A DNA stretch of 64,000 nt from assembly GCA_048940925.1 (NCBI GenBank), contig JBHLOC010000008.1, forward strand, positions 32,001-96,000, in the 5' to 3' direction. Shown here one piece after another: positions 1 to 64,000 of this stretch (positions within the stretch are counted from its first letter, which is position 1; the number at the start of each line of letters is the position of its first letter). The position numbers were made by a program, and so were the translations under genes. A model generated the notes under the pieces. That model had not been told where the DNA came from and did not search any database. It worked only from the letters and a program-made list of their open reading frames with translations. This DNA is from Promethearchaeota archaeon. GTDB lineage: Archaea > Asgardarchaeota > Lokiarchaeia > Sigyniarchaeales > SOKP01.

Positions 1-2
1 TT

Positions 3-905
3 TTATTTACTGGATTAGACGGAGCCGGTAAAACAAGCATAATTTTAGCTCTCCAGAATGAATTTTCAAAAATATCTTCAGTAGAACCAACTAGAGGTGC
101 TCAACGGAGAGTTTTTAAATTAATGGGAAGAGAGATAAGTGAATGGGATTTAGGAGGCCAAAGAAGTTATCTTATTTCTTATATAAAAAACCCAAGTAAA
201 TATTTTGGGGATACAGAAGTTGCTATATATGTTATAGACATTTTGGATGGTTCTCGTATTCTAGAATCATTAAGTTATTTACATGATGTTGTTGAGACAT
301 TTAGAAAATTGGATATACATCCCCCAATCAATATTTTCTTTCATAAATATGATCCCAAATTAATCCATAATGTTAAAGTTCAAATAGATAATGAGATCAA
401 CAAAATAAAGAATGAAATATTGGAAACTCTAAACTATGATGAGGTTTATTTTTTTGAAACTTCAATTTATAATCCTGGCACTCTCATAAACGCCATATCG
501 AAAATTTTATTGGAATTATTTCCAAAGTCCCAGCTAATCCAAAGAACTGTTGAAGAATTTGCTGGAAAATTAAAATGTGAAAGTTTACTAATAATTAATA
601 AAAATTCCATTCTTTTGGGTTCTTATTTTAAAGATCAAAATTCAAAACAATTATTACTTAATGCGATTGCCTATTTTTTAAGTCTTAACGATGTATTTGA
701 GGGTATGCAGTTGGAAAAAAAAGAAGATCATATTATCGTGAAAAAATCAGAAAAGTATTTCTTATTCAAACCAATTATATTAAAGGAAGAAGATATTCAA
801 CATTATATACTCGTTTTAAAAAAACATGAGTCATTTGATATTTCAATGATTAATCAAAATTTTACTGTATTTGTTAAGATCTTCAATGATATTCTCAAAA
901 ACTAG
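3..905 (+). CDS. Arf/Rag-like small GTPase with C-terminal roadblock/longin-like domain (5'-truncated by window edge)
   Basis: Frame is open from nt 3, upstream of the ORF-track start. It contains G1 GLDGAGKTS, G2 PTRG, G3 WDLGGQ, G4 HKYD and G5 ETSI, followed by a ~130-aa alpha/beta tail. Confidence 0.85.
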   Translation, partial: LFTGLDGAGKTSIILALQNEFSKISSVEPTRGAQRRVFKLMGREISEWDLGGQRSYLISYIKNPSKYFGDTEVAIYVIDILDGSRILESLSYLHDVVETFRKLDIHPPINIFFHKYDPKLIHNVKVQIDNEINKIKNEILETLNYDEVYFFETSIYNPGTLINAISKILLELFPKSQLIQRTVEEFAGKLKCESLLIINKNSILLGSYFKDQNSKQLLLNAIAYFLSLNDVFEGMQLEKKEDHIIVKKSEKYFLFKPIILKEEDIQHYILVLKKHESFDISMINQNFTVFVKIFNDILKN

Positions 906-906
906 C

Positions 907-1974
907 CTATTCAACTTTAAAAAGGTTGTGTGCTTTAACAATTGATTGCAAGCGATCAAGTTCGTGTCGTACTAATTTTAATTCTTTTTTAAGACCTTCT
1001 AATTCTTGTGTAAGATTCTGTTTTTCATTAGTCACCCCCATAACTTTATTATTCAACTTCTTCACTTCGAGTTCTAGATTTTTAATTAATTCAAGATGAG
1101 ATTCATTGTCTCTATTTGATTGCAGAACTTGAAATTTTAATTTTTTATTAGTTTCTTTCATGTTATCGAGTTCTCGAGTGAGGTTCTCATTTTCAGCTTT
1201 AATTATTTTTATTTGATCAAGTAATTTTTCAGCGCCTTCTTCAATTTCCTTCTTATCATTTAAGGTGGTTTTTAATTTGGTGATACGTTCATCTTTCTGA
1301 TCTAACGCCATTTTTTGTACATTGGTTAATCTCGTCAATTCTCTATTTTTAGAAGTTAAGGTTGCATTATATTCATTTAATTCGGCCATTTGCACACTCC
1401 AGCTTTCTAATTTTGAATATAATTCAGCTATTTCACTTTTTAAAGCTTCGACATTTCTAAGATGTTCTGTTCTATCAGAAACCAATAAAGAAACTTTTTG
1501 CGCAAGATCATCAATCTTTTCCTTTTTCTCTCCTATTTCTTGTTGCAATTCTTGCTTTTCCTGCCAGTAAGCATCAAGCTCACCTTTTTCTAATAATTCA
1601 TAAGATTTAGTAAAGAGTTCATTGAATTTTTTATCTTTTCTTTTAGGTAATAATTCGAATGCAATTCTCCTTACTTGACCCTCAAAATTTCTTGGAAGGA
1701 TATCCTCATCAGAAAGAAATACTGTAATTACATGATCTCCTTTCCCAATAAAATGTTTAGATGAATGTCCTGTAAAAAAACTTGCTACACTGAGATCACG
1801 TTTAATTTGCATTTCAAGATAATTTGGACCTGTTCTTACCCTTTTGTGTTCTTCAAATACAGTTGCTAGCATGGAGTCTGTTACACCGAGTTCATTACAA
1901 ATATCTTCTGGATATTCTGTATCTATAGCTAATTCTGATTTCTTATCTAAATTCAGAATCACAATTCCTTGCAA
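907..1974 (-). CDS. N-terminal longin/uDENN-like domain plus long coiled coil
   Basis: The N-terminus (GIVILNLD..YPE..H..SFFTG..VFL..FEG) resembles the cytoplasmic domain of the 2200-aa protein. The C-terminal ~220 aa is a heptad-rich coiled coil. Confidence 0.6.
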   Translation of the reverse strand: MQGIVILNLDKKSELAIDTEYPEDICNELGVTDSMLATVFEEHKRVRTGPNYLEMQIKRDLSVASFFTGHSSKHFIGKGDHVITVFLSDEDILPRNFEGQVRRIAFELLPKRKDKKFNELFTKSYELLEKGELDAYWQEKQELQQEIGEKKEKIDDLAQKVSLLVSDRTEHLRNVEALKSEIAELYSKLESWSVQMAELNEYNATLTSKNRELTRLTNVQKMALDQKDERITKLKTTLNDKKEIEEGAEKLLDQIKIIKAENENLTRELDNMKETNKKLKFQVLQSNRDNESHLELIKNLELEVKKLNNKVMGVTNEKQNLTQELEGLKKELKLVRHELDRLQSIVKAHNLFKVE

Positions 1975-2087
1975 GTTCTAATCCCTAACTAGCTAATTAA
2001 TGAGTTTTTATTTAAGCTAAAATATTGTTTACTATAATATATATAATTTTACAAAAATATAAGAGTACTGCTGCTAGTCTAAATAAT

Positions 2088-3635
2088 TTAAGAATAAATC
2101 TGCGCGAAAGTTTCTGTGGTTTTATTTAAATCCAAAGACAAATAAGTTTGTTTGAATAAAGAAGCAAAGAATGCTCTATCCTCTGGATTAAAATATTTGT
2201 ATCCAAATTTCTTCCATTCCATTCTAGATTGTAATGGAGCAAAAATAGATAACTGATCTTCCACTAGATTCATCAATAACATATTCTTCTCCTGCTTATT
2301 TGTATTTGATATTAATGTTAACAAGACTTCATCATTAAAACTATCCCATGAGTCTTTAAATTGTAAACAGAGTTTTTTAATATCAAACTTATTCTCAGTT
2401 ATTAGTTTTGCTATAGTATTTATCAAATTTTGAAAAGTACCTTCTTTATTTTGGTTGTATAAAGGATTAGAGACAATTAAACCGGGAGGACTTTTAAGAT
2501 CTTTTTGGTATTGTGGGAGATTATATTCAGGTAAAAGCCGTAATTGATTTAATCCAAGTATATTTCTCACATCTGCAATAGTTCCACCTGTATCGAAGAA
2601 TTGCTTGTTAATAACATAAATTAAAAGCTTCTCAGCATGCATGTCCCCAAAGTAAGGATAATCGGTCGCAAATAAAAGGTGCTCACTCCAAGTTCTATTA
2701 TCTACTCTTTCTTTATTTTGTGAAATAAACCAATTTCGAAAACTTTCAAAGAAATTTCCTGCCCCTGCACCATGTAGCATAGAAAGATCTCCATATGTAT
2801 TTGGTTGTACTACTGTTTCATATACTTCATAATCGTCAATATTACCTTGAGCAAAATGAGCTATAATTACTTTAAAATGGGGTAATAAATCAGGATATTT
2901 CGACTTTATTTCTCTTCTTGTTGCTTCTACTAATTTTCCAATTTCTAATATTGAACCTCTTCCTCGTGTATCAAAAATAACTGGCAAAGAATGGCTTGCG
3001 GCTTCTATAAGAACTTTAACGGCTTTCTCAGAGCTAATCTTATCAATCCACCCTTCTGATCGAGGATGTAATTTCAAACCACGAAGTCCTAACACTTCTC
3101 TTGCATAGGTGACCTCATTTACTGCCTTTTCACCTTCCATAGGATCACACCGACCATATCCAATGAGTTTCATGGAAAATGGAAACCGCGTAGTAAAACG
3201 AGATATATTGATATTACTCGCTCGATATAAGGCTTCAGGGCGTTTGTCTCTAAATACATCCTGAAAGGGAAAACAAACACCCTGATCTATCAGGGAGTAA
3301 AATTTAGATTTCTCTTTTAAATCTGAATGCTGTTTTCCTAACTTTTCTAATGCTTGATATAATTTATCAGTAAAAGGATAGGGTGTAAATGACCAAGAAA
3401 TCTTAGTGAATTTACGATTCATATTTGTTGTAAACGATTGTTCCCCTGCTTTTTCCCAATCTGCCTGAATTCTCCCTTGCACATTACCCCAAAAATCAAA
3501 AGTCCCTACACCAGGCGCCAAAGGATTCATCATTGTCGCCCCATCGACATCTTGTCCAAGATGAGAATGTGAATCAATTACAAATATGTGTTCTACTCGT
3601 CTTTTTCCATCTTGTTCTATTGTTGCTGTTAGCAT
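2088..3635 (-). CDS. Amidohydrolase superfamily (amidohydro_2-like) protein
   Basis: Motifs IDSHSH, GLKLHP, IIAH and LFATDYP; C-terminal extension. Confidence 0.75.
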   Translation of the reverse strand: MLTATIEQDGKRRVEHIFVIDSHSHLGQDVDGATMMNPLAPGVGTFDFWGNVQGRIQADWEKAGEQSFTTNMNRKFTKISWSFTPYPFTDKLYQALEKLGKQHSDLKEKSKFYSLIDQGVCFPFQDVFRDKRPEALYRASNINISRFTTRFPFSMKLIGYGRCDPMEGEKAVNEVTYAREVLGLRGLKLHPRSEGWIDKISSEKAVKVLIEAASHSLPVIFDTRGRGSILEIGKLVEATRREIKSKYPDLLPHFKVIIAHFAQGNIDDYEVYETVVQPNTYGDLSMLHGAGAGNFFESFRNWFISQNKERVDNRTWSEHLLFATDYPYFGDMHAEKLLIYVINKQFFDTGGTIADVRNILGLNQLRLLPEYNLPQYQKDLKSPPGLIVSNPLYNQNKEGTFQNLINTIAKLITENKFDIKKLCLQFKDSWDSFNDEVLLTLISNTNKQEKNMLLMNLVEDQLSIFAPLQSRMEWKKFGYKYFNPEDRAFFASLFKQTYLSLDLNKTTETFAQIYS

Positions 3636-3883
3636 ATAAAGATCAATTCTAATTTTTATTTTAGAAATTAGTAATAATAACTTAATTAAAACTTAATTAT
3701 TACTAGAATTTTAATTAAAGCAAAAGAACTAATTTTTCTTTTTATTTCTAATCTTGTAATAGTTATTATTTGAATATATGAAGCTACTTTAAGGTAAAAT
3801 TTATAAATAAAAGGTCTTTATGAGATTAGTGAGAAATCTTAAATACTCACAAGTTTAAATTTTAATTAAAAGGAGGAATTATA

Positions 3884-4513
3884 ATGTCTGAGGATTTAAT
3901 AGATTTAATAATAGATTTAGATGAGAAGGAAGCTATAACCTTAGTTCAGAAAAAGATTGAGGCTGGAGAAGACCCTTTTAAAATTTTAGAACAAATCAGA
4001 ATTGCTATGGCAAAAGTGGGAGAAAAATTTGAGAATAAAGAATTCTTCTTGCCAGATTTGATCATGTCAGGTGAAATTCTAAAGCAAATAACAGAAATTA
4101 TAGAACCAAAACTCACAGCTGGTGGCAAAGTCCAGAGCATAGGAACTGTAGTTCTTGGTACAGTATTTGGAGATATACATGACATAGGTAAAAATATAGT
4201 AAAATTTATGTTAGAAACAAATGGATTTGAAGTTTATGACCTTGGAGTAAGTGTCCCAAAAGAAAAATTTGTAGAAAAAATAAAGGAAGTGGATTCTAAA
4301 ATTGTGGGCTTGAGTGGATTCCTAACCCTAGCATATGACTCAATGAAAGAGACTATAGAAGAAATTAAAAAAGCAGGTTTAAGAGAAAAAACAAAGATAA
4401 TGATTGGTGGGGGGCAAATGAACGAGGATGTAAGAAAATATGTGGGCGCAGACTCCTATGGTAAAGATGCAATCGAAGCAGTGGCTCTAGCTAAAGAGTG
4501 GGTGGGTAATTAG
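3884..4513 (+). CDS. Corrinoid (cobalamin-binding) protein, MtaC/MtbC-like
   Basis: GDIHDIGKNIV B12 motif, cap domain FFLPDLIMSGE and IMIGGG; SD AGGAGG upstream. Confidence 0.92.
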   Translation: MSEDLIDLIIDLDEKEAITLVQKKIEAGEDPFKILEQIRIAMAKVGEKFENKEFFLPDLIMSGEILKQITEIIEPKLTAGGKVQSIGTVVLGTVFGDIHDIGKNIVKFMLETNGFEVYDLGVSVPKEKFVEKIKEVDSKIVGLSGFLTLAYDSMKETIEEIKKAGLREKTKIMIGGGQMNEDVRKYVGADSYGKDAIEAVALAKEWVGN

Positions 4514-4553
4514 TAATAGTCCTCAGTAGAAAATTTGCAAGAGGTAATTAAAA

Positions 4554-5891
4554 ATGGAGGAGAATTCCGAAAAATTATCATTAGATGAAAAACAGGAGGA
4601 AATGTTTGAAAGATGGCTTTCGCCTGAGGGAATTGAATTTGTCAGTTCCGAAGCCGAGAACTCATATAAGGAAAGAGTCACAAGAATAAAGGACATTATT
4701 CAATTGAAGAAGAAGCCTGATAGAATACCAGTAGTTCTAATGATTGGCTTTTTTCCCGCATTTTATAGTGGTATAACTCCAAGAGAATCTATGTATGACT
4801 ACGACAAACTCTCTGCTGCTTGGAAAAAATCAGTTTTAGATTTTGAGCCAGATGCCCATATAGGTTGTTTTGTGCCTGGTCCAGGAAAGCTTTTTGACAT
4901 TCTTGATTATAAATTATATTCTTGGCCCGGTCATGGAGTCTCTCCTAATCTTTCATATCAATGCCTTGAAGGTGAATATATGAAAGCAGATGAATATGAT
5001 GCCTTTATTCAAGATCCCTCTGGCTTCTTTAGAAGTGTTTACTTTCCCCGTATATTTGGAACGTTAGAGCCCTTTAAACAATTGGCACCGCTCACCAACA
5101 TAATCGAATTACCATTTACTGGTGGCAACATTCTACCATATGGCCTTCCAGATGTCCAGGATGCACTTAAAGCCCTCATGGAAGCTGGGAGTGAGGCATT
5201 AAAATGGGCAGGAGTACTCGGAGCATTTGATAAGGAGATGGCTGAAAAAGGATTTCCAAACTTCTTTGGTGGTGCTTCAAAGGCACCTTATGATACTATA
5301 GGTGATACTCTCAGAGGTACTAAAGGGATAATGCTTGACATCTACCGACAACCTGATAAACTGCTCAAAGCTCTTGAAGTAACAACGCCTTTAATGGTTA
5401 ATATGGGCGTATCTATGGCTAAAATGAACGGAAATCCGATTGTTTTCATACCTTTACATAAAGGAGCAGATGGTTTTCTTTCTGATGAGCAATTTAAAAC
5501 CTTCTACTGGCCTTCCTTTAGAAAGCTCCTCATGGGCTTAATCAATGAAGGATGCGTACCATTTTCTTATGTGGAGGGTGGTTTTAACTCGCGGCTTGAA
5601 ATTATTAAAGATTTACCTAAAGGTAAGGTTATATGGTCGTTTGATTTAACAGATATGGAAAGAGCAAAAGAAATTTTAGGTGACTCTGCATGTATTGGGG
5701 GTAACATGCCAATCAGTTTATTAAATTTAGGTACACCCCAAGATATAAAAGATTACGCAAAAAAATTAATAGATACTGTCGGAAAAGATGGTGGTTATTT
5801 AATGATGAATGGAGCGGTCATTGATGAAGCAAAACCAGAAAATATTAAAGCTATGATTGACTTCACCAAGGAATACGGAGTATATAAATAA
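4554..5891 (+). CDS. Uroporphyrinogen decarboxylase-family (MtaA/CmuA-like) methyltransferase
   Basis: KPDRIPV, FKTFYWP, CIGGNMP and GGYLMMNG..PENIKAM; adjacent to the corrinoid protein. Confidence 0.8.
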   Translation: MEENSEKLSLDEKQEEMFERWLSPEGIEFVSSEAENSYKERVTRIKDIIQLKKKPDRIPVVLMIGFFPAFYSGITPRESMYDYDKLSAAWKKSVLDFEPDAHIGCFVPGPGKLFDILDYKLYSWPGHGVSPNLSYQCLEGEYMKADEYDAFIQDPSGFFRSVYFPRIFGTLEPFKQLAPLTNIIELPFTGGNILPYGLPDVQDALKALMEAGSEALKWAGVLGAFDKEMAEKGFPNFFGGASKAPYDTIGDTLRGTKGIMLDIYRQPDKLLKALEVTTPLMVNMGVSMAKMNGNPIVFIPLHKGADGFLSDEQFKTFYWPSFRKLLMGLINEGCVPFSYVEGGFNSRLEIIKDLPKGKVIWSFDLTDMERAKEILGDSACIGGNMPISLLNLGTPQDIKDYAKKLIDTVGKDGGYLMMNGAVIDEAKPENIKAMIDFTKEYGVYK

Positions 5892-6007
5892 AAATATTTC
5901 AATATTTTCTTTTTTTTTAAATATTAATTTAATAGTTACTTCAATCACTCAAATACATTAATAGATACGAATTTTTATTTTAAAGAGAAAATACCTATTA
6001 ATTAAAA

Positions 6008-6568
6008 ATGAATCCATTATCAGAAAAAGAAAAAATGTTGGCGGGTCAATTATATAATGCAGGAGATCCACAACTAACTAATGAGCGAAATCATGCTCAT
6101 ATTTTATGTCAACAATATAACCAATTAAATTTTTTAGATTATAGTGGAAGAAAACGAATATTAACAGAATTATTCGCATCATTTGAGGAGCCCTTAACGA
6201 TTGAACCACCATTTTATTGCGATTATGGAAAAAATATACAATTAGGAAAAAATGTTTATATGAATACTAATTGTGTAATTTTAGATGTAAATAGAGTAAA
6301 AATTGGGGATGATACAAAATTCGGACCTTATGTACAATTATATAGCGCAACTCATCCATTAGATCCAGATTTACGTAAAACTGGAGATGAATTAGGATTA
6401 CCAATTACAATTGGTAATAATGTATGGATTGGAGGTGGAGCAATAATTTGTCCAGGTATTTCAATAGGAGATGATTCTGTGATTGGAGCAGGCTCAATCG
6501 TTACTAAAAATGTACCTACACGAGTATATGCGGCTGGAAATCCATGTAAAGTTATAAAAAAACTGTAG
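6008..6568 (+). CDS. maa: Maltose/sugar O-acetyltransferase
   Basis: EKEKMLAGQLY, EPPFYCDYG, hexapeptide repeats and AGNPCKVIK. Confidence 0.88.
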   Translation: MNPLSEKEKMLAGQLYNAGDPQLTNERNHAHILCQQYNQLNFLDYSGRKRILTELFASFEEPLTIEPPFYCDYGKNIQLGKNVYMNTNCVILDVNRVKIGDDTKFGPYVQLYSATHPLDPDLRKTGDELGLPITIGNNVWIGGGAIICPGISIGDDSVIGAGSIVTKNVPTRVYAAGNPCKVIKKL

Positions 6569-6842
6569 CCCAATGATTTTTGGATTTACATAATAAATAA
6601 TTGGTACTTTACCATGGAAAAACCAAAATTAGTAAAAGACTTAATTTGAAAGGTTTAATACTTGAAATTTTGTATTATTTATAATTTTTAGACTGAGAAT
6701 TAATAAATAAATACGTTTTCTTTAACATCAAATTGATGAGTGTTTATTTCAAATTTATCGATAAGGAGTAAGAGTATCTTAAATTGTTAATTGAAGGATT
6801 ATAAGAAATAAAGCTTTAAATAGTATCTGGAGAGCGAAAAAA

Positions 6843-7736
6843 ATGGTAACGTGGTGGGATATTGTCTCAAATGTGCTAATAGTAGCGATTATAGTAATTA
6901 TAATATTAATTATTTATCGAATTCTTATGAATATAATTCGACGTGGAACGAAAAAGCAAACAATACCCCTCGAAGCTATAAATGGGATTAAAATTATTGT
7001 GCGGTTAATCACTGTTTTTTTGATCATCATTGCGTTACTTACTTTTATTCCCGGAGCTGCTTCATATTTAATTTCTATATCTTCGATTACTGGTATCATT
7101 GTAGGTTTTGCCTCTACGCAGGTTGTAAGTCAATTTATTGCGGGAATTTACTTAATTTCTTCAAGACCCTTTAAAGTAAATGATTTGGTTAATATTAATG
7201 GTATTGATGGATTAATATTAGAAATTGGGCTTAATTTTACGACACTTCAAAAATTTAGTGGAACAATTGTGAAGATTCCAAATAAGACGATATTAGATAC
7301 GGAAGTTTTAAAATATACAGTTACCTTAACTGAGGATATCCTTAATAGTATAGGAAGTCCCATTGATAAGAAAAATCTGATCTTGGAAGCAAGTGAAAAA
7401 TACGTAAAGGAAGATAAAAAATCTAAGAAAAATTTGTCCAAGAAATTAAAGATAAGTGATTTAAAAAATATACTCAAGAATTATGAGATCATCAGATATA
7501 CTTTTGAGATTGCCGTTGATTTGGATCAAGTACCAGAAAGAACTGTGGAGGCAGTAGCCAAAGTATGTGATAGATATAAAAAAATTTATCGATATCGCCC
7601 ACAATTTATTTTAACGTACATTTATTGGCGTGTTCATTTTAGATTTAAAATTTATTGTGAGTCCCCATTTGTTGTAATTAAAAATCACTCCCACTTTATT
7701 AAAGATTTAATGATTGCTATTTATGGAGGTGAATAA
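6843..7736 (+). CDS. Small-conductance mechanosensitive channel family protein
   Basis: Three N-terminal TM helices, GFASTQVVSQFIAGI..RPFKVND and KIPN. Confidence 0.8.
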   Translation: MVTWWDIVSNVLIVAIIVIIILIIYRILMNIIRRGTKKQTIPLEAINGIKIIVRLITVFLIIIALLTFIPGAASYLISISSITGIIVGFASTQVVSQFIAGIYLISSRPFKVNDLVNINGIDGLILEIGLNFTTLQKFSGTIVKIPNKTILDTEVLKYTVTLTEDILNSIGSPIDKKNLILEASEKYVKEDKKSKKNLSKKLKISDLKNILKNYEIIRYTFEIAVDLDQVPERTVEAVAKVCDRYKKIYRYRPQFILTYIYWRVHFRFKIYCESPFVVIKNHSHFIKDLMIAIYGGE

Positions 7737-7738
7737 AT

Positions 7739-8770
7739 TTGTTTTGGTCGATTTTCCAGGGAACAAACCCGATAGATGAATTTCTCGGTATTTTAGGATC
7801 CTTTAATATTGCTGGATGGTCAATTCCAATCATGGGACTAATTCTCCTTGTAGGAATTATTGTAGCTATTTACATTGTGTATAAATACATCTTTAGAAAG
7901 CTCAATAAACGAATTGTCTTGCAAGGTTCCACTCCTGACATTTATAATGGTCTAAAATTTGGTGTACGATTAATGATAGGCATTATAATCATTATTTTAA
8001 TCATGACTTTTCTTCAGATAGATTCAAGTTATATATTGATTGTATCTGGAATTGTTGTAAGTGCCATAGCTTTTGCGTCTATGAATGCAATAAATAACTT
8101 TATAGTGGGAATATGGCTTTTATTAGCGCGTCCATTCACAGTGGGTGATTACGTTAATATAAATGGTTCTGATGGAATTGTTGTTGAAATTTCACTCAAC
8201 TATACCAAAGTAAAACATATAGATGAAACAATTTCTCTCATTCCTAACATTAATTGTGTAAATACTAATATCATTAATCATACTATTTCTAAAAAATGGT
8301 TAGAGCAGTATATAAAACGTTTGCAACAAACAAGAGAAAAACTTCAATCGATATTAGAAGAAGAAAAAAAAGAGTTCAAAGTAATTAATGAAATAAGAGA
8401 AGAGTCGGAACAATTGCAAGAAACTTTAAAAATGATGGAAAATATGGAAGAAAGTTTCTTCCTTAGAGAGAAAGGGACTCAATTGGAGAAAATATCTCAT
8501 TCTAAATACGTGCAAAAAAATAAATTAGTACGTTATGTCTTAGAACTGAATTTAGATAAAAGAGTAAAACGTAACGAGGGTTTATTAGAAGAAATCTGCC
8601 AAAAATGGTCTGATAAGTTTTTAATTAAACCTTACTGGCAATTATATGGAGCAGATTTTTACGCTTATTATCGATTTATTCTCTTAACTCCTGATCCCCA
8701 ATTTCTTATTCGATATCTTGGAGAATTTATTAAGGATATATATAAAGCAATATATACTGAAGATAAATAA
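7739..8770 (+). CDS. Small-conductance mechanosensitive channel family protein with coiled-coil insertion
   Basis: NNFIVGI..RPFTVGDYV and LIPN; TTG start behind SD GGAGGTGA. Confidence 0.8.
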   Translation: MFWSIFQGTNPIDEFLGILGSFNIAGWSIPIMGLILLVGIIVAIYIVYKYIFRKLNKRIVLQGSTPDIYNGLKFGVRLMIGIIIIILIMTFLQIDSSYILIVSGIVVSAIAFASMNAINNFIVGIWLLLARPFTVGDYVNINGSDGIVVEISLNYTKVKHIDETISLIPNINCVNTNIINHTISKKWLEQYIKRLQQTREKLQSILEEEKKEFKVINEIREESEQLQETLKMMENMEESFFLREKGTQLEKISHSKYVQKNKLVRYVLELNLDKRVKRNEGLLEEICQKWSDKFLIKPYWQLYGADFYAYYRFILLTPDPQFLIRYLGEFIKDIYKAIYTEDK

Positions 8771-8944
8771 TTATTTTCTCTTTTCATCAATAGATTCAAC
8801 CTCATTTAATAATTGTAGCTCATCCATTGGGATATTTAAAAGTAGGTATTTACATTGCCGGAAGCGTAATTCTCCTGCATAAATAATAGCACGCTTACCT
8901 TCCAGTCTTAAAGATAAATATTTGTTAACTTGAAATTCTTGCAT
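8771..8944 (-). pseudogene. Truncated N-terminal fragment of a Lokiarchaeia-type paralog family (often LRR-associated)
   Basis: MQEFQVNKYLSLRLEG..FRQCKYLLLNIP..SIDE, ending exactly at the 3' end of the convergent mscS gene. Confidence 0.5.
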
Positions 8945-9035
8945 AGAGACTATAGAAATAATAATCAATAGGTTATTTAAATTATAAGGCTCTAAGATTT
9001 AGTAGAAGTCGTAGTCTTTAGAGCAAAATAAAGTC

Positions 9036-10703
9036 TCATTCTCTCATTTCTTTTGGGAGCGTTAAAACTCCTGTAAGTGGATTGTTGAGAGGATCTTGGC
9101 AATATTGAATTGTAAAATAAATTAAATCGTATAAGATATTCGGATCTTCATTATTATCTAATTTATATTGATATAAACTTAACTGATATTCTGCCTCTGT
9201 TATTGGAGGTTCCGCATAAGAAACACTTCCAAAAACGGACTGTAATAAAGGCTTCATAAAGGGAGAATATAAAAATCCAAGTTCCTTCAACTCATCCTTT
9301 AAATAAAAGAACATCCGTTGCACAGCTTGGCTCATATATCTTATTGGCTGACTTTCAGGACCTAAATATTGTTCAGCGAATTCAGGATCATATTGAGCAA
9401 GCTTTTCGCGAGTGAGATCAGGAGTTGGTTTAAAAAGTGAGATTAAACCACGTTCAATTGCCCCTTGGCGATTGCTTGTTATAGTAGGTGAACCTGCATC
9501 AGGCACCCAAGTTCCTTGTTCAAGGAGCTTTTTTGCTTTATAACACATCGCTTGTATCAGCATTCCTATTCCTATTCTTCTACAAATAGAAATCTGAGCG
9601 TCACTAATCCTTATTTCAATGGTACCCCAATCTGTGAAAGGAAAGACATCTTGAAATCGACCATCTTCTAAGCTAGCCTTTTGTATAACTTGTAGAAAAT
9701 AGTTTTGTGTATTTTCATCAGAAGAGGTTATATATGGAATGTAGTGGTTAGGGTCATTATTACTTAACATTGTAGTGTTGTTCTTTAATCTTAAAGACCT
9801 TACACAGTTAGGTGCAGTTATCCTATTATTGATTATTTTTACTACATCGGTCGGTTTATTATTCAAGATTGGGGAATTACATGTAAGGGCAATAAGATGT
9901 GGTATGAAATTTCTTATCATACAATATGCTTGGACTTTTTCTAAATCTGAGCTAAAGGAGCCTATGTGCGAATGGTCTGCTTGGGACACTCCACGCATGT
10001 ACTCTTTCGTTGCAGGATTGATTGCGGAAGCGATAATATGTAAATCCTTTGGTAATGTTGCTTTCGCTAATAAAAATAAAGTTGATGCCCAATAAGCTAA
10101 TTCTTCAACATATTCGCATGGAGGAGTAACCAATTCTAAAATGTAAGTGATTGCTGTTACATTTCCATCTCTTGCAAAGGCATCTATATCGACGTGAGAA
10201 CCATTAGGGAGACTATACCTGAGATCCATGGCATATCCTTTTTCAATATCATCCTTTCCATAGGGTCTTGCTAGCACTTTTTGATGAATGTATTGAGGAA
10301 CTGGCAAAAAATCAGATCTTCCATTATATAGGACTTCATCCATAATTTTTATTGCATCTTTTACAATCTCTTTCATTCTAAAGACCATTTCATCCCCTGG
10401 AGGATATTCTCCACTGTCATCAGCAATAATTAATTCCATTTCTATACCATGAGTATATGGTAAAGGAGTCCAATGTTCAACATCTGCTAACATTTCTGCC
10501 CAAGGGCGTTCAAGGATATGTACTTCTTTATAATCCGTTCCTAAGAACATTTTATCAGCAGATCTATCAACACTTCCTCCTATTGTGTATCCTGTAGATG
10601 CAACTGCTTTTCCTTTTTTAGTGATTAGTTGAGAAAAAGTATCTGATCCTTGTTTTCCCTTTTTTTTTTTCTTTTTCTCCTTCTTTTTTTTATCTTTTGC
10701 CAT
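9036..10703 (-). CDS. Glutamate-cysteine ligase family 2 / carboxylate-amine ligase
   Basis: GIEMEL, LELVTP, HSHIG, LIALTCNSP and GTIEIRISD; Lys-rich N-terminus. Confidence 0.75.
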   Translation of the reverse strand: MAKDKKKKEKKKKKKGKQGSDTFSQLITKKGKAVASTGYTIGGSVDRSADKMFLGTDYKEVHILERPWAEMLADVEHWTPLPYTHGIEMELIIADDSGEYPPGDEMVFRMKEIVKDAIKIMDEVLYNGRSDFLPVPQYIHQKVLARPYGKDDIEKGYAMDLRYSLPNGSHVDIDAFARDGNVTAITYILELVTPPCEYVEELAYWASTLFLLAKATLPKDLHIIASAINPATKEYMRGVSQADHSHIGSFSSDLEKVQAYCMIRNFIPHLIALTCNSPILNNKPTDVVKIINNRITAPNCVRSLRLKNNTTMLSNNDPNHYIPYITSSDENTQNYFLQVIQKASLEDGRFQDVFPFTDWGTIEIRISDAQISICRRIGIGMLIQAMCYKAKKLLEQGTWVPDAGSPTITSNRQGAIERGLISLFKPTPDLTREKLAQYDPEFAEQYLGPESQPIRYMSQAVQRMFFYLKDELKELGFLYSPFMKPLLQSVFGSVSYAEPPITEAEYQLSLYQYKLDNNEDPNILYDLIYFTIQYCQDPLNNPLTGVLTLPKEMRE

Positions 10704-10784
10704 GAACCTTTACCTTATGTTTTTAACAATTATAATTTACATAACAAATTTTTATTATATATTTTTGGTTAATACTCCTCTTCT

Positions 10785-12635
10785 TTAAAGCAATGATTCA
10801 ATAAACGTCTTGAAAATATTATAATCATTAATAAATTCGTAGGATAAAAGCAAGTTAATAATCTTACATTGATGAGAGGGAAAAATTTGTGTTAAAGTAT
10901 CATAAATTTTTCCTCCTTTGAACATTGAATCATCAATTATGAGATTAACTATATCTCCCATCCTTTTTATCTTAGAATTTAAAATTTGTATTAACTCTGG
11001 TTCAGATGAGATAATTACTGTAGGTTTCCCTAAATATGGGATAAAATCTAAATTAAAGATATATAAAGGACTTGGTATGTTGGTAAAATTTCTAAAAAAT
11101 TGAATTAGGGTATTTTTCAATACTGCTGATTCATTCTCATTATAATTCTCTTTTGAGGGATAAATATAATACGCTATGGATTTTTTTGAATTAAGTTTTA
11201 AATCACTATACACACGATCGATTAAAGGAAAAATACTGAAATTAAAACTAAATAAAGATAATATTGCTATATTAAAATCGAAGTCACCTGAGAGGAGATT
11301 ATTACTTATATTACCTCCAGTAAGACTAAAATTCTTAATACTGTTATTAATATTCGATGTATATGTATTAAGTAAATAATATTGAGAAAATATTACCTCA
11401 GATTCAACTTTTGTTCTCACTTCATCTACAAGTACATAAATAACATCAAATAAATCTTTAGTTATGCCTTCTTTGAATTCTTGATTACTTATTCCTTCAA
11501 TTATAAGATCTGCCTCTTTTGGATTTAATATTTCTGCCAGAATACGAAGTGCATTTTCAAAGAAATCTGTTACAAGCTTTCGGGTCTTTTTTTCCCTTAA
11601 GCTGGATTCAAGTGACACTAAAAGTGTCTCAATTATCTTTTTTATAATTTTAATTAATTCTGCTTGATTATTTTTTTTGTGTAATTTTCTAGCAATGTTA
11701 AACAATAGTTTAACTTTTAAGAGTTGGTCTTTTATATACTCTGTTAACTTTATTGCTAAAATTGGATCTAATTCTGTTGTTTTTCCGATTATAGTAATTA
11801 GAACGCTTTCTTGTACAGATTCATCTCCAATGAGAAATGCTATTCTTATAGCTTGTTCTGGATTTGAAGAAACTTGATCTAAAGCCAAAAGTCTATATAT
11901 TCTTTGTTGAGTATTAAGATCATTTAAATTATTAACGAGTTGCAATATTTCATTTAAATTTTTTAGCGCATAAGTCCTTACTAAATTATAATAGAAGCTT
12001 ATTTGATCACTTGGATCTGATAATTGAAGAGCTAATTCTAATGCCCTGTGGGGATTCTGAACGGCTATATATCCTTTAGCTAATTTTTTTATATGTGAAT
12101 CTATATCCTTTATTGTTATTTTAGATGTGGAATCGAGATTGGATGATTTGTAGCTTTCTTGCATAACCCTTAATTCATTTTCTGCTTGCTCTATGTCTTT
12201 AAATGACATTGAAATAGTAAAATCCTCTGGATTTAACACATCTATAGTCTCTGGGATTTTGATACTCTTTTTGTCTAAAATTTTATTGCTTTTACTTTTA
12301 GGGACTGTTTCTCTTACTTTTTGGACTTTCACCGTATATTCTACGATTTTGAGCCAAAATACATTTATAATTAATTTCCCAAAACCATCTGCAGTTGGGT
12401 TCAATCTTAAATCTATATTTTTGGTTTCACCAGGTGTGAAGTCAATTGCATTTGTTAAATTTTCTGATGTCACAGAAATAGTTAAATTTTCTCCTTCAAA
12501 TGCGAAATGAAACTTTTCATTCTTGTTTGAATTATTTATTACTTGAAGTGAAACATCATTATTACCCTCTGGAATCATTAGATTCTGTGGAAATTTCGTA
12601 ATATTTAAAGAGATGATTTTAGTTTGATTTGACAT
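10785..12635 (-). CDS. Hypothetical protein (Ig-like N-terminus, helical repeats)
   Basis: 616-aa open frame; beta-rich N-terminus and repeated P..A+.+A helical units. Confidence 0.6.
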   Translation of the reverse strand: MSNQTKIISLNITKFPQNLMIPEGNNDVSLQVINNSNKNEKFHFAFEGENLTISVTSENLTNAIDFTPGETKNIDLRLNPTADGFGKLIINVFWLKIVEYTVKVQKVRETVPKSKSNKILDKKSIKIPETIDVLNPEDFTISMSFKDIEQAENELRVMQESYKSSNLDSTSKITIKDIDSHIKKLAKGYIAVQNPHRALELALQLSDPSDQISFYYNLVRTYALKNLNEILQLVNNLNDLNTQQRIYRLLALDQVSSNPEQAIRIAFLIGDESVQESVLITIIGKTTELDPILAIKLTEYIKDQLLKVKLLFNIARKLHKKNNQAELIKIIKKIIETLLVSLESSLREKKTRKLVTDFFENALRILAEILNPKEADLIIEGISNQEFKEGITKDLFDVIYVLVDEVRTKVESEVIFSQYYLLNTYTSNINNSIKNFSLTGGNISNNLLSGDFDFNIAILSLFSFNFSIFPLIDRVYSDLKLNSKKSIAYYIYPSKENYNENESAVLKNTLIQFFRNFTNIPSPLYIFNLDFIPYLGKPTVIISSEPELIQILNSKIKRMGDIVNLIIDDSMFKGGKIYDTLTQIFPSHQCKIINLLLSYEFINDYNIFKTFIESLL

Positions 12636-12748
12636 AATATATTCTATTTAGTTATCTGTAATTTAATAATGATTGAAATATCTCATAACTTTTTAGGTTT
12701 AAGAATTATACACATAATACTCTTTTTACAAAAAAAGCCTATAGCAGT

Positions 12749-13480
12749 TTATTCTCCCATTCGCCTATTTCTTTGAGAGTAATCCAGTAAATCCTCGATA
12801 ACCATTTCAGTATTATAATCGGGCCACAAGTCCTTCCTAAATTTAAATTCTGCATAAGAAGAATCCCATAATAAAAATCCCGATATTCTTGCTCCATCTT
12901 CCATGCCTGTTCTAATGACATAATCTAAGGGGGGAAAATTATTTGTGTATAAATATTTCTTAATAAGTTCAGTATTGATATCCTCAGATTTAATTCCATC
13001 ATTTATTATTCCTTTCACAGCATCAACGATTTCTTCATGGCCATCATACATTATACAAAGGTTGATAAAATTTTGATCGTGATTTTTTGTAAAGTCAATT
13101 AATTCTTCAAGCTTATTTCTAGCTTCATCAGGTAACATATGAATTCGACCTATAGTGTTAAATCTCACTTTTTCTTCTTTCACAATCGACTCATTGATTA
13201 CAGTATCAACAGCTTTTATCATTATTTTATATATATATCCTAATTCTTCGGATGTTCGTTTTTTAACGTTTTCGAGTGATAATACATATAAACTTAAATA
13301 ATGAATTCCTGCCTCAAAGAAATCAAATAATCTTTTTTTAAGATTTTCATAGCCTACCAAATGACCAAAATTAACATCAAGTTTTCTCTTTTTCGCCCAT
13401 CTTCTGTTGCCATCTATAATTAAGCCCACATGTTTAGGTTTTCTGTCTAATACCTTTAGCTCGTCTAGAGTTGTTTGCAT
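12749..13480 (-). CDS. uppS: cis-prenyltransferase (undecaprenyl/polyprenyl diphosphate synthase)
   Basis: PKHVGLIIDGNRRWA and DYVIRTG..RISGFLLW..YAE. Confidence 0.93.
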   Translation of the reverse strand: MQTTLDELKVLDRKPKHVGLIIDGNRRWAKKRKLDVNFGHLVGYENLKKRLFDFFEAGIHYLSLYVLSLENVKKRTSEELGYIYKIMIKAVDTVINESIVKEEKVRFNTIGRIHMLPDEARNKLEELIDFTKNHDQNFINLCIMYDGHEEIVDAVKGIINDGIKSEDINTELIKKYLYTNNFPPLDYVIRTGMEDGARISGFLLWDSSYAEFKFRKDLWPDYNTEMVIEDLLDYSQRNRRMGE

Positions 13481-14139
13481 TAATCTAAATAAAATGTTTT
13501 TTTTATTTCAATATTAATATTAGTATTAAAAGTATTAAATATATCGAAAATATAAAATTGAGATAGATTGTAGTAGACTCTTCTTATCAATTGTCTTGTT
13601 TTCGTAAAAAGGTCATAAATAATATTCAGAATCACAAGTAATTGAAAGTGAAAAAAGAATTTTTAATGCATCACTTAATTATGAGGATGTCTGTTGGTTG
13701 ATATATCTCGAAGAAATAAATGCATATCCCTGAAGTCTTATTTAAAAAAGAAAATATCAAAAAGTGAAAATTATATGCTATTAATTAGTTAGCTTTATAC
13801 TTGAATTTTAGAATATTATCCACTACAAAGTCAAATTCCTTATTTAAGATTGTTATATAAAGTTTTTTTGGGGGGTTTAAATTAATTATAGACATATATA
13901 TAATATACTAAAATTTAGACTAGGCTACATTACAAAAATTTAAGTTCTCAAAATTATATATAATTAATGGAGATATTAAAACTAGATATTTGAACTAAAT
14001 AGACCAATATTGAATGTTATCTGGGTTTAGAGCGATAAAAAATGAACTCTGATTGGATATTTGAAATAGAAATAATTAATTTAAATCAAATGGTTTAAAA
14101 AAAAAAAATTGTGACTTTTCAAAAAATAAGGTGAGCTTT

Positions 14140-14526
14140 ATGATAGAAGTATTAAATAGACATAAGAAGAGAATAGGATTTATTGAAGAAAACAAATTCT
14201 TCAATGAGAAAAAAAAATTACTTGGATCAATAGAGAAGGGAATTGTAAAGAACGAAAAGGGTCGAGTTCTTATAAGAATTGATAAACATGATGGTATTTT
14301 TTTTGAAAATGAACAAGTAGGATTTATTCTTGAATCTACAATTTATTACAGAGAAAAACCTATCTACGAGTTTTCAAAAGAAAAAGGAGAAATTCATACT
14401 TCTGATGGGAATAAATCTTTAATTTTAAAAGGTGAGATAGAAAATCTTGAAGATGGGGATTTTTTCGGAATTGCTTCAGTCTATCTTGAATCTCAATGGT
14501 GGGAAAGAGTTACTGGAAAAAAATAA
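14140..14526 (+). CDS. Hypothetical beta-rich protein
   Basis: Open frame; SD AGGTGAG favours the ATG at 14140. Confidence 0.55.
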   Translation: MIEVLNRHKKRIGFIEENKFFNEKKKLLGSIEKGIVKNEKGRVLIRIDKHDGIFFENEQVGFILESTIYYREKPIYEFSKEKGEIHTSDGNKSLILKGEIENLEDGDFFGIASVYLESQWWERVTGKK

Positions 14527-15081
14527 ATTAAACTCAAGAATATTTTTAAAAATATCAAATACAAATTTTTAACCTTCTCTAAAATTTTTCACTATTAATA
14601 GAGATTAACCTGTAATATATTTAAATTAAATGCCTCTTCTGTCTTCCATAATTATTGCCTTTAAAAACCAGAAATTTCAAAATTATCATAATCTCCAAGT
14701 ATTTAAGGCAAGCGTTTGGATGATAAAAGTGCTACAATATCCTTAATTGTAAGATTAGTTAGTTATTTTATTCTAGCATAAAATTATTAATCCTATTTCA
14801 CAAAATAGGTCTATGAATGCCTTTATGGGTATTGGAGTTGAATTGAATATATTGAGTAACGTTATATCCTTCTGGTGAAATGGTTACTGTCATGATGTTC
14901 TCCTTGTGTATGCCTATTACTTTAAACGGATACTTATAAAAATTAAAGAGGTTGTGGATTTTCTTCTTCTCCTTTTTTTTTATAAAATTATCTAATACTT
15001 TTTTTGACTCTTTAATAAAAATATAAATAGAAATAAAACACATCATTAATATATCCAGAATTCTATAAAAAAAAGAATTGG

Positions 15082-15837
15082 GTGAAATTAATTAGAGAAT
15101 ATAAAAATTATATTTGGATCATTGTTCTAATTGGCGGAGTTCTTACACTTGTGTCATTCTTTACCCCCGCATTCTATTATGATCGATATCCATTAGAAGA
15201 ACATTATTGGATGTGGGGATTATATTATAGTAAAAGTGTAGAGTATGGTTCTGATACATTATTCATTCCTATGGAAGAGCCCACACAATATACTATACCA
15301 ATATTTCTATCGGGTATAATTCCTGCTATGATGATATTAATTGGCGCACTAATACTTATTGCGATAGCAAATAGCGTCAGGATTGGAAGAAAAGATATAA
15401 AAAATGTTGAAAATAAGGTAATTGGTGGAGGATTATATCTAATCACAGCCTCAGTAATTTATTTAATTGGTATACAAGTTACAATGGGTAATTACATTGA
15501 ATATCTTTGGAAGATGCTAACTGATGAATATGACTATTACGATATTGTTATACCTGACTTATGGGATATCTATGAACCAGGGTTTGCAATTATTGGTCCA
15601 TTTATTGGAGCGGGTCTAGCGATTACGGCAGGGGTTGCTAGTAAAGTCACTCAACCACCAAAAGAAGTAATTAAAATTCAAGAAAGGCAAGATTTCATAG
15701 AAAAACAACCAACAACATCAATTTCACAACCAGAACCGATTTCCAACGAAATTTTATTTTGTCCAGAATGCGGGAAAAAAAGAATATATAAAGAAAGTAA
15801 ATTCTGTTCTCACTGCGGATTTGAATTTAAATCCTAA
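15082..15837 (+). CDS. 4-TM membrane protein with C-terminal zinc ribbon
   Basis: Four hydrophobic segments; FCPECG..FCSHCG at the C-terminus. Confidence 0.75.
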   Translation: MKLIREYKNYIWIIVLIGGVLTLVSFFTPAFYYDRYPLEEHYWMWGLYYSKSVEYGSDTLFIPMEEPTQYTIPIFLSGIIPAMMILIGALILIAIANSVRIGRKDIKNVENKVIGGGLYLITASVIYLIGIQVTMGNYIEYLWKMLTDEYDYYDIVIPDLWDIYEPGFAIIGPFIGAGLAITAGVASKVTQPPKEVIKIQERQDFIEKQPTTSISQPEPISNEILFCPECGKKRIYKESKFCSHCGFEFKS

Positions 15838-16114
15838 TAGAAAAAATCATTATTAATTTTACTTTTATTATTCTTCTCTCCTCCTAAAATGTGAAAGTTT
15901 GCTAAATAAAGTTCAAATGAAAGAATTAATCACAGAACTGTATATGATTATAGTAGGGGATATGCAGTATAGTTCGATGAGTTACTATTGCAATCCGAAA
16001 TTTAGGGAACTTAATCGTCTTATAATCTTAATTTTTAAGAAAAAAAAAATAAGTTTTTTAGAATATATATAATTCACTCTTGAGCTTTGAAAAAGAAAAA
16101 AAGTCCATTTAATA

Positions 16115-16429
16115 TTAACCTTTTATTTGTTTTTTCAAGTTTACCACAATTGGGAGTACCTTAACTACCTCGATAGCAGGAGTCGTTTTAATAAATTTAA
16201 TAAATCCAGGTTTAGCAATTCTCCACATATTAGCACTCTTTACCATAGCTTCTTCACTTTCGGCTTCATCTATCTCAATACCCCAATAATCCGTAGTACT
16301 AATATAATATGCTAGTTGTTTAACTCCTTCAGCTGGATAGAGTTTCTTACTAATAAGCTCTTGTGCTATCTCAGCCATTTCTCCTGGATCAAAATCAGGA
16401 TTTAACTCCCAGTATGAAATAAATATCAT
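16115..16429 (-). CDS. Small DUF3303-like protein
   Basis: 104 aa; SD AAGGTGGT; pattern F+..W..P.G+K.L.....G+.I.EAES....TPA. Confidence 0.6.
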   Translation of the reverse strand: MIFISYWELNPDFDPGEMAEIAQELISKKLYPAEGVKQLAYYISTTDYWGIEIDEAESEEAMVKSANMWRIAKPGFIKFIKTTPAIEVVKVLPIVVNLKKQIKG

Positions 16430-16926
16430 TTTTATTTACCACCTTAATATAATTTGATTTTTTAATTTGTTTTATTATTAGATTTCAGTGTAAAATACAA
16501 AGTGAAAAGTAGATATTTAAATTTATTCTAAAGTTAGGATCATAGACAAGAGATAATTTTCTATTATTTTACGATTTTATCAAAAATCGGTTTTTAAGTG
16601 TCCAAATAATAATCATACTCAATGCTATTAATTAATTTAGAAGAATCATGATGTAATAACCATTTATGGCGGGTGTCTCTATAGGTGCTACACCTTCAGT
16701 CTAAATTAATTTTACTTATATATACCACGACTTATTAGCAGGTCTACTACAGATATTTGTTTATCATTAAGTTTTCTTAATTCCGATATAAGATTGTTAT
16801 TGTGATATAATTAAAAAAAAAAAATTTAGATGCTCAATAGCTATTTTGTGATTATTGTTATCTATTAGATAGTTATATTCAAATGAATCTTCTAATGATG
16901 AAGTCATTTCTGGAATAAAAATTCTC

Positions 16927-16977
16927 TATTATTCATAGAATTTTATCGTATTATTTCATCTCATACTCTTATTGTTC
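16927..16977 (+). repeat. 51-bp direct repeat, copy 1
   Basis: Identical to 19062-19112 at 44 of 51 positions by manual alignment. Confidence 0.8.
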
Positions 16978-17175
16978 TATTGATACGTTTTGTAAATTCT
17001 TAGGAACGCTTAAGAGTGTAATTTGAGTTATTTTGTTTTCAAAAAGATTTAATTCTCTTAAATTAAGTAAGTAAATAATCCATTAATTGTAATTATATTT
17101 AATAGAGTAATTGACTTAATATATTAATTATATCTTGAAATTTCTTGTCCCAAAATTCTCAAATCTTTTATAAGT

Positions 17176-18957
17176 ATGTATCAATTGAATCCTGAGGAAT
17201 TAATTAAAGCAAAAAAACTCATCAACGATGGCCAGTTAGATGAGGCTCTTCAATTAATCAACAATTACGAGGAAAAGGGTGAAACTACTATTGAGGCTCT
17301 AGTTTCATGTCATCTCCTCAAGTGTAACCTTTTATATCAGCAGGGCTTATTTGAAAATATCGTTAAACTTGCCGAACAAACTTATAAAGAGAGTCTAGAA
17401 TTAGGTAATAATCTCCTTTCGGTTGATGCGATACTTCAAATAGCTTTGGCATTAATAAACCTTTATAAATTGGAAAAAGGTTATGATCTAATTAAACAGG
17501 GGGAAGAACTACTAAAATTACTAAAATTTGAATTACCAACTGAGTATAAGCAAAGAGAGGCTAATCTAGCATATGTTAAAGGTATGTTTTACTGGCAACA
17601 AGGTGATGCTGATCAAGCATTAAAGCACTTAGAACACAGTTTAGCTTTATGTGAAGAACTCGATATTGAACCGGGAGTTGCCCAATCTCTTTTTAGAATA
17701 GCATGGATACTTGGTGTTTTTAAAGGCGAACTTGATCGTGCTTTAGAATATGCAGAACGAAGTATGGTTCTTGCTAAGGAAATTAATAATAAATTTAATG
17801 TTGCATGGAGCCTTAATGTCATGGCGGTATTACACTCTTTTAAGGGGGATTTAGGTAATGCTAATATGCTCTTTAAGCAATCCTTGGTAATTTTTGAGGA
17901 ACTTAACAATAAAATCATGACGGCAAGGGTTCTTAATAATATTACAAGTAACTATAGAAAAAGAGGGGAATTAAATCTTGCTTTAGAATCTATAGAAAAA
18001 TGTATAGCAATAAACAAAGTATTAGGAGATTTAAGACATGTAGCTAATAATCATGATTTTTTAATTAAAACATTAATTGATATGGGCGATATAAATCGGG
18101 CACAACATGCCCTTTATGAATTGGAGCAATTGAAAAACCAGTTAAACGACAAAATAATAAATTTAATGTATATTCTTGATAAGGCTTTAGTATTAAAAAC
18201 AAGCTTAAGAGCTCGCAATCGAGGTAAAGCTGAAGAATTATTTATCCAAATCCTTGAAGTTGAGGATATATCTTATGAAGACAAAATAGTAGCACTAATA
18301 AATTTATGTGAATTACTCCTAATTGAATTGCGAATAACCAACGATTTGGAGGTGTTGGACGAATTAAAGCAGTATATTACTCAACTTTTAGATATTGCTG
18401 ATCATATGCAGTCCTATTGGATTCTGTGCGAAACTTATCTTTTACAAGCAAAGTTATCACTTTTAACCTTTGATATAAAAAAAGCTAGACGATTTTTGAT
18501 ACAAGCCCAACAAATTGCTGAAAGATTTTATCTTACTCAGTTAAAAGTGAAAATTACCAATGAAAACATGGAATTACTTAAAAAGTTAGACTTATGGGAA
18601 AGATTAAAAGAAACAGATGCACCGATAGCAGAACGCATGAAATTAGCTCGTTTAGATGATAAAATTGAAATTGTGGTTCAGGACAGTACTATATTAACTG
18701 CTCAAGTCAGAGAAGAGAAAGTTGATATTTATAAAAAGAAGAAAATTTGCTTGGTTTGTCGTGGTGAAGTGTTACGATTCTCATACATCTGTGAATGTGG
18801 GACAATTTATTGCGAGAATTGTGCTCGAGCATTAACGAATTTGGAAAATGCATGCTGGACATGTGAAGCCCCAATTGATTATACAAAACCTGTTAAATTA
18901 TATAAAGAAGAAGAAAATAAGAAAATTGAGGAAAAAGGAAAGAAAAAACAAAATTAA
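17176..18957 (+). CDS. TPR protein with C-terminal Cys-rich RING-like domain
   Basis: TPR helices (A..L..+G.+....G+.+.AL); C-terminal CLVC..CECG..YCENC..CWTC. Confidence 0.8.
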   Translation: MYQLNPEELIKAKKLINDGQLDEALQLINNYEEKGETTIEALVSCHLLKCNLLYQQGLFENIVKLAEQTYKESLELGNNLLSVDAILQIALALINLYKLEKGYDLIKQGEELLKLLKFELPTEYKQREANLAYVKGMFYWQQGDADQALKHLEHSLALCEELDIEPGVAQSLFRIAWILGVFKGELDRALEYAERSMVLAKEINNKFNVAWSLNVMAVLHSFKGDLGNANMLFKQSLVIFEELNNKIMTARVLNNITSNYRKRGELNLALESIEKCIAINKVLGDLRHVANNHDFLIKTLIDMGDINRAQHALYELEQLKNQLNDKIINLMYILDKALVLKTSLRARNRGKAEELFIQILEVEDISYEDKIVALINLCELLLIELRITNDLEVLDELKQYITQLLDIADHMQSYWILCETYLLQAKLSLLTFDIKKARRFLIQAQQIAERFYLTQLKVKITNENMELLKKLDLWERLKETDAPIAERMKLARLDDKIEIVVQDSTILTAQVREEKVDIYKKKKICLVCRGEVLRFSYICECGTIYCENCARALTNLENACWTCEAPIDYTKPVKLYKEEENKKIEEKGKKKQN

Positions 18958-19061
18958 TCTGATAAATTCGACAAAAAAGAAAAGTAGATTTAGGATTAGC
19001 AGCAGCAACTTATAATTAAATAAAAATTTCTTTTCTTTTTTTTTACTTCAAAAAAAATATA

Positions 19062-19112
19062 TATTATCCATAGTTTTTTGTCGTATTATTACATCTCATA
19101 CTCTTAATCTTC
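19062..19112 (+). repeat. 51-bp direct repeat, copy 2
   Basis: Matches 16927-16977. Confidence 0.8.
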
Positions 19113-19260
19113 GAAATTATTATTCATATCGTTAATCTTAAATATGAATTTTTGATACTTCGTTTTAATTAGATAAGTTTTTGAATAAATAAATATTACA
19201 TTTAATAATTGATCTTATCATTGAAATAAAGGAAAATTAACACTATAAGCGATTCTATTA

Positions 19261-20895
19261 ATGCTATCTGACGACTATTTATTTTCTGACATTGGAATTG
19301 ATTCAATTGGTTTTTATGCTCCAAGGAACTACGTTAGCTTGAAAGAACTCGCATTGGAAAGAAAAGTTGATCCTGCTAAGTATGAGAAAGGACTTCTATC
19401 AAAAGAAATGCGCGTTCCTGAAGTGGATGAAGATATTATTTCTCTTGGATTGAAAGCAGGATATAGCGCATTACAACGAGGTAATATTCCTCCTAAAACC
19501 ATTGATGCATTATTTGTTGGTACTGAAACAGAAGTATATGCTGCGAAGAGTATATCAAATATCTTCGCTGAGATGTTGAATATTTCTCCCAATTCTTTAA
19601 CTCAAGATATCTATAATGCCTGTGCAGGTGGTACACTAGCAATTCTTAATGCAATTGCAATGATTGAAAAAGAAATAATTAACAAAGCTCTTATTATAAG
19701 CGCTGACATCTCATCATATCACCTAGGCTCTCCAGGTGAACCAACACAAGGCTCGGGAGCTATCGCTATGGTAATCTCAAAGGATCCTCGTATAGCATCA
19801 TTCAGTAAAAAGTTTGGAAGGATCTCCGGAAATGTCAATGATTTTTTTAGACCCCCAAATGATAAAAATGCAAGAGCCTTTGGTCAATATTCTCAAGATA
19901 GTTATATTGATTTCCAATTAAAGGCTTACGATGATTTAATTGATAATGCTGGAGATTTTCATGCAGATTTCTATACATTTCATGCTCCTTTTAGTAAATT
20001 ACCTTTAAAAATTATGCAACAAATCATATTGAAACGTTGGATAAAACACATAAGTGATTTACCAAAATTTGAACGAAATAAATTTAGATCCTCAATTTTA
20101 AAGAAAATTGATTCATTTTTACATGATGTAACTGTTTTACCAGAATATATTTACTTAAAACTAAATGAAAGAGGATTTTCTTCCTCCACACTGGAACGAC
20201 TTTCAATGTGGGTGAATACAAATGTTAAAGCACGAGTACTTCCTCAATTACGAGTTCCTATGCATTTTGGTAATATGTACAATGCGAGTGTTTGGGCACA
20301 AATAATTTTTCTTCTAGAGAATCATGTTCATGCTAATGATATAATTTATTTTGGATCTTACGGCTCCGGAGCAACATGTATTTCAGGTTTATTAAAAGTC
20401 CAAGATGATTACAATGATGTTGTCCAAAATGGTCCGAAAATAAATGATTTCATTCATTTAAAGAAGAAGAAATCAGTATTAGAATATGAACTTATAAAAA
20501 ACGGAGATGTAAAGCCAATAGTTTTATTAGGAAAGATTGCTGAGCACGAACAAAACAATCATAGGGGTTTTACACTCCATTTTTGTGATGAGGGATGTAT
20601 TATTCCGAACATAAAAGGATTAGATCGTTGTCCTAAAGGTCATACAGGCTACCATGAAAGATTTTTTCCACTTTTTGCTAAACTGACCTCTGACCCTATT
20701 GCTCAAAATGATATTGAGGACCTTAGTTATCTAAATAAAGGCCTTGTAAGAGTAGCAAGTAATGTAAGTAAGGGTAGCTCTCTAGAATATGAAATAAGGA
20801 GAGTTGAAAGAGAATTTGAAGAAAATCTCAATGCTAAAGGGCTCTTAAACTGGACTCCTTTCTATATTAATCTCCCAAATCACCATGTTTACTAG
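19261..20895 (+). CDS. mvaS: HMG-CoA synthase with C-terminal DUF35-like extension
   Basis: VGTE, NACAGGT (catalytic Cys), EPTQGSGA, FHAPF, GNMYNAS and SYGSG. Confidence 0.9.
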   Translation: MLSDDYLFSDIGIDSIGFYAPRNYVSLKELALERKVDPAKYEKGLLSKEMRVPEVDEDIISLGLKAGYSALQRGNIPPKTIDALFVGTETEVYAAKSISNIFAEMLNISPNSLTQDIYNACAGGTLAILNAIAMIEKEIINKALIISADISSYHLGSPGEPTQGSGAIAMVISKDPRIASFSKKFGRISGNVNDFFRPPNDKNARAFGQYSQDSYIDFQLKAYDDLIDNAGDFHADFYTFHAPFSKLPLKIMQQIILKRWIKHISDLPKFERNKFRSSILKKIDSFLHDVTVLPEYIYLKLNERGFSSSTLERLSMWVNTNVKARVLPQLRVPMHFGNMYNASVWAQIIFLLENHVHANDIIYFGSYGSGATCISGLLKVQDDYNDVVQNGPKINDFIHLKKKKSVLEYELIKNGDVKPIVLLGKIAEHEQNNHRGFTLHFCDEGCIIPNIKGLDRCPKGHTGYHERFFPLFAKLTSDPIAQNDIEDLSYLNKGLVRVASNVSKGSSLEYEIRRVEREFEENLNAKGLLNWTPFYINLPNHHVY

Positions 20896-20997
20896 AATTT
20901 ATCCAGTTTTTTACCTGTATTGAATCTACAAAAGGTAAAGTAAAGTGTAAGAAAATTTAGACAAAACTTATTAAATTTTTGAATTTATGAAAAATTA

Positions 20998-22278
20998 ATG
21001 AAAGATTTTCATTCAGATATTTCTGGGTTTTATAAATTATCAATTGATGAACGTCTAAAATTATTATCTGAACTTATTAATTTAAGTCAAGATGAAATTG
21101 AAATACTAAAGACATTAGGTTATTTTACATCAACTCAGATTGATACATTAATCGAGAATGTAGTAGGAAGCTATCAGTTACCATTTGGTCTTGCCTTTAA
21201 CTTTAGAATTAATAACAGAGACTATATCATACCCATGGTTATTGAAGAACCTTCGGTGGTGGCAGCTGCTTCAAATGCTGCTAAAATGGCCCGAGAGCAT
21301 GGTGGATTTCACTCAGAGGAGGTAAAATCAGTAATGATCTCTCAGATTCAAATAACTCAAATTCAAGATATTGAGTATGTACGACAGCAAATTTTAAATA
21401 ACAAAGACCAAATCTTAAAAATCGCCAACGAACAAGATCCTTTATTAAATAAATTAGGTGGTGGTGCACTTGATCTTGAACTTCGAGAGTTAGATACAAA
21501 TAGAGGTAAGATGATGATAATTCATTTATTGGTTAATGTTCTAGATGCCATGGGCGCCAACATAGTTAACACAATGGCAGAAGCTATAAGCCCTTTTATT
21601 GAAGAAATCACAGAAGGAAAAATTTATTTGCGAATTTTATCGAATCTAGCTACTCATCGAATTGCTAAGAGTAAAGCAACTTTTGATAAAGAGTTATTAG
21701 GGGGAGAAGAAGTAGTGGAAGGAATACTAAATGCTTATGAATTTGCTTTAGCTGATCCATATCGTGCGACCACTCATAATAAAGGAATAATGAATGGTAT
21801 TATTGCCTTAACATTAGCAACTGGAAATGATACTCGCGCTATTGAATCAGGTGCTCATGCATTTGCCTCTTTGAGTGGAAAGTACTCTCCGTTAACTAAA
21901 TTCGGATTAGATTCAAAAGGAAATTTAGTTGGAGAAATTGAGCTACCTCTTGCTTTAGGAATTGTTGGAGGTATGACAAAAATACATCCTATGGCACGAC
22001 TAGCTTTAAAAATATTAAATGTACAAAGTGCGAATGAGCTCTCACAGGTGGGTGCTGCTCTTGGTTTGGCACAAAATGTGGCAGCTTTAAGAGCCTTAGC
22101 AGCAGAAGGTATTCAAAAGGGTCATATGGCACTCCATTCTCGTAATATTGCAAAAGTCGCAGGAGTACCTGATAAATTAGTAGAGAGAGTTGCCAAAAAA
22201 ATGATAGAAGAGAAAAAAATAAGAGTTGATTATGCAAGAGAAATTTTACAAAAAATAAATGATGATGAAAACCTTTAG
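20998..22278 (+). CDS. mvaA: HMG-CoA reductase, class II
   Basis: ENVVG, EEPSVVAAAS, DAMGAN, THNKGIMNG, GNDTRA and GIQKGHMALH. Confidence 0.95.
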   Translation: MKDFHSDISGFYKLSIDERLKLLSELINLSQDEIEILKTLGYFTSTQIDTLIENVVGSYQLPFGLAFNFRINNRDYIIPMVIEEPSVVAAASNAAKMAREHGGFHSEEVKSVMISQIQITQIQDIEYVRQQILNNKDQILKIANEQDPLLNKLGGGALDLELRELDTNRGKMMIIHLLVNVLDAMGANIVNTMAEAISPFIEEITEGKIYLRILSNLATHRIAKSKATFDKELLGGEEVVEGILNAYEFALADPYRATTHNKGIMNGIIALTLATGNDTRAIESGAHAFASLSGKYSPLTKFGLDSKGNLVGEIELPLALGIVGGMTKIHPMARLALKILNVQSANELSQVGAALGLAQNVAALRALAAEGIQKGHMALHSRNIAKVAGVPDKLVERVAKKMIEEKKIRVDYAREILQKINDDENL

Positions 22279-22359
22279 TTTTATAAAAAGTGGTTCTGTA
22301 ACTCCTCTAAGAAAAACCACAATTATTATTCATATTATCAAGATAACCATGTATAGAAG

Positions 22360-23670
22360 ATGAGTTATATGGGATTTAGAGAATATATAAATAAAATAGA
22401 TAAAGAAGGAATACTCCGAAAGGTGGATGTAGAAGTTTCCAAAAGACTAGAAATTGCTGGTATTTTGAAAGAGATTGAACCAACTCCCGTAATATTTAAT
22501 AATATAAGAGAATCTGATTTTCGTGTTGTAGGTAATGTGTTCTGTACTAAGAATGTTATTGCTTCATATTTCGGTGTGACTCCTGCAGATCTCATACCAA
22601 TGCTTTCAAAAGCAATAACAGAACGTTCTGAACCGGAAATCGTATCTAATGCCCCTTGTCAAGAAGTGATCGAATCAAGTGTAGATTTAGATAAAATACC
22701 CATTTTATTTCATTGTGAAAAAGATGGTGGAAACTACATTAGTTCTGCAGTTGTTGTAACCAGAGATCCGGATTATGGGCAAAACTTAGATTTTCATCGA
22801 GCAATGCAATATTCTAAAGACAAATTTGCTACTCGAATAGTCAAAGGACGCCACTTTTATAAATTTTTAGAAAAAAATGGCGAAGTAGAAGTTGCATATT
22901 GTGTAGGTAATACCCCCAACATTCTGATAGCCGGAGCTACGTCTGTAGATATTGGTGTTGATGAATTACACATTGCTAATGCACTAGAACCAATTAAAGT
23001 TGTAAAGGCAAATTCAGTGGATCTTATAATACCCGCAGAAGCTGAGTTTGTATTAGAAGGTCGTGTTTACTTTGAAGAAAGACATGTTGAAGGTCCTTTT
23101 ATTGATCTGACTGAAACATATGATGTAATTAGAGAAGAACCTATTTTTGAAGTTAAGAGAATTACTCATAGAAAAGATGCGATTTGGCAAGCCTTATTAC
23201 CAGGAGCACTTGAACATAAAATATTAATGGGTATGCCTAGGGAACCCACTATTTTCAATAAAGTAAATGAAGCAGGAGTTAAGTGTTTGGATGTAAATAT
23301 TAGTCCTGGTGGGTCTTCTTGGTTGCATGCAATAGTCCAAATTGATAAAAAATCAGAAGAAGATGGAAGAAAGGCAATTGAAGGAACTTTTGCAGGGCAT
23401 ACAAGCTGTAAACATGCTTTTATTGTCGATAAAGATATTAATATCTATGATCCTTTATCAGTAGAATGGGCGATGGCGACTCGTTTTCAAGGAGATACTA
23501 GAATGATTGTGAAAGATAAAGAACCAGGTAGCAGTTTAGACCCAAGCGCGGAACCTGGAACAAAAATGACCACAAAAATTGGTTTTGATTTAACAAAACC
23601 TTTGGTTGTGAAAGGGAAAAGTTTTGACATTGCAGAGTTTCCTAAAGTAGATATTAATAAATATTTTTAA
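22360..23670 (+). CDS. UbiD-family decarboxylase, probable trans-anhydromevalonate phosphate decarboxylase
   Basis: EGPF, VDKDINI, WAMATRFQ and SSLDPS; located in the MVA operon next to the aconitase X subunits. Confidence 0.85.
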   Translation: MSYMGFREYINKIDKEGILRKVDVEVSKRLEIAGILKEIEPTPVIFNNIRESDFRVVGNVFCTKNVIASYFGVTPADLIPMLSKAITERSEPEIVSNAPCQEVIESSVDLDKIPILFHCEKDGGNYISSAVVVTRDPDYGQNLDFHRAMQYSKDKFATRIVKGRHFYKFLEKNGEVEVAYCVGNTPNILIAGATSVDIGVDELHIANALEPIKVVKANSVDLIIPAEAEFVLEGRVYFEERHVEGPFIDLTETYDVIREEPIFEVKRITHRKDAIWQALLPGALEHKILMGMPREPTIFNKVNEAGVKCLDVNISPGGSSWLHAIVQIDKKSEEDGRKAIEGTFAGHTSCKHAFIVDKDINIYDPLSVEWAMATRFQGDTRMIVKDKEPGSSLDPSAEPGTKMTTKIGFDLTKPLVVKGKSFDIAEFPKVDINKYF

Positions 23671-23688
23671 TATTGGAGTAGTTGGAAA

Positions 23689-24882
23689 ATGAAATTAACA
23701 TCTGAAGAACAGGATATGTTAGAGGGCAAGTATGGAAAAGCTGCTAAAAAATCAATGGAAATTTTAACCACACTGGGGGAAATATTTGATGCAGAGGATA
23801 TGATCGATATAGTTGGTGTTCAGATAGCAGGCGTCTCTTATGATAATCTTGGTGAAGCAGGATTAGAATTTTTGAGTGAAATGGCAGAAGATGGTAAAAT
23901 TCGCGTTTTAACCACCTTAAATCCTGCTGGAATGGATCGTGAAAATTGGCAAAGGTTAGGTATTGATGAAGAATTTGCCAAAAACCAAAATCGTGCTATA
24001 GATGCATTTGCTAAAATGGGTATAATTACCACCTGTTCTTGTACTCCATACTTAATTGGAATTAGCCCACATTATGGACAACATCTCGCTTGGGCAGAGA
24101 GTAGTGCTGTATGTTATGCAAATTCTGTTATTGGCGCTCGAACTAATCGTGAAGGAGGGCCAAGCGCATTGGCATCAGCATTAACAGGAAAAACACCTAG
24201 ATATGGTTATCACTTGGATGAAAATCGCCACGGGCAAGTTTTAATCAAAGTGAATACTTCTGTTAATGGAACTGATGAATTTGGAGTTCTTGGAAAAATT
24301 ATTGGTGATAAATTGGGGGAATTAGGCAAAAAAATTCCCTATATAATTGGAATTCTAGCAGCTACTGTTGAAGAACTTAAGTCCTTTTGTGCATCTGTTG
24401 CTACTTATGGTGGAACAGCTTTGTTTCATATGGAGGGTATTACTCCCGAGTCTGAAAAATATCCCAAACCAAGTGATACCGTTTTTGAAATAAATCAATC
24501 TGATTTAGAAAAAACGCGAACTGAACTTATTGATGAAGATAGCGAAATTGATTTTGTCAGTATTGGTTGTCCTCACGCCTCAATCCATGAAATCGCAACA
24601 ATCGCAAATTTATTAGAAGGCAAGAAAGTAAAGAAAGAATTTTGGATAACTACTGCTCGACCAACAAAGAAAATTGCTGATGAAGCTGGGTATTCCAAAA
24701 TTATTGAAGAAGCAGGAGCGAAATTTGCAGCAGATACATGTTGTGTAGTAGCTCCTATTAAAGGACGTTTTAAAGGAATTATGGTAGATTCAGCTAAAGC
24801 ATGTTATTATGGTCGTGCAAGAAATAAATTTAAAGTAAAAATTGGCACAGTTGAAGAATGTGTTGAGGAGGCAACAAAATGA
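23689..24882 (+). CDS. Phosphomevalonate dehydratase large subunit (aconitase X)
   Basis: TTLNP, CSCTPY, WAESSA, GARTNREG, GCPHAS, DTC and DSAK. Confidence 0.88.
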   Translation: MKLTSEEQDMLEGKYGKAAKKSMEILTTLGEIFDAEDMIDIVGVQIAGVSYDNLGEAGLEFLSEMAEDGKIRVLTTLNPAGMDRENWQRLGIDEEFAKNQNRAIDAFAKMGIITTCSCTPYLIGISPHYGQHLAWAESSAVCYANSVIGARTNREGGPSALASALTGKTPRYGYHLDENRHGQVLIKVNTSVNGTDEFGVLGKIIGDKLGELGKKIPYIIGILAATVEELKSFCASVATYGGTALFHMEGITPESEKYPKPSDTVFEINQSDLEKTRTELIDEDSEIDFVSIGCPHASIHEIATIANLLEGKKVKKEFWITTARPTKKIADEAGYSKIIEEAGAKFAADTCCVVAPIKGRFKGIMVDSAKACYYGRARNKFKVKIGTVEECVEEATK

Positions 24883-25271
24883 AGTTACAAGGAAGAAAAA
24901 TATATAATGGAATAGTTGAGGCAGAAGCTCTAGTAACTAAGGATGGTATTTCATTTTATGGAGGGGTTGATCCTGATACTGGTAAGGTAGTCGAAGTTGG
25001 TCATGAACTTGAAGGTCAATCAGTCTCAGGAAAGGTCTTAGTATTTCCAACCGGTAAAGGTTCCACAGTAGGATCATATACAATGTATCGAATGATGAAA
25101 AACAATACTGCACCAGCTGCTATCGTAAATGAACAAATAGATACCATTATAGCCGTCGGGTGTATAATTAGTGAAATTCCTTGTGTGGACAAAATTAATA
25201 TTGATGACATAAAAACAGGTCAAAAACTCGTTGTCAATGGTTCAGATGGAACAATTGAATTAATAGATTAG
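24879..25271 (+). CDS. Phosphomevalonate dehydratase small subunit (DUF126 swiveling domain)
   Basis: ISFYGGVDP and KGSTVGSY; ATGA overlap with the large subunit. Confidence 0.88.
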   Translation: MKLQGRKIYNGIVEAEALVTKDGISFYGGVDPDTGKVVEVGHELEGQSVSGKVLVFPTGKGSTVGSYTMYRMMKNNTAPAAIVNEQIDTIIAVGCIISEIPCVDKINIDDIKTGQKLVVNGSDGTIELID

Positions 25272-25287
25272 TTTTATTTTGATATTA

Positions 25288-26298
25288 ATGAAATCTTCTG
25301 CAATTGCCCATTCAAATATAGCGTTGATAAAATATTGGGGTCATTGGGATAAAGTTTCCCCCGAATTAAATATACCTTTAAATGATAGCGTAAGCATGAC
25401 AAAATATGGGCTATCAGAAAATACTCACTTACAAGCTCATACAACAATTGAATTCTCAGAGAATTTCAAAGAAAATCAGGCAATATTAAATAATAACCTT
25501 TTGAAAGGAAGAGATTTAGAAAGAATATTAAAAATCATAAATCCATTAAAAAAACTGAAAAAAATTGATTACAATTTTAAAATGGTGAGTTTTAATGATT
25601 TTCCCACCCAAGCAGGTCTAGCATCTTCCGCAGCTGGGTTTGCTGCACTTACCATTGCCACTGCAAAAGCTTTGGATTTGGATCTAGCCCAAAAAGAATT
25701 ATCAACATTTGCTAGATTAGGTTCTGGTTCTGCAGCACGCTCAATTCATGGTGGGTTTGTATATTGGCATCGTGGTTTCTCCCATGAGACTTCTTATACT
25801 GAGCAGATATGTAGTTCAGAACACTTTGATATAAATGCAGTTATTGCAATAGTTGATGAAGGAAGAAAGGATGTCACCTCTGACCTTGGACATGAATTAG
25901 CAAAGACAAGTATATTTAATGCAATTCGAGTTAAAAAATCGCATGAAGAAGCTAAAGAAATTAAGAGTGCAATTCTAGACGATGATTTTAAGAAAGTTGG
26001 AATGATTGCTGAGAAAAATTGCTTATATATGCATGCTGTAATGATGACTTCTGAACCCGCTTTATTTTATTGGAATCCACTTACTTTAAAAGTAATAAAG
26101 AAAGTGTTGTATATACGAAAATCAGAAAAAATAGATTGCTTCTTTACAATCGATGCAGGTCCAAATGTACATTGTTTTTGCAGACCAGAAAATATTGATT
26201 GTATTCAAAAAATGCTAGGATCTATAGAAGGTATTGAAAAAACTATCCTTATAAAACCTGCTAATGATTCTTATCCGACAAATGAACATTTGTTTTAA
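25288..26298 (+). CDS. mvaD: (Di)phosphomevalonate decarboxylase family GHMP protein
   Basis: NIALIKYWG, FPTQAGLASSAAG, ARLGSGSAARS and TIDAGPNVH. Confidence 0.88.
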   Translation: MKSSAIAHSNIALIKYWGHWDKVSPELNIPLNDSVSMTKYGLSENTHLQAHTTIEFSENFKENQAILNNNLLKGRDLERILKIINPLKKLKKIDYNFKMVSFNDFPTQAGLASSAAGFAALTIATAKALDLDLAQKELSTFARLGSGSAARSIHGGFVYWHRGFSHETSYTEQICSSEHFDINAVIAIVDEGRKDVTSDLGHELAKTSIFNAIRVKKSHEEAKEIKSAILDDDFKKVGMIAEKNCLYMHAVMMTSEPALFYWNPLTLKVIKKVLYIRKSEKIDCFFTIDAGPNVHCFCRPENIDCIQKMLGSIEGIEKTILIKPANDSYPTNEHLF

Positions 26299-26441
26299 AA
26301 ATATACATAATTAGTATCTCTCTGATCCAACTGTTCAAATAAAATTAAAAATTATCAAAATAAGTTATAGGTTAAGAAATTTAAATAGATTTGAATATTT
26401 TCAAATTTTATCATATCATACAAAATTAATTGGTGAAAAAT

Positions 26442-27408
26442 TTGGGAACTGGAAAAGGCTTTGGAAAGACCATACTTTTTGGCGAAATTTTATCCCTCTT
26501 TCAGGTATAAACGCAAACATTTTGTAGTGTATGGCTTACCAGCAATTGCTTCAGCATTAAGTTCTTTTACTACAGCTAAAGTAAAAGTTGTTAAAGGAAA
26601 TGGTTGGGTGGTTGATGATCAAAGACCTGCTACACCTGGATATAAGGAACAAAAATATAATGATGCTATGCAATCTATTGTAAATGTGATTCAGCATTTA
26701 AACATTGATTCGGAGAATCAAAAACTTGAAATAACTTTTGCTGGTGACTTAATAGCTGCGAGTGGTGTCGGTGCATCGGCAGCTCAATGTACTTCTTTAG
26801 CTCGTGCAATAAATAATACTTTTAATCTAAACCTAAATAATGAAGAGATTAACGAAGCAGCATATGAAGGAGAGAAAGCATATCATGGGACGCCATCAGG
26901 AATTGATAATACAGCTTCTACATATGGTGGTTTGATTTGGTTCATTAAGAATTTAAGCGGTGGAAAGAATAAGATGGATTTACTACAATCACCAAAAAGG
27001 ATCCCCCTTGTGATCGGGAATACTGGAATAACTGCCTCGACTACAGAGGTTGTTTCGGATGTAAGAAGCCAAAAAGAAGAAAATCCAGAAAAGTATGAGA
27101 AAATCTTTAATGACTATAAAATATTAGCAACTAAAGCAAAGGATGCGTTATTAAGGGGTGATATCAATGAGATTGGAAGACTTATGAATCAAAATCATAA
27201 ATTATTACAAGATATAACCGTATCTGGAGAATTAAATGATAAATTAGTGGATGTAGCACTTAAAAATGGTGCTGTTGGTGCAAAAATGACTGGAACTGGA
27301 CGTGGAGGCTTGATAATAGCATTAGCTGAAAATGAAGAAATACAAGGGCAAATAGCAAATGCAATCAAGAGAGAGGGATATGATGCTTGGGAAACTATGA
27401 TTGGATGA
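26442..27408 (+). CDS. mvk: Mevalonate kinase, split by a 31-nt BHB-type intron (exons 26442-26486 and 26518-27408; 311 aa spliced)
   Basis: TTG start 5 nt after SD GGTGA gives MGTGKGFGKTILFGE, which joins HFVVYGLPAIA. Downstream motifs: GVGASAA, HGTPSGIDN and GAKMTGTGRGG. Confidence 0.9.
26487..26517 (+). other. Putative BHB-type mRNA intron in mvk (31 nt)
   Basis: GGCG-AA|A-TTTTATCCCT-CTTTC-AGGTATAAA-CGCA-AA|C. Removal restores GGC GAA CAT TTT (GEHF); the unspliced frame hits TAA at 26508-26510. Confidence 0.8.
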
Positions 27409-27457
27409 GAAAAAAGTTACCTAAAATTAAACACTCTGAAATTATATTTTATTTATC

Positions 27458-28162
27458 ATGAATGATCTCGACCTTGATATTCGACCAATCACTATGGACG
27501 AATGGTTACCAGATCGTTGTCTCGGAGGTGGCAAACCAATTGATCCTTCCAAACTCACACTTCAAGCTGGCTGCACCAGTCTTTGCTTGTTCTATACCGC
27601 TACCGCACTAGGGATATCACGTCAAGAATCACTTACTCAACCAGCAGATGAAATTAAGAAAAAGGCTGATCGAGAACCTGCATGTCGTAGCATGTTGGTT
27701 GAATTATATCGTGAAACAATCGAAAAACATGGAGGTTGTGGTTTTGTTGCTTGGTATGAAGGTAAAATCGTAGGGTACCATAATTTCTTCCCTCGGAATA
27801 TTGCACGCAGGATTAAGTTCTTTGGTTGGGGAGAAGATATTGACAGTTCTAAACTAACACTCATACACAATTGCATTACCCATATACGTGGAGATTACCG
27901 TCGTAAGAAGATTGGAACACGACTTGCCCGGACATCCTTGACATGGGCGAAAGAAAACGGATGGGAACGGTTTGAGGTACATCTTGTACTCCCGGACGTT
28001 GAAAATGGTTTCCGCAATGAGCAAAAGTCATGTCGTACCTTCTGGGAAAAACTGGGATTGACGGTATTTAGAACATTTTCTTCAGATGAAGAAACACAAA
28101 AAGTTTATGGTGTACCAGTCCGACACTCTATGGCGGTTGATCTGACAACGTGGAAACCCTGA
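27458..28162 (+). CDS. GNAT-family acetyltransferase, probably horizontally acquired
   Basis: YRRKKIGTRL acetyl-CoA motif and FWEKLG; visibly more GC-rich than neighbours. Confidence 0.7.
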   Translation: MNDLDLDIRPITMDEWLPDRCLGGGKPIDPSKLTLQAGCTSLCLFYTATALGISRQESLTQPADEIKKKADREPACRSMLVELYRETIEKHGGCGFVAWYEGKIVGYHNFFPRNIARRIKFFGWGEDIDSSKLTLIHNCITHIRGDYRRKKIGTRLARTSLTWAKENGWERFEVHLVLPDVENGFRNEQKSCRTFWEKLGLTVFRTFSSDEETQKVYGVPVRHSMAVDLTTWKP

Positions 28163-28301
28163 AACTCCCAACATTAATAATATAAATAATAATTGAAAGA
28201 AATTAAATCTAAATATTACAGGTTTTATGTAATATCTTTGATTAAAAAATTTGTGGATTTATAGCTTAACAAAGAAGACCTGTTAAATTATTCCTTATTA
28301 A

Positions 28302-28513
28302 GATATAGGAGGATTTGCTTATAACTTCCTTCGTTCTGCATGGAAAGACCGAAAAGAAAATTCCATTTCTAATACTGTTAAAGAAATAAAAATTTTAAAA
28401 AATGAATTAAGATCTCGTGTATGGTTAATGAATTTAGATAAGATTGAAAAATTAATAGGTAGACGAGATAAATATGTTATTTTTGGGGTTTATATAGGTG
28501 GTTTCATCAATAG
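28302..28513 (+). pseudogene. Remnant of the type 2 IPP isomerase C-terminus
   Basis: Translates DIGGFAYNFLRSAWKD..VKEIKILKNELRSRVWLMN.. then shifts frame to LYRWFHQ*. This parallels NIGGFAFKFLKTAWKD..IKEIKTLKQELRSSLWLMN..LYQWINQ* in 35172-37070. Confidence 0.85.
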
Positions 28514-28515
28514 CT

Positions 28516-29067
28516 CTATACTGATCCCCATCTTTTTATATTGGTTTCTAAACCTATCTGGTCAAGTATTCTTCCTACAGTATGTTCAATTAATTCAGTA
28601 ACATCTTTAGGTTTAATATAGTAAGAAGGAACAGGTGGAGCGATTATAACTCCTAACCTCGCCAGTTTTAGCATATTTTCTAAATGAATTGCATTTAATG
28701 GACTTTCTCTTACAACTAATATGAGTTTTCTTTGTTCTTTTATCATTACATCTGCTGCCCGAGTAATCAAATTATCTGCATATCCGTTTGCAATTGCTGC
28801 TAATGTTTTCATTGAACAAGGCACTATAATCATATTCTCTATTTTGTATGAGCCACTCGCTGGTGGAGCAGCCAAATCGTCTACTGTGTAATTCTTTGAA
28901 GCTAAATTACGGATCTTAGAAATAGAGTAATCTGTTTCAAGCTCAATTATTTTTTGAGCACTATCAGATATAATTAATTCTCGGTTAATTTCATTTTCTT
29001 TAAGGATTTCTAATAATCGTATGGCAATTTGAACACCAGTTGCCCCTGAAATCGCAATTAACACCAT
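28516..29067 (-). CDS. ubiX: Flavin prenyltransferase
   Basis: AISGATG, ASGS, PCSMKTLAAIA, RAADV.IKE and RESPL..IHLEN. Confidence 0.95.
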   Translation of the reverse strand: MVLIAISGATGVQIAIRLLEILKENEINRELIISDSAQKIIELETDYSISKIRNLASKNYTVDDLAAPPASGSYKIENMIIVPCSMKTLAAIANGYADNLITRAADVMIKEQRKLILVVRESPLNAIHLENMLKLARLGVIIAPPVPSYYIKPKDVTELIEHTVGRILDQIGLETNIKRWGSV

Positions 29068-29319
29068 AAGTTTGAAGTAGACCTTAATTTTTGTCTAATA
29101 AAATGTTTCAATTATTTTTAGGTTTTTCTAATTTTTATTATAATTCCGAAATCTAAAATGATAATCAACCTAATAAAATTTTATAATATTTAATTTAAAA
29201 CAAAAAATAATGTCATTTTAAGCTTTATAATAAAATTTAGTAATTCTCCAATCTCTATATGCATTAGTAAATGTTCTTCTTTTTCCTTTACATAAATAGA
29301 ATTATTTAGCTATAATAAA

Positions 29320-30687
29320 GTGAAATTATTTATTATTACAAATAACCAAATTGAGGAAATTCAAAAACTAATAAAAATAGAAATTGACTCCTATTACTCC
29401 AAATGTAAAAAACCTAATAGTTATTCTCAGATAGCTAAAGATCTCGGATTTAGCCCTCCGACTATTCGTAAATATGCAAAGAGATATTTAATTAGAGAAT
29501 ATGGAGAAAATGGTGGTTTAGAATTATACAATCAATACAAAAAGTTAAGTCGTAAAACACCAAATAAATGGACTTATGAGTATTTACAGGAATTAGCAAA
29601 AAGAAGAGGATTAGAAGAAAATAACATTGAAGGAAAGTTAATTACAACTAAAGATGAATTTTTCGAATCTATAAAAAGTCAATATCCAAGTGGTGTTAAG
29701 TTAAAATGGTGGTGTGGAAAAAAAAATCATGACCCATGGGAAACTTCTGGGAGTGAGGTAAAACGTAGTTGGTGTCCTAGATGTTTTAGAGAAAGAGTGA
29801 GCTTTTCATATAGTTATCTACATGCTTTAGCAAAAAAAAGAGGTTTTGAAGAAACTCGAATCGAAGGGATACTTATTACAAATAGGAAAGAATTCGCAAG
29901 ACTAATAAAAAAAGGTATCGAGCCAAGTAAAATAAAATTAAAATGGTGTTGTTGCATAAAAGATCATAATCCTTGGGAAGCTTCAGCTAAAGATATAAAA
30001 GGATATAACTCAAGAAAAGGATCTTGGTGCCCTAGATGTGCTATAGAAAAGAATAGTCTTTCATATGAAGACCTACGAGCTCTAGCCAAGAAAAGGGGCA
30101 TTGAAGAGACAGGAATAAAAGGAACGCTTATTACTAGTAAGCAAAAGTTCGAGAAATTAGCAAAAAGAGGTACTGAGCCAAGTAAAACAAAACTAAAGTG
30201 GTGGTGCTGTAATAAAGATCATGAACCATGGAAAGCTACTCCTAATAGCATAAGCAGAGGGACTTGGTGTCCGTATTGTTCACAAGGTAAGTATGAAAGG
30301 ATTTGTCGCCGTTTTTTCCAGATAATATTTAAAGAGAAATTTCGGAAAATTTCGTTATCAAATTTAATTAAGGATAGCGATATAAAAATGCACTTAGATG
30401 GGTATGCTAAAGTAAACATTCATGGTAAATTGATAAAACTAGCCTTTGAATACAATGGATATCAACATTACATATGGCCCAATGTGTACCATAACACTGT
30501 ACAAAAATTCCTTGAACAGCAAGACCGAGATATTCTAAAAAGAAAAATATGTGAAGAAAATGGAATCATTCTAATCGAGTTTCCATATAAGATAAGTCCT
30601 AGGATGAAAGAACCTGAAAAAATAAAGAATTTTATCATTAGTGGATTTGAGAATAAAACAGGTATAAAATTACCAAAATTACAATAA
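29320..30687 (+). CDS. Free-standing putative endonuclease: HTH, three Zn-ribbon repeats and a Vsr/DUF559-like nuclease domain
   Basis: SQIAKDLGFSPPTIRKY; three KLKW.C...H.PW...WCP.C units; HLDGY..AFEYNGYQHY..RD..KRKICEENGIILIEFPY. Confidence 0.75.
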   Translation: MKLFIITNNQIEEIQKLIKIEIDSYYSKCKKPNSYSQIAKDLGFSPPTIRKYAKRYLIREYGENGGLELYNQYKKLSRKTPNKWTYEYLQELAKRRGLEENNIEGKLITTKDEFFESIKSQYPSGVKLKWWCGKKNHDPWETSGSEVKRSWCPRCFRERVSFSYSYLHALAKKRGFEETRIEGILITNRKEFARLIKKGIEPSKIKLKWCCCIKDHNPWEASAKDIKGYNSRKGSWCPRCAIEKNSLSYEDLRALAKKRGIEETGIKGTLITSKQKFEKLAKRGTEPSKTKLKWWCCNKDHEPWKATPNSISRGTWCPYCSQGKYERICRRFFQIIFKEKFRKISLSNLIKDSDIKMHLDGYAKVNIHGKLIKLAFEYNGYQHYIWPNVYHNTVQKFLEQQDRDILKRKICEENGIILIEFPYKISPRMKEPEKIKNFIISGFENKTGIKLPKLQ

Positions 30688-30741
30688 CATAACTGTTCAA
30701 ACTAGTAAATCTATTTTTAAGGTGTGATAGAAATGCAAGAA

Positions 30742-31848
30742 TTAAATAAGTCCCCTTGCGACAATTTGCGATGACCTATATTTTTCCCACAGTGATAAAA
30801 ATTTCTTCAATGTCTCATCACTTGTATAAATTCTATTTCTTGCCTCTCTTTTAGCTTTTAATATTTTAAGAAACCTTTTATCTAAATTTCGGATATAATA
30901 ATCGCCTAATTTGTCTAATCTATCTCTTTTTTCCCCTAGTTTGATAGTATCTATCGCAATCTCACCTGACATCATTGCATAAGGGATCCCTTTACCACTT
31001 ATTGGATCTACAAATCCTCCAGCATCCCCTACAGCAAACACATTTTCTTTGTATAGCTGTTGTTTTAATCCAACTGGAATCAAATGAGGTTTGAAAATTT
31101 CCAGTGTTGCATCTTTTAAAGCTTGTTTTACGAAGGGGAGTGAAATGAATTTATCAAACTCTTTTCTTGAATTTTTTATTAAATTAATTTGATTACCCCA
31201 ACCTACGGTAATAGTTTCCGCTTTTGGGAATAACCATGAATAACCAATAGGTATTAAATTCTCAATTCCAAAAAACAAATGTACAGTGTCATCCCCGAGA
31301 ACTTCAGCAATTTTTGATTTAGTGCTTTTCATTTCTTTAGTGATCGTTAAAATAATATTAGTATTGTTAAAATTCGGCCAATTTAGTGATTTCAACGTTG
31401 GGGATGTAACCCCATCAGCGGCTATTACATATTTAGAAGTATATGTATCTTTTTTAGTCGTTATAAGGTATGAATCCCCTTTTCTATCTATACTAATTAA
31501 TGGTTCGTCTTCTTTTAGAATTGCTCCGCAATCTACAGCCCAATCTGTTAAAAATTTATCAAATGTGCTTCGCCAAATGACAGCACCTTTACCTTTTTTA
31601 GAGTAATCTTCTCCATCAACATGATGTAGTTCTAAAGATTCTATTATACGACTAATTTTTTCTTCAGGATAATCAATTTCTTCTACTAATTCCCAAGCTA
31701 TAGCCCCTCCACATGCCTTATATCGACCTTCTTTATTTAATTTCTCTTTCTCAAGTATACATGTTGAATATCCATTATCTGCTGCAATCTTTCCTGCAAC
31801 TGATCCTCCTGGACCTGCCCCAACAACCAAAATATCAAAATTGTTCAT
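30742..31848 (-). CDS. Geranylgeranyl reductase-family FAD oxidoreductase
   Basis: DILVVGAGPGGS, KACGG, AADG, GYSWLFPK and VGDAGGFVDPISGKGI. Confidence 0.85.
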   Translation of the reverse strand: MNNFDILVVGAGPGGSVAGKIAADNGYSTCILEKEKLNKEGRYKACGGAIAWELVEEIDYPEEKISRIIESLELHHVDGEDYSKKGKGAVIWRSTFDKFLTDWAVDCGAILKEDEPLISIDRKGDSYLITTKKDTYTSKYVIAADGVTSPTLKSLNWPNFNNTNIILTITKEMKSTKSKIAEVLGDDTVHLFFGIENLIPIGYSWLFPKAETITVGWGNQINLIKNSRKEFDKFISLPFVKQALKDATLEIFKPHLIPVGLKQQLYKENVFAVGDAGGFVDPISGKGIPYAMMSGEIAIDTIKLGEKRDRLDKLGDYYIRNLDKRFLKILKAKREARNRIYTSDETLKKFLSLWEKYRSSQIVARGLI

Positions 31849-31953
31849 AAGGATTTTCTCTATTTTTATGAGATTCTTATAAGAAAGTGAAGCTGTATTA
31901 AAAATATTATACAATAATACATACTTATTTTGAAATTTCTATTTATAAAAAAA

Positions 31954-32760
31954 CTAATCTTTTTGCTCAGTAAGAAAAGAAAGCAAAATATTGTTGAATT
32001 CATCAGAATTTTCCATATTACTCATATGTCCTGCACCGCTGATTATTACTTTTTTCGCTCCCTTTATTCCAGAGCTAAGGATATTAGCATTTTCTTGAAA
32101 TTGCGGGATATCAAGTTCACCAACTATTATAAGGGTCGGTATGTTTATTTCACTTAGTCTTTTTTCAGGAGGAGGTCTCGGAGCGATAGCATTTGTTGCT
32201 TTAAGAAAGAATGCGCCTTGACCTTGCGCAACATGTCCATTCAATACCATTTCTTCCATCCTTTTTTTAACATTAGGAATCCTCATTGCCGGTTCAAAAA
32301 GAGGGTCACTCAACCAGTCTTTAAGGGCAGATTTCAAGTCTTGATTAATACCTTTCATAATATAGTTAAAAATTCGTTTATCGCATTCGCGTGAAGGATT
32401 AAAGGTGATGGCAGAGTCTGCAACGACTAATGAGTGCACCAATTCTGGATATTCTATCGTAAAAATGGTTGCTACATGCCCACCCATAGATAAACCCACA
32501 ACATGAGCGGAATCTATTTTTAAGGTTTCAAATAATCCCTTAAGATCATCTTCTTGTTTAAAGCGGTTGGAAACTCCTTCAGATCGACCATGACCCCTCT
32601 GATCGAATCGTATTACTTGGTAAGATTTAGCAAGCAAATCAAACTGGTCATTCCACATTCGATTATCAAGAGTAAAACCATGGATAAGAACCACAACTTC
32701 ACCCTCTCCTTTTTTTTCATAAAATAATTCGGGTTTTTTATTTCCTTCATCGCTACTCAT
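31954..32760 (-). CDS. Alpha/beta hydrolase
   Basis: LIHG, DQRGHGRS, GLSMGG nucleophile elbow, GELD and AGH; start taken at MSSDEG. Confidence 0.88.
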   Translation of the reverse strand: MSSDEGNKKPELFYEKKGEGEVVVLIHGFTLDNRMWNDQFDLLAKSYQVIRFDQRGHGRSEGVSNRFKQEDDLKGLFETLKIDSAHVVGLSMGGHVATIFTIEYPELVHSLVVADSAITFNPSRECDKRIFNYIMKGINQDLKSALKDWLSDPLFEPAMRIPNVKKRMEEMVLNGHVAQGQGAFFLKATNAIAPRPPPEKRLSEINIPTLIIVGELDIPQFQENANILSSGIKGAKKVIISGAGHMSNMENSDEFNNILLSFLTEQKD

Positions 32761-32847
32761 AGTAATACAGCTCTTAGAAAGATTGTAATTATAGAAACCT
32801 GTATGGTTTTTAAATTTTAGCTTCAGAGTATATTTAAACATTTTCAT

Positions 32848-34521
32848 TTATGAAAATTTAAGTATTGCTCCTTTCGAAGCAGAAGAGACAAGATGTCTGT
32901 ATTTTAAAAGTGCTTTGCTTCTAATATCTTTTTCAAAGGGTTTCCATTTTTTTAATCTTTCTTGAATTTCTTCATTTGAAATCTCTATGTCAAGTCTTCT
33001 ATTAGGTATATCAATCTTGATTAAATCCCCATCTCTCACTAAAGCAATTGGTCCTCCGACGTATGCTTCTGGAGTCACATGACCAATACAAGGACCTGAA
33101 GTATACCCTGAAAAACGTCCATCAGTAATCAATGCAACTTTATCTAATTTGGGTTTGCCTACTAAAGTCATAGTTACAGCAAGTAATTCAGGCATACCAG
33201 GACCTCCTTTCGGACCCTCATACCGAACAATAAGTATAGAATTATTTTGAATTTGTTCAGATGTTAGAGCGTCAAGAACATCTTGTTCTGAATTAAAACA
33301 TAATGCTGGTCCATCGAATTTCAACATATGCTTATTTTTAATTGCCGATTGCTTAACAATAGCCCCTTCTGGTGCTAGAGTGCCCTTTAATACTACAGTT
33401 CCTCCTTCAGGGAAAATAGGATTAGTCAAAGGTCGTATTATATTTTCATCTAGAACTTCAATTTTTCTTATAATTTTTCCAATAGTTTTTCCAGAAACAG
33501 TTAAACAATCTAAATGAAGAAAGTCTTTTAATCTACTCATTACAGCAGGGATCCCTCCTGCTTTATATAAATCTGGAGTACCAAAATCTCCCGAGGGAGC
33601 AATATTTGCAATGGTTGGAATTTTTTTATTATATTCATTAAATATTTCTAAATCAAGATCTATCCCCATCTCATTTGCAATTGCAGGAAGATGTAATGTT
33701 GAGTTCGTTGATCCTCCAATTGCTAAATCTACTATTACAACATTTTCTAAAGAATCTTTGGTCATGATTTGAGATGGAGTTATGTTTTCTTTCAATAACT
33801 CAATTATTCTTTTTCCTGAATTTTTAGCAATCATATATTTCATTTGAGTCATTGCTGGGATAGTAGCAGCGTTTGGTAATGTCATTCCAAACGCTTCCAT
33901 TAAACATTGAGTAGTATTTGCAGTACCCATGGCTTCACATGCTCCATATGTGGCACAAGTTATGCATCCAAACTTATGAGTAAAATCTTCATAAACATCC
34001 GTTGTAATACCTTTATAACCTGGCATGAATCTTACTTCATATAAATTAGATCCTCCTGGAACACATATAGTTGGGATATCTAATCGTACCGCTGCCATTA
34101 GAATTGCCGGGTTGATTTTATCGCAACTAGATAAAGTAACCATAGCATCTAATCGATGTGCATCGGCCATTAATTCAATTGAATCAACTATTACCTCTCT
34201 ATGGGGTAAAATAGAACGCATACCTACATTTCCCATAGCTATTCCATCACACGCTCCAATGGTACAGAACTCAAAGGGTACTCCTCCTGCTTCTATGATT
34301 CCATACTTTACTGCTTCGGCAAGAGTTCTTAAATGTTTATGACCTGGATTGAGCTCATTCCAAGTATTTACTACTCCTATGAAAGGTTTTTTATCAATAT
34401 CTTGATCATCTAAACCTAAAGCCTTTAATAATTCTACTTTACCATTTCTAAAAGGTGTCTTATCAATACCATCAAAAAGGCTTTTACTTCTTATTTTTAA
34501 GTTAACTTCTTCTTCATCCAT
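32848..34521 (-). CDS. ilvD: Dihydroxy-acid dehydratase family
   Basis: CDGIAMG, CDKINP, GTANT, GGSTN, RYEGPKGGPGMPE and TDGRFSG. Confidence 0.9.
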   Translation of the reverse strand: MDEEEVNLKIRSKSLFDGIDKTPFRNGKVELLKALGLDDQDIDKKPFIGVVNTWNELNPGHKHLRTLAEAVKYGIIEAGGVPFEFCTIGACDGIAMGNVGMRSILPHREVIVDSIELMADAHRLDAMVTLSSCDKINPAILMAAVRLDIPTICVPGGSNLYEVRFMPGYKGITTDVYEDFTHKFGCITCATYGACEAMGTANTTQCLMEAFGMTLPNAATIPAMTQMKYMIAKNSGKRIIELLKENITPSQIMTKDSLENVVIVDLAIGGSTNSTLHLPAIANEMGIDLDLEIFNEYNKKIPTIANIAPSGDFGTPDLYKAGGIPAVMSRLKDFLHLDCLTVSGKTIGKIIRKIEVLDENIIRPLTNPIFPEGGTVVLKGTLAPEGAIVKQSAIKNKHMLKFDGPALCFNSEQDVLDALTSEQIQNNSILIVRYEGPKGGPGMPELLAVTMTLVGKPKLDKVALITDGRFSGYTSGPCIGHVTPEAYVGGPIALVRDGDLIKIDIPNRRLDIEISNEEIQERLKKWKPFEKDIRSKALLKYRHLVSSASKGAILKFS

Positions 34522-34765
34522 TTCCTATTCCTCTTTTTTTAATAATAAGTATGAAATAAACCAGTTCTAATTTTACTAATACTTTTCTTTTTAAATATCA
34601 TATCAAATCTAAAATTAGTTTATCTTCAAATTGAAAAGATATTTAAAAGATAAAAAAAGAAACTATTTTTCTTATTATTATAAATCAATTTAATATCATA
34701 AACAATAAAATTTTTCATATGAAATACTAAACTGGCTTTAAATCTTGATTTTTTTTTAAAATAAC

Positions 34766-35017
34766 TTAAGATTAGAAGATGGAATTGGAAAATATATTAG
34801 CATTATTTATATTCAAAAAAATAGTCAAAAATTTAAGATTCACCTGGAAACATTTGAAATTAGGAATTTCTTAACTGGTATAAGTAAACATGAAACTGCT
34901 ACAATGATTAATTATGATGAAGATTCAAGTTTTCTGTCATATCACGTTGCAAGTTTTTACTTTAGACTTCTTAGAGTTTTTATTGAATATAACTATAACT
35001 TTAGTGAAAAATCATGA
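34766..35017 (+). pseudogene. Possible start-less gene remnant
   Basis: 83 sense codons (LRLEDG..IIYI..LRVFIEYNYNF) with a stop just upstream and no start codon at the 5' end; loosely similar to the fragment at 8771-8944. Confidence 0.3.
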
Positions 35018-35171
35018 ACATTTTTAAAAATTGAATATAATGAAGTCTCCTCGCTAGAATCTAATTAATGTAAAATTGGTCCTTGGAAAATTAAAACCTT
35101 TAAATTCTAAAAAAAACATTCACTTTTAATGAATAAAAGATTTGTAAGATTTTTCTCATAAATTTATCAGG

Positions 35172-37070
35172 ATGCGATTAAAATTGGATGATATCCTCAT
35201 TTTAAAGTTAGGTGGAAGCTTATTAACTGACAAATCTGAACCATTTTCTATAAGGGAACAAATTTTAAATGATTCAATTCAACAAATTGTTGATTGTCGT
35301 AAGAAATTAGTTTTGATTCATGGTGGTGGATCATTTGGCCATCCAGTTGCAAGAGAATATAATATTTCTAATGGTATAAATCCAGCTATTCAAAATCAAT
35401 TATTTGGGCTCACAAAAACCCATGATGTAATGAACCAACTTAATTCAAAAATTATTGAGACTTTTTTAAAGAAAGATTTTCCAGCAATCTCAATTCAACC
35501 ATCAAGTATTTTTATGATAAGATCAAAAAAAATAACTATTCAAGCAATCGAAGTAATTGAAGCAGCATTGGAGTTAGAGATTTTGCCTGTTTTGTATGGA
35601 GATATAATTTTAGATTCAGATGGTTCTTTTTCAATTATCTCGGGAGATCAAATCATTTTGGAAATTTGCAAGAAATTAAAAAACTTCAGAATTAAGAAAG
35701 TGATATTTACAATTGAAAAAGATGGAGTTTTCATAAAGGATACAAATAATAATATAAAATTAGCAACAAAAATTGATTCAAATACTATAAGTAGTTTAAA
35801 TTTAGCAAATCTTGAAGATAAAATTGATGTTACGGGGGGTATTAAAAAAAAACTTGAAATTGTAGAAAAAATTTGCAATTTAGGCATACCTGTTCAAATA
35901 ATAAACGGTTTAGAAAACAAGAATATCCTTAAAGTATTAAATAATCAACATATAGAATGTACTAGTTTTAAACCAATATTGAAGAGAGAAATTGAAAGTA
36001 AATTGTATAATAGAAAGATAGAACATATAAGAATACCTTTAAAATATAATGTACAACATTCAAAGAATCATTTTGATGAAATTAATTTAATACATCATGC
36101 TTTACCTGAACATGAATTAGATGATATTAACCTTTCAGTTGATTTCTTTGATAAGAACATATCTGCTCCTATATGCATTGCAGCAATTACAGGAGGACAT
36201 GAGATTTCTAAAGCAATTAATAACATTTTAGCAAACGCTGCTAATTTAGAGAATATAATTATGAGTGTTGGGAGCCAAAGAATAGGAGTAGAAGATCCTA
36301 ATACAATTGATTCATTTAAAATTGTACGTGATGTTGCACCTGATATTCCAATAATAGGAAATTTAGGAATTGGACAGATTTGTTCTTCGAAGTTTAATAT
36401 TGATTATTTCTTTAAGTGTATTGAAATGATTAATGCGGATGTTATGGCTATACATTTCAATGCACTACATGAACTTGTCCAAACTGATGGTAATATTTCC
36501 TATAAAAATTTTGAAGAAATTTTTAAAGAAATTAGAAAGAAAAGTAAAATTCCAATTATAGCTAAAGAAGTTGGAACAGGATTTAATAAAGATCTAGCAT
36601 TAAAGCTTGATTTATTAGGATTTGATGGTTTTGACGTTGGAGGAACAGGTGGTACTAGTTTTGCTGCAATAGAATCTTTTCGGGATGCAACAAGTTATGA
36701 AGCATATTCTCGTAAAATTGCTGACACATTTCGTGAATGGGGAATTCCAACACCAGTTAGTATTGTGAATGTTAGAGAAGTATCTAAAAAGTTAATAATC
36801 GCAACTGGTGGTTTACGCTCTGGGATTGATATTGCCAAAGCTATTGTATTAGGTGCAAACATTGGTGGTTTTGCCTTTAAATTTCTAAAAACAGCATGGA
36901 AGGATTACAAACACAATACTTTAGCAAATTCAATCAAAGAAATAAAAACTTTAAAGCAAGAATTAAGATCTTCCTTATGGTTAATGAATATTAAAAATAT
37001 TGGTGATCTTAGAAGTAAAACTGGTAAGGCTGTTTTATTGGGTGAATTATATCAATGGATAAATCAATAG
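35172..37070 (+). CDS. Fused isopentenyl phosphate kinase / type 2 IPP isomerase
   Basis: N-half: KLGGSLLTDK, HGGGSFGH, SGD and DVTGG. C-half: RKIEHI, AAITGG, VGSQR, HFNALHE, KEVGTG, GGTSF and ATGGLRSG. Confidence 0.92.
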   Translation: MRLKLDDILILKLGGSLLTDKSEPFSIREQILNDSIQQIVDCRKKLVLIHGGGSFGHPVAREYNISNGINPAIQNQLFGLTKTHDVMNQLNSKIIETFLKKDFPAISIQPSSIFMIRSKKITIQAIEVIEAALELEILPVLYGDIILDSDGSFSIISGDQIILEICKKLKNFRIKKVIFTIEKDGVFIKDTNNNIKLATKIDSNTISSLNLANLEDKIDVTGGIKKKLEIVEKICNLGIPVQIINGLENKNILKVLNNQHIECTSFKPILKREIESKLYNRKIEHIRIPLKYNVQHSKNHFDEINLIHHALPEHELDDINLSVDFFDKNISAPICIAAITGGHEISKAINNILANAANLENIIMSVGSQRIGVEDPNTIDSFKIVRDVAPDIPIIGNLGIGQICSSKFNIDYFFKCIEMINADVMAIHFNALHELVQTDGNISYKNFEEIFKEIRKKSKIPIIAKEVGTGFNKDLALKLDLLGFDGFDVGGTGGTSFAAIESFRDATSYEAYSRKIADTFREWGIPTPVSIVNVREVSKKLIIATGGLRSGIDIAKAIVLGANIGGFAFKFLKTAWKDYKHNTLANSIKEIKTLKQELRSSLWLMNIKNIGDLRSKTGKAVLLGELYQWINQ

Positions 37071-37197
37071 TAATTTAATTTTTATTAGAATTTAGAATCA
37101 AATATTTTGTTAACCAAATGGTAACCTCGATTATTTCTCATCAACAATCTATAAATGAATTCTTTAGTCCTAGTATTAAACGAAAAATAAAAAATTT

Positions 37198-37584
37198 CTA
37201 TTCTGGCTTTTCTTCTAATGCATCTTCAATTTCATTTTTAAATCCATCGAATGAGCTGATTTTTCCGGTAGATAAATCTATTTTATCAGAATAAAGTTTT
37301 AGAAACTTTTTAGCTAGTTTTTCTAACTCTTTATTGACCTTTTTTTGAGGAAATCTTTTCGAAGAATTAGCAATAAAAATAAGGTCATGTTTTTTAATAA
37401 AGGTAAATCTTCTATTATTTAATTCAAAATTAGATAAACCACCATCAGATATATGATCAGCAAATGTATTTAATGCACTCATCATTGCTCCAAACATCTG
37501 AGGTGCTATAGATTTATCAAAAGCTCTGTGGAAGATTACAATCCCCGACCTTTCCATAATCCACACATTTTGGAGTACTTTCAA
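37198..37584 (-). CDS. Small longin-like domain protein
   Basis: WIMERSGIVIF..MFGAMMSALNTFA..FELNNRRF pattern; SD AAGGAGG. Confidence 0.65.
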   Translation of the reverse strand: MKVLQNVWIMERSGIVIFHRAFDKSIAPQMFGAMMSALNTFADHISDGGLSNFELNNRRFTFIKKHDLIFIANSSKRFPQKKVNKELEKLAKKFLKLYSDKIDLSTGKISSFDGFKNEIEDALEEKPE

Positions 37585-37685
37585 ATGAAGCCTCCTTAAA
37601 TTATTTTCTTTCAGAAAGTAAAATTAAAAGTATATAAAAGAAGAATTATTAAATAAATTTTAAAACTTTTTATTTAAAATAAATT

Positions 37686-38753
37686 TCAAAAGCTTCTATT
37701 TAATACAAAGGTTAATAAATTTTCATAAAACTCTGTTTCAGATTTATTAATTATCGGTTTTAAATGCTCAATGGAAATTTTTGCTTTTTCAAAATAAAAA
37801 TTGGCTAACTCTTTACTTGAATCTTTTACTTCAGCTTCCCTAAATAAATTCTTTACTTCTTGAACATCTTCATCACTCATTTCCTGTTGCTCAATTAATT
37901 GATTAAGATGTTCTTTCTTTCTTTTTTCTAATTTATTTAAAGCACTTATTAGTAGACATGTTTTTTTACCTTCTCTAATATCCCCGTCGGTAGGCTTTCC
38001 TGTAACTTTTTCGTCTCCAAAGGTGCCTAAAATATCATCAATAATCTGAAAGGTAATACCCAGATTAATTCCATATACAGAAAGATGTTTTTTATACTTT
38101 TCATCAGCCTTTGAGTAGTTTGCTCCAATTAAAATGGATTTTTCTAAAAGAGCGCCAGTTTTAAGAGAGATCATATTAATATAGTCTTGAATTGAGATTT
38201 CTTTCTGATTTACCATATCTAACTCAATCAATACCCCATTTGCTATATCTGTGAATGCTTGCTCATAATAATTGATTGCATTTAGGTTTAATTCCTTTTC
38301 AAAGTTGTTGTTAAAATAAGCCTCCAAACCTAAAAAAAATGCGGAATCCCCTCCAATTATTCCGATGGAGTTCCCAAAATCCGTAGCGTTCATTTTTTTT
38401 AAATTATATTTTTTATAGTAATTTTTAAATCTAAAATGAAATGCAGGTTTCCCTCTCCTAAAATCATCCTTATCGATAATATCATCATGAACTAATGAAG
38501 CATTATGAAGGAATTCAGTTCCTACACTTGGAATTATGATCCTATCATCATTTTTAGTGTTAAAAGCATTATAAGTTGCAATGCATAATAAAGGACGGAT
38601 CCTCTTGCCTCCCGCTAAAAAATAATCTCTTAATTCTGAATAATAATCCTTTAGAAACGAATTCTCTACGCTTTTTAATTTTTCATTGTAAATAGTTTCA
38701 ATTGCATAATTAATCTTGGATTTATATTTGGTTACATAATCTGTGAATTTTAT
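37686..38753 (-). CDS. Geranylgeranyl diphosphate synthase (polyprenyl synthetase), probable ATA start
   Basis: The frame extends 120 codons upstream of the ORF-track start and adds GGKRIRP and HDDIIDKDDFRRG. Second Asp-rich motif FQIIDD. No ATG/GTG/TTG in the extension; ATA lies 6 nt after SD AAGGTGA. Confidence 0.9.
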   Translation of the reverse strand: MKFTDYVTKYKSKINYAIETIYNEKLKSVENSFLKDYYSELRDYFLAGGKRIRPLLCIATYNAFNTKNDDRIIIPSVGTEFLHNASLVHDDIIDKDDFRRGKPAFHFRFKNYYKKYNLKKMNATDFGNSIGIIGGDSAFFLGLEAYFNNNFEKELNLNAINYYEQAFTDIANGVLIELDMVNQKEISIQDYINMISLKTGALLEKSILIGANYSKADEKYKKHLSVYGINLGITFQIIDDILGTFGDEKVTGKPTDGDIREGKKTCLLISALNKLEKRKKEHLNQLIEQQEMSDEDVQEVKNLFREAEVKDSSKELANFYFEKAKISIEHLKPIINKSETEFYENLLTFVLNRSF

Positions 38754-38951
38754 ATAAGTTCACCTTAATTCTTGATAAATAATAACATTTATTTTAAATT
38801 ATAAGACATATATTTTACTAGAATAAAAGTAAAATCAAATTATCAATATTCTTAATTACTAGAAAAGATAATATTTAAATTTTAAAATCAAAATTATGAA
38901 TGCTGACTTTCTCTTAGATAAAGAATTTAATATTATAGGCGGAATAGCTTT

Positions 38952-40640
38952 TTGAACAATCTAATCCATTTACGATCCGATAGGAAAAAATTAGGAATAA
39001 TAATTAGCGTATTAATAATAATTATTGGTGTAATTCCACTATTAATTTTAACTTACTTTCCAGAATTAAAACACTCCTATACAATTGAACCTTTGGCGCT
39101 TAGATCTGAGGATGGAGTCTATATAAGTGCCTATAAATACACACCAGAAATAGAAAAGAGTCATGCTGGAATAGTAGTTTGTCATGGCTTTTTTGGTAAT
39201 AAACTTAATATGCAACCATTAAGTATAGAACTTGTTAAACGCGGATTCACTGTCTTAAGTTTTGATTTTCGTGGACATGGAGCTTCTGGAGGATATTTTT
39301 TACGTAAAGATTTAATCAAAGATCTTAAAGCTGCTGTTGATTATTTTGAATACCATCTACCATATATTACTGAAATTGGACTAGTTGGTCATTCCATAGG
39401 TGCTGAAATAGCGTCATTATTTTCAAGAACCAACCCAAATAAAGTCAATGTAACCGTTTGTATTGGTAGTGTTTCTTCTAATTTTAGCGGTGTATCGAAT
39501 CTTCTTTTAGTTACGGGATTATATGATCCAGGTGTAAGTGAAGAGAAAATCATTGAGGTCTTACAGGCATACACCGGAAAAGAAAATGTATACGTTGATG
39601 AGACATATTGGGGTGATTTTACAAACGGAACAAACATTAGGGCTTACATCAGCCCTTTTTCGGGGCATTTATCTGAAGTAGTAGATTCTGCAATTCTTTA
39701 TCAGATAGTACAGTGGTTTGAACAAGCTTTTAATGGTGAAAAGGGCGAGAATATTTTCATAACAGCAACAATATTACAAATATTTTCTTATGTTGCCTTA
39801 TTTGGAGTTATTTTCCTTAACGCTACCTTAATAGTTTATCTTAGTAATTATCTATTTAAAAATAAATTTGAATTTCCTGAAAAAGAAATATTTAGAGGTG
39901 AAGTAGATTACTCTATCAAAAAATTAATTGAATATTATGCTATTCCCGCAGTAATTATCCAAATTATTATTTTTTTAATTTTATTAGATATTTTAGGGGA
40001 AATTATCCCATATTCTACAATAAGTATAACATTATCGCTTATTATTGGGGCTGCTATTGGAGCTTTTTTAATATATATATTCATTCTTTTAAGCTGGGAA
40101 GAAAGGTTTTTCTTTAAACATTTATCTTTGAGAATTAAGAAGATGTGCTCAGTACATCCTGGACGTTCACTAATTTATGGAACTCTTGTTGCGTTACTGG
40201 TAATATTTTCGATAGCTGCTATTTGGCAGTGGTCTGTTCAAAATACGCTCCCTACTGTACGTGAGGTTGGAACAATGATAATTATAACTCTTATTTCATT
40301 TCCTTTTTTCTTGATTAGAGAATTCTATTTTAGGAGCGTTCAAGGGCGATTAAAAACTTCTTATAAATATGAGGAATATTTCATTATGGTAGGTATAGGG
40401 ATTTTCATGGATAATTTTGTTATTATATCAATTATCATTATTGGGAGACTTAATTTAGCTTACTTACCAGCATATGCTCTTTATTTATTTGTATGGATTA
40501 TATTCTCAATAATCCAAAACATATCAGTGACTTGGGTCTATATAAATTCAGGAAGAAACATTCTAGGTTCAACTATCTTCTTAAGTATACTCTACTCTTG
40601 GATGCTAGTTGTGTTCTTCCCCTCATATGGGTTTCTATGA
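38952..40640 (+). CDS. Membrane-anchored alpha/beta hydrolase with multi-TM C-terminus
   Basis: N-terminal TM, CHG, DFRGHG and GHSIG, then about eight TM helices. Confidence 0.75.
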   Translation: MNNLIHLRSDRKKLGIIISVLIIIIGVIPLLILTYFPELKHSYTIEPLALRSEDGVYISAYKYTPEIEKSHAGIVVCHGFFGNKLNMQPLSIELVKRGFTVLSFDFRGHGASGGYFLRKDLIKDLKAAVDYFEYHLPYITEIGLVGHSIGAEIASLFSRTNPNKVNVTVCIGSVSSNFSGVSNLLLVTGLYDPGVSEEKIIEVLQAYTGKENVYVDETYWGDFTNGTNIRAYISPFSGHLSEVVDSAILYQIVQWFEQAFNGEKGENIFITATILQIFSYVALFGVIFLNATLIVYLSNYLFKNKFEFPEKEIFRGEVDYSIKKLIEYYAIPAVIIQIIIFLILLDILGEIIPYSTISITLSLIIGAAIGAFLIYIFILLSWEERFFFKHLSLRIKKMCSVHPGRSLIYGTLVALLVIFSIAAIWQWSVQNTLPTVREVGTMIIITLISFPFFLIREFYFRSVQGRLKTSYKYEEYFIMVGIGIFMDNFVIISIIIIGRLNLAYLPAYALYLFVWIIFSIIQNISVTWVYINSGRNILGSTIFLSILYSWMLVVFFPSYGFL

Positions 40641-40775
40641 GTTAATTTTTGTCTTTATATAGTTAAAGTTTTTTATAATATTATCGCTTTTTTTTTATTC
40701 TGAATACACAAGATAAGAATAAATAAAAAATTGCAATAATTTTTATCATAGGAAAAATGGGATAAATTTTATCAG

Positions 40776-41264
40776 TTGACAAATTCAATGGTTGAAATAA
40801 TACGAGAAATCCAGAAAAGAGACAGGAAAAAGTGTCTTGGGATTATTATTACTTGTTTAAATGAAATAAATAGTAGAAATTATACTTCAGAATTCATAAA
40901 GCACTTAGTAAAGAGCTATAAAAAGAATTTTATGAATAGACGAGAGATTCACACTTTTGTGTTTGAAAAAGAAGGAAATATCTTAGGTACTGGAAGTATT
41001 TCAGCAGAGGGTCAAATCCTTGATGTTTTTGTTGATGTAAAAAATCATAGAAGAGGAATTGGTAAAAAAATTATGAAAACACTCGAAATAGAAGCAAATC
41101 AGAAAAAGATGAAAACTATTTTTTTATATTCAGCAATATCAGCTGTTGATTTTTACAAAAACCTTGGATATTTTGAGATGGACAGGTTAGTTCATAAAAA
41201 TAAAGATGTTGAAATTAGAATGGAAAAACCTTTAGATAAAATTGATTCAAACAGTTTAATTTGA
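40776..41264 (+). CDS. GNAT-family acetyltransferase
   Basis: VFV..HRRGIGKKIM and AVDFYKNLGY. Confidence 0.85.
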   Translation: MTNSMVEIIREIQKRDRKKCLGIIITCLNEINSRNYTSEFIKHLVKSYKKNFMNRREIHTFVFEKEGNILGTGSISAEGQILDVFVDVKNHRRGIGKKIMKTLEIEANQKKMKTIFLYSAISAVDFYKNLGYFEMDRLVHKNKDVEIRMEKPLDKIDSNSLI

Positions 41265-41328
41265 TTTTAAGCAGGATACTCAAATCATTAGTGAGATCAG
41301 ATAGTCTTTATCTCTATATTTCTTTGAA

Positions 41329-44148
41329 TCACGCAACTAAGCTCAGTTCAATTTTAAATGTAGCAATTACATGTGCTTGTAATGTTATTTCCAGTATATT
41401 TTTATCAAACCTATCAATATTTGCTTTAATTACTTGTTTTGGTATATCTTCCAACAAATTTACAATTTTAACATCGCTAATTGTGATCTTTTCATAAAAA
41501 GTTAAAATTGTCTTTTGAGGGATAGAGGAAATATTATAAACTCTGATAACCAAATAATCTCCCTCCTCTGCTTTTTTAAGAGCACTTAAAATTACGCTTT
41601 TATTATTTATCTCAAGAAAACTTAAAGCAAAAGGAAGATAAGGCTCAAATTGTTCTTTTTTGGATGTACGATAGTAAGATAAAGGTCCAGATGGTCTTAA
41701 TATAACTTTATCCGAGGCTCTAAAAGGGGTTTGAACCATTGCTGGAAAAATTGGCTTAAGTGGGCTATTAAATTCTTTTCCTCTCATATGTACTTCTGAA
41801 TCTAACCAGTTGGTTTTTTGGCTAGTTATAATTGACAATTCAAATATGTGTGTACCAAGGCATTGTGCACCAGGTGTGTTCAAACCTGGTCCTGCATGAG
41901 ACATTCTAGTAATAAAATCATCACGAGAAAGCCATTCAACACATCTTAAGAGTGTGATTGCAAATATTATAGTATTATCTTTATTAATTATCCCTTCATA
42001 TTCCGGTAAACCTTTGTTTAATACAGCAAAAGTTCTTGAATTATCATTAATACATACAAAATCCTTCTGATGGTTTGTAGGTAGCGGTTTTTGAACCCAC
42101 TTGTCTGCTTTTGGCATTTTAACCCTCCTAGGAACGACATAAAAGTGTCCATCAGCAAAGATTGTGTCTGATCTTATCTTAGTAGGAAACAAGACACGAA
42201 TTCGATGATCTTTGCTATTATTTTCTAATTCAATCTTAAAATCAATTCGTTTAATCCCTTTATATAATGAGATATATAACGTTATTTTATTATCAACTAA
42301 CCAGTCTTTTCTATTATATCTATCCTCTGTAAGCGAGTGTGGAAGCTTTAGGTTTAATCTTAATTTAAATGTCTTTTGAGATGGGCCATCTATATAAACT
42401 GATCTTTCGAATATAGCAGCATCTTCAGTTGTGAAAACCAGATCATTTTGATTCTCTCTTGGACCAGAAAAGTCATATTCATCACCCCAATCACCCACAT
42501 CCTCGAATTCACAAATATTTTCATAGCACACTCCTGTTGTTTTATCAGTAACTTTGATAAATCCATCTGATTTTATATCAATTCGATAAAACTCATTTTC
42601 TAAATATTCTCGTGTTATCTTAAAATTTATGTTTTCGACAGTATATAACGTTGCTGATTCCACTGGTATAACGTAATAAACTTTATAGCCACATGGAGGA
42701 ACTTCTGCTAAAAATGTTAACTTATGACTTATGCCAAACTTTCTGGTAAATCGAGGCTGTTCTTTAATAACACAAGTTTGATATTCAATTTCTTGTTCAT
42801 CAGAATCAATCACTTTGATATTAAATGGTAATTTTTCACCTTTAGTCTTACGTGAAATCATATTGAATTCTACAACATCTTTTCGTTTCCATGGGAGTGG
42901 ATTATAAACAATTAAAGAGTTTAAATCCTTGTATTTAATATTCCCATTAATAAAATTGGATAAATAGATAAAAGAGTTTTTAAAAATCTCACTTGCAATT
43001 TGCTCTGCCCAGTCAAATCTCGTGTTCATTTCATCATGAACTTCATCAATGCTACAACCACATATACTATCATGGGGGGCATTTTTCTGAAGCCATTTTA
43101 AGCCTGTTAGTATGTAATCCTTTGGGTAAATAAAGCTCCTATATTTATCTAGAACCCACGTAATTGTAGAAATCGGTTCTGAGTACTTTTCATAAAGATT
43201 TTCAATTACTGTATTTCTTTGCTTAATCCAAATTCGAGCGGACAATACTCCTGATAATAAATGACCATATCTTCCGCCTCTTAATTCTCCTTCAAATGAT
43301 TTTAAATTTGGATTTGATTCTAAAACTTTGCCTACATAATATTCAAAGTCCGCTTGTTCTATATATTTTTCAGGATATAAATTATTCCATTGTTTTATGA
43401 TTTCTGGTATTTCTGGTTGAGCTTCATCGTGATCTGAACCATTATTAAGGAGTACATGTGGAGTACTAGTATAATTTTCTAAATTTTTAACCATATATTT
43501 TATCCTTCTCAATGCAGGTTTATATTCTCCCTTGATTTTTTGTGTATTGAGCTTTTCTAATGACCCATAACCAAATATTAAATGAATTCCTAAAATAGAT
43601 GCGGCATTTCCAGGGGCTTTCCATAAATATTCCATATTCAAATTGTTTTCTTCAAATTCATTACCAAATCCTCTCTTAAATATTACAGAAGAGATTTCAA
43701 AACCACTTAAAACTTGAGGCAATTGTGCAATATGCCCAAATGGATCAGGTATATAACCTGCTTTCATTACACGTCCAAACTTTCTGCTAATTTGGTGTCC
43801 GATTATTAAATTTCTTATTAAAGATTCACTACTAACCAAAAATTCATCTGGCAACACATACATTGGACCTATAGAAAGCCTTCCTTCTTTTACATATTTT
43901 TTAATTTCCTCCTCTCTCTCAGGTCGAACTTCTAAATAATCCTCTATTGGAATGGTTTGCCCGTCGAACGTGAAATTTTTGTAATCAGGGTCATTTTTTA
44001 GAACATCCAACAATTTATCCATCATTATAACAAGTCTAGCACGAAACTCTTGAAAAGGGAGATACCAATCATGCTTTATACATCAATTGTATAAAGTTTC
44101 ACGGTCCCAATGAGTTTCTGGAACAATTATTATGTTATTCGCTTTCAA
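41329..44148 (-). CDS. GH38 alpha-mannosidase, split by a 30-nt BHB intron (exons 44148-44098 and 44067-41329; 929 aa spliced)
   Basis: TTG start gives MKANNIIIVPETHWDRE, which joins WYLPFQEFRARLV. Downstream motifs: DGQT, PDPFGH, NGSDH and HDSICGCS. Confidence 0.9.
44068..44097 (-). other. Putative BHB mRNA intron in the GH38 gene (30 nt)
   Basis: Minus strand CGTG-AA|A-CTTTATACA-ATTGA-TGTATAAAG-CATG-AT|T: 4-bp central helix, two 3-nt bulges and a perfect 9-bp inner stem. Contains an in-frame TGA. Confidence 0.88.
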
Positions 44149-44239
44149 AATAATGGCATTCTCATCAAAATTTTTAATTTGAGTTTCTAAAAGAATAGTG
44201 TTATATAAACTAATTGAATATTCAAAGAATTAAGGACAT

Positions 44240-45766
44240 TTAATGATGTTTTAATAATGATTTCCCTATAACACTTGAATGAGGTTTTTTACCTAATAAA
44301 TCTAATAAAGTTGGGACCATATCGGTTGTCTTACAATATGATAGTTCCATTAATGGAATTTCTGGTGAGCCCCCAATTATAAATGGTACGATCATCGATT
44401 CCTTTAGTGCTATATCGTGGCCATAAATATGATCATTAATAGTTTTACCATGCTCATAATTAAATGCAAATTCGCCTAACGTTGATACCATTATATCGCA
44501 AGATCTAGGATTTTTGAAATAACGAGGTATTTGATCAACAATAATTGGAAAATCTATATGATTCGTAGCCTCTAGCCATTCATCAATCGTATGAAATCTA
44601 TTATCAAGAATTCTCGCTGAAATTTCATTTTTACTATAACCATAGAACTCATAATTATCAAATGTATATCTTGTTTTTTGTTCTATACCAAAACCCTGAT
44701 ATTCAATCATTCCATTGAATTTTTTTCCAGACTTTTTTTCTAGATACTCAATGTGAATTTTTCCTTTTTCTGGTTTATTATTATCATCTCTATAATACAT
44801 AAATTTGACTCCTGGAATTTCCCATAATATCTCAAAGAGATTTAAACTATTTTGTCCATTACCAGAAGGTTTAAAATTTTGCATATCTTTATTTGTTGGA
44901 TGATGATGCCAAGTTTCTCCTGGAAAATTAAAAAAGCCTACTGATCCAAAATTACAATCAAAATCTCCAATCGCTTTTGAAGGTATATATGGTATTAATC
45001 CTTTTTGTTGAAAGTATGGTTCAAGGTCAACTACCTCCTCTGCTTTAAAATTCCCATGATCTGTTGTTATAGCAATGGCAGTATTATCATAATATCCCCC
45101 AATTTTTAAAGTATTCATCAAAGATCCAATATATTTATCACAATTAATTATTTGATTAATATAATCAATATGGTCAAATCCCAAATCATGCATAAGATCA
45201 TCAGTATGAGGAACGTATCCTATTGTAATTAACGGAACCTCTTTATTAGAAAAAAATTCTCCTGGATTTTTAAAAGCCTTTTCAATATTTGTAAATATAG
45301 GCTCTACATCAAAATAATTTTCTGCAATAGTAAAATGAGCTCCGCGAAATAAAAAACAAGTAGAGCTTAACATATTTTCTCCAGGTACTTGTTCAAAAAT
45401 AGTTTTTACATTATTCCCAATATCATTATTTATTCGTAATAATTGACTTCTATCTCCATAATTACGAATAAAAGGAAGTTTTTTCTTCGTTGATGGAGGG
45501 TCTGTTCTATTTACCCAATGATACATAGGAACAGCGCTTCCTTCTTTAGGAAAATATCCTGAATAAGAACCTGTTACAATATTACCGTAACAAGGAAAAG
45601 TGATAGAAGGATAAGATGTTACGCAATTTGAGCATCTAATACCAGTTTTTGCAATTTTTGCCATATTTGGAAGTCTTCCTTCATTCATCAATTTAAATAG
45701 ATGTTCAGCACGAATATCATCAAAGATAATTAATATTACTTGGTTAACTTTAGCGCTACGACTCAT
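44240..45766 (-). CDS. Alkaline phosphatase / nucleotide pyrophosphatase family protein
   Basis: IIFDD, YPSITFP, DDLMH, TTDHG, GH and DMVPTLL. Confidence 0.82.
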   Translation of the reverse strand: MSRSAKVNQVILIIFDDIRAEHLFKLMNEGRLPNMAKIAKTGIRCSNCVTSYPSITFPCYGNIVTGSYSGYFPKEGSAVPMYHWVNRTDPPSTKKKLPFIRNYGDRSQLLRINNDIGNNVKTIFEQVPGENMLSSTCFLFRGAHFTIAENYFDVEPIFTNIEKAFKNPGEFFSNKEVPLITIGYVPHTDDLMHDLGFDHIDYINQIINCDKYIGSLMNTLKIGGYYDNTAIAITTDHGNFKAEEVVDLEPYFQQKGLIPYIPSKAIGDFDCNFGSVGFFNFPGETWHHHPTNKDMQNFKPSGNGQNSLNLFEILWEIPGVKFMYYRDDNNKPEKGKIHIEYLEKKSGKKFNGMIEYQGFGIEQKTRYTFDNYEFYGYSKNEISARILDNRFHTIDEWLEATNHIDFPIIVDQIPRYFKNPRSCDIMVSTLGEFAFNYEHGKTINDHIYGHDIALKESMIVPFIIGGSPEIPLMELSYCKTTDMVPTLLDLLGKKPHSSVIGKSLLKHH

Positions 45767-45887
45767 AATTATCTAATCCTTGATAAGAATTTATATAAAT
45801 TTTAAATGAAATATTCTTGTATAAAATTTGTATTTTAAGTTTTTTTAAAAAGTGATATAGACAATTTAGTAAAACTATCAAATAATA

Positions 45888-46970
45888 ATGGAAACAGTTC
45901 ATAAGATATATTTTAAAAATTCATCTGATATGAGTGAATTAGATTCCAATTCTATAGATTTGGTGATAACATCGCCCCCTTATCCCATGATTGAGATGTG
46001 GGATTTTCTATATTCTTCTTTAAATAATGAGATAAAAAAAGCACTAGAAAAAGAAGATGGGAAAAGATCATTCAATTTGATGCATAAAGAATTAGATAAA
46101 GTATGGCAAGAAGTAATGCGAGTTGTAAAACCTGGTGGAATCGCTTGTATAAATATAGGCGATGCTACAAGAAAAATTGGTAAAAATTTTCAATTATATC
46201 CTAATCATGTGAAAATAACTAATTTTTTCTTAAACAAAGATTTTGTTGAATTACCTTGTATTTTATGGAGAAAACCGACGAATAGCCCTAATAAATTTTT
46301 GGGCTCTGGAATGTTACCCCCCAATGCGTACGTCACACTGGAACATGAATATATTTTAATTTTTAGGAAGGGAAATATCAAAAGGGAAATCCAACCTAAA
46401 TCGAAAAATAGATATAATAGCGTGTTTTTTTGGGAAGAAAGAAATAAATGGTTTACAGATATTTGGGAAGATATAAGGGGTACCCCTCAGGATTTATATA
46501 GAAACTACAATAATCAAAAAAAATTAAGGGAACGTTCTGCAGCATTTCCTTTAGAAATACCTTATCGTTTGATTAATATGTTTTCATTATATGAAGATAG
46601 AATATTAGATCCATTCTGGGGAACAGGAACAACTACATTAGCAGCAATGATATCTGCGAGAAATTCAGTAGGATATGAAATTAACTCAGGGTTTTTAGAA
46701 CTATTTAAAAAAAATATAAGAAATCTCAAAAAATTAAGCAATTATATTAATAAGAATAGAATAAATCGACATATTGAATTCATTAAAAAGTATATGAAAG
46801 AAGATAAAGATGTGAAATATTCTTCAGAACACTACAAATTTCCAATTATAACAAAACAGGAGATAGATCTTTTATTATACTCAGTAAAAAAATATAGTGA
46901 AAATAAGAATCAATTTTTGCTTAACTATGATAAATATGAATTTGAAAATATAAAAAATTATGATTTATAA
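45888..46970 (+). CDS. Orphan DNA methyltransferase (N4-C/N6-A, beta class)
   Basis: TSPPY followed by LDPFWGTGTT; no adjacent restriction endonuclease. Confidence 0.88.
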   Translation: METVHKIYFKNSSDMSELDSNSIDLVITSPPYPMIEMWDFLYSSLNNEIKKALEKEDGKRSFNLMHKELDKVWQEVMRVVKPGGIACINIGDATRKIGKNFQLYPNHVKITNFFLNKDFVELPCILWRKPTNSPNKFLGSGMLPPNAYVTLEHEYILIFRKGNIKREIQPKSKNRYNSVFFWEERNKWFTDIWEDIRGTPQDLYRNYNNQKKLRERSAAFPLEIPYRLINMFSLYEDRILDPFWGTGTTTLAAMISARNSVGYEINSGFLELFKKNIRNLKKLSNYINKNRINRHIEFIKKYMKEDKDVKYSSEHYKFPIITKQEIDLLLYSVKKYSENKNQFLLNYDKYEFENIKNYDL

Positions 46971-47140
46971 ACTTGTATATATATCTTCTACAGAAGTTGA
47001 AATAACATTAAACATTATAATATATTTAAAATATTTACATATTCAAATTGACCTAAATTTATTTAGTAAAAAATGAAAAATTATAATATTTTAACCAATA
47101 ATTAAGTAGATTTTTTTACATTTTCATAAGGAGGGTCATT

Positions 47141-47926
47141 ATGCTTGATCATGATGGTGATGTTGAGTTGTTAAAAAGTCAGATAAACAAGCTAAATTTC
47201 GAAATAAATAAAAAAAATCAAGAAATAAATCTTTACCTTGATAAGCTCAATGATTATGAGGAAGAACTAATGAAACTTCATGAACTTATATCAAAAACAC
47301 CACCGCACATAGATATTGAAAAAATTATTGAAGCTAAATTTAATTTTGAATTAAAAGATAAAGAAAGAGAAATTAGAGATTTGAAAAATCGTATGGGATT
47401 TTTAAGGCAAGAAAAAATAAACTTTCAACGAGAATTATCAGAATTTAAAAAAAAAAGTAAACCTTCTAAGGAATCTATAGAGGAAATAAGGGAAAAACAA
47501 AACCTTATTAATGCTTTGCTAAATCGTGAGTCTTTAACTAATGAATTAAGAAAAAAGCTATATACACAAGAAATTATAACAGGAAATTTAAGAAAAGAAA
47601 TTGAAGGAAAAGATGATGAAATTGAATATTTGAAATTACTAATAAAAGAATTAAATGAAGAAATTAGAAATAAAAATTCAATAATAGAAGGTACAATAGA
47701 TAAAAAAATAAAGAGCGAGTTAAAAAATAAATGGCAAAACGAGCTTAAAAAAAGTAAAGAACTGATTGAAGATTTAACCCAAGAATTGAATAAATACAGA
47801 GTATTTCAAAAAGATAAAATATTGCATGAGATTCAAATACGTGATCTTCAAAATAAAATTAATTTGTTTGAAAAAGAATTGGTAAAAAAAGATAAAATAA
47901 TTAATGAATTGAAATTAGAAAAATAA
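47141..47926 (+). CDS. Coiled-coil protein
   Basis: K/E/L-rich heptads throughout; SD AGGAGG. Confidence 0.65.
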   Translation: MLDHDGDVELLKSQINKLNFEINKKNQEINLYLDKLNDYEEELMKLHELISKTPPHIDIEKIIEAKFNFELKDKEREIRDLKNRMGFLRQEKINFQRELSEFKKKSKPSKESIEEIREKQNLINALLNRESLTNELRKKLYTQEIITGNLRKEIEGKDDEIEYLKLLIKELNEEIRNKNSIIEGTIDKKIKSELKNKWQNELKKSKELIEDLTQELNKYRVFQKDKILHEIQIRDLQNKINLFEKELVKKDKIINELKLEK

Positions 47927-47974
47927 GTTACAATACCAAAAACTATTCATTCCAAAACATTTGGATTTTAAATT

Positions 47975-50035
47975 TTAAACAGATTCTAAAAATTTATAGG
48001 CAACATATAAAAAAGCGTCATTCACATTTTCACCAGATTTTGCAGATGTAAGTATATAATGAAAATCATGTTTATCAGCTACTCTTTTTATATCTGATTC
48101 ACTAATTATAAACTGATCAGTTAGATCCGATTTATTTCCTATTAATATAATATCAATATCTGTTTTAACATAATTTTTAATTTCATCATACCATTTATCA
48201 ACACTCTTTAAACTATCTAAACGCGTTCTGTCGATTACTATAAAAGCAAATTTTGCTCCTTCATAAAACTTTTTTCTATAAGGTGCCATCTTAGGTAATT
48301 GGCCACCAATATCCCATATTACGAATTTTATTTTTGTATTTTCACTTAATTCTATTTCCCTTTGCGAAATATCTACTCCCACTGTAGAATGATAATCTTC
48401 TTTGAAGAGATTTAGGACATATCTCTGAATTAATGATGTTTTACCTACTGCATAATCACCTGTTAAAATTAATTTAAAAGAAAACTGCCCCTCTGGAATT
48501 TTGCCTTCTTTGGTTTTAGATAAAATTCTTACAATCTCTGGGATCTCAAGAGATATATTTTCATTTCCTTCCAAAATTAGTTCGATTTTTGTAGCAACAT
48601 GTTCAGAATAGACCCTTAATTCTGTATCTGAAGGAGAAAGGTTAGAAATCGTCAATAAAATTGACTTTGAACCTTTTGAACAATAAGCAAATTTGTTATC
48701 TTGAATAGTTGTTACATTAAAAAAACTACTTTCATCGCCAAATTCTCTTTTTATTCTCTCAATAAATGTATCAATTGTAACTGCTAATGCTCCTAATAAA
48801 GATTCATCTTCCGTTTGTTCACTGCTGACTGAAGTAATGATGAAACCGTCTCGATCACTTACTATTACCGATATAATTCCCTCAGTATTTTTCATATAAT
48901 TCTTTAATAATGTCGTTAAAAGTTTATCTAACGAAGATATTCTTTTTGGGCTATATTGTTCTGCTATAGTCGAAGTTGTTGATATTACTAATTCTTGTTG
49001 AGATTCAGATCTTTTTAATCTATTTTGTATTTCTTGATATTTATTATAAAATTCTAATTCTTGAAGATTTTCTCCAAGTTCTATGCATATATTTACAATT
49101 TTTTCATAAATTGAATCTGCTTTCTCAAGATTAACCTCAATTAAGGCAATTTCAAATTCATTAATTAATATTTCTTTATCATACATTAATTTTAATATAG
49201 GTGCAATTTGTTCAAACATCTCTAAGGTTTTTAAAATAATTCTCAATAACGTATCTTGATATTCTGAATCCGTGGCAATTACAGGATATACTTTTAGGTT
49301 TAAGATCTCTTCTATTTGAGCTGGTTCTAATATATCTTTTAAATCCTGTTTATTGCCTAAACCACAAGTGTAAGCTAAAGGTGTTTCTTCTTTTGTTTTA
49401 TTTAAGAAAAATTTACTTTTATTTATATTTTCTAAGCTAGAATCAGTTATTATAATTACTGCATCACTTCCCTTGATGAAATTATTCCATAAAAAGCCAA
49501 TTTCTTCTTGTTCAGTAAAATCTCTCAATAGAAAGTGTATTTTTCCAATCTTTAATAGTGCAATATCTCCTCCGATTTGAGAGTCATGTTTTAGTGGAAT
49601 TTCTTTTGTCCTTATTAAATTGAAAATTGTAGTTTTTCCAACTTCTTTATACCCTACTAACGAAATTTTGGGCGGAAATTTATTTTGGAATGAATAGATT
49701 ACGGGATCAAAACTCTTTAAACTATTTGCATCAAATTTCTGGAGTAGATTATCTTTAAATAAATTTACAAAATTTTCTTTACACTTTACTAATTCTCTTT
49801 CAATAATTACAGGATCATCAACTATAGTATTAATAAATAAAAATAATAAATTGAATTCTTCATCTCCTAAATATGATATACGGTCTCTTTTATGATCCCA
49901 ATATTGAAATGTATTAATAATGCCTGAAAATATCTCTTTTTTTAAGAATTCAAAATTTTCTTTCTCAAGAGCTTTTCCGAAAAGTTTTTTATATATGAGG
50001 ATCTTATTTTTAAAAATATAAACTTGCCTTAAAAT
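47975..50035 (-). CDS. Multidomain longin - degenerate GTPase - roadblock - Rab-like GTPase (686 aa), probable ATT start
   Basis: The frame is open to 50047. The extension reads LRQVYIF..(longin-like)..KISLVGYKEVGKTT..RDFTEQ..NKQD. Then roadblock (VSDRDGFII) and GDYAVGKTS/WDIGGQ/NKSD/TSAK. ATT lies 7 nt after SD AAGGTGA. Confidence 0.85.
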   Translation of the reverse strand: MLRQVYIFKNKILIYKKLFGKALEKENFEFLKKEIFSGIINTFQYWDHKRDRISYLGDEEFNLLFLFINTIVDDPVIIERELVKCKENFVNLFKDNLLQKFDANSLKSFDPVIYSFQNKFPPKISLVGYKEVGKTTIFNLIRTKEIPLKHDSQIGGDIALLKIGKIHFLLRDFTEQEEIGFLWNNFIKGSDAVIIITDSSLENINKSKFFLNKTKEETPLAYTCGLGNKQDLKDILEPAQIEEILNLKVYPVIATDSEYQDTLLRIILKTLEMFEQIAPILKLMYDKEILINEFEIALIEVNLEKADSIYEKIVNICIELGENLQELEFYNKYQEIQNRLKRSESQQELVISTTSTIAEQYSPKRISSLDKLLTTLLKNYMKNTEGIISVIVSDRDGFIITSVSSEQTEDESLLGALAVTIDTFIERIKREFGDESSFFNVTTIQDNKFAYCSKGSKSILLTISNLSPSDTELRVYSEHVATKIELILEGNENISLEIPEIVRILSKTKEGKIPEGQFSFKLILTGDYAVGKTSLIQRYVLNLFKEDYHSTVGVDISQREIELSENTKIKFVIWDIGGQLPKMAPYRKKFYEGAKFAFIVIDRTRLDSLKSVDKWYDEIKNYVKTDIDIILIGNKSDLTDQFIISESDIKRVADKHDFHYILTSAKSGENVNDAFLYVAYKFLESV

Positions 50036-50321
50036 AGAATTTTCACCTTAATATTGATATTTTCGATTTCACATGTTTAATTGAATTATTAATTATTATT
50101 AATTTAATAATGGTTAAAACGAAATAATATATTTTTCTACATTTATTTTTACTCATTTAATATTATCCAAAAACTATAGATATAAAAATCTGTATTAGTA
50201 TAATATTTTACAAATAAGTTAGGGTATATAATTGAACTAGCTTATCACTTATTTAATATAAAACAGAGTTAAGAAAATTTATTTTATAAGATATAAATAA
50301 ACAACGGTAAAACTTTTTAAA

Positions 50322-53300
50322 ATGACAGTTAGAAAAAATAAATCAAAAAAAAGAATAAAATCTCTTGGAATTCTTTTTCTTACAATAATTTTACCAGCCA
50401 TTATTAGCACACCACTATTTTCAATTTTTAATGAACCAAACCAAACTATTGAACAAGACAATACTGAAAAGGATGAAAGTAGGGAACCACAATTCCCAAC
50501 CCCCTCAAGTAATCTTCCTAATGCCCATTATTTTAGTTATTATAAAACTATTACAATTGATCACACAAAAGTCAATGGTGATCATTCTAATTTTCCTGTG
50601 TTAATTTCTATAATCGACTCAGACTTGGACGATAAGGCTCAGTTTGATGGGGATGATATTGCTTTTGCAAATAGTACTGCATGGCTAGATCACGAAATAG
50701 AGCTATATGACCCAAGTTATAGTTTCGATGAAGCCCAACTTATTGCATGGGTCCAGATACCTTTTTTATATAATTCAACTGATACATTTATATTCATGTT
50801 TTATGGTAATTCCACTATAGGGCCCCAAGAACATGCAACAGGAGTTTGGGATTCCTATTATAAGGGTGTATGGCATTTAAAAGAAGATCCTGGAGGTCCA
50901 AATGATATTAAAGATTCAACTTCGAATGATAAACATGGAACTTCAAACTCAATGTGGATGTCTAATCAGGTGTCAGGAAAGATTGATGGTAGTTTAAATT
51001 TTGATGGAAACTATGATTATATAAGTGTGGGTGATGTTGGACCAGAAATAAAAACTATTGAATTTTGGATGAACCCCGATTCTCTCGCAAGTTATGGTGA
51101 TGTGGATAACTCAGGTCCTCACAGCCCAACTGCAACTGGAGAAACATATGATCAGTGGAACGCCCCAACTAATGCTTATGCTAGTGATGATTTATTTGCA
51201 AATGCATCAGGATATTATCCAGATCAAGATTATTACAACTTTTCTTTTAATATACCTGCTGATGCTCTTATTCAAGGTATTGAGGTATCTATTGAGGGAA
51301 TGTCTGGAACACAATATCAGACAGCTAGATGTAGAATAAGGCTTTCCGGAAATGGCGGGAGTACTTATACCGATTATTATGAGTTAAGTTGGTGGAGTAG
51401 TTATTATGACGATTATGATACAGCTGGAGGTTCCACAAATACATGGGGCAAACTTGGAGGATGGTCGCCATCTGAGTTTAATAATGCTAACTTCAGAGTT
51501 CGGCTTGAAGAATCAGGTCAGGCTATTTTACTTGTTGATCATCTCATTGTTACAGTATATTATAGGATACCTGGTGATATAGCAGTGATTGACCTAAATG
51601 GAAATGCTCAAATTTCAATTGATAAGGATGGTGGTGAAATAAAAGCTTTTGGTTTTCCGGGTACAACCAATATTTATATTAATGGAACAATGGAGACTAA
51701 AGTAGGTATAGGAACATGGTATCATGTAGTAATTATTAATACAATTGGAGTCCTTGGTTCGGATTTTGTTATTGCGGGAAATATTTCAGTGAACTTTGAT
51801 GGTCTTTTCGACGAGGTTCGTCTCTCCAATATAACTCGCTCACCAGAGTGGATTGCCACTGAATATAATAATCAGTACGATCCAGATAACTTTTACTTTA
51901 TTAGTGAAGAAAGAACTTCGGTGACTGATGTTCGAGTTAATGCTTTTGATCTATATGGTCATATCATTCCAAATGTAAATATTTCCCTAATTCAAAATAA
52001 TATAATAATTAGGAGTGCTATAGCAAATGCTAGTGGGGCTGTTATGTTTGAAGGTGTACTTTCAATAGATTATAAATATAATTTTAGCGTATCCATGACA
52101 TCAAATATCGCACCTTATCACACAATTATCATTAATAGAACATCTGAAGCAATCCTAATAGAAGGAGAATCTCAAACTATTAATTTAATATGCAATATAT
52201 CCAGAAATATCTTTAATGTGGTAGATACTGATGGAATTCCACTTGATTCTGGATGGATTATAGTTGGTAATTATTCAGATCCAATTCAGAATTGTACTAT
52301 TGACCAAAATGGACAAGCTACATTTAGGTGGTTAAATAATAGCGCTTATAATTATACAGTATGGTATCGTGATGTTGATTATAATCATGAAAATCAGCAT
52401 AAAATTGAAGTAGCAACAGGAGACATATTCAAAAGTCAATATGATTCAGAGATCAATATAACTACAATCTTAACAACAGTCAATTTTACACTTTTTACTA
52501 AGAATAATCCTCAACCCGTTGATGGCGCCAAATTAATATTGGGCAATGCTAACTTAGACAGAAGTATTGTAAATTTAACCACAGACATAGATGGAAAAGC
52601 AACGCTTAGGTGGGTAAATTCTTCTGGTATTAATTCAGATTATTCATTGCAAGTTAGTTTCTATGGAAAGCTATGGGACATTGAAATAGAAGATCTTATG
52701 ACAGGTGTGAAAAAACAAATCAATTTTACAGTGAAAGCTAAAGCAGCTTATAATGTGAGCATTATTCTTGAACCAACTGAGCTAGAAAAATTTGAAACAG
52801 ACCTAATATCATTAAATCCAATAAGCAATATTCAAGTAGAATGGGGTTCGAATGTAACATTCAGAGCATTATTCAATGTAACTAAAGTACCTTCAGGATA
52901 TGAAAATTTAACTGGACCAACCTATGCAGAACCGATGTCATATAAAATATTTGAAGATTCAACCCTCATTCTTTCTGGAATAATACCCACAGAAGATGAT
53001 TATATTGGGAGACATAAGAAAGAAATTAGAACAGATGAGTTAGAAACTGGGATAGTTTATATAATTATAATAACAGCTCAAAAACCTGGATATGTTTTGC
53101 CTTCAGAGGACATTATAATGTCATTGTACCTTTTAGAAAATGAACTAATATTAAACCAATCCGAAAATGATGATTCACCTCAATCAATACCTTGGCAGGA
53201 GTTTACCAACATGTCAGTAAAACCATATGGTATAATCTCTGAAGATTTCAGTATAGACTATAATATGTATAATTGTAATAATGGTACATTTCAATTTTCA

Positions 53301-56300
53301 ATCCCAAGTATCTCAAACGAGTGGGTTTTATCTCGGATTGTATTTAATGTTTATGATGTGACTTTTGGAGTGGGCCCTGGAGAAATAAATTTAAACATTA
53401 CTGATGATTTTGGTGTAAGACATGATTTTGATTCAAATTGGGATCATTATTATTATGACCCATTGGCTACTAATGGGAGTTGGAGCAATTTAGAAGTTAT
53501 TTTAAATAAAGGGGAAGTAACTGGCGGTGATACTTTTAATTTTACATTTGATGGAACTTTTGTAGGAGATATAGATATCATTGCTACATCTTATTTTATT
53601 CGGGATAAAATTAATGTTCAATATTCAAAATTCAATGTTACAGATTCCATACCTATTTTAACTGACCTTGAAGGATGGGCAATTCAAAACATAACATTTC
53701 TAATTTATGACTGCTATAATTTTTCTGCAGGAAGTAAAGCAAATTTAGCATCTCTGTCAAATCTCAATATAACTACCAATGAAGGTTATACGTATTCACT
53801 AGACTCTGGCGATATTTTTGGAAATGGAAACCTCACTATAGATGATAGAATAATCTATCCTTTAGATAATCAATTCTTATTTACAATAGAAGCTAATGGA
53901 AATCTAACATTTCATGTAATAATTAAAGTTGAATATATCCAAGAATTTTTACAAAATCAATATATTGAGAAAATTAATATATCAAAAACAGAACACGATT
54001 TTGGTAAAACAGATACTTTTCAAGTCAAGTTTATCGAGAAAAAATGGACTGAGGATTATGCAACCTTAGTATTTAGTGGGATATCCCCATTAGGTGGGCT
54101 CAGTTTACTTCCATCAGAAATAAATATGACTATTACAATAGAAGGTGAAACATATAATATTGAGGACTTAATGGTTGGACAAGGAATCTTTTCTTTGGAA
54201 GGGCTTGAAAAGGATAAAATATTAACAGCCATCATAGACACAAATTTAACGTCTTCTATTATTTTCAATTTGTCTTTCATGATTAAATATTCCAGAATTG
54301 TGACTTATGAAACTAAAGGACAAGTTAATTTTTCTATTATAGAGAAACCTGAAATATTTGGCGGAGTTCAATATAATGAGGATTTGGGATATTATTTACT
54401 GTTTATAAACACATCCTTACTAGATGCTAATGATTATACTATAAGGTTTACTATCACTAAAGAGAATTATAAATTATCAACAAAGGATCTGGAATTATTT
54501 GTATTAGAAAGATTTACTTTACTTAATGGCTCTGCTGACTTCTTTAGAACTTTTGAGCAAATGTATGTTATGGAACCAGTAAACTTCACATTCTACTATA
54601 TAGATGCTTTAACATATCAACCAATTACAGATTTAGACCAAAAAACTTATGTTTGGGAGTATTATGATGATGAGGGGAATGTGATAAAAACAGGACAAGG
54701 TACTCTTTTTACTCAAGGATATTACCATATACTAGACATAGATACGGAAAAATTCAAACTAGGTGAATATTTAATAGTTATTACTTTAAGTAAAGATAAC
54801 TACGAATACAAAACAGGAATAATTACATTAACCGTTTTAGAACGCCCAACCTTGATTAATGGTGAGTCTGTATTATCAGTTATTCAAGAGAATATTTATA
54901 TAGGTGATGCAATCAATTTTACATTTACTTACATAGATGAAATAACAAATATGAATATAAAAAATCTTGCTGTACAATCCTTTATATGGGAAGAATTTAA
55001 TGCCACAGGTGCTTTAATAAACAATGGTACAGGATCGTTGGTATCAAGCCTAAATGATCTATATGTTTTAGATTTTGATACCAAGACAAGAGATCCTAAC
55101 ACTTTCAAATTAGTTATCACATTAGATAAAGAAAATTATACTTTTCAATCAGCTACAATTTTATTAAATATCAACTTGAGAGAATTCAGTTATACTTTGG
55201 GTGATAATTTCAGGAATAACAAAATTAACATTGGTAAAGGAAAAAATGTTGTTATTGAAATTCATCTCATTGATTTAACTCGAAATAATTTTGATTTATT
55301 AGATGCCATAGTCCAGATATCAATTAAAGGCCATGTGTATACATTTCAACAAGTAGAAAATGGGATATATCGTTATGAATTAAGTACAAATAATATCGAT
55401 ACCTTCTTTGCTTCAAAGATACTTACTGGTGTTATAATGATCTCTAAAGAAAATTATGTATCAGAAGAATTTAGCATTACGATTGTTGTTGAAATGGAAG
55501 AGATCTTCTCAGGTATACCTATATTTTACTTTCTATTAGGATTAATTACTAGTATTAGTCTAGCTGGTAGTATTGTTGGATATAGAGTGTATAAAAATGT
55601 TACAACCCCTACATTTGTGAAAAGAGTACGAGCGATGAAAAAGGCAATTGAAGGAGAAAAAGAAATCTCTGAATCTCTATTATATCCCAGTAAGATTGAA
55701 TTTATTGGTCGACGAGTAAAAAGTAAATGGGATAAGCTTGGATTATCTTTAGCTGATATTCTTAGAATTAAAATTGAAAAAGAAACACTAAAAAGAAAAA
55801 TTAGTGAAGATGTTACACGACGTGAGTTTACGCCACTTGGATTATTATTAATGCAATGGGATGAAAAAATGGGTACTAAAGTTTTAGCTAAATACCCCGA
55901 AAATCTTGATGCATCTGAAAAAACCTTAATGCAAATATACGGTACACATGAATACAGTGGAGAAAAAGGAATAATAACTCTAACAGTAGGGATGACAAAT
56001 ATTATTTCATATTATACAGGACCTGAACAAGCATTTTATTTACTGTTATTCCTGAACTTGGATGATGACCCTGATGTTTATGAGGGCGGTATGGCAAATA
56101 TTATTTCAATAATCTTAGAAAATCTTAAAGATGATTCTTATTTACAAATGATCCCTTATCTCTTCCAACGCTTATCTATATATCCATCGCTTAGTGATGA
56201 AGAAATTCTAGCATTGAATTATCAAGATGAAATCAAACGATTGATTATAAACATGTTAAGAGATGATGGAGCAATCATCAAATCAGAATTATCTATATGG

Positions 56301-56924
56301 CTCAGAGAAAAAGCTTTAGAGGGATTTATTGATTTAGATGCTATTCTTCTAGAACTAGCTAAAAAAGATATTATAAAGCAAATTGCTATCAAGGGTATAC
56401 CTTCAGCATTAATTGTTCTTACTACTGATATTTTTATGCTGCGAGTTCCTCCTGTAAAATTATTAGAAGATCCAGTAAACCGTGGTTTACCATCACAATT
56501 TGCCAAAACATATCCTTCAGAAGTTAAGAAATTTTTCCAAGAATATCATCCTACTGAAGAAGATAACCTTAAAATCATAGAACTCTTCATTAATCCCCAA
56601 GTTTATGAAACACTACGTTTACTCAGAACCGCTATTGTTACAAGACAAGACCTCGAAAAGTTAAGTAAAAAAGGGGTGGAAGATATCTACGGTGTTTTAA
56701 AAATACTCTGGGATAATCACATGATTAAAGTATATCAAGATGAAAATGATATAGAATATTACGCGCTCCTTTCCGATTTCTATATGGATCTTTTATTCCC
56801 TAAATATATGTTGGAAACTATTAAAACATCTTATGAGCAAAAATCTAAAACTAATAAAGTACTTATTGAATACCTAAAGGCACTTGAGGATACATATTTT
56901 GAATTAAAGAAACAAGAAAAATAA
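50322..56924 (+). CDS. 2200-aa single-pass surface protein: signal anchor, DUF2341/LamG-like and Ig-like ectodomain, TM helix, cytoplasmic longin/uDENN-like domain
   Basis: N-terminal hydrophobic segment; YYKTITIDHTKV..NFPVLI, GVWHL and DEVRLSN..RSPEWIATEYNNQ; many NxS/T sequons; TM near 55512-55590; ~440-aa cytoplasmic tail. Confidence 0.8.
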   Translation: MTVRKNKSKKRIKSLGILFLTIILPAIISTPLFSIFNEPNQTIEQDNTEKDESREPQFPTPSSNLPNAHYFSYYKTITIDHTKVNGDHSNFPVLISIIDSDLDDKAQFDGDDIAFANSTAWLDHEIELYDPSYSFDEAQLIAWVQIPFLYNSTDTFIFMFYGNSTIGPQEHATGVWDSYYKGVWHLKEDPGGPNDIKDSTSNDKHGTSNSMWMSNQVSGKIDGSLNFDGNYDYISVGDVGPEIKTIEFWMNPDSLASYGDVDNSGPHSPTATGETYDQWNAPTNAYASDDLFANASGYYPDQDYYNFSFNIPADALIQGIEVSIEGMSGTQYQTARCRIRLSGNGGSTYTDYYELSWWSSYYDDYDTAGGSTNTWGKLGGWSPSEFNNANFRVRLEESGQAILLVDHLIVTVYYRIPGDIAVIDLNGNAQISIDKDGGEIKAFGFPGTTNIYINGTMETKVGIGTWYHVVIINTIGVLGSDFVIAGNISVNFDGLFDEVRLSNITRSPEWIATEYNNQYDPDNFYFISEERTSVTDVRVNAFDLYGHIIPNVNISLIQNNIIIRSAIANASGAVMFEGVLSIDYKYNFSVSMTSNIAPYHTIIINRTSEAILIEGESQTINLICNISRNIFNVVDTDGIPLDSGWIIVGNYSDPIQNCTIDQNGQATFRWLNNSAYNYTVWYRDVDYNHENQHKIEVATGDIFKSQYDSEINITTILTTVNFTLFTKNNPQPVDGAKLILGNANLDRSIVNLTTDIDGKATLRWVNSSGINSDYSLQVSFYGKLWDIEIEDLMTGVKKQINFTVKAKAAYNVSIILEPTELEKFETDLISLNPISNIQVEWGSNVTFRALFNVTKVPSGYENLTGPTYAEPMSYKIFEDSTLILSGIIPTEDDYIGRHKKEIRTDELETGIVYIIIITAQKPGYVLPSEDIIMSLYLLENELILNQSENDDSPQSIPWQEFTNMSVKPYGIISEDFSIDYNMYNCNNGTFQFSIPSISNEWVLSRIVFNVYDVTFGVGPGEINLNITDDFGVRHDFDSNWDHYYYDPLATNGSWSNLEVILNKGEVTGGDTFNFTFDGTFVGDIDIIATSYFIRDKINVQYSKFNVTDSIPILTDLEGWAIQNITFLIYDCYNFSAGSKANLASLSNLNITTNEGYTYSLDSGDIFGNGNLTIDDRIIYPLDNQFLFTIEANGNLTFHVIIKVEYIQEFLQNQYIEKINISKTEHDFGKTDTFQVKFIEKKWTEDYATLVFSGISPLGGLSLLPSEINMTITIEGETYNIEDLMVGQGIFSLEGLEKDKILTAIIDTNLTSSIIFNLSFMIKYSRIVTYETKGQVNFSIIEKPEIFGGVQYNEDLGYYLLFINTSLLDANDYTIRFTITKENYKLSTKDLELFVLERFTLLNGSADFFRTFEQMYVMEPVNFTFYYIDALTYQPITDLDQKTYVWEYYDDEGNVIKTGQGTLFTQGYYHILDIDTEKFKLGEYLIVITLSKDNYEYKTGIITLTVLERPTLINGESVLSVIQENIYIGDAINFTFTYIDEITNMNIKNLAVQSFIWEEFNATGALINNGTGSLVSSLNDLYVLDFDTKTRDPNTFKLVITLDKENYTFQSATILLNINLREFSYTLGDNFRNNKINIGKGKNVVIEIHLIDLTRNNFDLLDAIVQISIKGHVYTFQQVENGIYRYELSTNNIDTFFASKILTGVIMISKENYVSEEFSITIVVEMEEIFSGIPIFYFLLGLITSISLAGSIVGYRVYKNVTTPTFVKRVRAMKKAIEGEKEISESLLYPSKIEFIGRRVKSKWDKLGLSLADILRIKIEKETLKRKISEDVTRREFTPLGLLLMQWDEKMGTKVLAKYPENLDASEKTLMQIYGTHEYSGEKGIITLTVGMTNIISYYTGPEQAFYLLLFLNLDDDPDVYEGGMANIISIILENLKDDSYLQMIPYLFQRLSIYPSLSDEEILALNYQDEIKRLIINMLRDDGAIIKSELSIWLREKALEGFIDLDAILLELAKKDIIKQIAIKGIPSALIVLTTDIFMLRVPPVKLLEDPVNRGLPSQFAKTYPSEVKKFFQEYHPTEEDNLKIIELFINPQVYETLRLLRTAIVTRQDLEKLSKKGVEDIYGVLKILWDNHMIKVYQDENDIEYYALLSDFYMDLLFPKYMLETIKTSYEQKSKTNKVLIEYLKALEDTYFELKKQEK

Positions 56925-56986
56925 CAAAAATCTTCTATTCTTTTTATTTTTTTTAAACTTCTTATTTTTTTATTATTGTTTGTTGA

Positions 56987-57066
56987 TAAATCCACACCCG
57001 AGCAGAGTTTTCATCAAATAACTTTCCATAAGAGGTTTTTTTATTTGATTCATTATGATGGATTTA
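56987..57066 (-). promoter_or_regulatory. Eukaryote-like SECIS element
   Basis: Minus strand: helix I TAAATCCA/TGGATTTA, core ATGA...GA, perfect 9-bp helix II ATCAAATAA/TTATTTGAT, apical AAAAA with a CC/GG mini-stem. Starts 5 nt after the TAG at 57072. Confidence 0.8.
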
Positions 57067-57071
57067 CTTTA

Positions 57072-58021
57072 CTAGCAACCATCCGATTGCTGGAGATTGA
57101 TTTTTATAAATGCTTCCTCTTGAAAGTTGCGTTGTTCTGATTTGACAGATCTATTTACTTGATGTAAATGTTTCATAGCGTCATTTTTTCCTTCTTTAAT
57201 GTTTTTAATTAGTTCTTCTTTACTAAATCCGCCAGAAATTACTAATGCTGTTTGAAAGGACTGTTCAGGTTCTAAAGTTTTAAATTCAATCTGTAATGCA
57301 GATAAAATTTCATCAGGGCCCTCATGCAAAGTATTAGAAAGATTCAATCTATTTTGATCGATTTTGAAATCTTTTGTTAAACATGACTCGTAATTTGTCG
57401 ATCTTGAAATGGGTGAAAACCCACCGTATAAACCAGTATCATCATATTGGTAAATTATATCATTTTCCTCATCGTAACCTGAAAGATCATTGTTATAACC
57501 TTCAAGTCCATTTATATCAAAATCAAACACAAAATACATTGAAAAGTCTTTCATGTTATAATCCGAGATATTTTTCATTGTAAAGAACGTGCTGATATAA
57601 GGAACCTGAGGTGGATTGAATATATCCTTATACACACGAATAAATTCCTTTTTTTTCAGATTAATAGCAGGTAACTTTTTTTCTCTAACCAATTTCTTTA
57701 GATATTCTGTAATGTTAAAATCTAAAGTAATTCTGCTTATAACAGTGCCTTTACGGGTGTTAACTAAATTATAAATTGGTGTTGGTTCAATATTTCTTAG
57801 AATCACCGGAATAGTTCCAATTTTTTTTCCTTCTAGCTTAAAGCTAAACCACGGACCAGTAAATTCCTGCTCACTAAGATATATAAGATATTTTCCCTTG
57901 TATGTTAGTTCTTTAATTGAAAACCCCATGACATATCCAGCAGCATTTCTTGTTTCAAATTTTAATTAAAATTGAAGATTCAAGTCGCCAGTACATCATG
58001 CCAGTGAACCTTAAGGACTAT
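57072..58021 (-). CDS. Putative novel selenoprotein, split by a 32-nt BHB intron (exons 58021-57979 and 57946-57072; 305 aa, Sec14)
   Basis: SD AGGAGGT then ATA start gives MVLKVHWHDVLAT-UGA, which joins NAAGYVMGFSIKE... and runs into the 285-aa ORF. 3' SECIS present; C-terminus SDGC. Confidence 0.7.
57947..57978 (-). other. Putative BHB mRNA intron adjacent to the Sec codon (32 nt)
   Basis: CTTG-AA|T-CTTCAATTTT-AATT-AAAATTTGAAA-CAAG-AA|A: perfect 4-bp central helix and two 3-nt bulges. Contains TAA in both the exon-1 and exon-2 frames. Confidence 0.75.
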
Positions 58022-58128
58022 TTTTTTTCTAACCTCCTATGAATTGTTTTAAATTTTTTATTTATATCAGATAATTTACCAATTATTAAAAAGAGATAGG
58101 ATTCATAAAAAAGTTTGTAATGAAAAGA

Positions 58129-59109
58129 TTAAAGAGTTTCTACAACTCTGTAAGCAATATATAAGAATGCATCATTAACATTTTCACCCGTTAAAGCTGA
58201 TGTAAAAATATAATGAAATCCCAATTTTTTAGCAATTTTTTTTATTTCTTCCTCAGTTATAACAATTTCTTCAATTAGATCAGATTTATTTCCAACAATT
58301 ACAATCGGAATATTATATAGGATCGATTTTTTAATTTCATTAAACCATTTTTCGATACTTTTTAAAGGATCGGGACGAGTTCTATCAACTACTATCATGG
58401 CAGCATTAGCACCATTATAAAAATTTGTTCTATTCAAATTTAAATGCTGTTGACCTCCTATATCCCATATAATAAAATTGATTTTGACATTTTCACTTAA
58501 ATTTACTGTTTTTTGGCTAATTTGGACACCTAATGTAGAGATGTAATCTTCTTCAAATCTATTTTCTACAAATCGTCTAACTAACGATGTTTTTCCAACC
58601 TTAAAATTGCCAGTTAGTATTAATTTATTCGAATATTCTCCCTCTAAATTTGGCAGTTGACCTACTCTGGTTTGTGATAATGCTTTTATTATTTCAGGGA
58701 TCTTTGGAGATACATCTTCATTTCCATCCAAAACTAGTTCAATTTTAGAAGCTACATGTTCCGAATATACTTTTAATTCAATATCTGTTGTAGATTGGTC
58801 AGTAACTGTAGTCAATATTGAGTTTGAGCCCTTAGAGCTAAACGCAAACTTCTTATCTCCTGTTGTTGTAATGTTGAAAAAGTGATCTGTTGTTCCAAAT
58901 TCAGCTTTGATTCTGTCAATGTAAGTATCAAGCATAGCAGATAATGCTCCAATTATAGCATCTGACTCTTCTTCATTTTCTAGTGTAGTTTCTGACGCTA
59001 TAATAAAACCATCTCTATCACATATTGCTACTCCTAAAATACCTTCTACTTCATTGAAGTAATATTTTATAATTTCTTTTAGTAGCTTAATATTTGGAAG
59101 CCTTTTCAT
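58129..59109 (-). CDS. Roadblock-Rab-like small GTPase fusion
   Basis: ICDRDGFIIAS roadblock; GNFKVGKTS, STLG, WDIGGQ, NKSD and TSAL. Confidence 0.9.
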   Translation of the reverse strand: MKRLPNIKLLKEIIKYYFNEVEGILGVAICDRDGFIIASETTLENEEESDAIIGALSAMLDTYIDRIKAEFGTTDHFFNITTTGDKKFAFSSKGSNSILTTVTDQSTTDIELKVYSEHVASKIELVLDGNEDVSPKIPEIIKALSQTRVGQLPNLEGEYSNKLILTGNFKVGKTSLVRRFVENRFEEDYISTLGVQISQKTVNLSENVKINFIIWDIGGQQHLNLNRTNFYNGANAAMIVVDRTRPDPLKSIEKWFNEIKKSILYNIPIVIVGNKSDLIEEIVITEEEIKKIAKKLGFHYIFTSALTGENVNDAFLYIAYRVVETL

Positions 59110-59254
59110 AAGTATTTACTCCTCTAATATAAGTTATAAGGAATATAATATCTCTAAATAATAAATATATGTATTCAGATATTATTATAATCATATTTTA
59201 GAAGACATCTCGATACCACACTATTTTTTATTTATTTTTTAGGATTTTTTCCTT

Positions 59255-59422
59255 ATGATAACTAATTCATCATATAAAGATAAGGAATCAGATATTCTGA
59301 AATGTGAGGAAAGTATAGCTAAAATCCTAGATCGTGCAGTAAAGTTATTTAGAAGAACAAATCTTAACGAACTTGCTGAAAAATGGGATAGAATCCTAAA
59401 GACTTATCGGTCCAAAAAGTAA
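59255..59422 (+). CDS. Small hypothetical helical protein or gene remnant (55 aa)
   Basis: MITNSSYKDKESDILKCEESIAKILDRAVKLF..; below the ORF-track cutoff. Confidence 0.35.
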   Translation: MITNSSYKDKESDILKCEESIAKILDRAVKLFRRTNLNELAEKWDRILKTYRSKK

Positions 59423-59438
59423 TAGATTCAAAACTAAA

Positions 59439-60011
59439 TTAGAGAATCTCCTTAGTCGAGGGAATCTCATCTGAAGTTATTTTTTTTGCAATTGCGATTG
59501 CTCTGGCTAAAGCTTTAAAAGCTGCTTCTACTTTATGATGTTGATCTTTTCCATAAAGGACATGAAGATGAAGATTGATTTTTGCTGATTCTGCGAAGGA
59601 ATTAAAAAAATGTTTAACATCATCCACAGCAACATCCTCTATGTCACATTCATTTACATTTAAATCTAATATTAAAGCTTTGCGACCAGAGAAATCTATC
59701 GCACATCTAGCAAGCGCCTCATCCATAGGAATTAAGGCAAATCCATACCGGTTTATTCCCTTTTTGTCACCTAAAGCCTTGAGAAAGCATTCACCAAGTG
59801 TAATTCCAATATCTTCAATAATATGATGAGTTAAATCTCCAGTTGCGTGAACTTTAAGATAACAATTTGAGTGCTTTGCTAATAATTGTAGCATATGATC
59901 CATAAATTTAAAACCAGTTTCAATTTGACTTTTACCTTTACCATCTAAATTTAACTCTGTCATTACTTCTGTTTCAGTAGTCTTTCTTGAAAGCTTAGCC
60001 GTTCTTGCCAT
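59439..60011 (-). CDS. hisB: Imidazoleglycerol-phosphate dehydratase
   Basis: RKTTET, FMDHML, HHIIED, PMDEAL, HHKVEAAFKA and PSTK. Confidence 0.95.
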   Translation of the reverse strand: MARTAKLSRKTTETEVMTELNLDGKGKSQIETGFKFMDHMLQLLAKHSNCYLKVHATGDLTHHIIEDIGITLGECFLKALGDKKGINRYGFALIPMDEALARCAIDFSGRKALILDLNVNECDIEDVAVDDVKHFFNSFAESAKINLHLHVLYGKDQHHKVEAAFKALARAIAIAKKITSDEIPSTKEIL

Positions 60012-60127
60012 TTTAGTTTTACCTATGCAATAATATTTTTCTAAAGATTATAATTTTTAAGAATTTTCAATTAATTAAATATATTTAAAACACATCAAAA
60101 AAAAAGATTATAAGGAATTAATTTGTT

Positions 60128-61501
60128 ATGAAAAAAATTACATTCATAGGAGCGGGATCTATCGAATTTGCCGATAATGTCCTCACTGATATCCTTAATT
60201 TCCCTTCGTTACAAAAAGATACTCTTATCTGTTTAGAAGATATCGATCCAAATCGTTTGGATTTAATGTATCAATACATTAGGAAGATTATTGAAGATAA
60301 TTTTCAAGTTCTTAATGGGGTAGAAGTTGAGAAGACCACTAACCAACGGAAGGCCATTAAAGATGCTAAATATTTAATCAATGCAATACAAGTTGGCCGG
60401 TTAGACGTCATGAAATATGATTTTGAAATCCCCTTAAAATATGGAGTCACTCAATGTGTTAGTGATACATTAGGTCCTGGGGGTATTTTTCGTTTTCTTA
60501 GGACCGTGCCTGCTCTTAAGTCAATCATGGAAGATATTCGAGATGTGGGATATAATTTAGGAAAAAATGGTGATAAGCCGATTTTCTTAAATTATACCAA
60601 TCCAATGGCAATGAATACATGGTATTGTAACACATTAGAGCCCCATTCTACTATAGGTCTTTGTCATGGTGTCCAAGATACAGCTAGAATATTAAAGCGG
60701 GTGATTGGAGTAAAAGAGGAGAATTTTGAATTTTTTTGTGCAGGTATTAATCACATGGCATGGTTTCTTGAAGTATGGTATAGAAAAAGCGAGACTTCTC
60801 CTTGGCAAGACGCCTATCCAGAGATAAATAGCGAAATGAATAATAATCCTAAATACGTTGAAACGGATAAAGTGCGTAAAGACATGTTAAAAGCTTGTGG
60901 ATTTTTTATGACTGAATCCTCAGGTCATCTTAGTGAGTATGTACCCTATTATCGAAAAAGAAAAGATTTATTAGAAAAGTTCAAGGGAAATAAAGGATTA
61001 TATGCACATCTAAAACATGGGTCATATTATGATTTATGTGTTAATAATGAGGGGATGATGGAAAAAGGTCTCGAACAAAGAATAAAAACACCGAATCTAA
61101 AAATGAAAAAAAAACCTACAACAGAATATGCTTCACACATCATAAATGCAATGGAAACTAATAAGCCATTTAGATTCAATGGTAATGTGATTAATAAAGA
61201 TGGTGGCTTAATTACAAATCTACCAAAAGGATGTTGCGTAGAAGTTCCTGTATTTGCAGATTCACATGGATTACATCCACAAGGAGGAATTGATTTACCA
61301 ACAATTTGTCAAGCACTTTGCATGTCAAATATAATGGTACAAAAAGCAGCAGTAGAAGGTGTGCTTGAACTAAACAAAGAAAAAATATATCATGCTATAT
61401 TATTAGATCCCAACACCGCTAGTGTTTGTTCTCCTGGAGAAATTAGGGACATGGTTGAAGAAATGTTTGAAAAAGAAGCTAAATGGCTGCCAAATTTTTA
61501 A
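60128..61501 (+). CDS. GH4 alpha-galactosidase/alpha-glucosidase
   Basis: ITFIGAGS, DTLGPGG, NYTNP, GLCHG, AGINH and TESSGHLSEY. Confidence 0.92.
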   Translation: MKKITFIGAGSIEFADNVLTDILNFPSLQKDTLICLEDIDPNRLDLMYQYIRKIIEDNFQVLNGVEVEKTTNQRKAIKDAKYLINAIQVGRLDVMKYDFEIPLKYGVTQCVSDTLGPGGIFRFLRTVPALKSIMEDIRDVGYNLGKNGDKPIFLNYTNPMAMNTWYCNTLEPHSTIGLCHGVQDTARILKRVIGVKEENFEFFCAGINHMAWFLEVWYRKSETSPWQDAYPEINSEMNNNPKYVETDKVRKDMLKACGFFMTESSGHLSEYVPYYRKRKDLLEKFKGNKGLYAHLKHGSYYDLCVNNEGMMEKGLEQRIKTPNLKMKKKPTTEYASHIINAMETNKPFRFNGNVINKDGGLITNLPKGCCVEVPVFADSHGLHPQGGIDLPTICQALCMSNIMVQKAAVEGVLELNKEKIYHAILLDPNTASVCSPGEIRDMVEEMFEKEAKWLPNF

Positions 61502-63418
61502 TTACAGATATTCCATAAATTCTAAGATATATTGACTTTGCAAATTTGAAATTTTATAAAGAGCAAATACTAAAAAATCTATTTCTTGCTGTAATTTTTC
61601 AAAATTTTTATTCTTATAACCATTCACTTCTAATAATTTTTTAACTTTTCTAGCAATCTTGGAAGCCAATTCTCTTTCTATATCGCTTTGAGGAATCTTA
61701 ATTGGCAGATCTTTCACTTTTTCAATTAAAATTCTTGGAAACAACTTTTTATAGGAACCAAAAACTTTTATAAAATAAAAAGATAAAAGTAAAGAATTAA
61801 TAATTCCTAAAAGATATAAATTATTGAATTCTTTAATAGGAGATTGACTTATTTTTAGGTTATATAATGATTGAGATGTTAAAGATAATTTTTCATCCAT
61901 TGTTGCACATATTAGATTATTTTGGCTTAATTGTCTTATAATAATTCGATTATCATAAATATTTAAATCCTTGTAGTTAATTCCATCTTTAGTAATATCA
62001 ATAAATCTATAATCTTTTATTCTATATCGTTCGATAGAGTAAATGAAAAGCTTGAAATCACCATTGCTATTGTTGGGAATTTTATCATATATTATTCCTT
62101 CAATCTTCTCTGAATTTAATTTAGATTTGCAATTTGGACATTCTAAACGTCTTTTTGGAACAGGAAAATAAGATTTACACAATTCACAATAAATTACTTC
62201 TCCTGTTTTTGCTAATTCGACTCCTCTACTAATGTTGATCTTAAAACCTTCTATATTATTTAAATCTTTTAACTTAGGAAATTTGGTGTTCAAATATTTT
62301 ATTATTTGAATATCGGTTTCATTTAAATGTATAAGGAATTTATAATCCCAAATTTTGAATTTTTCTTGTCTGATCTGTGTTTCTTCCTTATTAGTGAATC
62401 TAATTTTAATCTTATTTTGTTCTCTCGCATTGTTATCTCTTTCTCTTTTTAAAACTAAAATTATGTTTGATACAACAGGATCCTCAAATTTAGGACCTGT
62501 GTAATAAATTTCCTTTATTTTAGTTGTTTCATAGATAAACTTCCTAATAACACTACGATTTGATAATGCTAAAATAGAATCTGGAACAATATATCCTAGT
62601 TTCCCATTTATGTTCAATAAATTAATACCAATTTCGATAAACATTTGATAATAATCATATTGTCCTTTTTTAGTAACAAATTTTCCTTCCTCAATGATTT
62701 TTCTATGTGCATATGGAATATCTCTAATAAAGAGATATGGAGGGTTGCCAATAACAAAATCATATTTTTCTTTATCCTCTAATAATAAGGCATTTTCATT
62801 TCTTATGTTAAATTGAGGTAATTTAAAATCGTATACTGAATTTTTTATTACTTTTAAAATATTAAATAAAATGAAATGTATATTAATCTGACACAAAATA
62901 CAAGCAATTGGATTTATATCAATACCATAAATATTATTTTGAATAGCTTTAACAACTGACTTAGCTTCTACTTCTGATAACTCAAACAGATTTTTTTTTT
63001 GAAATACCTCTAAAAATCTTTCAATCAAAATCTGAATAGCTTGAATTAAGAAACTTCCTGAACCACAACTGATATCTATTATTTTCTTATCTTCTATATT
63101 TTGTTGATAGACATATTTAATCGAATTTAATATTTCCTTTACAATTGGTTGGGGAGTATAGAATTCACCCAATATTTTTCTCTCTTTATGACTTACTAAA
63201 TTCTCATAAGAGCTTCTAAAAATTTCAAAATCAGAATATAGTTGATTGAATTCATTAAATCTAGTAAAACCTTTTCTAATAATCTTAAAATTTTCTATAT
63301 CATTAATGACTTTTTCAATGATATATTTATGAGTTTCAACTTTAATGTTTTCCTTATATATATTCAATAAATTCTCAAGGATCTTCTCCTTCTTTAAATA
63401 TTCTACGAATTCACTCAT
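61502..63418 (-). CDS. N6-adenine DNA methyltransferase (TaqI/Eco57I-like) with Zn ribbon in the target-recognition region
   Basis: GEFYTP, DISCGSGSF and IGNPPY; CELC..CPNC. Confidence 0.85.
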   Translation of the reverse strand: MSEFVEYLKKEKILENLLNIYKENIKVETHKYIIEKVINDIENFKIIRKGFTRFNEFNQLYSDFEIFRSSYENLVSHKERKILGEFYTPQPIVKEILNSIKYVYQQNIEDKKIIDISCGSGSFLIQAIQILIERFLEVFQKKNLFELSEVEAKSVVKAIQNNIYGIDINPIACILCQINIHFILFNILKVIKNSVYDFKLPQFNIRNENALLLEDKEKYDFVIGNPPYLFIRDIPYAHRKIIEEGKFVTKKGQYDYYQMFIEIGINLLNINGKLGYIVPDSILALSNRSVIRKFIYETTKIKEIYYTGPKFEDPVVSNIILVLKRERDNNAREQNKIKIRFTNKEETQIRQEKFKIWDYKFLIHLNETDIQIIKYLNTKFPKLKDLNNIEGFKINISRGVELAKTGEVIYCELCKSYFPVPKRRLECPNCKSKLNSEKIEGIIYDKIPNNSNGDFKLFIYSIERYRIKDYRFIDITKDGINYKDLNIYDNRIIIRQLSQNNLICATMDEKLSLTSQSLYNLKISQSPIKEFNNLYLLGIINSLLLSFYFIKVFGSYKKLFPRILIEKVKDLPIKIPQSDIERELASKIARKVKKLLEVNGYKNKNFEKLQQEIDFLVFALYKISNLQSQYILEFMEYL

Positions 63419-63516
63419 ATCTATGGATTATATTATTTTCAAGAACTATTTCTTTTTTGCTATTTATTCTTTAATAATCTAAGTAAATCTTTTTACTTTA
63501 TTAAGTTAAAAGAAGT

Positions 63517-64000
63517 ATGGAAATTACAATAAGAGAAATTTATCCTTTCAAGGAACGCACGTTTCCTGATAAAATATGCTTTGAACCGATTGGAATTATT
63601 CATACCCCTTTTAAATCATTAAAAGGAATTCCTATTCAATTCTCGATATCTAAATATGAAGGAGAAATTGAGGTTTTTACTAAGTTTACTCCTGCGTTAA
63701 GGGATTTAGATGGATTTTCTCATTTTTACTGTTTATATTATTTTGATATGGTAAAGCTGCCTGTTCCTTTACAATCTAAACTTTTTTTAGAAAATGATAT
63801 TAAAGGAGTCTTTGCGATACGTACTCCCTTTAGACCGAATCCAATTAGACTCTCTATTCTCGAAGTTCTTGAGATAAAGAAGTATTTTAATCATATCAAA
63901 AACGTTGATATTCTTATTAAAACTCCCCGAATTGATATTAAACCATATGCATCCCTATTTGATTCAGTACAGTCTACTAAGATTGGCTGGCTAAAAGGAA
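63517..64000 (+). CDS. TsaA/TrmO-family SAM-dependent methyltransferase (3'-truncated by window edge, possibly degenerate)
   Basis: Manual translation: FEPIGIIHTPF, DLDGFSH, GVFAIRTPFRPNPI and TP.IDIKPY. Some usually conserved Gly/Asp residues are replaced. Confidence 0.75.
   Translation, partial: MEITIREIYPFKERTFPDKICFEPIGIIHTPFKSLKGIPIQFSISKYEGEIEVFTKFTPALRDLDGFSHFYCLYYFDMVKLPVPLQSKLFLENDIKGVFAIRTPFRPNPIRLSILEVLEIKKYFNHIKNVDILIKTPRIDIKPYASLFDSVQSTKIGWLKG

What the first reader, a model, noticed from the sequence alone, without database searches (positions are those of the whole stretch)
26442..58021. Candidate mRNA splicing system: three 5'-proximal BHB introns in protein-coding genes of an Asgard archaeon
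Seen in sequence: mvk, the GH38 gene and the 57072-58021 gene each carry a 30-32 nt hairpin insert after a first exon of 45, 51 and 43 nt. All three share a G-AA|N 5' junction (CGTG-AA|A, GGCG-AA|A, CTTG-AA|T). In each, the 3' end of the insert pairs back with those four bases and is followed by a 3-nt bulge. Each insert has a stop codon in the exon-1 frame, so removal is required for a full-length protein. Established: the archaeal tRNA splicing endonuclease (EndA) cuts BHB motifs after the second nt of each 3-nt bulge and RtcB ligates; the classic mRNA example is crenarchaeal cbf5. Applying that rule unchanged gives a coherent frame in all three cases. Inference: three in 64 kb suggests many genome-wide, i.e. 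routine endonuclease-based pre-mRNA splicing in a lineage close to eukaryotes, possibly a regulatory gate comparable to HAC1/XBP1 splicing.
Basis: partly seen in the sequence, partly recalled or inferred. Interest (0 to 1): 0.97.

Follow-up and report, generated by a model that had tools for sequence, protein, structure and literature searches.

The report
tRNA-type mini-introns in Asgard protein genes
Three healthy protein genes of a Loki-type (Asgard) archaeon are each broken near their start by a 30-32-base hairpin shaped like a tRNA intron, so their mRNAs very probably have to be cut and rejoined by the tRNA-splicing enzymes, a process published for only one archaeal coding gene (cbf5).

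Summary

- **Exact junctions.** Congeneric genomes hold the same genes without the inserts, joined where the BHB cutting rule predicts: mvk 6 of 19, GH38 25 of 30, third gene 45 of 48.
- **Genes under selection.** Carrier genes have dN/dS 0.06-0.12 with dS above 1. The inserts stay 77-88% identical and keep their pairing.
- **Machinery present.** The genome encodes an alpha/beta pair of splicing endonuclease subunits and RtcB.
- **Genome-wide.** My frame-control scan gives about 18 excess hits. I confirmed nine more split genes by Pfam, including EF-2 and RNA polymerase A'.

- The third gene is coherent only if its conserved in-frame TGA is selenocysteine. tRNA-Sec, SepSecS and a covarying SECIS-like 3'UTR are present. 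It starts at ATA.
- The mvk central helix has only 3 good pairs.
- 5'-proximity is not general, and the number is dozens, not hundreds.
- The HAC1-like regulatory idea is untested.

No RNA data could be obtained, so splicing itself is inferred. This scan had already flagged such mini-introns elsewhere in this genome and in other Asgard genomes.

The parts
26442..26486 (+). mvk exon 1: TTG start after GGTGA, 15 codons (MGTGKGFGKTILFGE). It ends with GGCG (central-helix strand) plus AA (first two bulge bases).
   Evidence: Exon 2 alone starts at position 11 of the 276-position TIGR00549 model. Intron-less orthologs read GGxGAA directly followed by CATTT.
26487..26517 (+). mvk mini-intron, 31 nt, with TAA in the exon-1 frame. 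It is a hairpin followed by CGCA, which pairs back to GGCG, then AA before the cut.
   Evidence: Present in 13 of 19 congeneric orthologs and absent exactly in 6. 85% of cells are paired against 38-51% in slid controls. G003 has GGTG with CAC, a compensatory change.
26518..27408 (+). mvk exon 2 (HFVVYG... to the stop).
   Evidence: TIGR00549 mevalonate kinase, 215 bits (cut-off 163); dN/dS 0.12 among carriers.
44098..44148 (-). GH38 exon 1: TTG start, 17 codons ending ...ETHWDRE. CGTG plus AA lie at the junction.
   Evidence: Intron-less orthologs read TGGGAYAGRGAA directly followed by TGGTAY (WDRE|WY).
44068..44097 (-). GH38 mini-intron, 30 nt. Layout: 1 bulge base, 9-bp stem, 5-nt loop, 9-bp stem, CATG, AT. 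It has TGA in frame.
   Evidence: Present in 5 of 30 orthologs. On the gene tree the carriers need 4-5 changes. The intron is 30/30 identical between G000 and G019.
41329..44067 (-). GH38 exon 2 (WYLPFQEF... to the stop).
   Evidence: Glyco_hydro_38N from model position 19, plus the middle and C-terminal domains; mannosylglycerate-hydrolase-like, below the cut-off; dN/dS 0.11.
57979..58021 (-). Third gene exon 1, 43 nt: ATA start 10 nt after GGAGGT, 13 sense codons, TGA (57982-57980, read as Sec), then the first base of the next codon. CTTG plus AA lie at the junction.
   Evidence: TGA and the upstream coding conservation (..WHDVLxT-U-NAAGYVMGFS) are kept in 48 of 48 orthologs.
57947..57978 (-). 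Third-gene mini-intron, 32 nt, phase 1, with TAA in frame. It is a hairpin followed by CAAG, which pairs with CTTG, then AA before the cut.
   Evidence: Present in this genome plus 3 of 48 related genomes (28-32 nt). The others read ACTTGA directly followed by AAY.
57072..57946 (-). Third gene exon 2. It belongs to a Promethearchaeia-specific family with no Pfam domain. Databases annotate it as a 286-aa hypothetical protein starting at an internal ATG.
   Evidence: dN/dS 0.06.
56988..57065 (-). Conserved SECIS-like 3'UTR element of the third gene: outer stem AAAUCC/GGAUUU, and a hairpin with AUGA...UGAUGA flanking UCAAAUAA/UUAUUUGA.
   Evidence: 12 of 21 predicted pairs show compensatory changes. 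No Rfam hit. tRNA-SeC and SepSecS are in the genome.

Best explanation
The three inserts are tRNA-type (bulge-helix-bulge, relaxed HBh' form) mini-introns inside coding sequences.

Proposed mechanism:
- In the pre-mRNA, the last six exon-1 bases supply one strand of a 4-bp central helix plus two bulge bases.
- The intron supplies a stem-loop of about 9 bp, then the complementary 4 bases, then two more bulge bases.
- The heteromeric (alpha-beta)2 splicing endonuclease cuts after the second base of each 3-nt bulge.
- RtcB joins the exons and circularises the intron.
- Only the ligated mRNA encodes full-length mevalonate kinase, the GH38 enzyme and the third protein, a selenoprotein.

These introns belong to a genome-wide population of a few dozen stereotyped introns of about 30 nt. 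They are gained, lost or exchanged quickly among species of this Promethearchaeia genus.

Shown: the anatomy, the exact presence/absence junctions, selection on genes and introns, and the presence of the enzymes.

Inferred: cleavage and ligation in vivo.
For: 1. Intron-less congeneric orthologs join the exons exactly at the predicted cut sites for all three genes. Where flanking bases are not repeated the boundaries are unique: GH38, mvk in most carriers, and the third gene in G023.
2. The split sites lie inside conserved motifs, and exon 2 alone starts at model position 11 (TIGR00549) or 19 (Glyco_hydro_38N).
3. Carrier genes are under strong purifying selection: dN/dS 0.12, 0.11 and 0.06 with dS of 1.1-1.3. 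Introns are 77% and 88% identical against about 40% expected for neutral sequence.
4. Pairing is kept: 85% of cells are paired against 38-51% in slid controls. Compensatory changes occur in the central helix (GGTG with CAC) and in the stem.
5. There are two EndA paralogs of 198 and 200 aa, 28% identical. The second lacks the catalytic Tyr/His positions, giving an alpha plus beta arrangement. RtcB is present. PMC5829648 reports (alpha-beta)2 EndA with the L1 loop in Asgard and links that loop to cleavage of relaxed BHB motifs.
6. ARAGORN calls introns in 22 of the 34 tRNA genes it finds, so the machinery is heavily used.
7. The same architecture splits nine other genes, verified by consecutive Pfam coordinates: EF-2, RNA polymerase A', RNase HII, a Ras-like GTPase, ELP3, methylmalonyl-CoA mutase, an AMP/thymidine-phosphorylase family gene, an AIRS-like gene and a thiolase.
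8. There are 49 ORF-merging hits at the true cut against 27-35 at frame-shifted cuts.
9. The introns are single-copy, so they are not a repeat family.
Against: - There is no RNA evidence for these loci.
- The outer exon-exon helix of a canonical hBHBh' motif is weak or absent in all three.
- The mvk central helix has only 3 Watson-Crick pairs in this genome.
- This genome's copy of the third intron has a C-A mismatch at the first inner pair.
- Covariation within each intron family is modest (2 double-sided changes in mvk), because the sequences are closely related.
- RNAfold minimum-free-energy folds of the isolated regions are not significantly more stable than shuffles (z -0.8 to -1.8), and for GH38 the fold prefers a partly different outer pairing.
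Confidence: 0.85

Rival explanations
1. The inserts are not removed. The genes are inactivated, or are expressed as N-terminally altered proteins from internal starts. For example, the 315-aa ORF 26461-27408 reads through the mvk insert in the exon-2 frame, and ATG 57929 could start the third gene.
For: Open frames from internal starts exist. Databases annotate the third family from the internal ATG. No RNA data are available.
Against: - Exon 1 peptides and their start signals are conserved in carriers.
- The lost residues are catalytic or ligand-binding motifs (GKxILFGEH, HWDRE).
- dN/dS is 0.06-0.12 over dS above 1.
- This mvk is the only copy over the TIGR00549 cut-off.
- The same kind of insert splits EF-2 and RNA polymerase A', which cannot be dispensable.
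- The introns themselves are constrained.
Confidence: 0.05
2. Translational bypass or recoding: ribosomes hop over the hairpin, as in phage T4 gene 60, without RNA splicing.
For: There is a stable hairpin with a stop codon soon after the take-off region.
Against: - There are no matching take-off and landing codons: GAA against AAA/AAT, GAA against GAT, and a phase-1 junction in the third gene.
- The conserved feature is pairing of exon bases with the 3' end of the insert plus two 3-nt bulges. Hopping does not need this and EndA does.
- The same module sits at internal positions of many genes.
Confidence: 0.03
3. The inserts are excised from RNA by some other hairpin-directed activity, not EndA/RtcB. 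This could be another nuclease/ligase pair or a guide-RNA-dependent step.
For: The outer helix is missing, so the motif is not the strict EndA substrate. The stereotyped 1+9+5+9+4+2 layout could reflect a dedicated reader.
Against: - The cut positions deduced from intron-less orthologs are exactly those of EndA on a 3-4-3 BHB.
- (alpha-beta)2 EndAs with the L1 loop are known to accept HBh' motifs outside tRNA. PMC5829648 and PMC2738675 say so.
- No other candidate machinery was found or sought.
Confidence: 0.06
4. Assembly or sequencing artefact.
For: None found.
Against: The same inserts, with substitutions, occur at the same sites in 3-12 other assemblies from different depositors, including a closed MAG chromosome (CP070805).
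Confidence: 0.01

Closest known systems
cbf5 pre-mRNA intron of Crenarchaeota (Watanabe 2002; Yoshinari 2006; Yokobori 2009, PMC2738675)
   Same: A short BHB-type intron inside a coding sequence, often with a relaxed motif. It is linked to a hetero-oligomeric splicing endonuclease, must be removed for a functional protein, and shows patchy gain and loss among relatives.
   Different: The cbf5 case is one gene in Desulfurococcales and Sulfolobales. Here there are different genes (mvk, GH38, a selenoprotein, plus EF-2, RpoA' and others), probably dozens per genome, in an Asgard lineage. The module is stereotyped at about 30 nt, and presence or absence differs between near-identical sister genomes. 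cbf5 splicing was shown experimentally and these cases were not.
Archaeal tRNA and rRNA BHB introns, including the heavily interrupted tRNA genes of Asgard archaea (Marck and Grosjean 2003; bioRxiv 10.64898/2026.10.13.758758)
   Same: The 3-4-3 bulge-helix-bulge geometry and the cut after the second bulge base are the same. The enzymes (EndA, RtcB) are the same. Gains are repeated and the route of arrival is unknown.
   Different: The host is an mRNA coding region, so half of the motif must be built from codons. Intron size is uniform at 28-32 nt, whereas ARAGORN calls tRNA introns of 9-89 nt in this genome.
BHB intron in the 5'UTR of Haloferax volcanii HVO_1309 (PMC7714728)
   Same: An mRNA substrate of the splicing endonuclease near the 5' end of a message. 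Cleavage was verified in vitro, and expression drops when endA is repressed.
   Different: That intron lies in the untranslated leader and does not interrupt the reading frame. It is 46 nt, in a euryarchaeon, and is a single case.
HAC1/XBP1 unconventional cytoplasmic splicing (Ire1 plus tRNA ligase or RtcB)
   Same: Spliceosome-independent removal of a short intron from an mRNA by an endonuclease. Ligation is by a tRNA ligase (RtcB in metazoa), and the reading frame changes. This comparison is from my own knowledge.
   Different: The Ire1 sites are 7-nt loops of twin hairpins, not 3-nt bulges around a 4-bp helix. Ire1 is stress-regulated. Here there is no evidence of regulation, and no Ire1 was sought.

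Membership tests
Archaeal BHB introns (EndA substrates) | [quoted passage not shown] | tested here: met
   GH38: CGTG-AAA ... CATG-ATT. Third gene: CTTG-AAT ... CAAG-AAA. mvk: GGCG-AAA ... CGCA-AAC, with 3 pairs plus G-A (G-U in 4 of 12 orthologs)..
Archaeal BHB introns (EndA substrates) | Cuts after the second base of each bulge give the mature junction | tested here: met
   Intron-less orthologs read GAA|CAT, GAA|TGG and TGAA|AY exactly as predicted. This is genomic inference, not RNA ends.
Archaeal BHB introns (EndA substrates) | Flanking helices h (exon-exon) and h' (intron) of the strict hBHBh' motif | tested here: inconclusive
   h' is strong (stems of 7-10 bp). h is at most 1-2 pairs in all three, so the form is the relaxed HBh'. 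Another intron of this genome (C30:66095) has an 8-bp h.
Archaeal BHB introns (EndA substrates) | The host encodes a splicing endonuclease able to cut relaxed motifs, and an RtcB ligase | tested here: met
   There are two PF01974+PF02778 proteins, 28% identical, one lacking the catalytic Tyr/His. RtcB scores 556 bits. The specificity of this enzyme is inferred from PMC5829648.
Archaeal BHB introns (EndA substrates) | Excision and ligation observed (spliced RNA, circular intron) | not testable with these tools
cbf5-type pre-mRNA introns of Crenarchaeota | Located in cbf5 at the conserved crenarchaeal position | tested here: not met
   The host genes are mvk, GH38 and an unnamed selenoprotein family. 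The lineage is Promethearchaeota. It works like cbf5 introns but is not a member of that orthologous intron.
HAC1/XBP1-type Ire1 splice sites | Cleavage in 7-nt loops of two short hairpins | tested here: not met
   The junctions lie in 3-nt bulges flanking a 4-bp helix.
T4 gene 60-type translational bypass | Identical take-off and landing codons flanking the gap | tested here: not met
   GAA against AAA/AAT (mvk), GAA against GAT (GH38), and a phase-1 junction in the third gene.
Selenoprotein genes (third gene only) | Conserved in-frame UGA with coding conservation on both sides | tested here: met
   TGA is kept in 48 of 48 orthologs down to 65% identity. Synonymous variation occurs upstream. 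TGA is an ordinary stop in 262 of 1973 long ORFs.
Selenoprotein genes (third gene only) | SECIS element and Sec machinery | tested here: inconclusive
   A conserved, covarying 3'UTR structure has an AUGA...UGAUGA core. tRNA-SeC and SepSecS are present. No Rfam SECIS model matched, and SelB was not sought.

The most novel reading that the evidence does not exclude
The 30-nt modules are a proliferating, quasi-selfish intron population of Promethearchaeia.
- They sit preferentially inside highly conserved motifs: GEH of mvk, HWDRE|W of GH38, DIAGQ of a GTPase, GHFGH of RNA polymerase A', and DEAGRG of RNase HII.
- They move between lineages by homologous recombination of conserved flanks. In the sister pair G019/G049, which differs by the GH38 intron, a recombination breakpoint coincides with the intron.
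- They have made the tRNA-splicing enzymes essential for expressing dozens of mRNAs, including core transcription and translation genes.

This would be a living prokaryotic example of intron invasion of coding genes in the lineage nearest to eukaryotes. Introns placed beside start codons or a Sec codon could then serve as expression gates.
Probability: 0.3. Interest if true: 0.9.

Novelty: new variant of a known kind. Interest (0 to 1): 0.78.

Why it matters
Until now, spliceosome-independent splicing of archaeal coding sequences rested on one gene, cbf5. PMC7714728 stated this in 2020, and my full-text searches found no paper on Asgard mRNA introns.

If these mRNAs are spliced, three things follow.
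- In a close prokaryotic relative of eukaryotes, the tRNA-splicing endonuclease and RtcB routinely mature mRNAs of central genes. This bears directly on how intron-bearing genes and HAC1/XBP1-type splicing could have arisen.
- Current annotation of Asgard genomes systematically mis-calls these genes. It gives wrong N-termini, split ORFs and false pseudogenes. One example is the 315-aa mvk ORF. Another is the 286-aa 'hypothetical' protein that hides a selenocysteine.
- The rapid presence/absence turnover among congeners offers a tractable system for studying how such introns arrive and leave.

Tried and rejected
- **RNA evidence.** The look-up of sequencing runs listed 18 DNA holders from 6 studies and no RNA holder.
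- **First genome scans.** They gave no excess over frame-shifted controls. They also missed mvk and the third gene because of stem imperfections and the TGA.
- **Length spectrum.** Structure-only hits showed no peak at 30 nt (84 against about 75), so there are not hundreds of such introns. Only the strict-architecture plus ORF-merge test gave a signal.
- **One likely false hit.** One hit of that test (C56:14413) joins an SCP2 ORF to a GDPD ORF. It is probably just two neighbouring genes.
- **Repeat-family idea.** blastn-short found no second copy of any of the three introns, so the MITE or repeat-family idea was rejected.
- **Third gene and its UTR.** The Rfam scan gave nothing above noise. 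PDB sequence search, Pfam and NCBIfam gave no family for the third protein.
- **Other readings.** Translational bypass, pseudogene and artefact readings were considered and rejected (see rivals).
Full report
**Observation.**
- mvk (+): exon 1 26442-26486 (TTG start, MGTGKGFGKTILFGE), insert 26487-26517 (31 nt), exon 2 from 26518 (HFVVYG...).
- GH38 (-): exon 1 44148-44098 (17 codons ending ..ETHWDRE), insert 44097-44068 (30 nt), exon 2 from 44067 (WYLPFQEF...).
- Third gene (-): exon 1 58021-57979 (43 nt), insert 57978-57947 (32 nt), exon 2 57946-57072.

Each insert carries a stop in the exon-1 frame. Exon 2 of mvk matches TIGR00549 only from model position 11. Exon 2 of GH38 matches Glyco_hydro_38N only from position 19. 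The missing, highly conserved N-terminal motifs are therefore what exon 1 encodes.

**Geometry.** In each case the six last exon-1 bases are NNNG-AA.
- The four N..G bases pair with the four insert bases that precede the insert's last two bases. CGTG pairs with CATG and CTTG with CAAG. GGCG pairs with CGCA over 3 pairs plus G-A.
- Between them lies a hairpin.
- This gives a 4-bp helix flanked by two 3-nt bulges on opposite strands. That is the BHB core, with a strong inner helix and almost no outer exon-exon helix (the relaxed HBh' form).
- RNAfold on the isolated regions finds the hairpins, but the folds are not significantly better than shuffles. The support therefore comes from comparison, not from energy.

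**Comparative test.** I fetched orthologs from the same genus with the genome search and the search for related loci.
- mvk: 13 of 19 orthologs carry a 30-31-nt insert at the identical spot. Six lack it and read GGxGAA|CATTT.
- GH38: 5 of 30 carry it, and 25 read TGGGAYAGRGAA|TGGTAY.
- Third gene: this genome plus 3 of 48 related genomes carry it (28-32 nt). The rest read ACTTGA|AAY.

The junctions defined by these intron-less genes are exactly those given by 'cut after the second base of each bulge'. Where flanking bases are not repeated the boundaries are unique.

All GH38 carriers use CGT for the Arg codon, which supplies the helix strand. Non-carriers use AGA, AGG, CGG or CGA.

On the mvk alignment, 85% of cells pair against 38-51% in slid controls. 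One central-helix pair switches C-G to U-A (GGTG with CAC) and one stem pair switches U-A to A-U. Covariation is modest because the sequences are close.

**Selection.** Among carriers only, dN/dS is 0.12 (mvk), 0.11 (GH38) and 0.06 (third gene), with dS of 1.1-1.3. These genes have been functional over long periods while interrupted. The introns are 77% (mvk) and 88% (GH38) identical pairwise, against about 40% expected at that dS. The introns themselves are therefore constrained. None of them has a second copy in the genome.

**Machinery and lineage.**
- The genome has two splicing-endonuclease genes (198 and 200 aa, each with N and catalytic domains, 28% identical). The second has lost the catalytic Tyr/His, giving an alpha plus beta arrangement.
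- It has one RtcB.
- PMC5829648 reports (alpha-beta)2 EndA with the L1 loop in Asgard and links that loop to cleavage of relaxed motifs. PMC2738675 makes the same link for cbf5.
- ARAGORN finds introns in 22 of 34 tRNA genes.
- Record titles of relatives are Promethearchaeota or Promethearchaeia MAGs, so 'Asgard, Loki-type' holds.

**The third gene.**
- In 48 of 48 orthologs the TGA is kept in frame. Coding conservation and synonymous variation lie on both sides (..WHDVLxT-TGA-NAAGYVMGFS).
- TGA is otherwise a normal stop.
- The genome has tRNA-SeC and SepSecS.
- The 3'UTR holds a conserved structure with an AUGA...UGAUGA core. Twelve of its 21 pairs show compensatory changes.
- The gene is therefore most likely an unrecognised selenoprotein gene. 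Databases list it as a 286-aa hypothetical protein.

**Genome-wide.**
- Loose scans were swamped by junctions between adjacent genes.
- I then required the stereotyped architecture (L 29-32, at least 8 of 9 stem pairs, at least 3 of 4 central pairs) and an ORF merge. This gave 49 hits at the true cut against 27-35 at cuts shifted by 1-5 nt, an excess of about 18.
- This scan catches only one of the three introns in this window, so the total is probably a few dozen.
- I verified nine by consecutive Pfam coordinates in the two halves. They are EF-2, an AMP/thymidine-phosphorylase family gene, an AIRS-like gene, methylmalonyl-CoA mutase and ELP3, and a Ras-like GTPase, RNA polymerase A', RNase HII and a thiolase.
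- Most share the layout 1+9+5+9+4+2 = 30 nt.
- Both bulges begin with A in all eight I parsed by hand.
- The 'G' before AA is not universal.
- These introns lie 30 to 180 codons after the preceding in-frame stop (a maximum distance from the start), so 5'-proximity is not a rule.
- A structure-only length spectrum shows no peak at 30 nt, which rules out hundreds.

**Dynamics.**
- On the GH38 protein tree the five carriers need 4-5 changes. Carriers G019 and G053 are each sister to a near-identical non-carrier.
- mvk needs 2-4 changes.
- The three introns have different species distributions.
- The GH38 intron is 30/30 identical between G000 and G019, although the proteins are 78% identical.
- Between G019 (+) and G049 (-), divergence is about 3.5% downstream of the junction and about 17% in exon 1. 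The upstream flank is unalignable. This indicates a recombination breakpoint at the intron.
- The pattern fits exchange of intron-plus and intron-minus alleles by recombination. It does not prove a direction.

**What is not shown.** Cleavage, ligation, circular introns and any regulation are therefore inferred. Earlier follow-ups of this scan report the same kind of mini-intron in other windows of this genome. In two other Asgard genomes they report RNA-derived contigs lacking exactly the intron. I did not check those, except that I independently recovered the EF-2 and AMP-phosphorylase cases.

**Literature.** Full-text searches found cbf5 (PMC2738675), the Haloferax 5'UTR intron (PMC7714728) and a 2026 preprint on Asgard tRNA introns. 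PMC7714728 states that cbf5 was the only other mRNA case. No paper described BHB introns in Asgard protein-coding genes.

**Verdict.** The finding is real and biologically meaningful. It shares the mechanism of cbf5 and tRNA introns. It is new in host genes, lineage, number, uniform size and turnover. The 'system' claim is supported at the level of dozens of genes. The '5'-proximal regulatory gate' is not supported.

Noticed in passing
window 56988-58021 (- strand): The third gene looks like an unrecognised Promethearchaeia-specific selenoprotein. It has Sec at codon 14, a covarying SECIS-like 3'UTR element with an AUGA...UGAUGA core, and no Pfam or PDB relative. Public annotations start it at the internal ATG (286 aa).
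   Followed up: partly
window 58019-58021 and orthologs L062-L147: The start codon of that gene is ATA (ATT or ATC in a few orthologs), 8-10 nt after GGAGGT. No in-frame ATG, GTG or TTG lies between the upstream stop and the TGA. This is a conserved non-canonical initiation codon.
   Followed up: partly
window 26461-27408: The mvk insert is 31 nt, so the exon-2 frame stays open back through the insert to a TTG at 26461. Gene callers will report a 315-aa mvk with a nonsense N-terminus that lacks the GKxILFGEH motif.
   Followed up: yes
L032 (G049) against L034 (G019), GH38 5' end: These sister genomes differ by the intron. They are about 3.5% divergent downstream of the junction and about 17% divergent in exon 1. 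Upstream they are unalignable. A recombination breakpoint therefore coincides with the intron.
   Followed up: partly
G000 C32:27895-27924, C62:7960-7991, C40:190863-190892, C78:59767-59796, C64:13177-13206, C71:54629-54659, C30:66095-66124, C40:183124-183154, C77:31160-31189: Nine further genes are split by 30-32-nt modules, many exactly inside signature motifs. Examples are EF-2 before EEQERGITI, RpoA' after GHFGH, RNase HII in DEAGRG, a GTPase after DIAGQ, and a phosphorylase in DKHSTGG.
   Followed up: partly
whole genome G000: ARAGORN calls introns in 22 of 34 tRNA genes (9-89 nt) and finds one tRNA-SeC(tca). Only 34 tRNAs were found, so some disrupted tRNA genes are probably missed.
   Followed up: no
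L001-L019 upstream of mvk: mvk has two upstream contexts in the genus. In one it abuts a gene ending ..GTVEVK* and has an ATG start. In the other it has its own GGTGA SD and a TTG start. This genome has an extra ORF (window 25279-26298) between that upstream gene and mvk. All six intron-less genes have the first context, as do four carriers.
   Followed up: no

What the first reader, a model, noticed from the sequence alone, without database searches (positions are those of the whole stretch)
26470..26534. Mevalonate kinase needs removal of a frameshifting 31-nt intron
The GHMP motif GK.IL.GEH..VYG is split between GE and HF across two frames. The insert folds as a relaxed BHB: central GGCG/CGCA with one G.A mismatch, bulges AAA and AAC, and a distal exon-exon helix CCATAC/GTATGG. 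The rest of the gene is intact and sits in the lipid-precursor operon, so a dead gene is unlikely. Inference: splicing could control flux into membrane isoprenoids. The relaxed motif implies a broad-specificity endonuclease.
Basis: partly seen in the sequence, partly recalled or inferred. Interest (0 to 1): 0.88.

Follow-up and report, generated by a model that had tools for sequence, protein, structure and literature searches.

The report
tRNA-type mini-intron in Asgard mevalonate kinase
The only mevalonate kinase gene of this Asgard archaeon is broken in its active-site motif by a 31-base hairpin that 55 genomes of its family keep at the same spot and that almost certainly has to be cut out of the mRNA by the tRNA-splicing enzymes, a process I could find published for only one other archaeal coding sequence.

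Summary
Observation confirmed. A 31-nt insert (26487-26517) splits mvk between Glu15 and His16; removing it gives 311 aa, the length of intronless orthologues. The host is a Promethearchaeota (Loki-type Asgard) archaeon. The insert sits at the same site in 55 of 161 genomes of the class (one family, five genera; 28-31 nt). Its hairpin and exon-intron central helix show compensatory changes, also in a held-out set. The excision needed for coding matches the bulge-helix-bulge cut points. Exon 2 is under purifying selection as in intronless genes. No other gene passes the MVK cut-off. The genome encodes a two-subunit EndA with the broad-specificity loop, and RtcB. Frameshifting and ribosome hopping fail in relatives with stop codons inside the insert. 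It is a relaxed (HBh') BHB mRNA intron, about 90% likely; no spliced RNA could be examined. Flux control is unsupported: close relatives lack the intron in the same operon, and like inserts occur gene by gene in EF-2, PurA and Elp3. The scan had already reported this mvk intron in four notes on other genomes.

The parts
26432..26436 (+). Shine-Dalgarno-like GGTGA, 5 nt before the TTG start
   Evidence: Sequence; GGTGA kept upstream in all 12 TTG-start relatives
26442..26486 (+). mvk exon 1, 15 codons, with Lys9 and Glu15 of GHMP motif 1
   Evidence: aligns to Leishmania MVK Lys18 and Glu24 (PMC1851959)
26470..26475 (+). 5' arm of the distal exon-exon helix (extends to 26464)
   Evidence: 96-98% of cells paired; synonymous codons fixed in intron-bearing genes
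26481..26484 (+). Central helix, exon strand
   Evidence: C-G to U-A in G003, G068, G073, G144
26485..26487 (+). 5' bulge; predicted cut between 26486 and 26487
   Evidence: BHB rule, cut between 2nd and 3rd bulge residue (PMC2738675)
26487..26517 (+). 31-nt intron: 1 nt, hairpin (26488-26511, loop 26498-26502), central-helix strand, 2 nt; contains the premature TAA 26508-26510
26512..26515 (+). Central helix, intron strand (one G.A mismatch here; G.U in 4 of 17 and 4 of 8 aligned sequences)
26516..26518 (+). 3' bulge; predicted cut between 26517 and 26518
   Evidence: Coincides with the junction required for coding
26518..27408 (+). mvk exon 2, 296 codons plus stop, starting at His16
   Evidence: TIGR00549 215 bits, cut-off 163; dN/dS about 0.09-0.12
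26529..26534 (+). 3' arm of the distal exon-exon helix (extends to 26540)
19261..26298 (+). Upstream mevalonate operon: HMG-CoA synthase, reductase-like ORF, UbiD, AcnX large and small, MVD-family decarboxylase
   Evidence: the reductase is named from sequence and context only

Best explanation
The insert is a relaxed (HBh'-type) bulge-helix-bulge intron in the mvk mRNA. The end of exon 1 pairs with the end of the intron, the intron folds into a hairpin, and a distal exon-exon stem holds the flanks together. The two-subunit splicing endonuclease EndA cuts after the second base of each bulge, RtcB joins the exons, and the 311-aa kinase is translated. Unspliced RNA gives a 22-aa peptide. The intron is most likely a tolerated passenger that arose once in this family with its own flank codons and has since been spread or removed by recombination. 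Shown: anatomy, conservation, covariation, selection, presence of the enzymes' genes. Inferred: cleavage, ligation and the history.
For: Same site in 55 of 161 genomes, 28-31 nt although 12-42 was allowed. Six pairs with changes on both sides, 0 of 500 shuffles, 91% paired against 39-47% when slid; held-out 8 genomes 92.5% against 40-46%, 4 such pairs, weaker against shuffles (11-34 of 500). The exon-intron pair changes together at a synonymous Gly codon in 4 genomes of 2 genera. Identical-codon share around the junction 0.77 with intron, 0.55 without, 0.58-0.59 in the rest of the gene. Exon 2 dN/dS 0.123 with intron, 0.127 without. Only one locus over the MVK cut-off and no mevalonate 3-kinase. 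EndA catalytic subunit keeps Tyr139/His147/Lys178 and the loop Lys56/Arg58 matching A. pernix K44/R46 (PMC3241643); second paralogue lacks the Tyr and His; RtcB present. The genome's tRNA-Ala(TGC) has a 30-nt intron of the same geometry at non-canonical 32/33.
Against: The motif is not canonical and is not the lowest-energy fold here (central pair probability 0.11; median 0.33 over 26 genomes). Genomes are related, so covariation counts overstate independent events. A GHMP kinase on contig C73 scores 143 bits on TIGR00549, under the cut-off but unassayed.
Confidence: 0.9

Rival explanations
1. The intron is spliced and also acts as a regulatory switch that ties mevalonate flux to EndA or RtcB activity.
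For: Early position, premature stop, imperfect central helix and a competing fold within about 2 kcal/mol in most genomes. A like role was proposed, untested, for cbf5 (PMC2738675).
Against: Nine genus relatives have an intronless mvk in the same operon; presence is gene by gene across mvk, EF-2 and PurA; the mismatch and competing fold vary between genomes.
Confidence: 0.12
2. Translational recoding: the ribosome frameshifts or hops over the hairpin, as in T4 gene 60 (own knowledge), with no RNA cutting.
For: Conserved hairpin and an early stop; no spliced RNA seen.
Against: Lengths of 28, 30 and 31 nt need different shifts; the 30-nt forms are in frame with stops; in G013, G022, G062, G068 and G077 the three bases before His16 are a stop codon; the landing triplet never matches the GAA take-off. 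Exon-intron pairing is conserved as a BHB needs.
Confidence: 0.03
3. The RNA is cut and rejoined by something other than EndA/RtcB, or the insert is excised from DNA in part of the population.
For: The motif is relaxed and enzyme activity is untested.
Against: Cut points match BHB geometry exactly; no Rfam match; an intronless allele with intron-type flanks was not found in JGI contigs (0 against 9 with the insert).
Confidence: 0.04
4. mvk is a pseudogene or makes a truncated protein from an internal start, and a divergent GHMP kinase does the job.
For: NCBI holds a 315-aa product with a different N-terminus; a GHMP paralogue scores 143 bits.
Against: That product lacks Lys9 and Glu15; five relatives have a stop right before His16; selection on exon 2 is unchanged; exon 1 motif codons change only synonymously; the paralogue has no GEH motif and lies near a galactokinase-like gene.
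Confidence: 0.03

Closest known systems
cbf5 pre-mRNA intron of Desulfurococcales and Sulfolobales (Watanabe 2002; Yokobori 2009, PMC2738675)
   Same: Short (16-44 nt) ORF-less intron in a catalytic motif, unconventional BHB, hetero-oligomeric EndA, lineage-specific absence.
   Different: Different phylum (Asgard) and a lipid-precursor enzyme; cbf5 was one gain with few losses, here presence is interleaved on the gene tree (one clade rejected, p-AU 0.0013) and several other genes carry like inserts; cbf5 splicing was shown by cDNA, this one is not.
BHB intron in the 5' UTR of Haloferax HVO_1309 (Schwarz 2020, PMC7714728)
   Same: mRNA substrate of the splicing endonuclease.
   Different: Lies in a UTR and does not break a reading frame.
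Non-canonical tRNA introns of archaea, including Asgard (bioRxiv 10.64898/2026.10.13.758758)
   Same: Same geometry and size as this genome's tRNA-Ala 32/33 intron; repeated gains; two-subunit EndA in 44 of 60 Asgard genomes.
   Different: That study covers tRNA genes only ('mRNA' occurs 0 times) and its intron-rich classes are not Lokiarchaeia.
XBP1/HAC1 non-spliceosomal mRNA splicing in eukaryotes (own knowledge; RtcB link in the abstract of PMC8718801)
   Same: Short frameshifting intron removed by a protein endonuclease and a tRNA ligase.
   Different: Cut by IRE1 at two stem-loops under stress control; no sign of regulation here.

Membership tests
Archaeal BHB intron (relaxed, HBh') | 4-bp central helix between end of exon 1 and end of intron | tested here: met
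   3 pairs plus G.A here, 4 with G.U in several relatives; compensatory change
Archaeal BHB intron (relaxed, HBh') | Two 3-nt bulges, with the cut after the second base at the junction that coding needs | tested here: met
   the 5' bulge can also be read as 4 nt in this genome
Archaeal BHB intron (relaxed, HBh') | Intron-side helix h' | tested here: met
   5 of 9 pairs changed on both sides; 3 of 9 in the held-out set
Archaeal BHB intron (relaxed, HBh') | Host encodes a broad-specificity EndA and a ligase | tested here: met
   Catalytic and structural paralogues, loop Lys/Arg, RtcB; subunit assembly inferred from sequence
Archaeal BHB intron (relaxed, HBh') | Removal from RNA shown by spliced reads or cleavage | not testable with these tools
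Canonical hBHBh' motif | Exon-exon helix h stacked directly on the 3' bulge, perfect central helix | tested here: not met
   One U-A pair then U.U mismatches; the exon stem is distal; G.A mismatch
Group I/II or spliceosomal intron | Ribozyme core, or GT-AG ends | tested here: not met
   31 nt, ends AT...AA, no Rfam match at or near threshold
Ribosomal bypass (T4 gene 60 type) | Matching take-off and landing codons, stop right after take-off | tested here: not met
Homing-endonuclease-assisted intron | Conserved nuclease gene in or next to the intron | tested here: not met
   No shared nuclease within 9 kb in 15 other genomes; homologues of 29320-30687 lie elsewhere; an unlinked helper is not excluded
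Mevalonate kinase (TIGR00549) | Score over the curated cut-off with motif-1 Lys, Glu, His | tested here: met
   215 bits against 163 from exon 2 alone; Lys and Glu supplied only by exon 1

The most novel reading that the evidence does not exclude
One family of Loki-type Asgard archaea routinely splices mRNAs of essential genes (mvk, EF-2, PurA, Elp3) with its tRNA-splicing machinery, and these ORF-less introns move between lineages with short flanking tracts: a protein-spliced, spliceosome-independent spread of introns into coding genes among the archaeal relatives of eukaryotes.
Probability: 0.6. Interest if true: 0.85.

Novelty: new variant of a known kind. Interest (0 to 1): 0.72.

Why it matters
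In the papers I could search, EndA-spliced mRNA introns are documented for cbf5 and one Haloferax UTR only. A required intron in a lipid-precursor enzyme, with more in EF-2, PurA and Elp3 of the same genome, would make mRNA splicing routine in an Asgard family. That bears on how introns can spread in coding genes without a spliceosome, and it is testable with a two-subunit enzyme and a 90-nt RNA. In practice these genes are mis-annotated (wrong N-terminus in NCBI), which affects pathway and phylogenetic studies of Asgard genomes. Within this scan the mvk intron is a repeat finding, not a first.

Tried and rejected
Spliced junction with intron-type flanks in JGI contigs: 0 hits, control with insert 9; uninformative on splicing. 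A covariance model of the mvk intron found only itself in the genome: the other introns share shape, not sequence. My motif plus ORF-joining scan was not enriched before an energy filter (120 against 115-121 in slid controls) and only modestly after (7 against 1-2 at -12 kcal/mol or lower), so only hits that restore known protein motifs were accepted and no genome-wide count is claimed; two scripts timed out. A linked homing endonuclease was looked for and not found. Loss by reverse transcription was considered less likely: intronless genes nested among intron-bearing ones carry the outgroup-type flank codons. Promoter scan before mvk was at chance level. Literature searches found no report of Asgard mRNA introns; subscription papers are not covered.

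Full report
Observation. The window holds a mevalonate operon at 19261-27408. The last gene starts at a TTG at 26442 behind a GGTGA, reads to ...GKTILFGE at 26486, and stops at TAA 26508-26510. The motif continues as HFVVYG at 26518 in another frame. Removing 31 nt (26487-26517) gives a 311-aa protein, the length of intronless orthologues.

Host. Orthologues at 78-100% to an intronless genus relative are mostly named Promethearchaeota or Lokiarchaeota where NCBI names them, including the one from G023, same genus as this genome. I take the host to be a Loki-type Asgard archaeon. The closest solved structure is Leishmania MVK, where Lys18 is catalytic and Glu24 and His25 shape the substrate site (PMC1851959). 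These match Lys9, Glu15 and His16 here, so exon 1 is needed. The 315-aa product on record in NCBI lacks Lys9 and Glu15.

Distribution. In the first sample 18 of 27 genus orthologues had an insert at this site and 9 had none. A codon-degenerate pattern allowing 12-42 nt found it in 55 of 161 genomes of the class, all in one family, five genera, with lengths 31, 30 and 28. Other families may be missed because their motif codons differ; the two orthologues of another family that I could read at this site gave one intronless gene and one unresolved. Nine JGI contigs carry 30-31 nt inserts. It is not an assembly error.

Structure. On 17 distinct sequences the BHB model is 91% paired with six pairs changed on both sides (0 of 500 shuffles; slid controls 39-47%). 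On eight genomes not used to draw it: 92.5% paired, four such pairs, slid controls 40-46%, shuffles 11-34 of 500. Mean identity of the 31-nt inserts is 76%. The most telling change is exon-intron: the Gly14 codon GGC becomes GGT together with CGC to CAC in the intron in G003, G068, G073 and G144, and gives U.G in G077. Codons around the junction are more fixed in intron-bearing genes (0.77) than in intronless ones (0.55) or elsewhere in the gene (mean 0.59, maximum 0.74); this fits selection on the distal exon stem, though shared descent of the flank also contributes. The motif is relaxed: one exon-exon pair next to the 3' bulge, a G.A mismatch, and a competing fold 2.2 kcal/mol lower here.

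The gene is alive and alone. Exon 2 has dN/dS 0.123 among intron-bearing and 0.127 among intronless genes, 0.087 for this genome against the others. Only this locus passes TIGR00549 (215 against 163); the next scores 143, lacks GEH and lies near a galactokinase-like gene. No mevalonate 3-kinase was found. Both lower routes encoded here start from mevalonate 5-phosphate (PMC11052028; that paper does not mention introns).

Machinery. Two EndA paralogues exist. One keeps Tyr139, His147, Lys178 and the loop Lys56/Arg58 that align with A. pernix K44/R46; that loop confers broad specificity (PMC3241643). The other lacks the Tyr and His, so a two-subunit enzyme is inferred. RtcB is present. The genome's tRNA-Ala(TGC) has a 30-nt intron at 32/33 with the same geometry, so relaxed motifs must already be processed in this cell.

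Rivals. Frameshifting cannot serve 28, 30 and 31 nt alike, and the 30-nt forms have in-frame stops. Hopping lacks a matching landing codon and meets a stop just before His16 in five genomes. A pseudogene is at odds with the selection data. DNA excision is unlikely. Splicing itself was not observed.

History. On a tree of the gene without its first 30 codons, intron-bearing genes are not one clade (at least 3 changes on supported branches; p-AU 0.0013). Intronless genes nested among them (G008, G010, G023) carry outgroup-type flank codons, and their first 60 nt resemble distant intronless genes more than their intron-bearing sisters. Intron and flanks therefore seem to move or be replaced as a unit by recombination; the direction is not resolved. 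No linked nuclease gene was found.

Not an isolated case. My own scan recovered inserts of the same shape that restore known motifs in EF-2 (30 nt, in-frame stop; 14 genomes with, 15 without), PurA (30-32 nt; 18 with, 12 without) and Elp3 (31 nt; this genome only checked). G023 has the EF-2 and PurA inserts but none in mvk; many genomes show the reverse. This argues against a dedicated role in flux control.

Known systems and verdict. It works like the cbf5 intron (PMC2738675) and meets every sequence-testable feature of a relaxed BHB intron; it is not a canonical hBHBh' motif. A 2020 paper knew cbf5 and one UTR case (PMC7714728); a 2026 preprint on Asgard introns treats tRNAs only. Four earlier notes of this scan describe the same mvk intron in other genomes; they are not independent evidence. 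Verdict: real intron, 0.9; regulatory role, about 0.12; new variant of a known kind; interest 0.72.

Noticed in passing
G000 C32:27895-27924 (-), C41:44583-44613 (-), C40:183124-183154 (-); loci L080-L082: 30-31 nt BHB-shaped inserts in EF-2, PurA and Elp3 whose removal restores conserved motifs; EF-2 and PurA inserts are patchy across the genus and covary.
   Followed up: partly
G000 C58:85083-85110 (+), locus L083: 28-nt BHB-shaped candidate near the start of a GH57 gene; not checked in relatives.
   Followed up: partly
L003:2861 and 2980 (Iainarchaeum MAG): About 60 bp of the mvk 5' end is duplicated, ending a few bases past the GE|H site, with a 59-bp GC-rich two-hairpin spacer, behind a small two-gene cassette. 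The same motif may attract another kind of insertion.
   Followed up: no
window 27458-37070: The operon is rearranged here: relatives have IPK-IDI right after mvk, this genome has a GNAT gene and an orphan 3' piece of IDI (28302-28487), with a whole IPK-IDI fusion at 35172-37070.
   Followed up: partly
window 29320-30687 (+): 455-aa protein with repeated treble-clef zinc-finger-like units and a nuclease-like C-terminus (my reading); homologues in 19 of 53 genus genomes, none seen beside mvk.
   Followed up: partly
window 26442 and relatives: All 12 genes with a TTG start in the first sample carry the intron and have lost the overlap with the AcnX small gene; all intronless genes start at ATG.
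   Followed up: partly
L001 (Bathyarchaeia MAG): Its intronless mvk and upstream genes are 73% identical and nest among the Loki genes, while other Loki families are at 30-48%: transfer or misbinning.
   Followed up: no
G000 C40:264811-264912 (-): tRNA-Ala(TGC) with a 30-nt intron at 32/33; ARAGORN finds only 34 tRNAs in the genome, many poorly, which suggests more interrupted tRNAs.
   Followed up: partly
   Followed up: no

What the first reader, a model, noticed from the sequence alone, without database searches (positions are those of the whole stretch)
44060..44110. Clearest BHB intron splits the metal-binding motif of the GH38 mannosidase
The conserved HWDREWY motif is interrupted by ACTTTATACAATTGATGTATAAAGCATGAT. 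It has a perfect 9-bp stem (CTTTATACA/TGTATAAAG), central helix CGUG/CAUG (one G.U) and bulges AAA and AUU. Canonical cuts join CGT GAA to TGG TAT. The outer helix is weak (one C-G pair, then GGGA/UCUC after a bulge). The ORF track starts downstream and loses the N-terminal His/Asp ligands.
Basis: partly seen in the sequence, partly recalled or inferred. Interest (0 to 1): 0.9.

Follow-up and report, generated by a model that had tools for sequence, protein, structure and literature searches.

The report
tRNA-type mini-intron in Asgard mannosidase gene
A 30-base insert with a stop codon splits the metal-binding motif of the main alpha-mannosidase gene of a Loki-type Asgard archaeon; it has the shape of a tRNA intron, is almost certainly cut out of the mRNA, and in related genomes sits at the edge of a mobile DNA-cutting-enzyme cassette that seems to spread it.

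Summary
On the minus strand, a 30-nt insert (window 44068-44097) lies in frame between HWDRE and WYLPF of a GH38 alpha-mannosidase and carries a TGA. It folds as a relaxed bulge-helix-bulge (BHB): a 4-bp helix CGUG/CAUG, two 3-nt bulges, a 9-bp intron stem and a weak outer helix. The canonical cuts give GAA|TGG. That is exactly the junction in 25 intronless orthologues of the same genus and in solved bacterial GH38 structures, and the spliced product is 929 aa, like the intact orthologues. Fifteen other assemblies carry a 30-nt insert at the same site. Their changes preserve pairing, and their stop codons differ (TGA or TAA, at different codons). The interrupted genes are under the same purifying selection as the intact ones, exon 1 included. 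The genome encodes two EndA subunits and RtcB. No RNA data could be obtained, so splicing is inferred. New here: in 7 insert-bearing alleles a LAGLIDADG homing-endonuclease gene, a replacement exon 1 and the mini-intron form one cassette. It sits exactly at the E|W junction, beside a decaying relic of the native exon 1. This scan had already reported similar mini-introns in other genes of this genome.

The parts
44098..44148 (-). Exon 1 of the GH38 alpha-mannosidase. TTG start plus 16 codons (M/L-KANNIIIVPETHWDRE).
   Evidence: It aligns with the ATG-started exon 1 of orthologues. Among 16 intron-bearing alleles, the I, I, V and T codons show 3 synonymous variants each with the residue unchanged, and P shows 3 plus Q and S.
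44068..44097 (-). 30-nt BHB mini-intron ACTTTATACAATTGATGTATAAAGCATGAT, with an in-frame TGA.
   Evidence: It is absent from 25 same-genus orthologues and present at the same site, always 30 nt, in 15 other assemblies. There is no other copy in the genome.
41329..44067 (-). Exon 2 (912 codons plus stop). Exon 1 plus exon 2 gives 929 aa, the length of the intact orthologues.
   Evidence: four GH38 Pfam domains; intact homologues of 926-932 aa.
44100..44103 (-). Central BHB helix, 5' strand CGUG (exon 1: the Arg codon CGT plus the G of GAA).
   Evidence: It pairs with CAUG at 44070-44073 and is 98% paired over 14 distinct alleles; CAUG becomes CGCG in L039 and L040. All 16 intron-bearing alleles have CGT, whereas only 1 of 25 intronless alleles does.
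44097..44099 (-). Bulge 1 (AAA). The cut falls after its second nucleotide, that is after 44098.
   Evidence: this position is invariant in 16 alleles.
44074..44096 (-). Intron helix h' (9 bp: 44088-44096 with 44074-44082) and its 5-nt loop AUUGA (44083-44087).
   Evidence: Folding. Over 14 distinct alleles it is 93% paired, and 4 pairs show changes on both sides.
44070..44073 (-). Central BHB helix, 3' strand CAUG (intron).
44067..44069 (-). Bulge 2 (AUU). The cut falls after its second nucleotide, so exon 2 starts at 44067 (UGG).
   Evidence: the bulge is ACU in L042 and L044.
44057..44108 (-). Weak outer (exon) helix h: C44104-G44066, then GGGA (44105-44108) with UCCC (44057-44060) across a 5-nt internal loop.
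   Evidence: 98% paired, but with no change on both sides. The MFE uses these bases in a competing pairing.

Best explanation
The 30 nt at window 44068-44097 (minus strand) is an archaeal endonuclease-type (bulge-helix-bulge) intron in the pre-mRNA of the genome's main GH38 alpha-mannosidase. The transcript folds so that exon bases CGUG pair with intron bases CAUG. This helix is flanked by two 3-nt bulges and stacked on a 9-bp intron hairpin (a relaxed HBh' motif). The heteromeric splicing endonuclease EndA cuts after the second base of each bulge. RtcB then joins ...CGU GAA to UGG UAU..., restoring HWDREWY and a 929-aa enzyme, and the intron is released, probably as a circle. Shown: the anatomy, the exact orthologous junction, conservation and covariation across 16 alleles, purifying selection, and the presence of the enzymes. 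Inferred: the cleavage and ligation themselves. As a second-level inference, the intron spreads at the DNA level with a LAGLIDADG homing endonuclease. In 7 related alleles a cassette [endonuclease gene (divergent), about 215-nt spacer, replacement exon 1 (MVKSKN...HWDRE), mini-intron] sits exactly at the E|W junction next to a relic of the native exon 1. The mini-intron would stop the new exon 1/exon 2 joint from re-creating the endonuclease's target. The window's allele is the 'intron-only' form. It arose either by repair that used the replacement exon 1 as left homology, or by loss of the endonuclease gene through recombination between the two exon 1 copies.
For: (1) Exact junction. All 25 intronless same-genus orthologues read CAY TGG GAY Arg GAR|TGG TAY, and the insert is an exact 30-nt extra. 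Solved GH38 chains 3LVT, 5KBP and 2WYH align as HWDRE----------WYLP. (2) Sixteen alleles from independent assemblies carry a 30-nt insert at this site. On 14 distinct rows 95.6% of cells pair, against 29-58% when the partners are slid. Four pairs change on both sides, and the central helix keeps pairing through CAUG to CGCG. Several changes are G.U wobbles that only work on the sense-strand RNA. (3) The insert is not translated. The in-frame stops differ: TGA at codon 5 in most alleles, TGA at codon 3 in L040, TAA at codon 3 in L042, and TAA at codon 5 in L045. (4) The gene is alive. Median dN/dS is 0.13 for intron-bearing pairs and 0.15 for intronless pairs, with dS of 0.6-2.5. The first 40 codons of exon 2 give 0.08, and exon 1 shows synonymous variation with conserved residues. 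(5) The machinery is present: two EndA paralogues, the first most similar over its full length to crenarchaeal catalytic subunits 3P1Z_B and 3AJV_B, plus RtcB. The literature assigns Asgard the broad-specificity (alpha-beta)2 EndA with the L1 loop (PMC5829648). (6) Genome context. Aragorn models introns in 22 of 34 tRNAs. My own scan finds the same 30-nt BHB geometry in EF-2 and other genes, 5 hits against 0 in eight shifted controls. (7) Mobility. The LAGLIDADG_3 ORF scores above the Pfam cut-off. It is present beside 5 of the 14 insert-bearing alleles first collected and none of the 25 intronless loci, and 2 more cassette loci were found by searching with the endonuclease. Relic native exon 1 copies end at GAA| in G002, G005 and L044. 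G005 is 97-99% identical to its intronless sister L013 except in the first 75-200 nt after the junction. Intron-bearing alleles are scattered on the gene tree: 7 changes, at least 4 of them forced.
Against: There is no RNA or peptide evidence. The outer exon helix is weak and irregular, so the motif is relaxed rather than canonical hBHBh'. The predicted MFE (-14.0 kcal/mol) uses a competing pairing, and the BHB conformer is 3.3 kcal/mol worse. Whole-region folding z-scores are modest (-1.9; about 0 for L002). Most of the 16 alleles are closely related in the intron, so the covariation rests on a few divergent rows (L002, L006, L039, L040, L042, L045); L045 breaks one pair of the central helix. 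The window allele starts with TTG rather than ATG. For the homing model, the endonuclease's target and activity are untested, the window itself has no endonuclease gene nearby, and the endonuclease paralogues elsewhere in this genome showed no similar cassette.
Confidence: 0.85

Rival explanations
1. The gene is a pseudogene, or only the 898-aa product from the internal ATG at 44025 is made. The insert would then be a palindromic insertion scar with no RNA processing.
For: Gene callers in many assemblies emit exactly this 895-898-aa product. The insert contains an in-frame stop. No spliced RNA has been seen.
Against: The interrupted alleles have persisted over dS of 0.6-2.5 with dN/dS of 0.13, the same as intact alleles. 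The 17 codons of exon 1 and the 14 codons between the insert and the internal Met stay open and conserved at the protein level, with synonymous variation. The truncated product would lack the HWDRE motif, which solved GH38 enzymes share. The wobble and compensatory changes point to a constraint on RNA structure.
Confidence: 0.06
2. The insert is skipped during translation (programmed ribosomal bypassing over a hairpin that carries a stop codon, as in T4 gene 60 or the yeast mitochondrial 'byp' elements), giving the same protein without RNA splicing.
For: The insert is short (30 nt), keeps a hairpin and always has an in-frame stop soon after the take-off point. The product would be identical, so the comparative data on the protein cannot tell the two apart.
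Against: Bypassing needs matching take-off and landing codons. Here GAA would have to land on GAU or GAC (UAU in L045), which are not cognate. The conserved features are those specific to EndA: a 4-bp exon-intron helix that co-varies (CAUG to CGCG), two bulges of exactly 3 nt, and cuts at the canonical positions. The same genome is rich in tRNA BHB introns and encodes EndA and RtcB. As far as I know, bypassing has not been described in archaea.
Confidence: 0.03
3. The insert is translated by recoding its stop codon (selenocysteine, Trp or readthrough), giving a 939-aa enzyme with a 10-residue loop after HWDRE.
For: The insert is a multiple of 3. Most alleles have a single TGA.
Against: L042 and L045 have TAA, and L040 has its TGA at another codon. 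The 'encoded' peptide is not conserved while the RNA pairing is. No orthologue or solved GH38 has residues at this point.
Confidence: 0.01
4. The BHB intron is real and spliced, but the LAGLIDADG gene is only a neighbour. The intron would be old and lost repeatedly, and the cassette would be an unrelated insertion upstream of the gene.
For: Nine of the 16 intron-bearing alleles have no endonuclease gene. The most divergent introns (L039, L040, L042) are endonuclease-free. The endonuclease's target is untested.
Against: The left end of the cassette coincides with the intron insertion site within about 2 nt in three lineages, each with a native relic exon 1. G005 gained the cassette, the intron and a short converted exon tract after splitting from a 97-99% identical intronless sister. 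The endonuclease gene was never found beside an intronless allele.
Confidence: 0.3

Closest known systems
BHB intron in the cbf5 pre-mRNA of Crenarchaeota (Watanabe 2002; Yoshinari 2006; Yokobori 2009, PMC2738675)
   Same: A short intron (16-44 bp there, 30 nt here) inside a protein-coding gene. It has a relaxed BHB motif, occurs in a lineage with the hetero-oligomeric EndA, is patchily distributed among relatives, and is too short to encode a nuclease.
   Different: Different gene (GH38 mannosidase) and different phylum (Loki-type Asgard). It is one of many such introns in this genome rather than a single case. Splicing is not yet shown experimentally here. Here there is a linked free-standing LAGLIDADG cassette.
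Asgard tRNA BHB introns (bioRxiv 10.64898/2026.10.13.758758; PMC5829648)
   Same: Same motif and same presumed enzymes: an (alpha-beta)2 EndA with broad specificity, plus RtcB. That preprint infers repeated, apparently independent gains of tRNA introns in Asgard.
   Different: [quoted passage not shown] That preprint does not mention mRNA at all and uses protein-coding genes only as synteny markers.
Archaeal rRNA BHB introns that encode LAGLIDADG homing endonucleases (the rRNA-intron endonucleases reviewed in PMC2738675; I-DmoI from my own knowledge)
   Same: A BHB intron combined with a LAGLIDADG endonuclease as a mobile unit that targets a conserved site.
   Different: There the endonuclease ORF lies inside the intron. 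Here it lies outside, in the opposite orientation, and comes with a duplicated replacement exon 1. The intron itself is only 30 nt.
Collaborative homing: free-standing F-CphI and the group I intron in cyanophage psbA (Zeng, Bonocora and Shub 2009, as described in PMC6083498)
   Same: A free-standing endonuclease gene lies next to an intron-containing gene. The intron interrupts the presumed target site and so protects the carrier, and the endonuclease gives an ORF-less intron its mobility.
   Different: The intron is an endonuclease-spliced BHB mini-intron, not a ribozyme. The host is an archaeon, not a phage. The cassette also carries a new 5' gene end and leaves a relic exon. Cleavage specificity is untested here.

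Membership tests
Archaeal BHB (EndA-spliced) intron | [quoted passage not shown] | tested here: met
   CGUG/CAUG with bulges AAA and AUU. The bulge lengths are invariant in 16 alleles, and the central helix is 98% paired with one-sided pair-preserving changes.
Archaeal BHB (EndA-spliced) intron | Flanking helices h (exon side) and h' (intron side). The strict motif needs both; relaxed forms need at least one. | tested here: inconclusive
   h' is a 9-bp helix with 4 co-varying pairs. h is only one C-G pair plus GGGA/UCCC across an internal loop, and the MFE prefers a competing pairing. This fits the relaxed HBh' class, not strict hBHBh'.
Archaeal BHB (EndA-spliced) intron | Cuts at the fixed bulge positions yield a functional mature RNA | tested here: met
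   The predicted joint GAA|TGG equals the sequence of 25 intronless orthologues and of solved GH38 chains, and the product is 929 aa.
Archaeal BHB (EndA-spliced) intron | The host encodes a splicing endonuclease able to use relaxed motifs, and an RNA ligase | tested here: met
   Two EndA paralogues and RtcB. One paralogue aligns over its full length with crenarchaeal catalytic subunits. [quoted passage not shown]
Archaeal BHB (EndA-spliced) intron | Excision shown in RNA (spliced junction, circular or linear intron) | not testable with these tools
   No RNA run was listed for this sequence.
LAGLIDADG homing endonuclease (the cassette ORF in related loci, not in the window) | LAGLIDADG domain(s) with the signature motifs | tested here: met
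   PF14528 scores 34.8 and 28.8 bits against a cut-off of 22.5. Two motifs can be read in P0122 (YWLGFLYADGE and AWLLGYYDGDGN). There are 407 homologues, some of them named LAGLIDADG family homing endonuclease. There was no PDB hit by sequence.
Collaborative homing (free-standing endonuclease plus ORF-less intron) | The endonuclease cuts the intronless allele at the intron insertion site, and the intron blocks cutting | not testable with these tools
   The evidence is indirect only: the cassette boundary lies at the E|W site, with native relics and a co-conversion tract.
GH38 alpha-mannosidase | The N-terminal, middle and C-terminal GH38 domains, including the N-terminal HWDRE motif | tested here: met
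   Pfam PF01074, PF09261, PF07748 and PF17677 are all above their cut-offs. HWDRE aligns with 3LVT, 5KBP and 2WYH.

The most novel reading that the evidence does not exclude
BHB mini-introns in Asgard protein genes are not passive relics. They are the 'immunity spacer' of homing cassettes. In this model a LAGLIDADG endonuclease cuts the conserved HWDRE|WY coding site. Repair then copies either the whole cassette (endonuclease gene, replacement exon 1 and mini-intron, leaving a relic exon) or the mini-intron alone. This would be a DNA-level, endonuclease-driven route by which spliceable introns enter and spread through protein-coding genes in the closest archaeal relatives of eukaryotes.
Probability: 0.5. 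Interest if true: 0.9.

Novelty: new variant of a known kind. Interest (0 to 1): 0.8.

Why it matters
In the papers I could search, an endonuclease-spliced intron inside an archaeal coding sequence is documented for essentially one gene (cbf5, Crenarchaeota). None of the searches found a report of one in Asgard archaea. Here a well-supported case sits in the catalytic motif of an enzyme gene of a Loki-type Asgard archaeon, and it is one of several in the same genome. This has three consequences.

- Standard gene calling truncates such genes. The 895-898-aa 'mannosidases' in public databases lack their HWDRE metal-binding motif for this reason.
- Asgard cells appear to need mRNA splicing by the tRNA machinery for ordinary metabolism.
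- The series of alleles suggests a mechanism for intron gain that can be tested: intact cassette, broken endonuclease gene, endonuclease gene deleted, intron only, and no intron. That bears on the long-standing question of how introns colonise protein genes.

Tried and rejected
- **RNA evidence:** The look-up of sequencing runs listed no RNA holder, so no reads could be laid.
- **Repeat or mobile element:** I looked for other copies of the intron in the genome and found only chance 12-15-nt hits. It is not a repeat or MITE in this genome.
- **Loose genome-wide scan:** a BHB scan combined with an ORF-merging test gave no enrichment (3691 hits against 3492-3799 in shifted-cut controls). Signal appeared only under strict settings (stem of 9 bp or more, length 28-34, at least 60 open codons on both sides): 5 against 0. 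The scan is therefore not a census.
- **Other introns in the window:** the two introns that earlier notes report in my window were not picked up by my strict scan.
- **Endonuclease paralogues in G000** (C26, C57, C17, C70; about 30% identity): I found no duplicated exon and no convincing mini-intron next to them.
- **PDB sequence search with the endonuclease:** no hit.
- **Gene tree:** the careful search did not finish. The quick IQ-TREE tree was used, and L008 (G003) is a long, half-empty row.
- **One large BHB intron:** I considered reading the whole 1.45-kb cassette as a single large BHB intron between the relic exon 1 and exon 2. I rejected this because the relic has lost the CGUG strand and carries H-to-Q or stop changes, and the left end of the cassette cannot form the h' helix.
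- **Recoding of the stop:** rejected because the stops vary among alleles.
Full report
**What is there.**
The gene lies on the minus strand. Read 5' to 3', it runs TTG AAA GCG AAT AAC ATA ATA ATT GTT CCA GAA ACT CAT TGG GAC CGT GAA, then the 30 nt ACTTTATACAATTGATGTATAAAGCATGAT, then TGG TAT CTC CCT TTT....
- The insert occupies window 44068-44097 (checked against contig coordinates).
- It is in frame and would read TLYN*CIKHD.
- The ORF list therefore begins at the internal ATG at 44025 (898 aa).
- Read through, the protein carries all four GH38 Pfam domains.
- Exon 1 (44098-44148, 17 codons) plus exon 2 (41329-44067, 912 codons) gives 929 aa. That is the length of most intact homologues, which sources name as Lokiarchaeota or Promethearchaeota and other Asgard proteins.
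- The window is G000:C43:32001-96000 of a 4.8-Mb, roughly 30% G+C genome in a genus with at least 36 species genomes.

**The structure.**
- Exon bases CGUG (44103-44100) pair with intron bases CAUG (44073-44070), with one G.U.
- On the 5' strand a 3-nt bulge AAA follows, then the 9-bp helix CUUUAUACA/UGUAUAAAG with loop AUUGA.
- On the 3' strand CAUG is followed by the 3-nt bulge AUU.
- Cutting after the second base of each bulge, the canonical position by the two-fold symmetry of the motif, removes exactly 30 nt and joins GAA to UGG.
- The exon-side helix is weak: C-G, then GGGA/UCCC across an internal loop.
- ViennaRNA reproduces the 9-bp stem but prefers a competing outer pairing (MFE -14.0 against -10.7 kcal/mol for the BHB conformer). 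The motif is therefore of the relaxed HBh' kind.

**Comparative test.**
- A DNA search of 60 relatives found the region in 29 genomes (G000 included), all of the same genus.
- In 25 of them the sequence reads CAY TGG GAY Arg GAR directly followed by TGG TAY. These orthologues lack exactly these 30 nt and nothing else.
- Solved bacterial GH38 chains (3LVT, 5KBP, 2WYH) align with a 10-residue gap at the same place: HWDRE----------WYLP.
- Shifting the deletion by one base either way would give ER or DW, so the junction supported by orthologues is unique. It equals the BHB prediction.
- A motif of this quality occurs about 4e-5 times per position in this genome.

**Other carriers.**
The homologue list held a set of 895-898-aa gene calls.
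- For every one whose DNA could be fetched, the upstream sequence shows exon 1, a 30-nt insert at the same site, and exon 2.
- With three genus genomes (G002, G005, G019) and two loci found later, there are 16 carriers.
- Most inserts are close variants. L002, L006, L039, L040, L042 and L045 are more divergent.
- On the 62-column alignment (14 distinct rows) 95.6% of cells pair, against 29-58% for slid partners.
- Four pairs of the intron stem change on both sides.
- The central helix stays paired when CAUG becomes CGCG (G.U to G-C, U-A to U.G).
- Several substitutions are A-U to G.U, which keeps pairing only in the sense-strand RNA.
- All 16 carriers have CAT TGG GAC CGT GAA, whereas intronless alleles vary freely at these synonymous sites.
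- The covariation evidence has limits: the rows are related, few are divergent, and L045 breaks one central pair.

**The gene is alive and the insert is not translated.**
- The in-frame stops differ among carriers: TGA at codon 5; TGA at codon 3 in L040; TAA at codon 3 in L042; TAA at codon 5 in L045. This excludes Sec or Trp recoding.
- Pairwise dN/dS among carriers has a median of 0.13 (0.07-0.26), against 0.15 among intronless alleles, at dS of 0.6-2.5.
- The first 40 codons of exon 2, which include the stretch upstream of the internal Met, give 0.08.
- In exon 1 the I, I, V and T codons show three synonymous variants each with the residue unchanged, and P shows three synonymous variants plus two replacements, Q and S.
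- The selected product is therefore the full-length, joined protein.
- The genome has only one other, distant GH38-like gene.

**Machinery and context.**
- G000 encodes two EndA paralogues. One aligns end to end with the crenarchaeal catalytic subunits 3P1Z_B and 3AJV_B and carries Y..H..K. The other lacks the His.
- It also encodes RtcB.
- Aragorn models introns in 22 of 34 tRNA genes.
- My own strict scan found the same geometry, 30 nt long, between the G1 and G2 motifs of EF-2 (C32:27895-27924) and in two other genes. That is 5 hits against 0 in eight shifted controls.
- Earlier notes of this scan list more such introns in this genome. I treated them as leads only.
- In the papers I could search, splicing of an archaeal coding sequence by this route is documented for cbf5 (PMC2738675). 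I found nothing on Asgard mRNAs.

**Mobility (new here).**
*Allele classes.*
- Five carriers (L001, L004 = G005, L006/L032 = G002, L037, L043) have a different exon 1 (MVKSKN...).
- About 215 nt upstream of HWDRE and divergently oriented, they also have a roughly 390-aa ORF with two LAGLIDADG motifs (PF14528 at 34.8 and 28.8 bits, cut-off 22.5).
- The ORF is intact in L006 and L037 and broken in L001, L004 and L043.
- It is absent from all 25 intronless loci.
- A metagenome scan with this protein returned two more loci, both again next to an intron-bearing mannosidase.

*Relic exon 1.*
- Beyond the endonuclease gene, G002, G005 and L044 keep a decaying copy of exon 1: MKANNIILVPETH*DRE, MKPNNIIIVPEAQWDRE, and ...TQ*DRK.
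- Each copy ends exactly at ...GAA, where the cassette begins.
- The G005 and G002 relics match the exon 1 of their own closest lineages: G005 to L009 (107/117) and L013 (103/117); G002 to L036 (112/120).

*A recent gain.*
- G005 is 97-99% identical to its intronless sister L013 from about nt 225 of exon 2 onward, but only 87-90% identical before that.
- The differences in the first 35 nt after the start of HWDRE match the other carriers.
- G005 therefore gained the cassette, the intron and a short converted tract recently.

*Loss and distribution.*
- L038 keeps the spacer and the new exon 1 but has lost the endonuclease ORF and the relic.
- On the quick gene tree the carriers are scattered (7 changes, at least 4 forced).

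*Model (inferred).*
- The endonuclease cuts intronless alleles near the E|W coding site.
- Repair from a carrier copies the whole cassette if the relic serves as left homology.
- Repair copies only the 30 nt if the replacement exon 1 does.
- The mini-intron keeps the new exon 1/exon 2 joint from re-creating the target.
- This resembles the collaborative homing described for F-CphI and the psbA intron (PMC6083498), but with a BHB mini-intron.

*The window allele.*
- The window has an ancestral-type exon 1, with the upstream sulfatase-like gene only about 90 nt from the start codon, and no endonuclease gene.
- It is the intron-only class.

**Verdict.**
- I put the EndA/RtcB-spliced mRNA intron at about 0.85. 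The remaining doubt is the lack of RNA data and the weak outer helix.
- I put the endonuclease-driven spread at about 0.5-0.6.
- Novelty: a new member of the cbf5-type class in a new phylum and gene. The free-standing LAGLIDADG cassette with a replacement exon makes it a new variant.

Noticed in passing
L006:1846-3024 (+), L037:23-1195 (-); broken copies in L001, L004, L043; also L044:662-1840, L045:1501-2676: A roughly 390-aa double-motif LAGLIDADG ORF lies divergently upstream of intron-bearing mannosidase alleles. It comes with a replacement exon 1. In G002, G005 and L044 a relic of the native exon 1 ends exactly at the intron insertion site.
   Followed up: yes
G000:C32:27895-27924 (minus strand): A 30-nt insert with the same BHB geometry (UCAG/CUGA, 9-bp stem) splits an EF-2-type GTPase gene between AHIDHGKTT...DSD and DEEQERGITI. 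My own scan found it.
   Followed up: partly
G000:C64:13177-13206 (minus strand) and G000:C30:66095-66124 (plus strand): Two further 30-nt BHB-shaped inserts whose removal joins long open frames (...YDKHS | GGVPGNK..., and ...FLCGFHV | RAALRDLYVKGAKP...). I did not identify the genes with a family search.
   Followed up: no
It can be seen by reading the sequence, but my strict BHB scan did not pick it up.
   Followed up: partly
window 44146-44148 (minus strand): The mannosidase of this genome and of L002 starts with TTG where the other orthologues have ATG. L045 has no ATG, GTG or TTG in frame upstream of exon 1 (possibly ATC after a GGTGA).
   Followed up: no
G000 whole genome: Aragorn models introns in 22 of 34 detected tRNA genes. 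Only 34 tRNAs were detected, which suggests that more are hidden by non-canonical introns.
   Followed up: no
L038:1150-1375: An allele that keeps the cassette's spacer and the replacement exon 1 but has lost the endonuclease ORF and the relic exon. It looks like an intermediate in the loss of the endonuclease gene.
   Followed up: partly
L008 (G003:C3:207873-210961): The intronless orthologue of G003 reads open for only 293 codons in my extraction and forms a very long branch in the tree. I did not examine the cause (a real break, or masked bases).
   Followed up: no
G000:C25:2005-2706: A second, distant gene containing a GH38 N-terminal domain (39.5 bits, 730-aa open frame).
   Followed up: no

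Follow-up and report, generated by a model that had tools for sequence, protein, structure and literature searches.

The selenoproteins described from Lokiarchaeia, which depend on a lokiSECIS, are SelD, FrhA/VhuU, HdrA, FrhD/VhuD and a Prx-like protein, and also AhpF N-terminal and DsbA-like proteins (PMC4989117, PMC11227280). A survey of Asgard archaea counts seven selenoprotein families (PMC11227280), and a 2026 review gives eleven for archaea as a whole (PMC13188914). The lokiSECIS is made of an AUGA, a 9-bp stem, a loop that opens with adenines and closes with a G, and a GA thereafter (PMC4989117); the type II loop and the SECIS features of Asgard elements have also been described (PMC11227280). 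As for introns, a review lists two archaeal mRNAs spliced by the tRNA-type route (PMC10485636). The cbf5 pre-mRNA of Desulfurococcales and Sulfolobales carries an intron that splits the catalytic Asp codon after its first base, and EndA cuts past the second residue of the bulge (PMC2738675); HVO_1309 of Haloferax is another archaeal mRNA intron suited to comparison (PMC10485636). Only tRNA genes are treated in a preprint on Asgard introns (10.64898/2026.10.13.758758). Our literature search, which did not cover most subscription papers, found no report of the family described below or of Asgard mRNA introns, and no published case combining a new selenoprotein family with an intron behind the Sec codon.

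The gene studied here lies in the window, i.e., the whole stretch of 64,000 nucleotides that was analyzed, and belongs to a Lokiarchaeial genome (G000) of 4.8 Mb and 30% GC, the proteins of which have their closest matches in Promethearchaeota (Lokiarchaeia). Comparative sequence data give good support to a new selenoprotein family in which a minority of alleles has a cbf5-like mRNA intron immediately past the Sec codon. We estimate at roughly 0.88 the probability that the product of this locus is a 305-aa selenoprotein from an Asgard family not yet described, and that it would be expressed through BHB splicing, an AUA start and UGA recoding, in the absence of any RNA or protein data.

Gene Organization

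An initial sequence-only reading had proposed, for this locus, a Shine-Dalgarno (SD) sequence, a short ATA-initiated frame ending in TGA, a 32-nt insert, a 285-aa ORF and a SECIS-like hairpin, and each of these elements was recovered on the minus strand (Table 1). Excision of the insert in silico leads to DVLAT-U-NAAGYVMG and a protein of 305 aa. If the insert is retained, the frame meets a stop six codons past the UGA, and the unspliced mRNA would yield a short peptide only. Database entries for the protein start at Met21.

Table 1. Coordinates of the selenoprotein gene and its elements in the window.
Feature	Position	Strand	Remarks
SD AGGAGGT	58038-58032	-	10 nt 5' of ATA
ATA start codon	58021-58019	-	Exon 1 codon 1
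Exon 1	57979..58021	-	ATA + 13 codons including the Sec codon, + first base of codon 15
In-frame UGA/TGA, codon 14 (Sec)	57982-57980	-	TGA in 104/104 copies
BHB type intron, 32 nt (predicted)	57978-57947	-	Frame-breaking; absent from 97 relatives
Central helix, exon strand CUUG	57981..57984	-	Followed by bulge AA^U with 5' cut
Central helix, intron strand CAAG	57949..57952	-	Followed by bulge with 3' cut; CAAG in 7/7 introns
Exon-exon helix closing the splice motif, 5' arm	57986..58000	-	
Exon-exon helix, 3' arm	57927..57942	-	Overlaps called ATG (Met21)
Exon 2	57946..57072	-	Contains the called 285-aa ORF, the beta-supersandwich body and Cys305
Called ATG (Met21)	57929	-	Exon 2 in frame with ATG
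C-terminal Cys305 codon	57077-57075	-	
Stop TAG	57074-57072	-	
Loki-type (eukaryote-like) SECIS, type II with apical mini-stem	56987..57066	-	Core 57053-57011
SECIS lower helix	57066-57059 / 56994-56987	-	
Roadblock-Rab-like GTPase gene, directly upstream	58129..59109	-	
Predicted spliced junction sequence of the selenoprotein mRNA			GCGACTTGAAATGCTGCT

Comparison was made with 106 distinct coding sequences of the same Lokiarchaeial family, 104 of which had enough upstream DNA. In 97 of these 104 copies, the SD, an ATA start, 12 codons, the TGA and six further codons run into the called ORF without any insert, the distance from TGA to the called ATG being seven codons; the junction that had been predicted from the window alone is thus exact, and the joined form is the genomic form in these relatives. 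Exon 1 varies mostly at third codon positions (entropy 0.89/0.39/1.46 by codon position). Codon 1 is ATA in 86/104 copies, ATG once and TTG once, and it aligns with Met1 of the Cys homologues. Since the Ile codons at position 10 are mixed (ATT 24, ATA 19) and codon 1 is not, the ATA triplet itself is kept. The SD-like GAGG is found 5' of codon 1 in 100/104 relatives, against 7/104 for the called ATG. AUA initiation would nevertheless be inferred from conservation only. Across this genome, 9 of 109 GGAGGT sites at the 5' ends of long frames are followed by ATA, with no ATG, GTG or TTG in range, and AUA starts may not be unique to the selenoprotein gene.

Sec and Cys Homologues

Of 301 genomes of the phylum, 148 gave a match in an alignment search; some of these matches were weak and corresponded to a like domain in larger proteins. 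The motif of the wider family is CxxU or CxxC, the first Cys of which was lost in the subfamily of the window gene. CxxU occurs in genus g19 and in families f3, f4, f12 and f21, and CxxC in family f2, with its second Cys at residue 14 from Met1; f2 includes Promethearchaeum syntrophicum MK-D1 (DSAG12_02345) and Ca. Lokiarchaeum ossiferum (NEF87_004727). Counted by group, CxxU is present in four others beyond this subfamily, and CxxC in two. By inference, f12 represents Thorarchaeia, on a basis that includes the GUAAA loop described in PMC11227280. Across these lineages, position 14 is Sec (44) or Cys (12) in 56/56 aligned sequences. According to the sequence-only reading, its own proposal would have fallen if homologs started at Met21 with no conserved upstream exon and no Cys or Sec at that position, or if the genome lacked the Sec machinery. 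Neither holds: exon 1 shows the conservation of a coding sequence, residue 14 is matched by Sec or Cys in the homologues, and the machinery is encoded.

A Cys is found among the last residues of 106/106 sequences of the family. Cys11 is kept in f12 and f21, the terminal Cys in the subfamily of the window gene, and both in f2, f4 and g19, which suggests that either of the two could partner residue 14. The gene is single-copy and present in 63/68 family genomes; in f21 it lies about 0.6 kb from secS. Loss of the Sec machinery was considered as the cause of Cys in f2 and ruled out, as SecS and tRNA-Sec are retained in the five Cys-type genomes tested. The f12 genomes also show a weaker second match (E about 1e-11; e.g., G265:C213:3237-3686) inside frames of 1,000-1,500 aa, where the same supersandwich core forms a domain of large proteins.

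In the genome of the window, the tRNA-Sec, SecS and an EFSec-like gene (240 bits for a family cut-off of 242) lie together on one contig. A PSTK-like gene scoring under its family cut-off, two EndA paralogues and one RtcB are encoded as well, together with two TGA-containing selD genes, which are neighboring paralogues at G000:C72:3553-6078.

SECIS Element

The SECIS core shows an AUGA, a stem with 9/9 pairs, a loop of 19 nt opening with AAAAA and closing with AG, and then GA. Its fold is more stable than that of dinucleotide shuffles (z = -3.45), and the pattern lies 3' of the stop in 104/106 family sequences. In the two exceptions (L030, L031), just past the stop codon, AGGA replaces AUGA, and the UGA is retained. 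A strict scan of the whole genome returned 9 matches, vs. 1 in the reversed genome, the other 8 all being located 3' of TGA-containing frames; an Rfam search of the window gave no match. In f12 and f21, the strict pattern was detected in 15/21 Sec-type loci and in 0/9 Cys-type loci; the stems there diverge widely in sequence, retain their pairing and often overlap the stop codon. No such pattern was detected for the three CxxU genes of f4, nor for five f12 genes that are intact.

Three further genes of this genome have a SECIS downstream of a TGA. A gene with tandem TGA TGA codons (L227, G000:C7 about 42950-43500, minus strand; HAD-U-U-ADV), kept in 14/14 loci examined and followed by a SECIS 131 nt farther downstream in at least 10 loci, is another unlisted selenoprotein. 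Two genes (G000:C41:222970-223263, minus strand; G000:C63:88277-88590, plus strand) encode small single-helix membrane proteins with a TGA soon past the helix, followed downstream by a SECIS. The TGA of the C41 gene is retained in its relatives, whose sequence beyond it is variable.

At sequence level, it can be established that the upstream exon is coding and conserved, that its invariant UGA exchanges with Cys codons, that a SECIS accompanies this UGA, and that taking out the insert recovers the sequence of the family. The selenoprotein interpretation passes all the tests that sequence allows and is nearly certain, and the gene product is very probably a selenium-containing protein, from a family not described before and present in several Asgard lineages. 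Against it, the UGA may be imagined as the true stop of a conserved leader peptide or as a codon read as Cys or Trp, for which nothing specific speaks beyond the use of TGA as stop codon in 12/106 genes of the family, and which we regard as barely tenable, given that codon 14 is never TAA or TAG (0/104), that coding conservation continues through the UGA, that the UGA aligns with the second Cys of CxxC, and that the SECIS is lost where Cys replaces Sec.

Structure and Probable Splicing of the Intron

The insert occupies one identical site in seven copies, which represent six distinct intron sequences of 28, 29, 31, 31, 31, 32, and 32 nt, none of them a multiple of three. An assembly artefact was ruled out, the seven copies coming from separate assemblies. 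All introns begin with TCTTC and end with GAA(G/A)CAAGA(A/T), and their middles are variable and self-pairing. Removal restores the sequence of relatives exactly. The four-pair central helix between exonic CUUG and intronic CAAG can form in 7/7 alleles, and in all seven the boundaries that restore the family sequence fall past the second residue of each bulge. The intron helix is perfect at the bulge in 6/7 alleles and the exon helix is imperfect beside the bulge, which corresponds to a relaxed motif. The sequence ACT TGA AA surrounds the Sec codon in all intron alleles, vs. 44/97 intron-less ones.

It had been suggested that the Sec codon forms the splice site. In the motif, U and G belong to the central helix and A to the bulge; the UGA is wholly contained in exon 1 and is neither created nor split by splicing, the 5' cut being placed one base past it, behind the first base of codon 15.

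The splice region folds better than dinucleotide shuffles (z = -3.17), and the joined exons of intron alleles reach -13.6 kcal/mol vs. -7.2 for matched intron-less alleles, a difference to be taken as indicative only since the alleles are related and the P value is overstated. In this allele, the intron helix opens with a C.A pair where the other six have C-G, the central helix has an ensemble probability of about 0.25, with an energy 0.6 kcal/mol higher than that of the minimum-energy fold, and the BHB fold is the weakest among the seven. Taken alone, its exon helix does not differ significantly from synonymously recoded sequences (9% of 1000).

At least two other protein genes of the same genome carry comparable inserts. 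The EF-2 gene (G000:C32, minus strand) contains a canonical 30-nt BHB intron from 27924 with an in-frame TAA, removal of which restores the conserved motif 5' of ERGITI, and EF-2 is inferred to need the same kind of splicing as the selenoprotein gene. The RNase HII gene (L257, G000:C40:190286-190915, minus strand) has a 30-nt insert with an in-frame TAA inside its DEAGRG motif, in a relaxed BHB; its removal cleanly restores the motif. A genome-wide BHB scan returned 251 candidates vs. 100 in the control, and only the top match (EF-2) was clearly separate.

We consider it highly likely that the insert of this allele is spliced, even without RNA data. The pre-mRNA would fold into a relaxed BHB, an (alpha-beta)2-type EndA would cut past the second base of each bulge, and RtcB would ligate the exons. 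Ribosomes would then initiate at the AUA downstream of the strong SD, and UGA14 would be read as Sec by EFSec and tRNA-Sec, directed by the 3' SECIS. The intron may persist at a place where one strand of the central helix is locked by the invariant Sec codon, a situation comparable to that of the cbf5 intron at a catalytic codon.

Distribution and Possible Roles of the Intron

The idea that the Sec codon and the splice site are coupled throughout the family could not be upheld, as the intron exists in only 7/104 copies, all within one genus (5/135 family genomes). Its presence needs five changes on the gene tree, and an AU test rejects a single clade of intron carriers (p = 2e-49), so that one origin followed by purely vertical inheritance is ruled out. 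When mapped on the tree of the remaining gene sequence, the two exon-1 types call for four changes, and an intron-less sister of this allele carries the other exon-1 type; the 5' end of the gene thus looks mosaic. Since the intron ends are shared, we argue for one putative origin, then repeated loss or spread by recombination. A mobile repeat was rejected, the signature being found once per genome, always at this gene, and once in a metagenome scan. Crude ARAGORN calls of tRNA introns in this genome gave no match to the selenoprotein intron.

Could the intron be a regulatory device? Splicing might gate selenoprotein output, or ribosomes pausing at the UGA under low selenium might alter fold and splicing. 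The UGA is indeed part of the central helix and bulge, the splice motif would be unwound by a ribosome that had advanced 14 codons, and the weak AUA start is retained in most copies. This remains unlikely in our opinion, as the intron is missing from 93% of copies, its five changes on the tree do not fit such a role, and like introns occur in genes unrelated to selenium. Its optional, patchy presence indicates rather that the intron is probably a passenger at a conserved site and not a conserved switch.

Less room is left for a second possibility, in which the family is a selenoprotein family and the insert here stays unspliced, either as an inactivating insertion or with a Sec-free product from Met21. 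The database calls at Met21 and the C.A mismatch in the intron helix of this allele would agree with it. On the other hand, exon 1, SD and SECIS are intact in 7/7 insert alleles, from four places in the tree, of a gene that is single-copy and widely kept in the family; Met21 has no SD, its AUG is buried in the exon helix, and a start there would delete strand 1 of the fold; and EF-2 of the same genome requires such splicing. That the insert is skipped by the ribosome (bypass or frameshift), as its end AGAA, which resembles the TGAA 5' of it and might allow tRNA re-pairing, could suggest, is hardly credible when one allele ends in AGAT, lengths of 28-32 nt differ in frame, boundaries match EndA cut positions in 7/7 alleles and no matched take-off and landing codons exist.

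Fold, Neighborhood and Likely Function

The claim that the protein resembles no known archaeal selenoprotein stands within the lists consulted. Neither Pfam nor NCBIfam matched the window ORF or full-length Cys homologues, a sequence search of solved structures gave nothing significant, and the predicted fold of the Cys homologue is a different one. Also, the 87 supplementary files of PMC11227280 contain none of its motifs. As far as the available parts of the sources allow, the family falls outside the listed archaeal ones (SelD, Frh/Vhu, HdrA, Prx-like, AhpF-N, DsbA-like, methanogen families).

The AlphaFold model of the MK-D1 Cys homologue (pLDDT 90.6; 53 for the last residues), which is 28% identical to the window protein, is a stand-alone beta-supersandwich. 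Its best structural match is a GH94-type supersandwich (Z 21.3, rmsd 2.7, 233 residues, 10% identity). The CxxC is placed in a hairpin turn, where strand 1 ends. Besides residue 14, the conserved columns are N140, D156, F157, D158, G161, D168, D183 and several Gly, with no His, and mutarotase chemistry is unlikely because no His is conserved. We lean slightly toward a selenol-thiol redox site, an inferred function in which the resolving residue for Sec14, on the N-terminal hairpin, would be Cys11 in CxxU lineages or the C-terminal Cys in the lineage of the window gene, and the target would be a ligand or partner bound close to the cluster of conserved acidic residues. A metal site, likewise inferred, is the main alternative and seems distinctly less probable.

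A Roadblock-Rab-like GTPase gene is the upstream neighbor at 64/67 loci of the family, and also among Cys-type members. It directly precedes the gene in two Lokiarchaeial families, with a gap of 21 nt in MK-D1, and is absent from this position in f4, f12 and f21. A functional link is possible and has not been shown. A bolder scheme, with the Sec codon as a working part of the splice motif that couples translation as far as the UGA, selenium supply and tRNA-type splicing, and the product as a redox regulator of the adjacent GTPase, is improbable. On the other side, the plus-strand gene at 50322-56924 of the window is convergent with the selenoprotein gene and encodes a 2200-aa protein with weak lectin-like and carboxypeptidase-regulatory matches and a probable membrane helix; a like neighbor is present in 18 family loci.

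Significance and Comparison With Known Systems

The present data would add a widespread family to the seven Asgard and eleven archaeal selenoprotein families, with a beta-supersandwich fold not met in the selenoprotein lists searched, as far as these could be consulted. When searches are led by homology, the selenoproteome of the archaea closest to eukaryotes is undercounted, and two more unlisted SECIS-bearing genes were seen in the same genome. The locus also provides a natural case of putative tRNA-type splicing within a coding sequence, with intron-bearing and intron-less alleles in one genus, and a single message that would need three unusual steps, namely an AUA start, EndA splicing and UGA recoding. 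As Cys orthologues exist in the cultured MK-D1 and in Ca. Lokiarchaeum ossiferum, the function of the protein can be tested now.

With the known Lokiarchaeial selenoproteins, the protein shares an in-frame UGA, a 3' SECIS, Cys homologues and, in the wider family, CxxU/CxxC; it differs by the lack of any sequence match, the beta-supersandwich, the AUA start, the longer SECIS loop and, in some alleles, the intron. Its SECIS fits the features of the lokiSECIS (PMC4989117), with a longer, type II loop (PMC11227280). The fold is shared with the beta-supersandwich N-terminal domains of GH94, GH15 and GH116 (Z 17-21) and with galactose mutarotase-like proteins (Z 12-13.5). Identity to all of these is only 5-14%, and the family protein, in contrast to them, stands alone, without the (alpha/alpha)6 barrel or a conserved His, and carries a Sec/Cys motif. 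Finally, the intron differs from those of cbf5 and HVO_1309 by its Asgard host, its position adjoining the Sec codon and not inside an Asp codon, its polymorphism within a genus and a splicing not yet supported by experiment. It resembles them in being short, located in a coding region and framed by a relaxed BHB with cuts between the second and third bulge residues, and also in its phase-1 insertion at a catalytic site, the two-subunit EndA encoded in the genome and its patchy presence.
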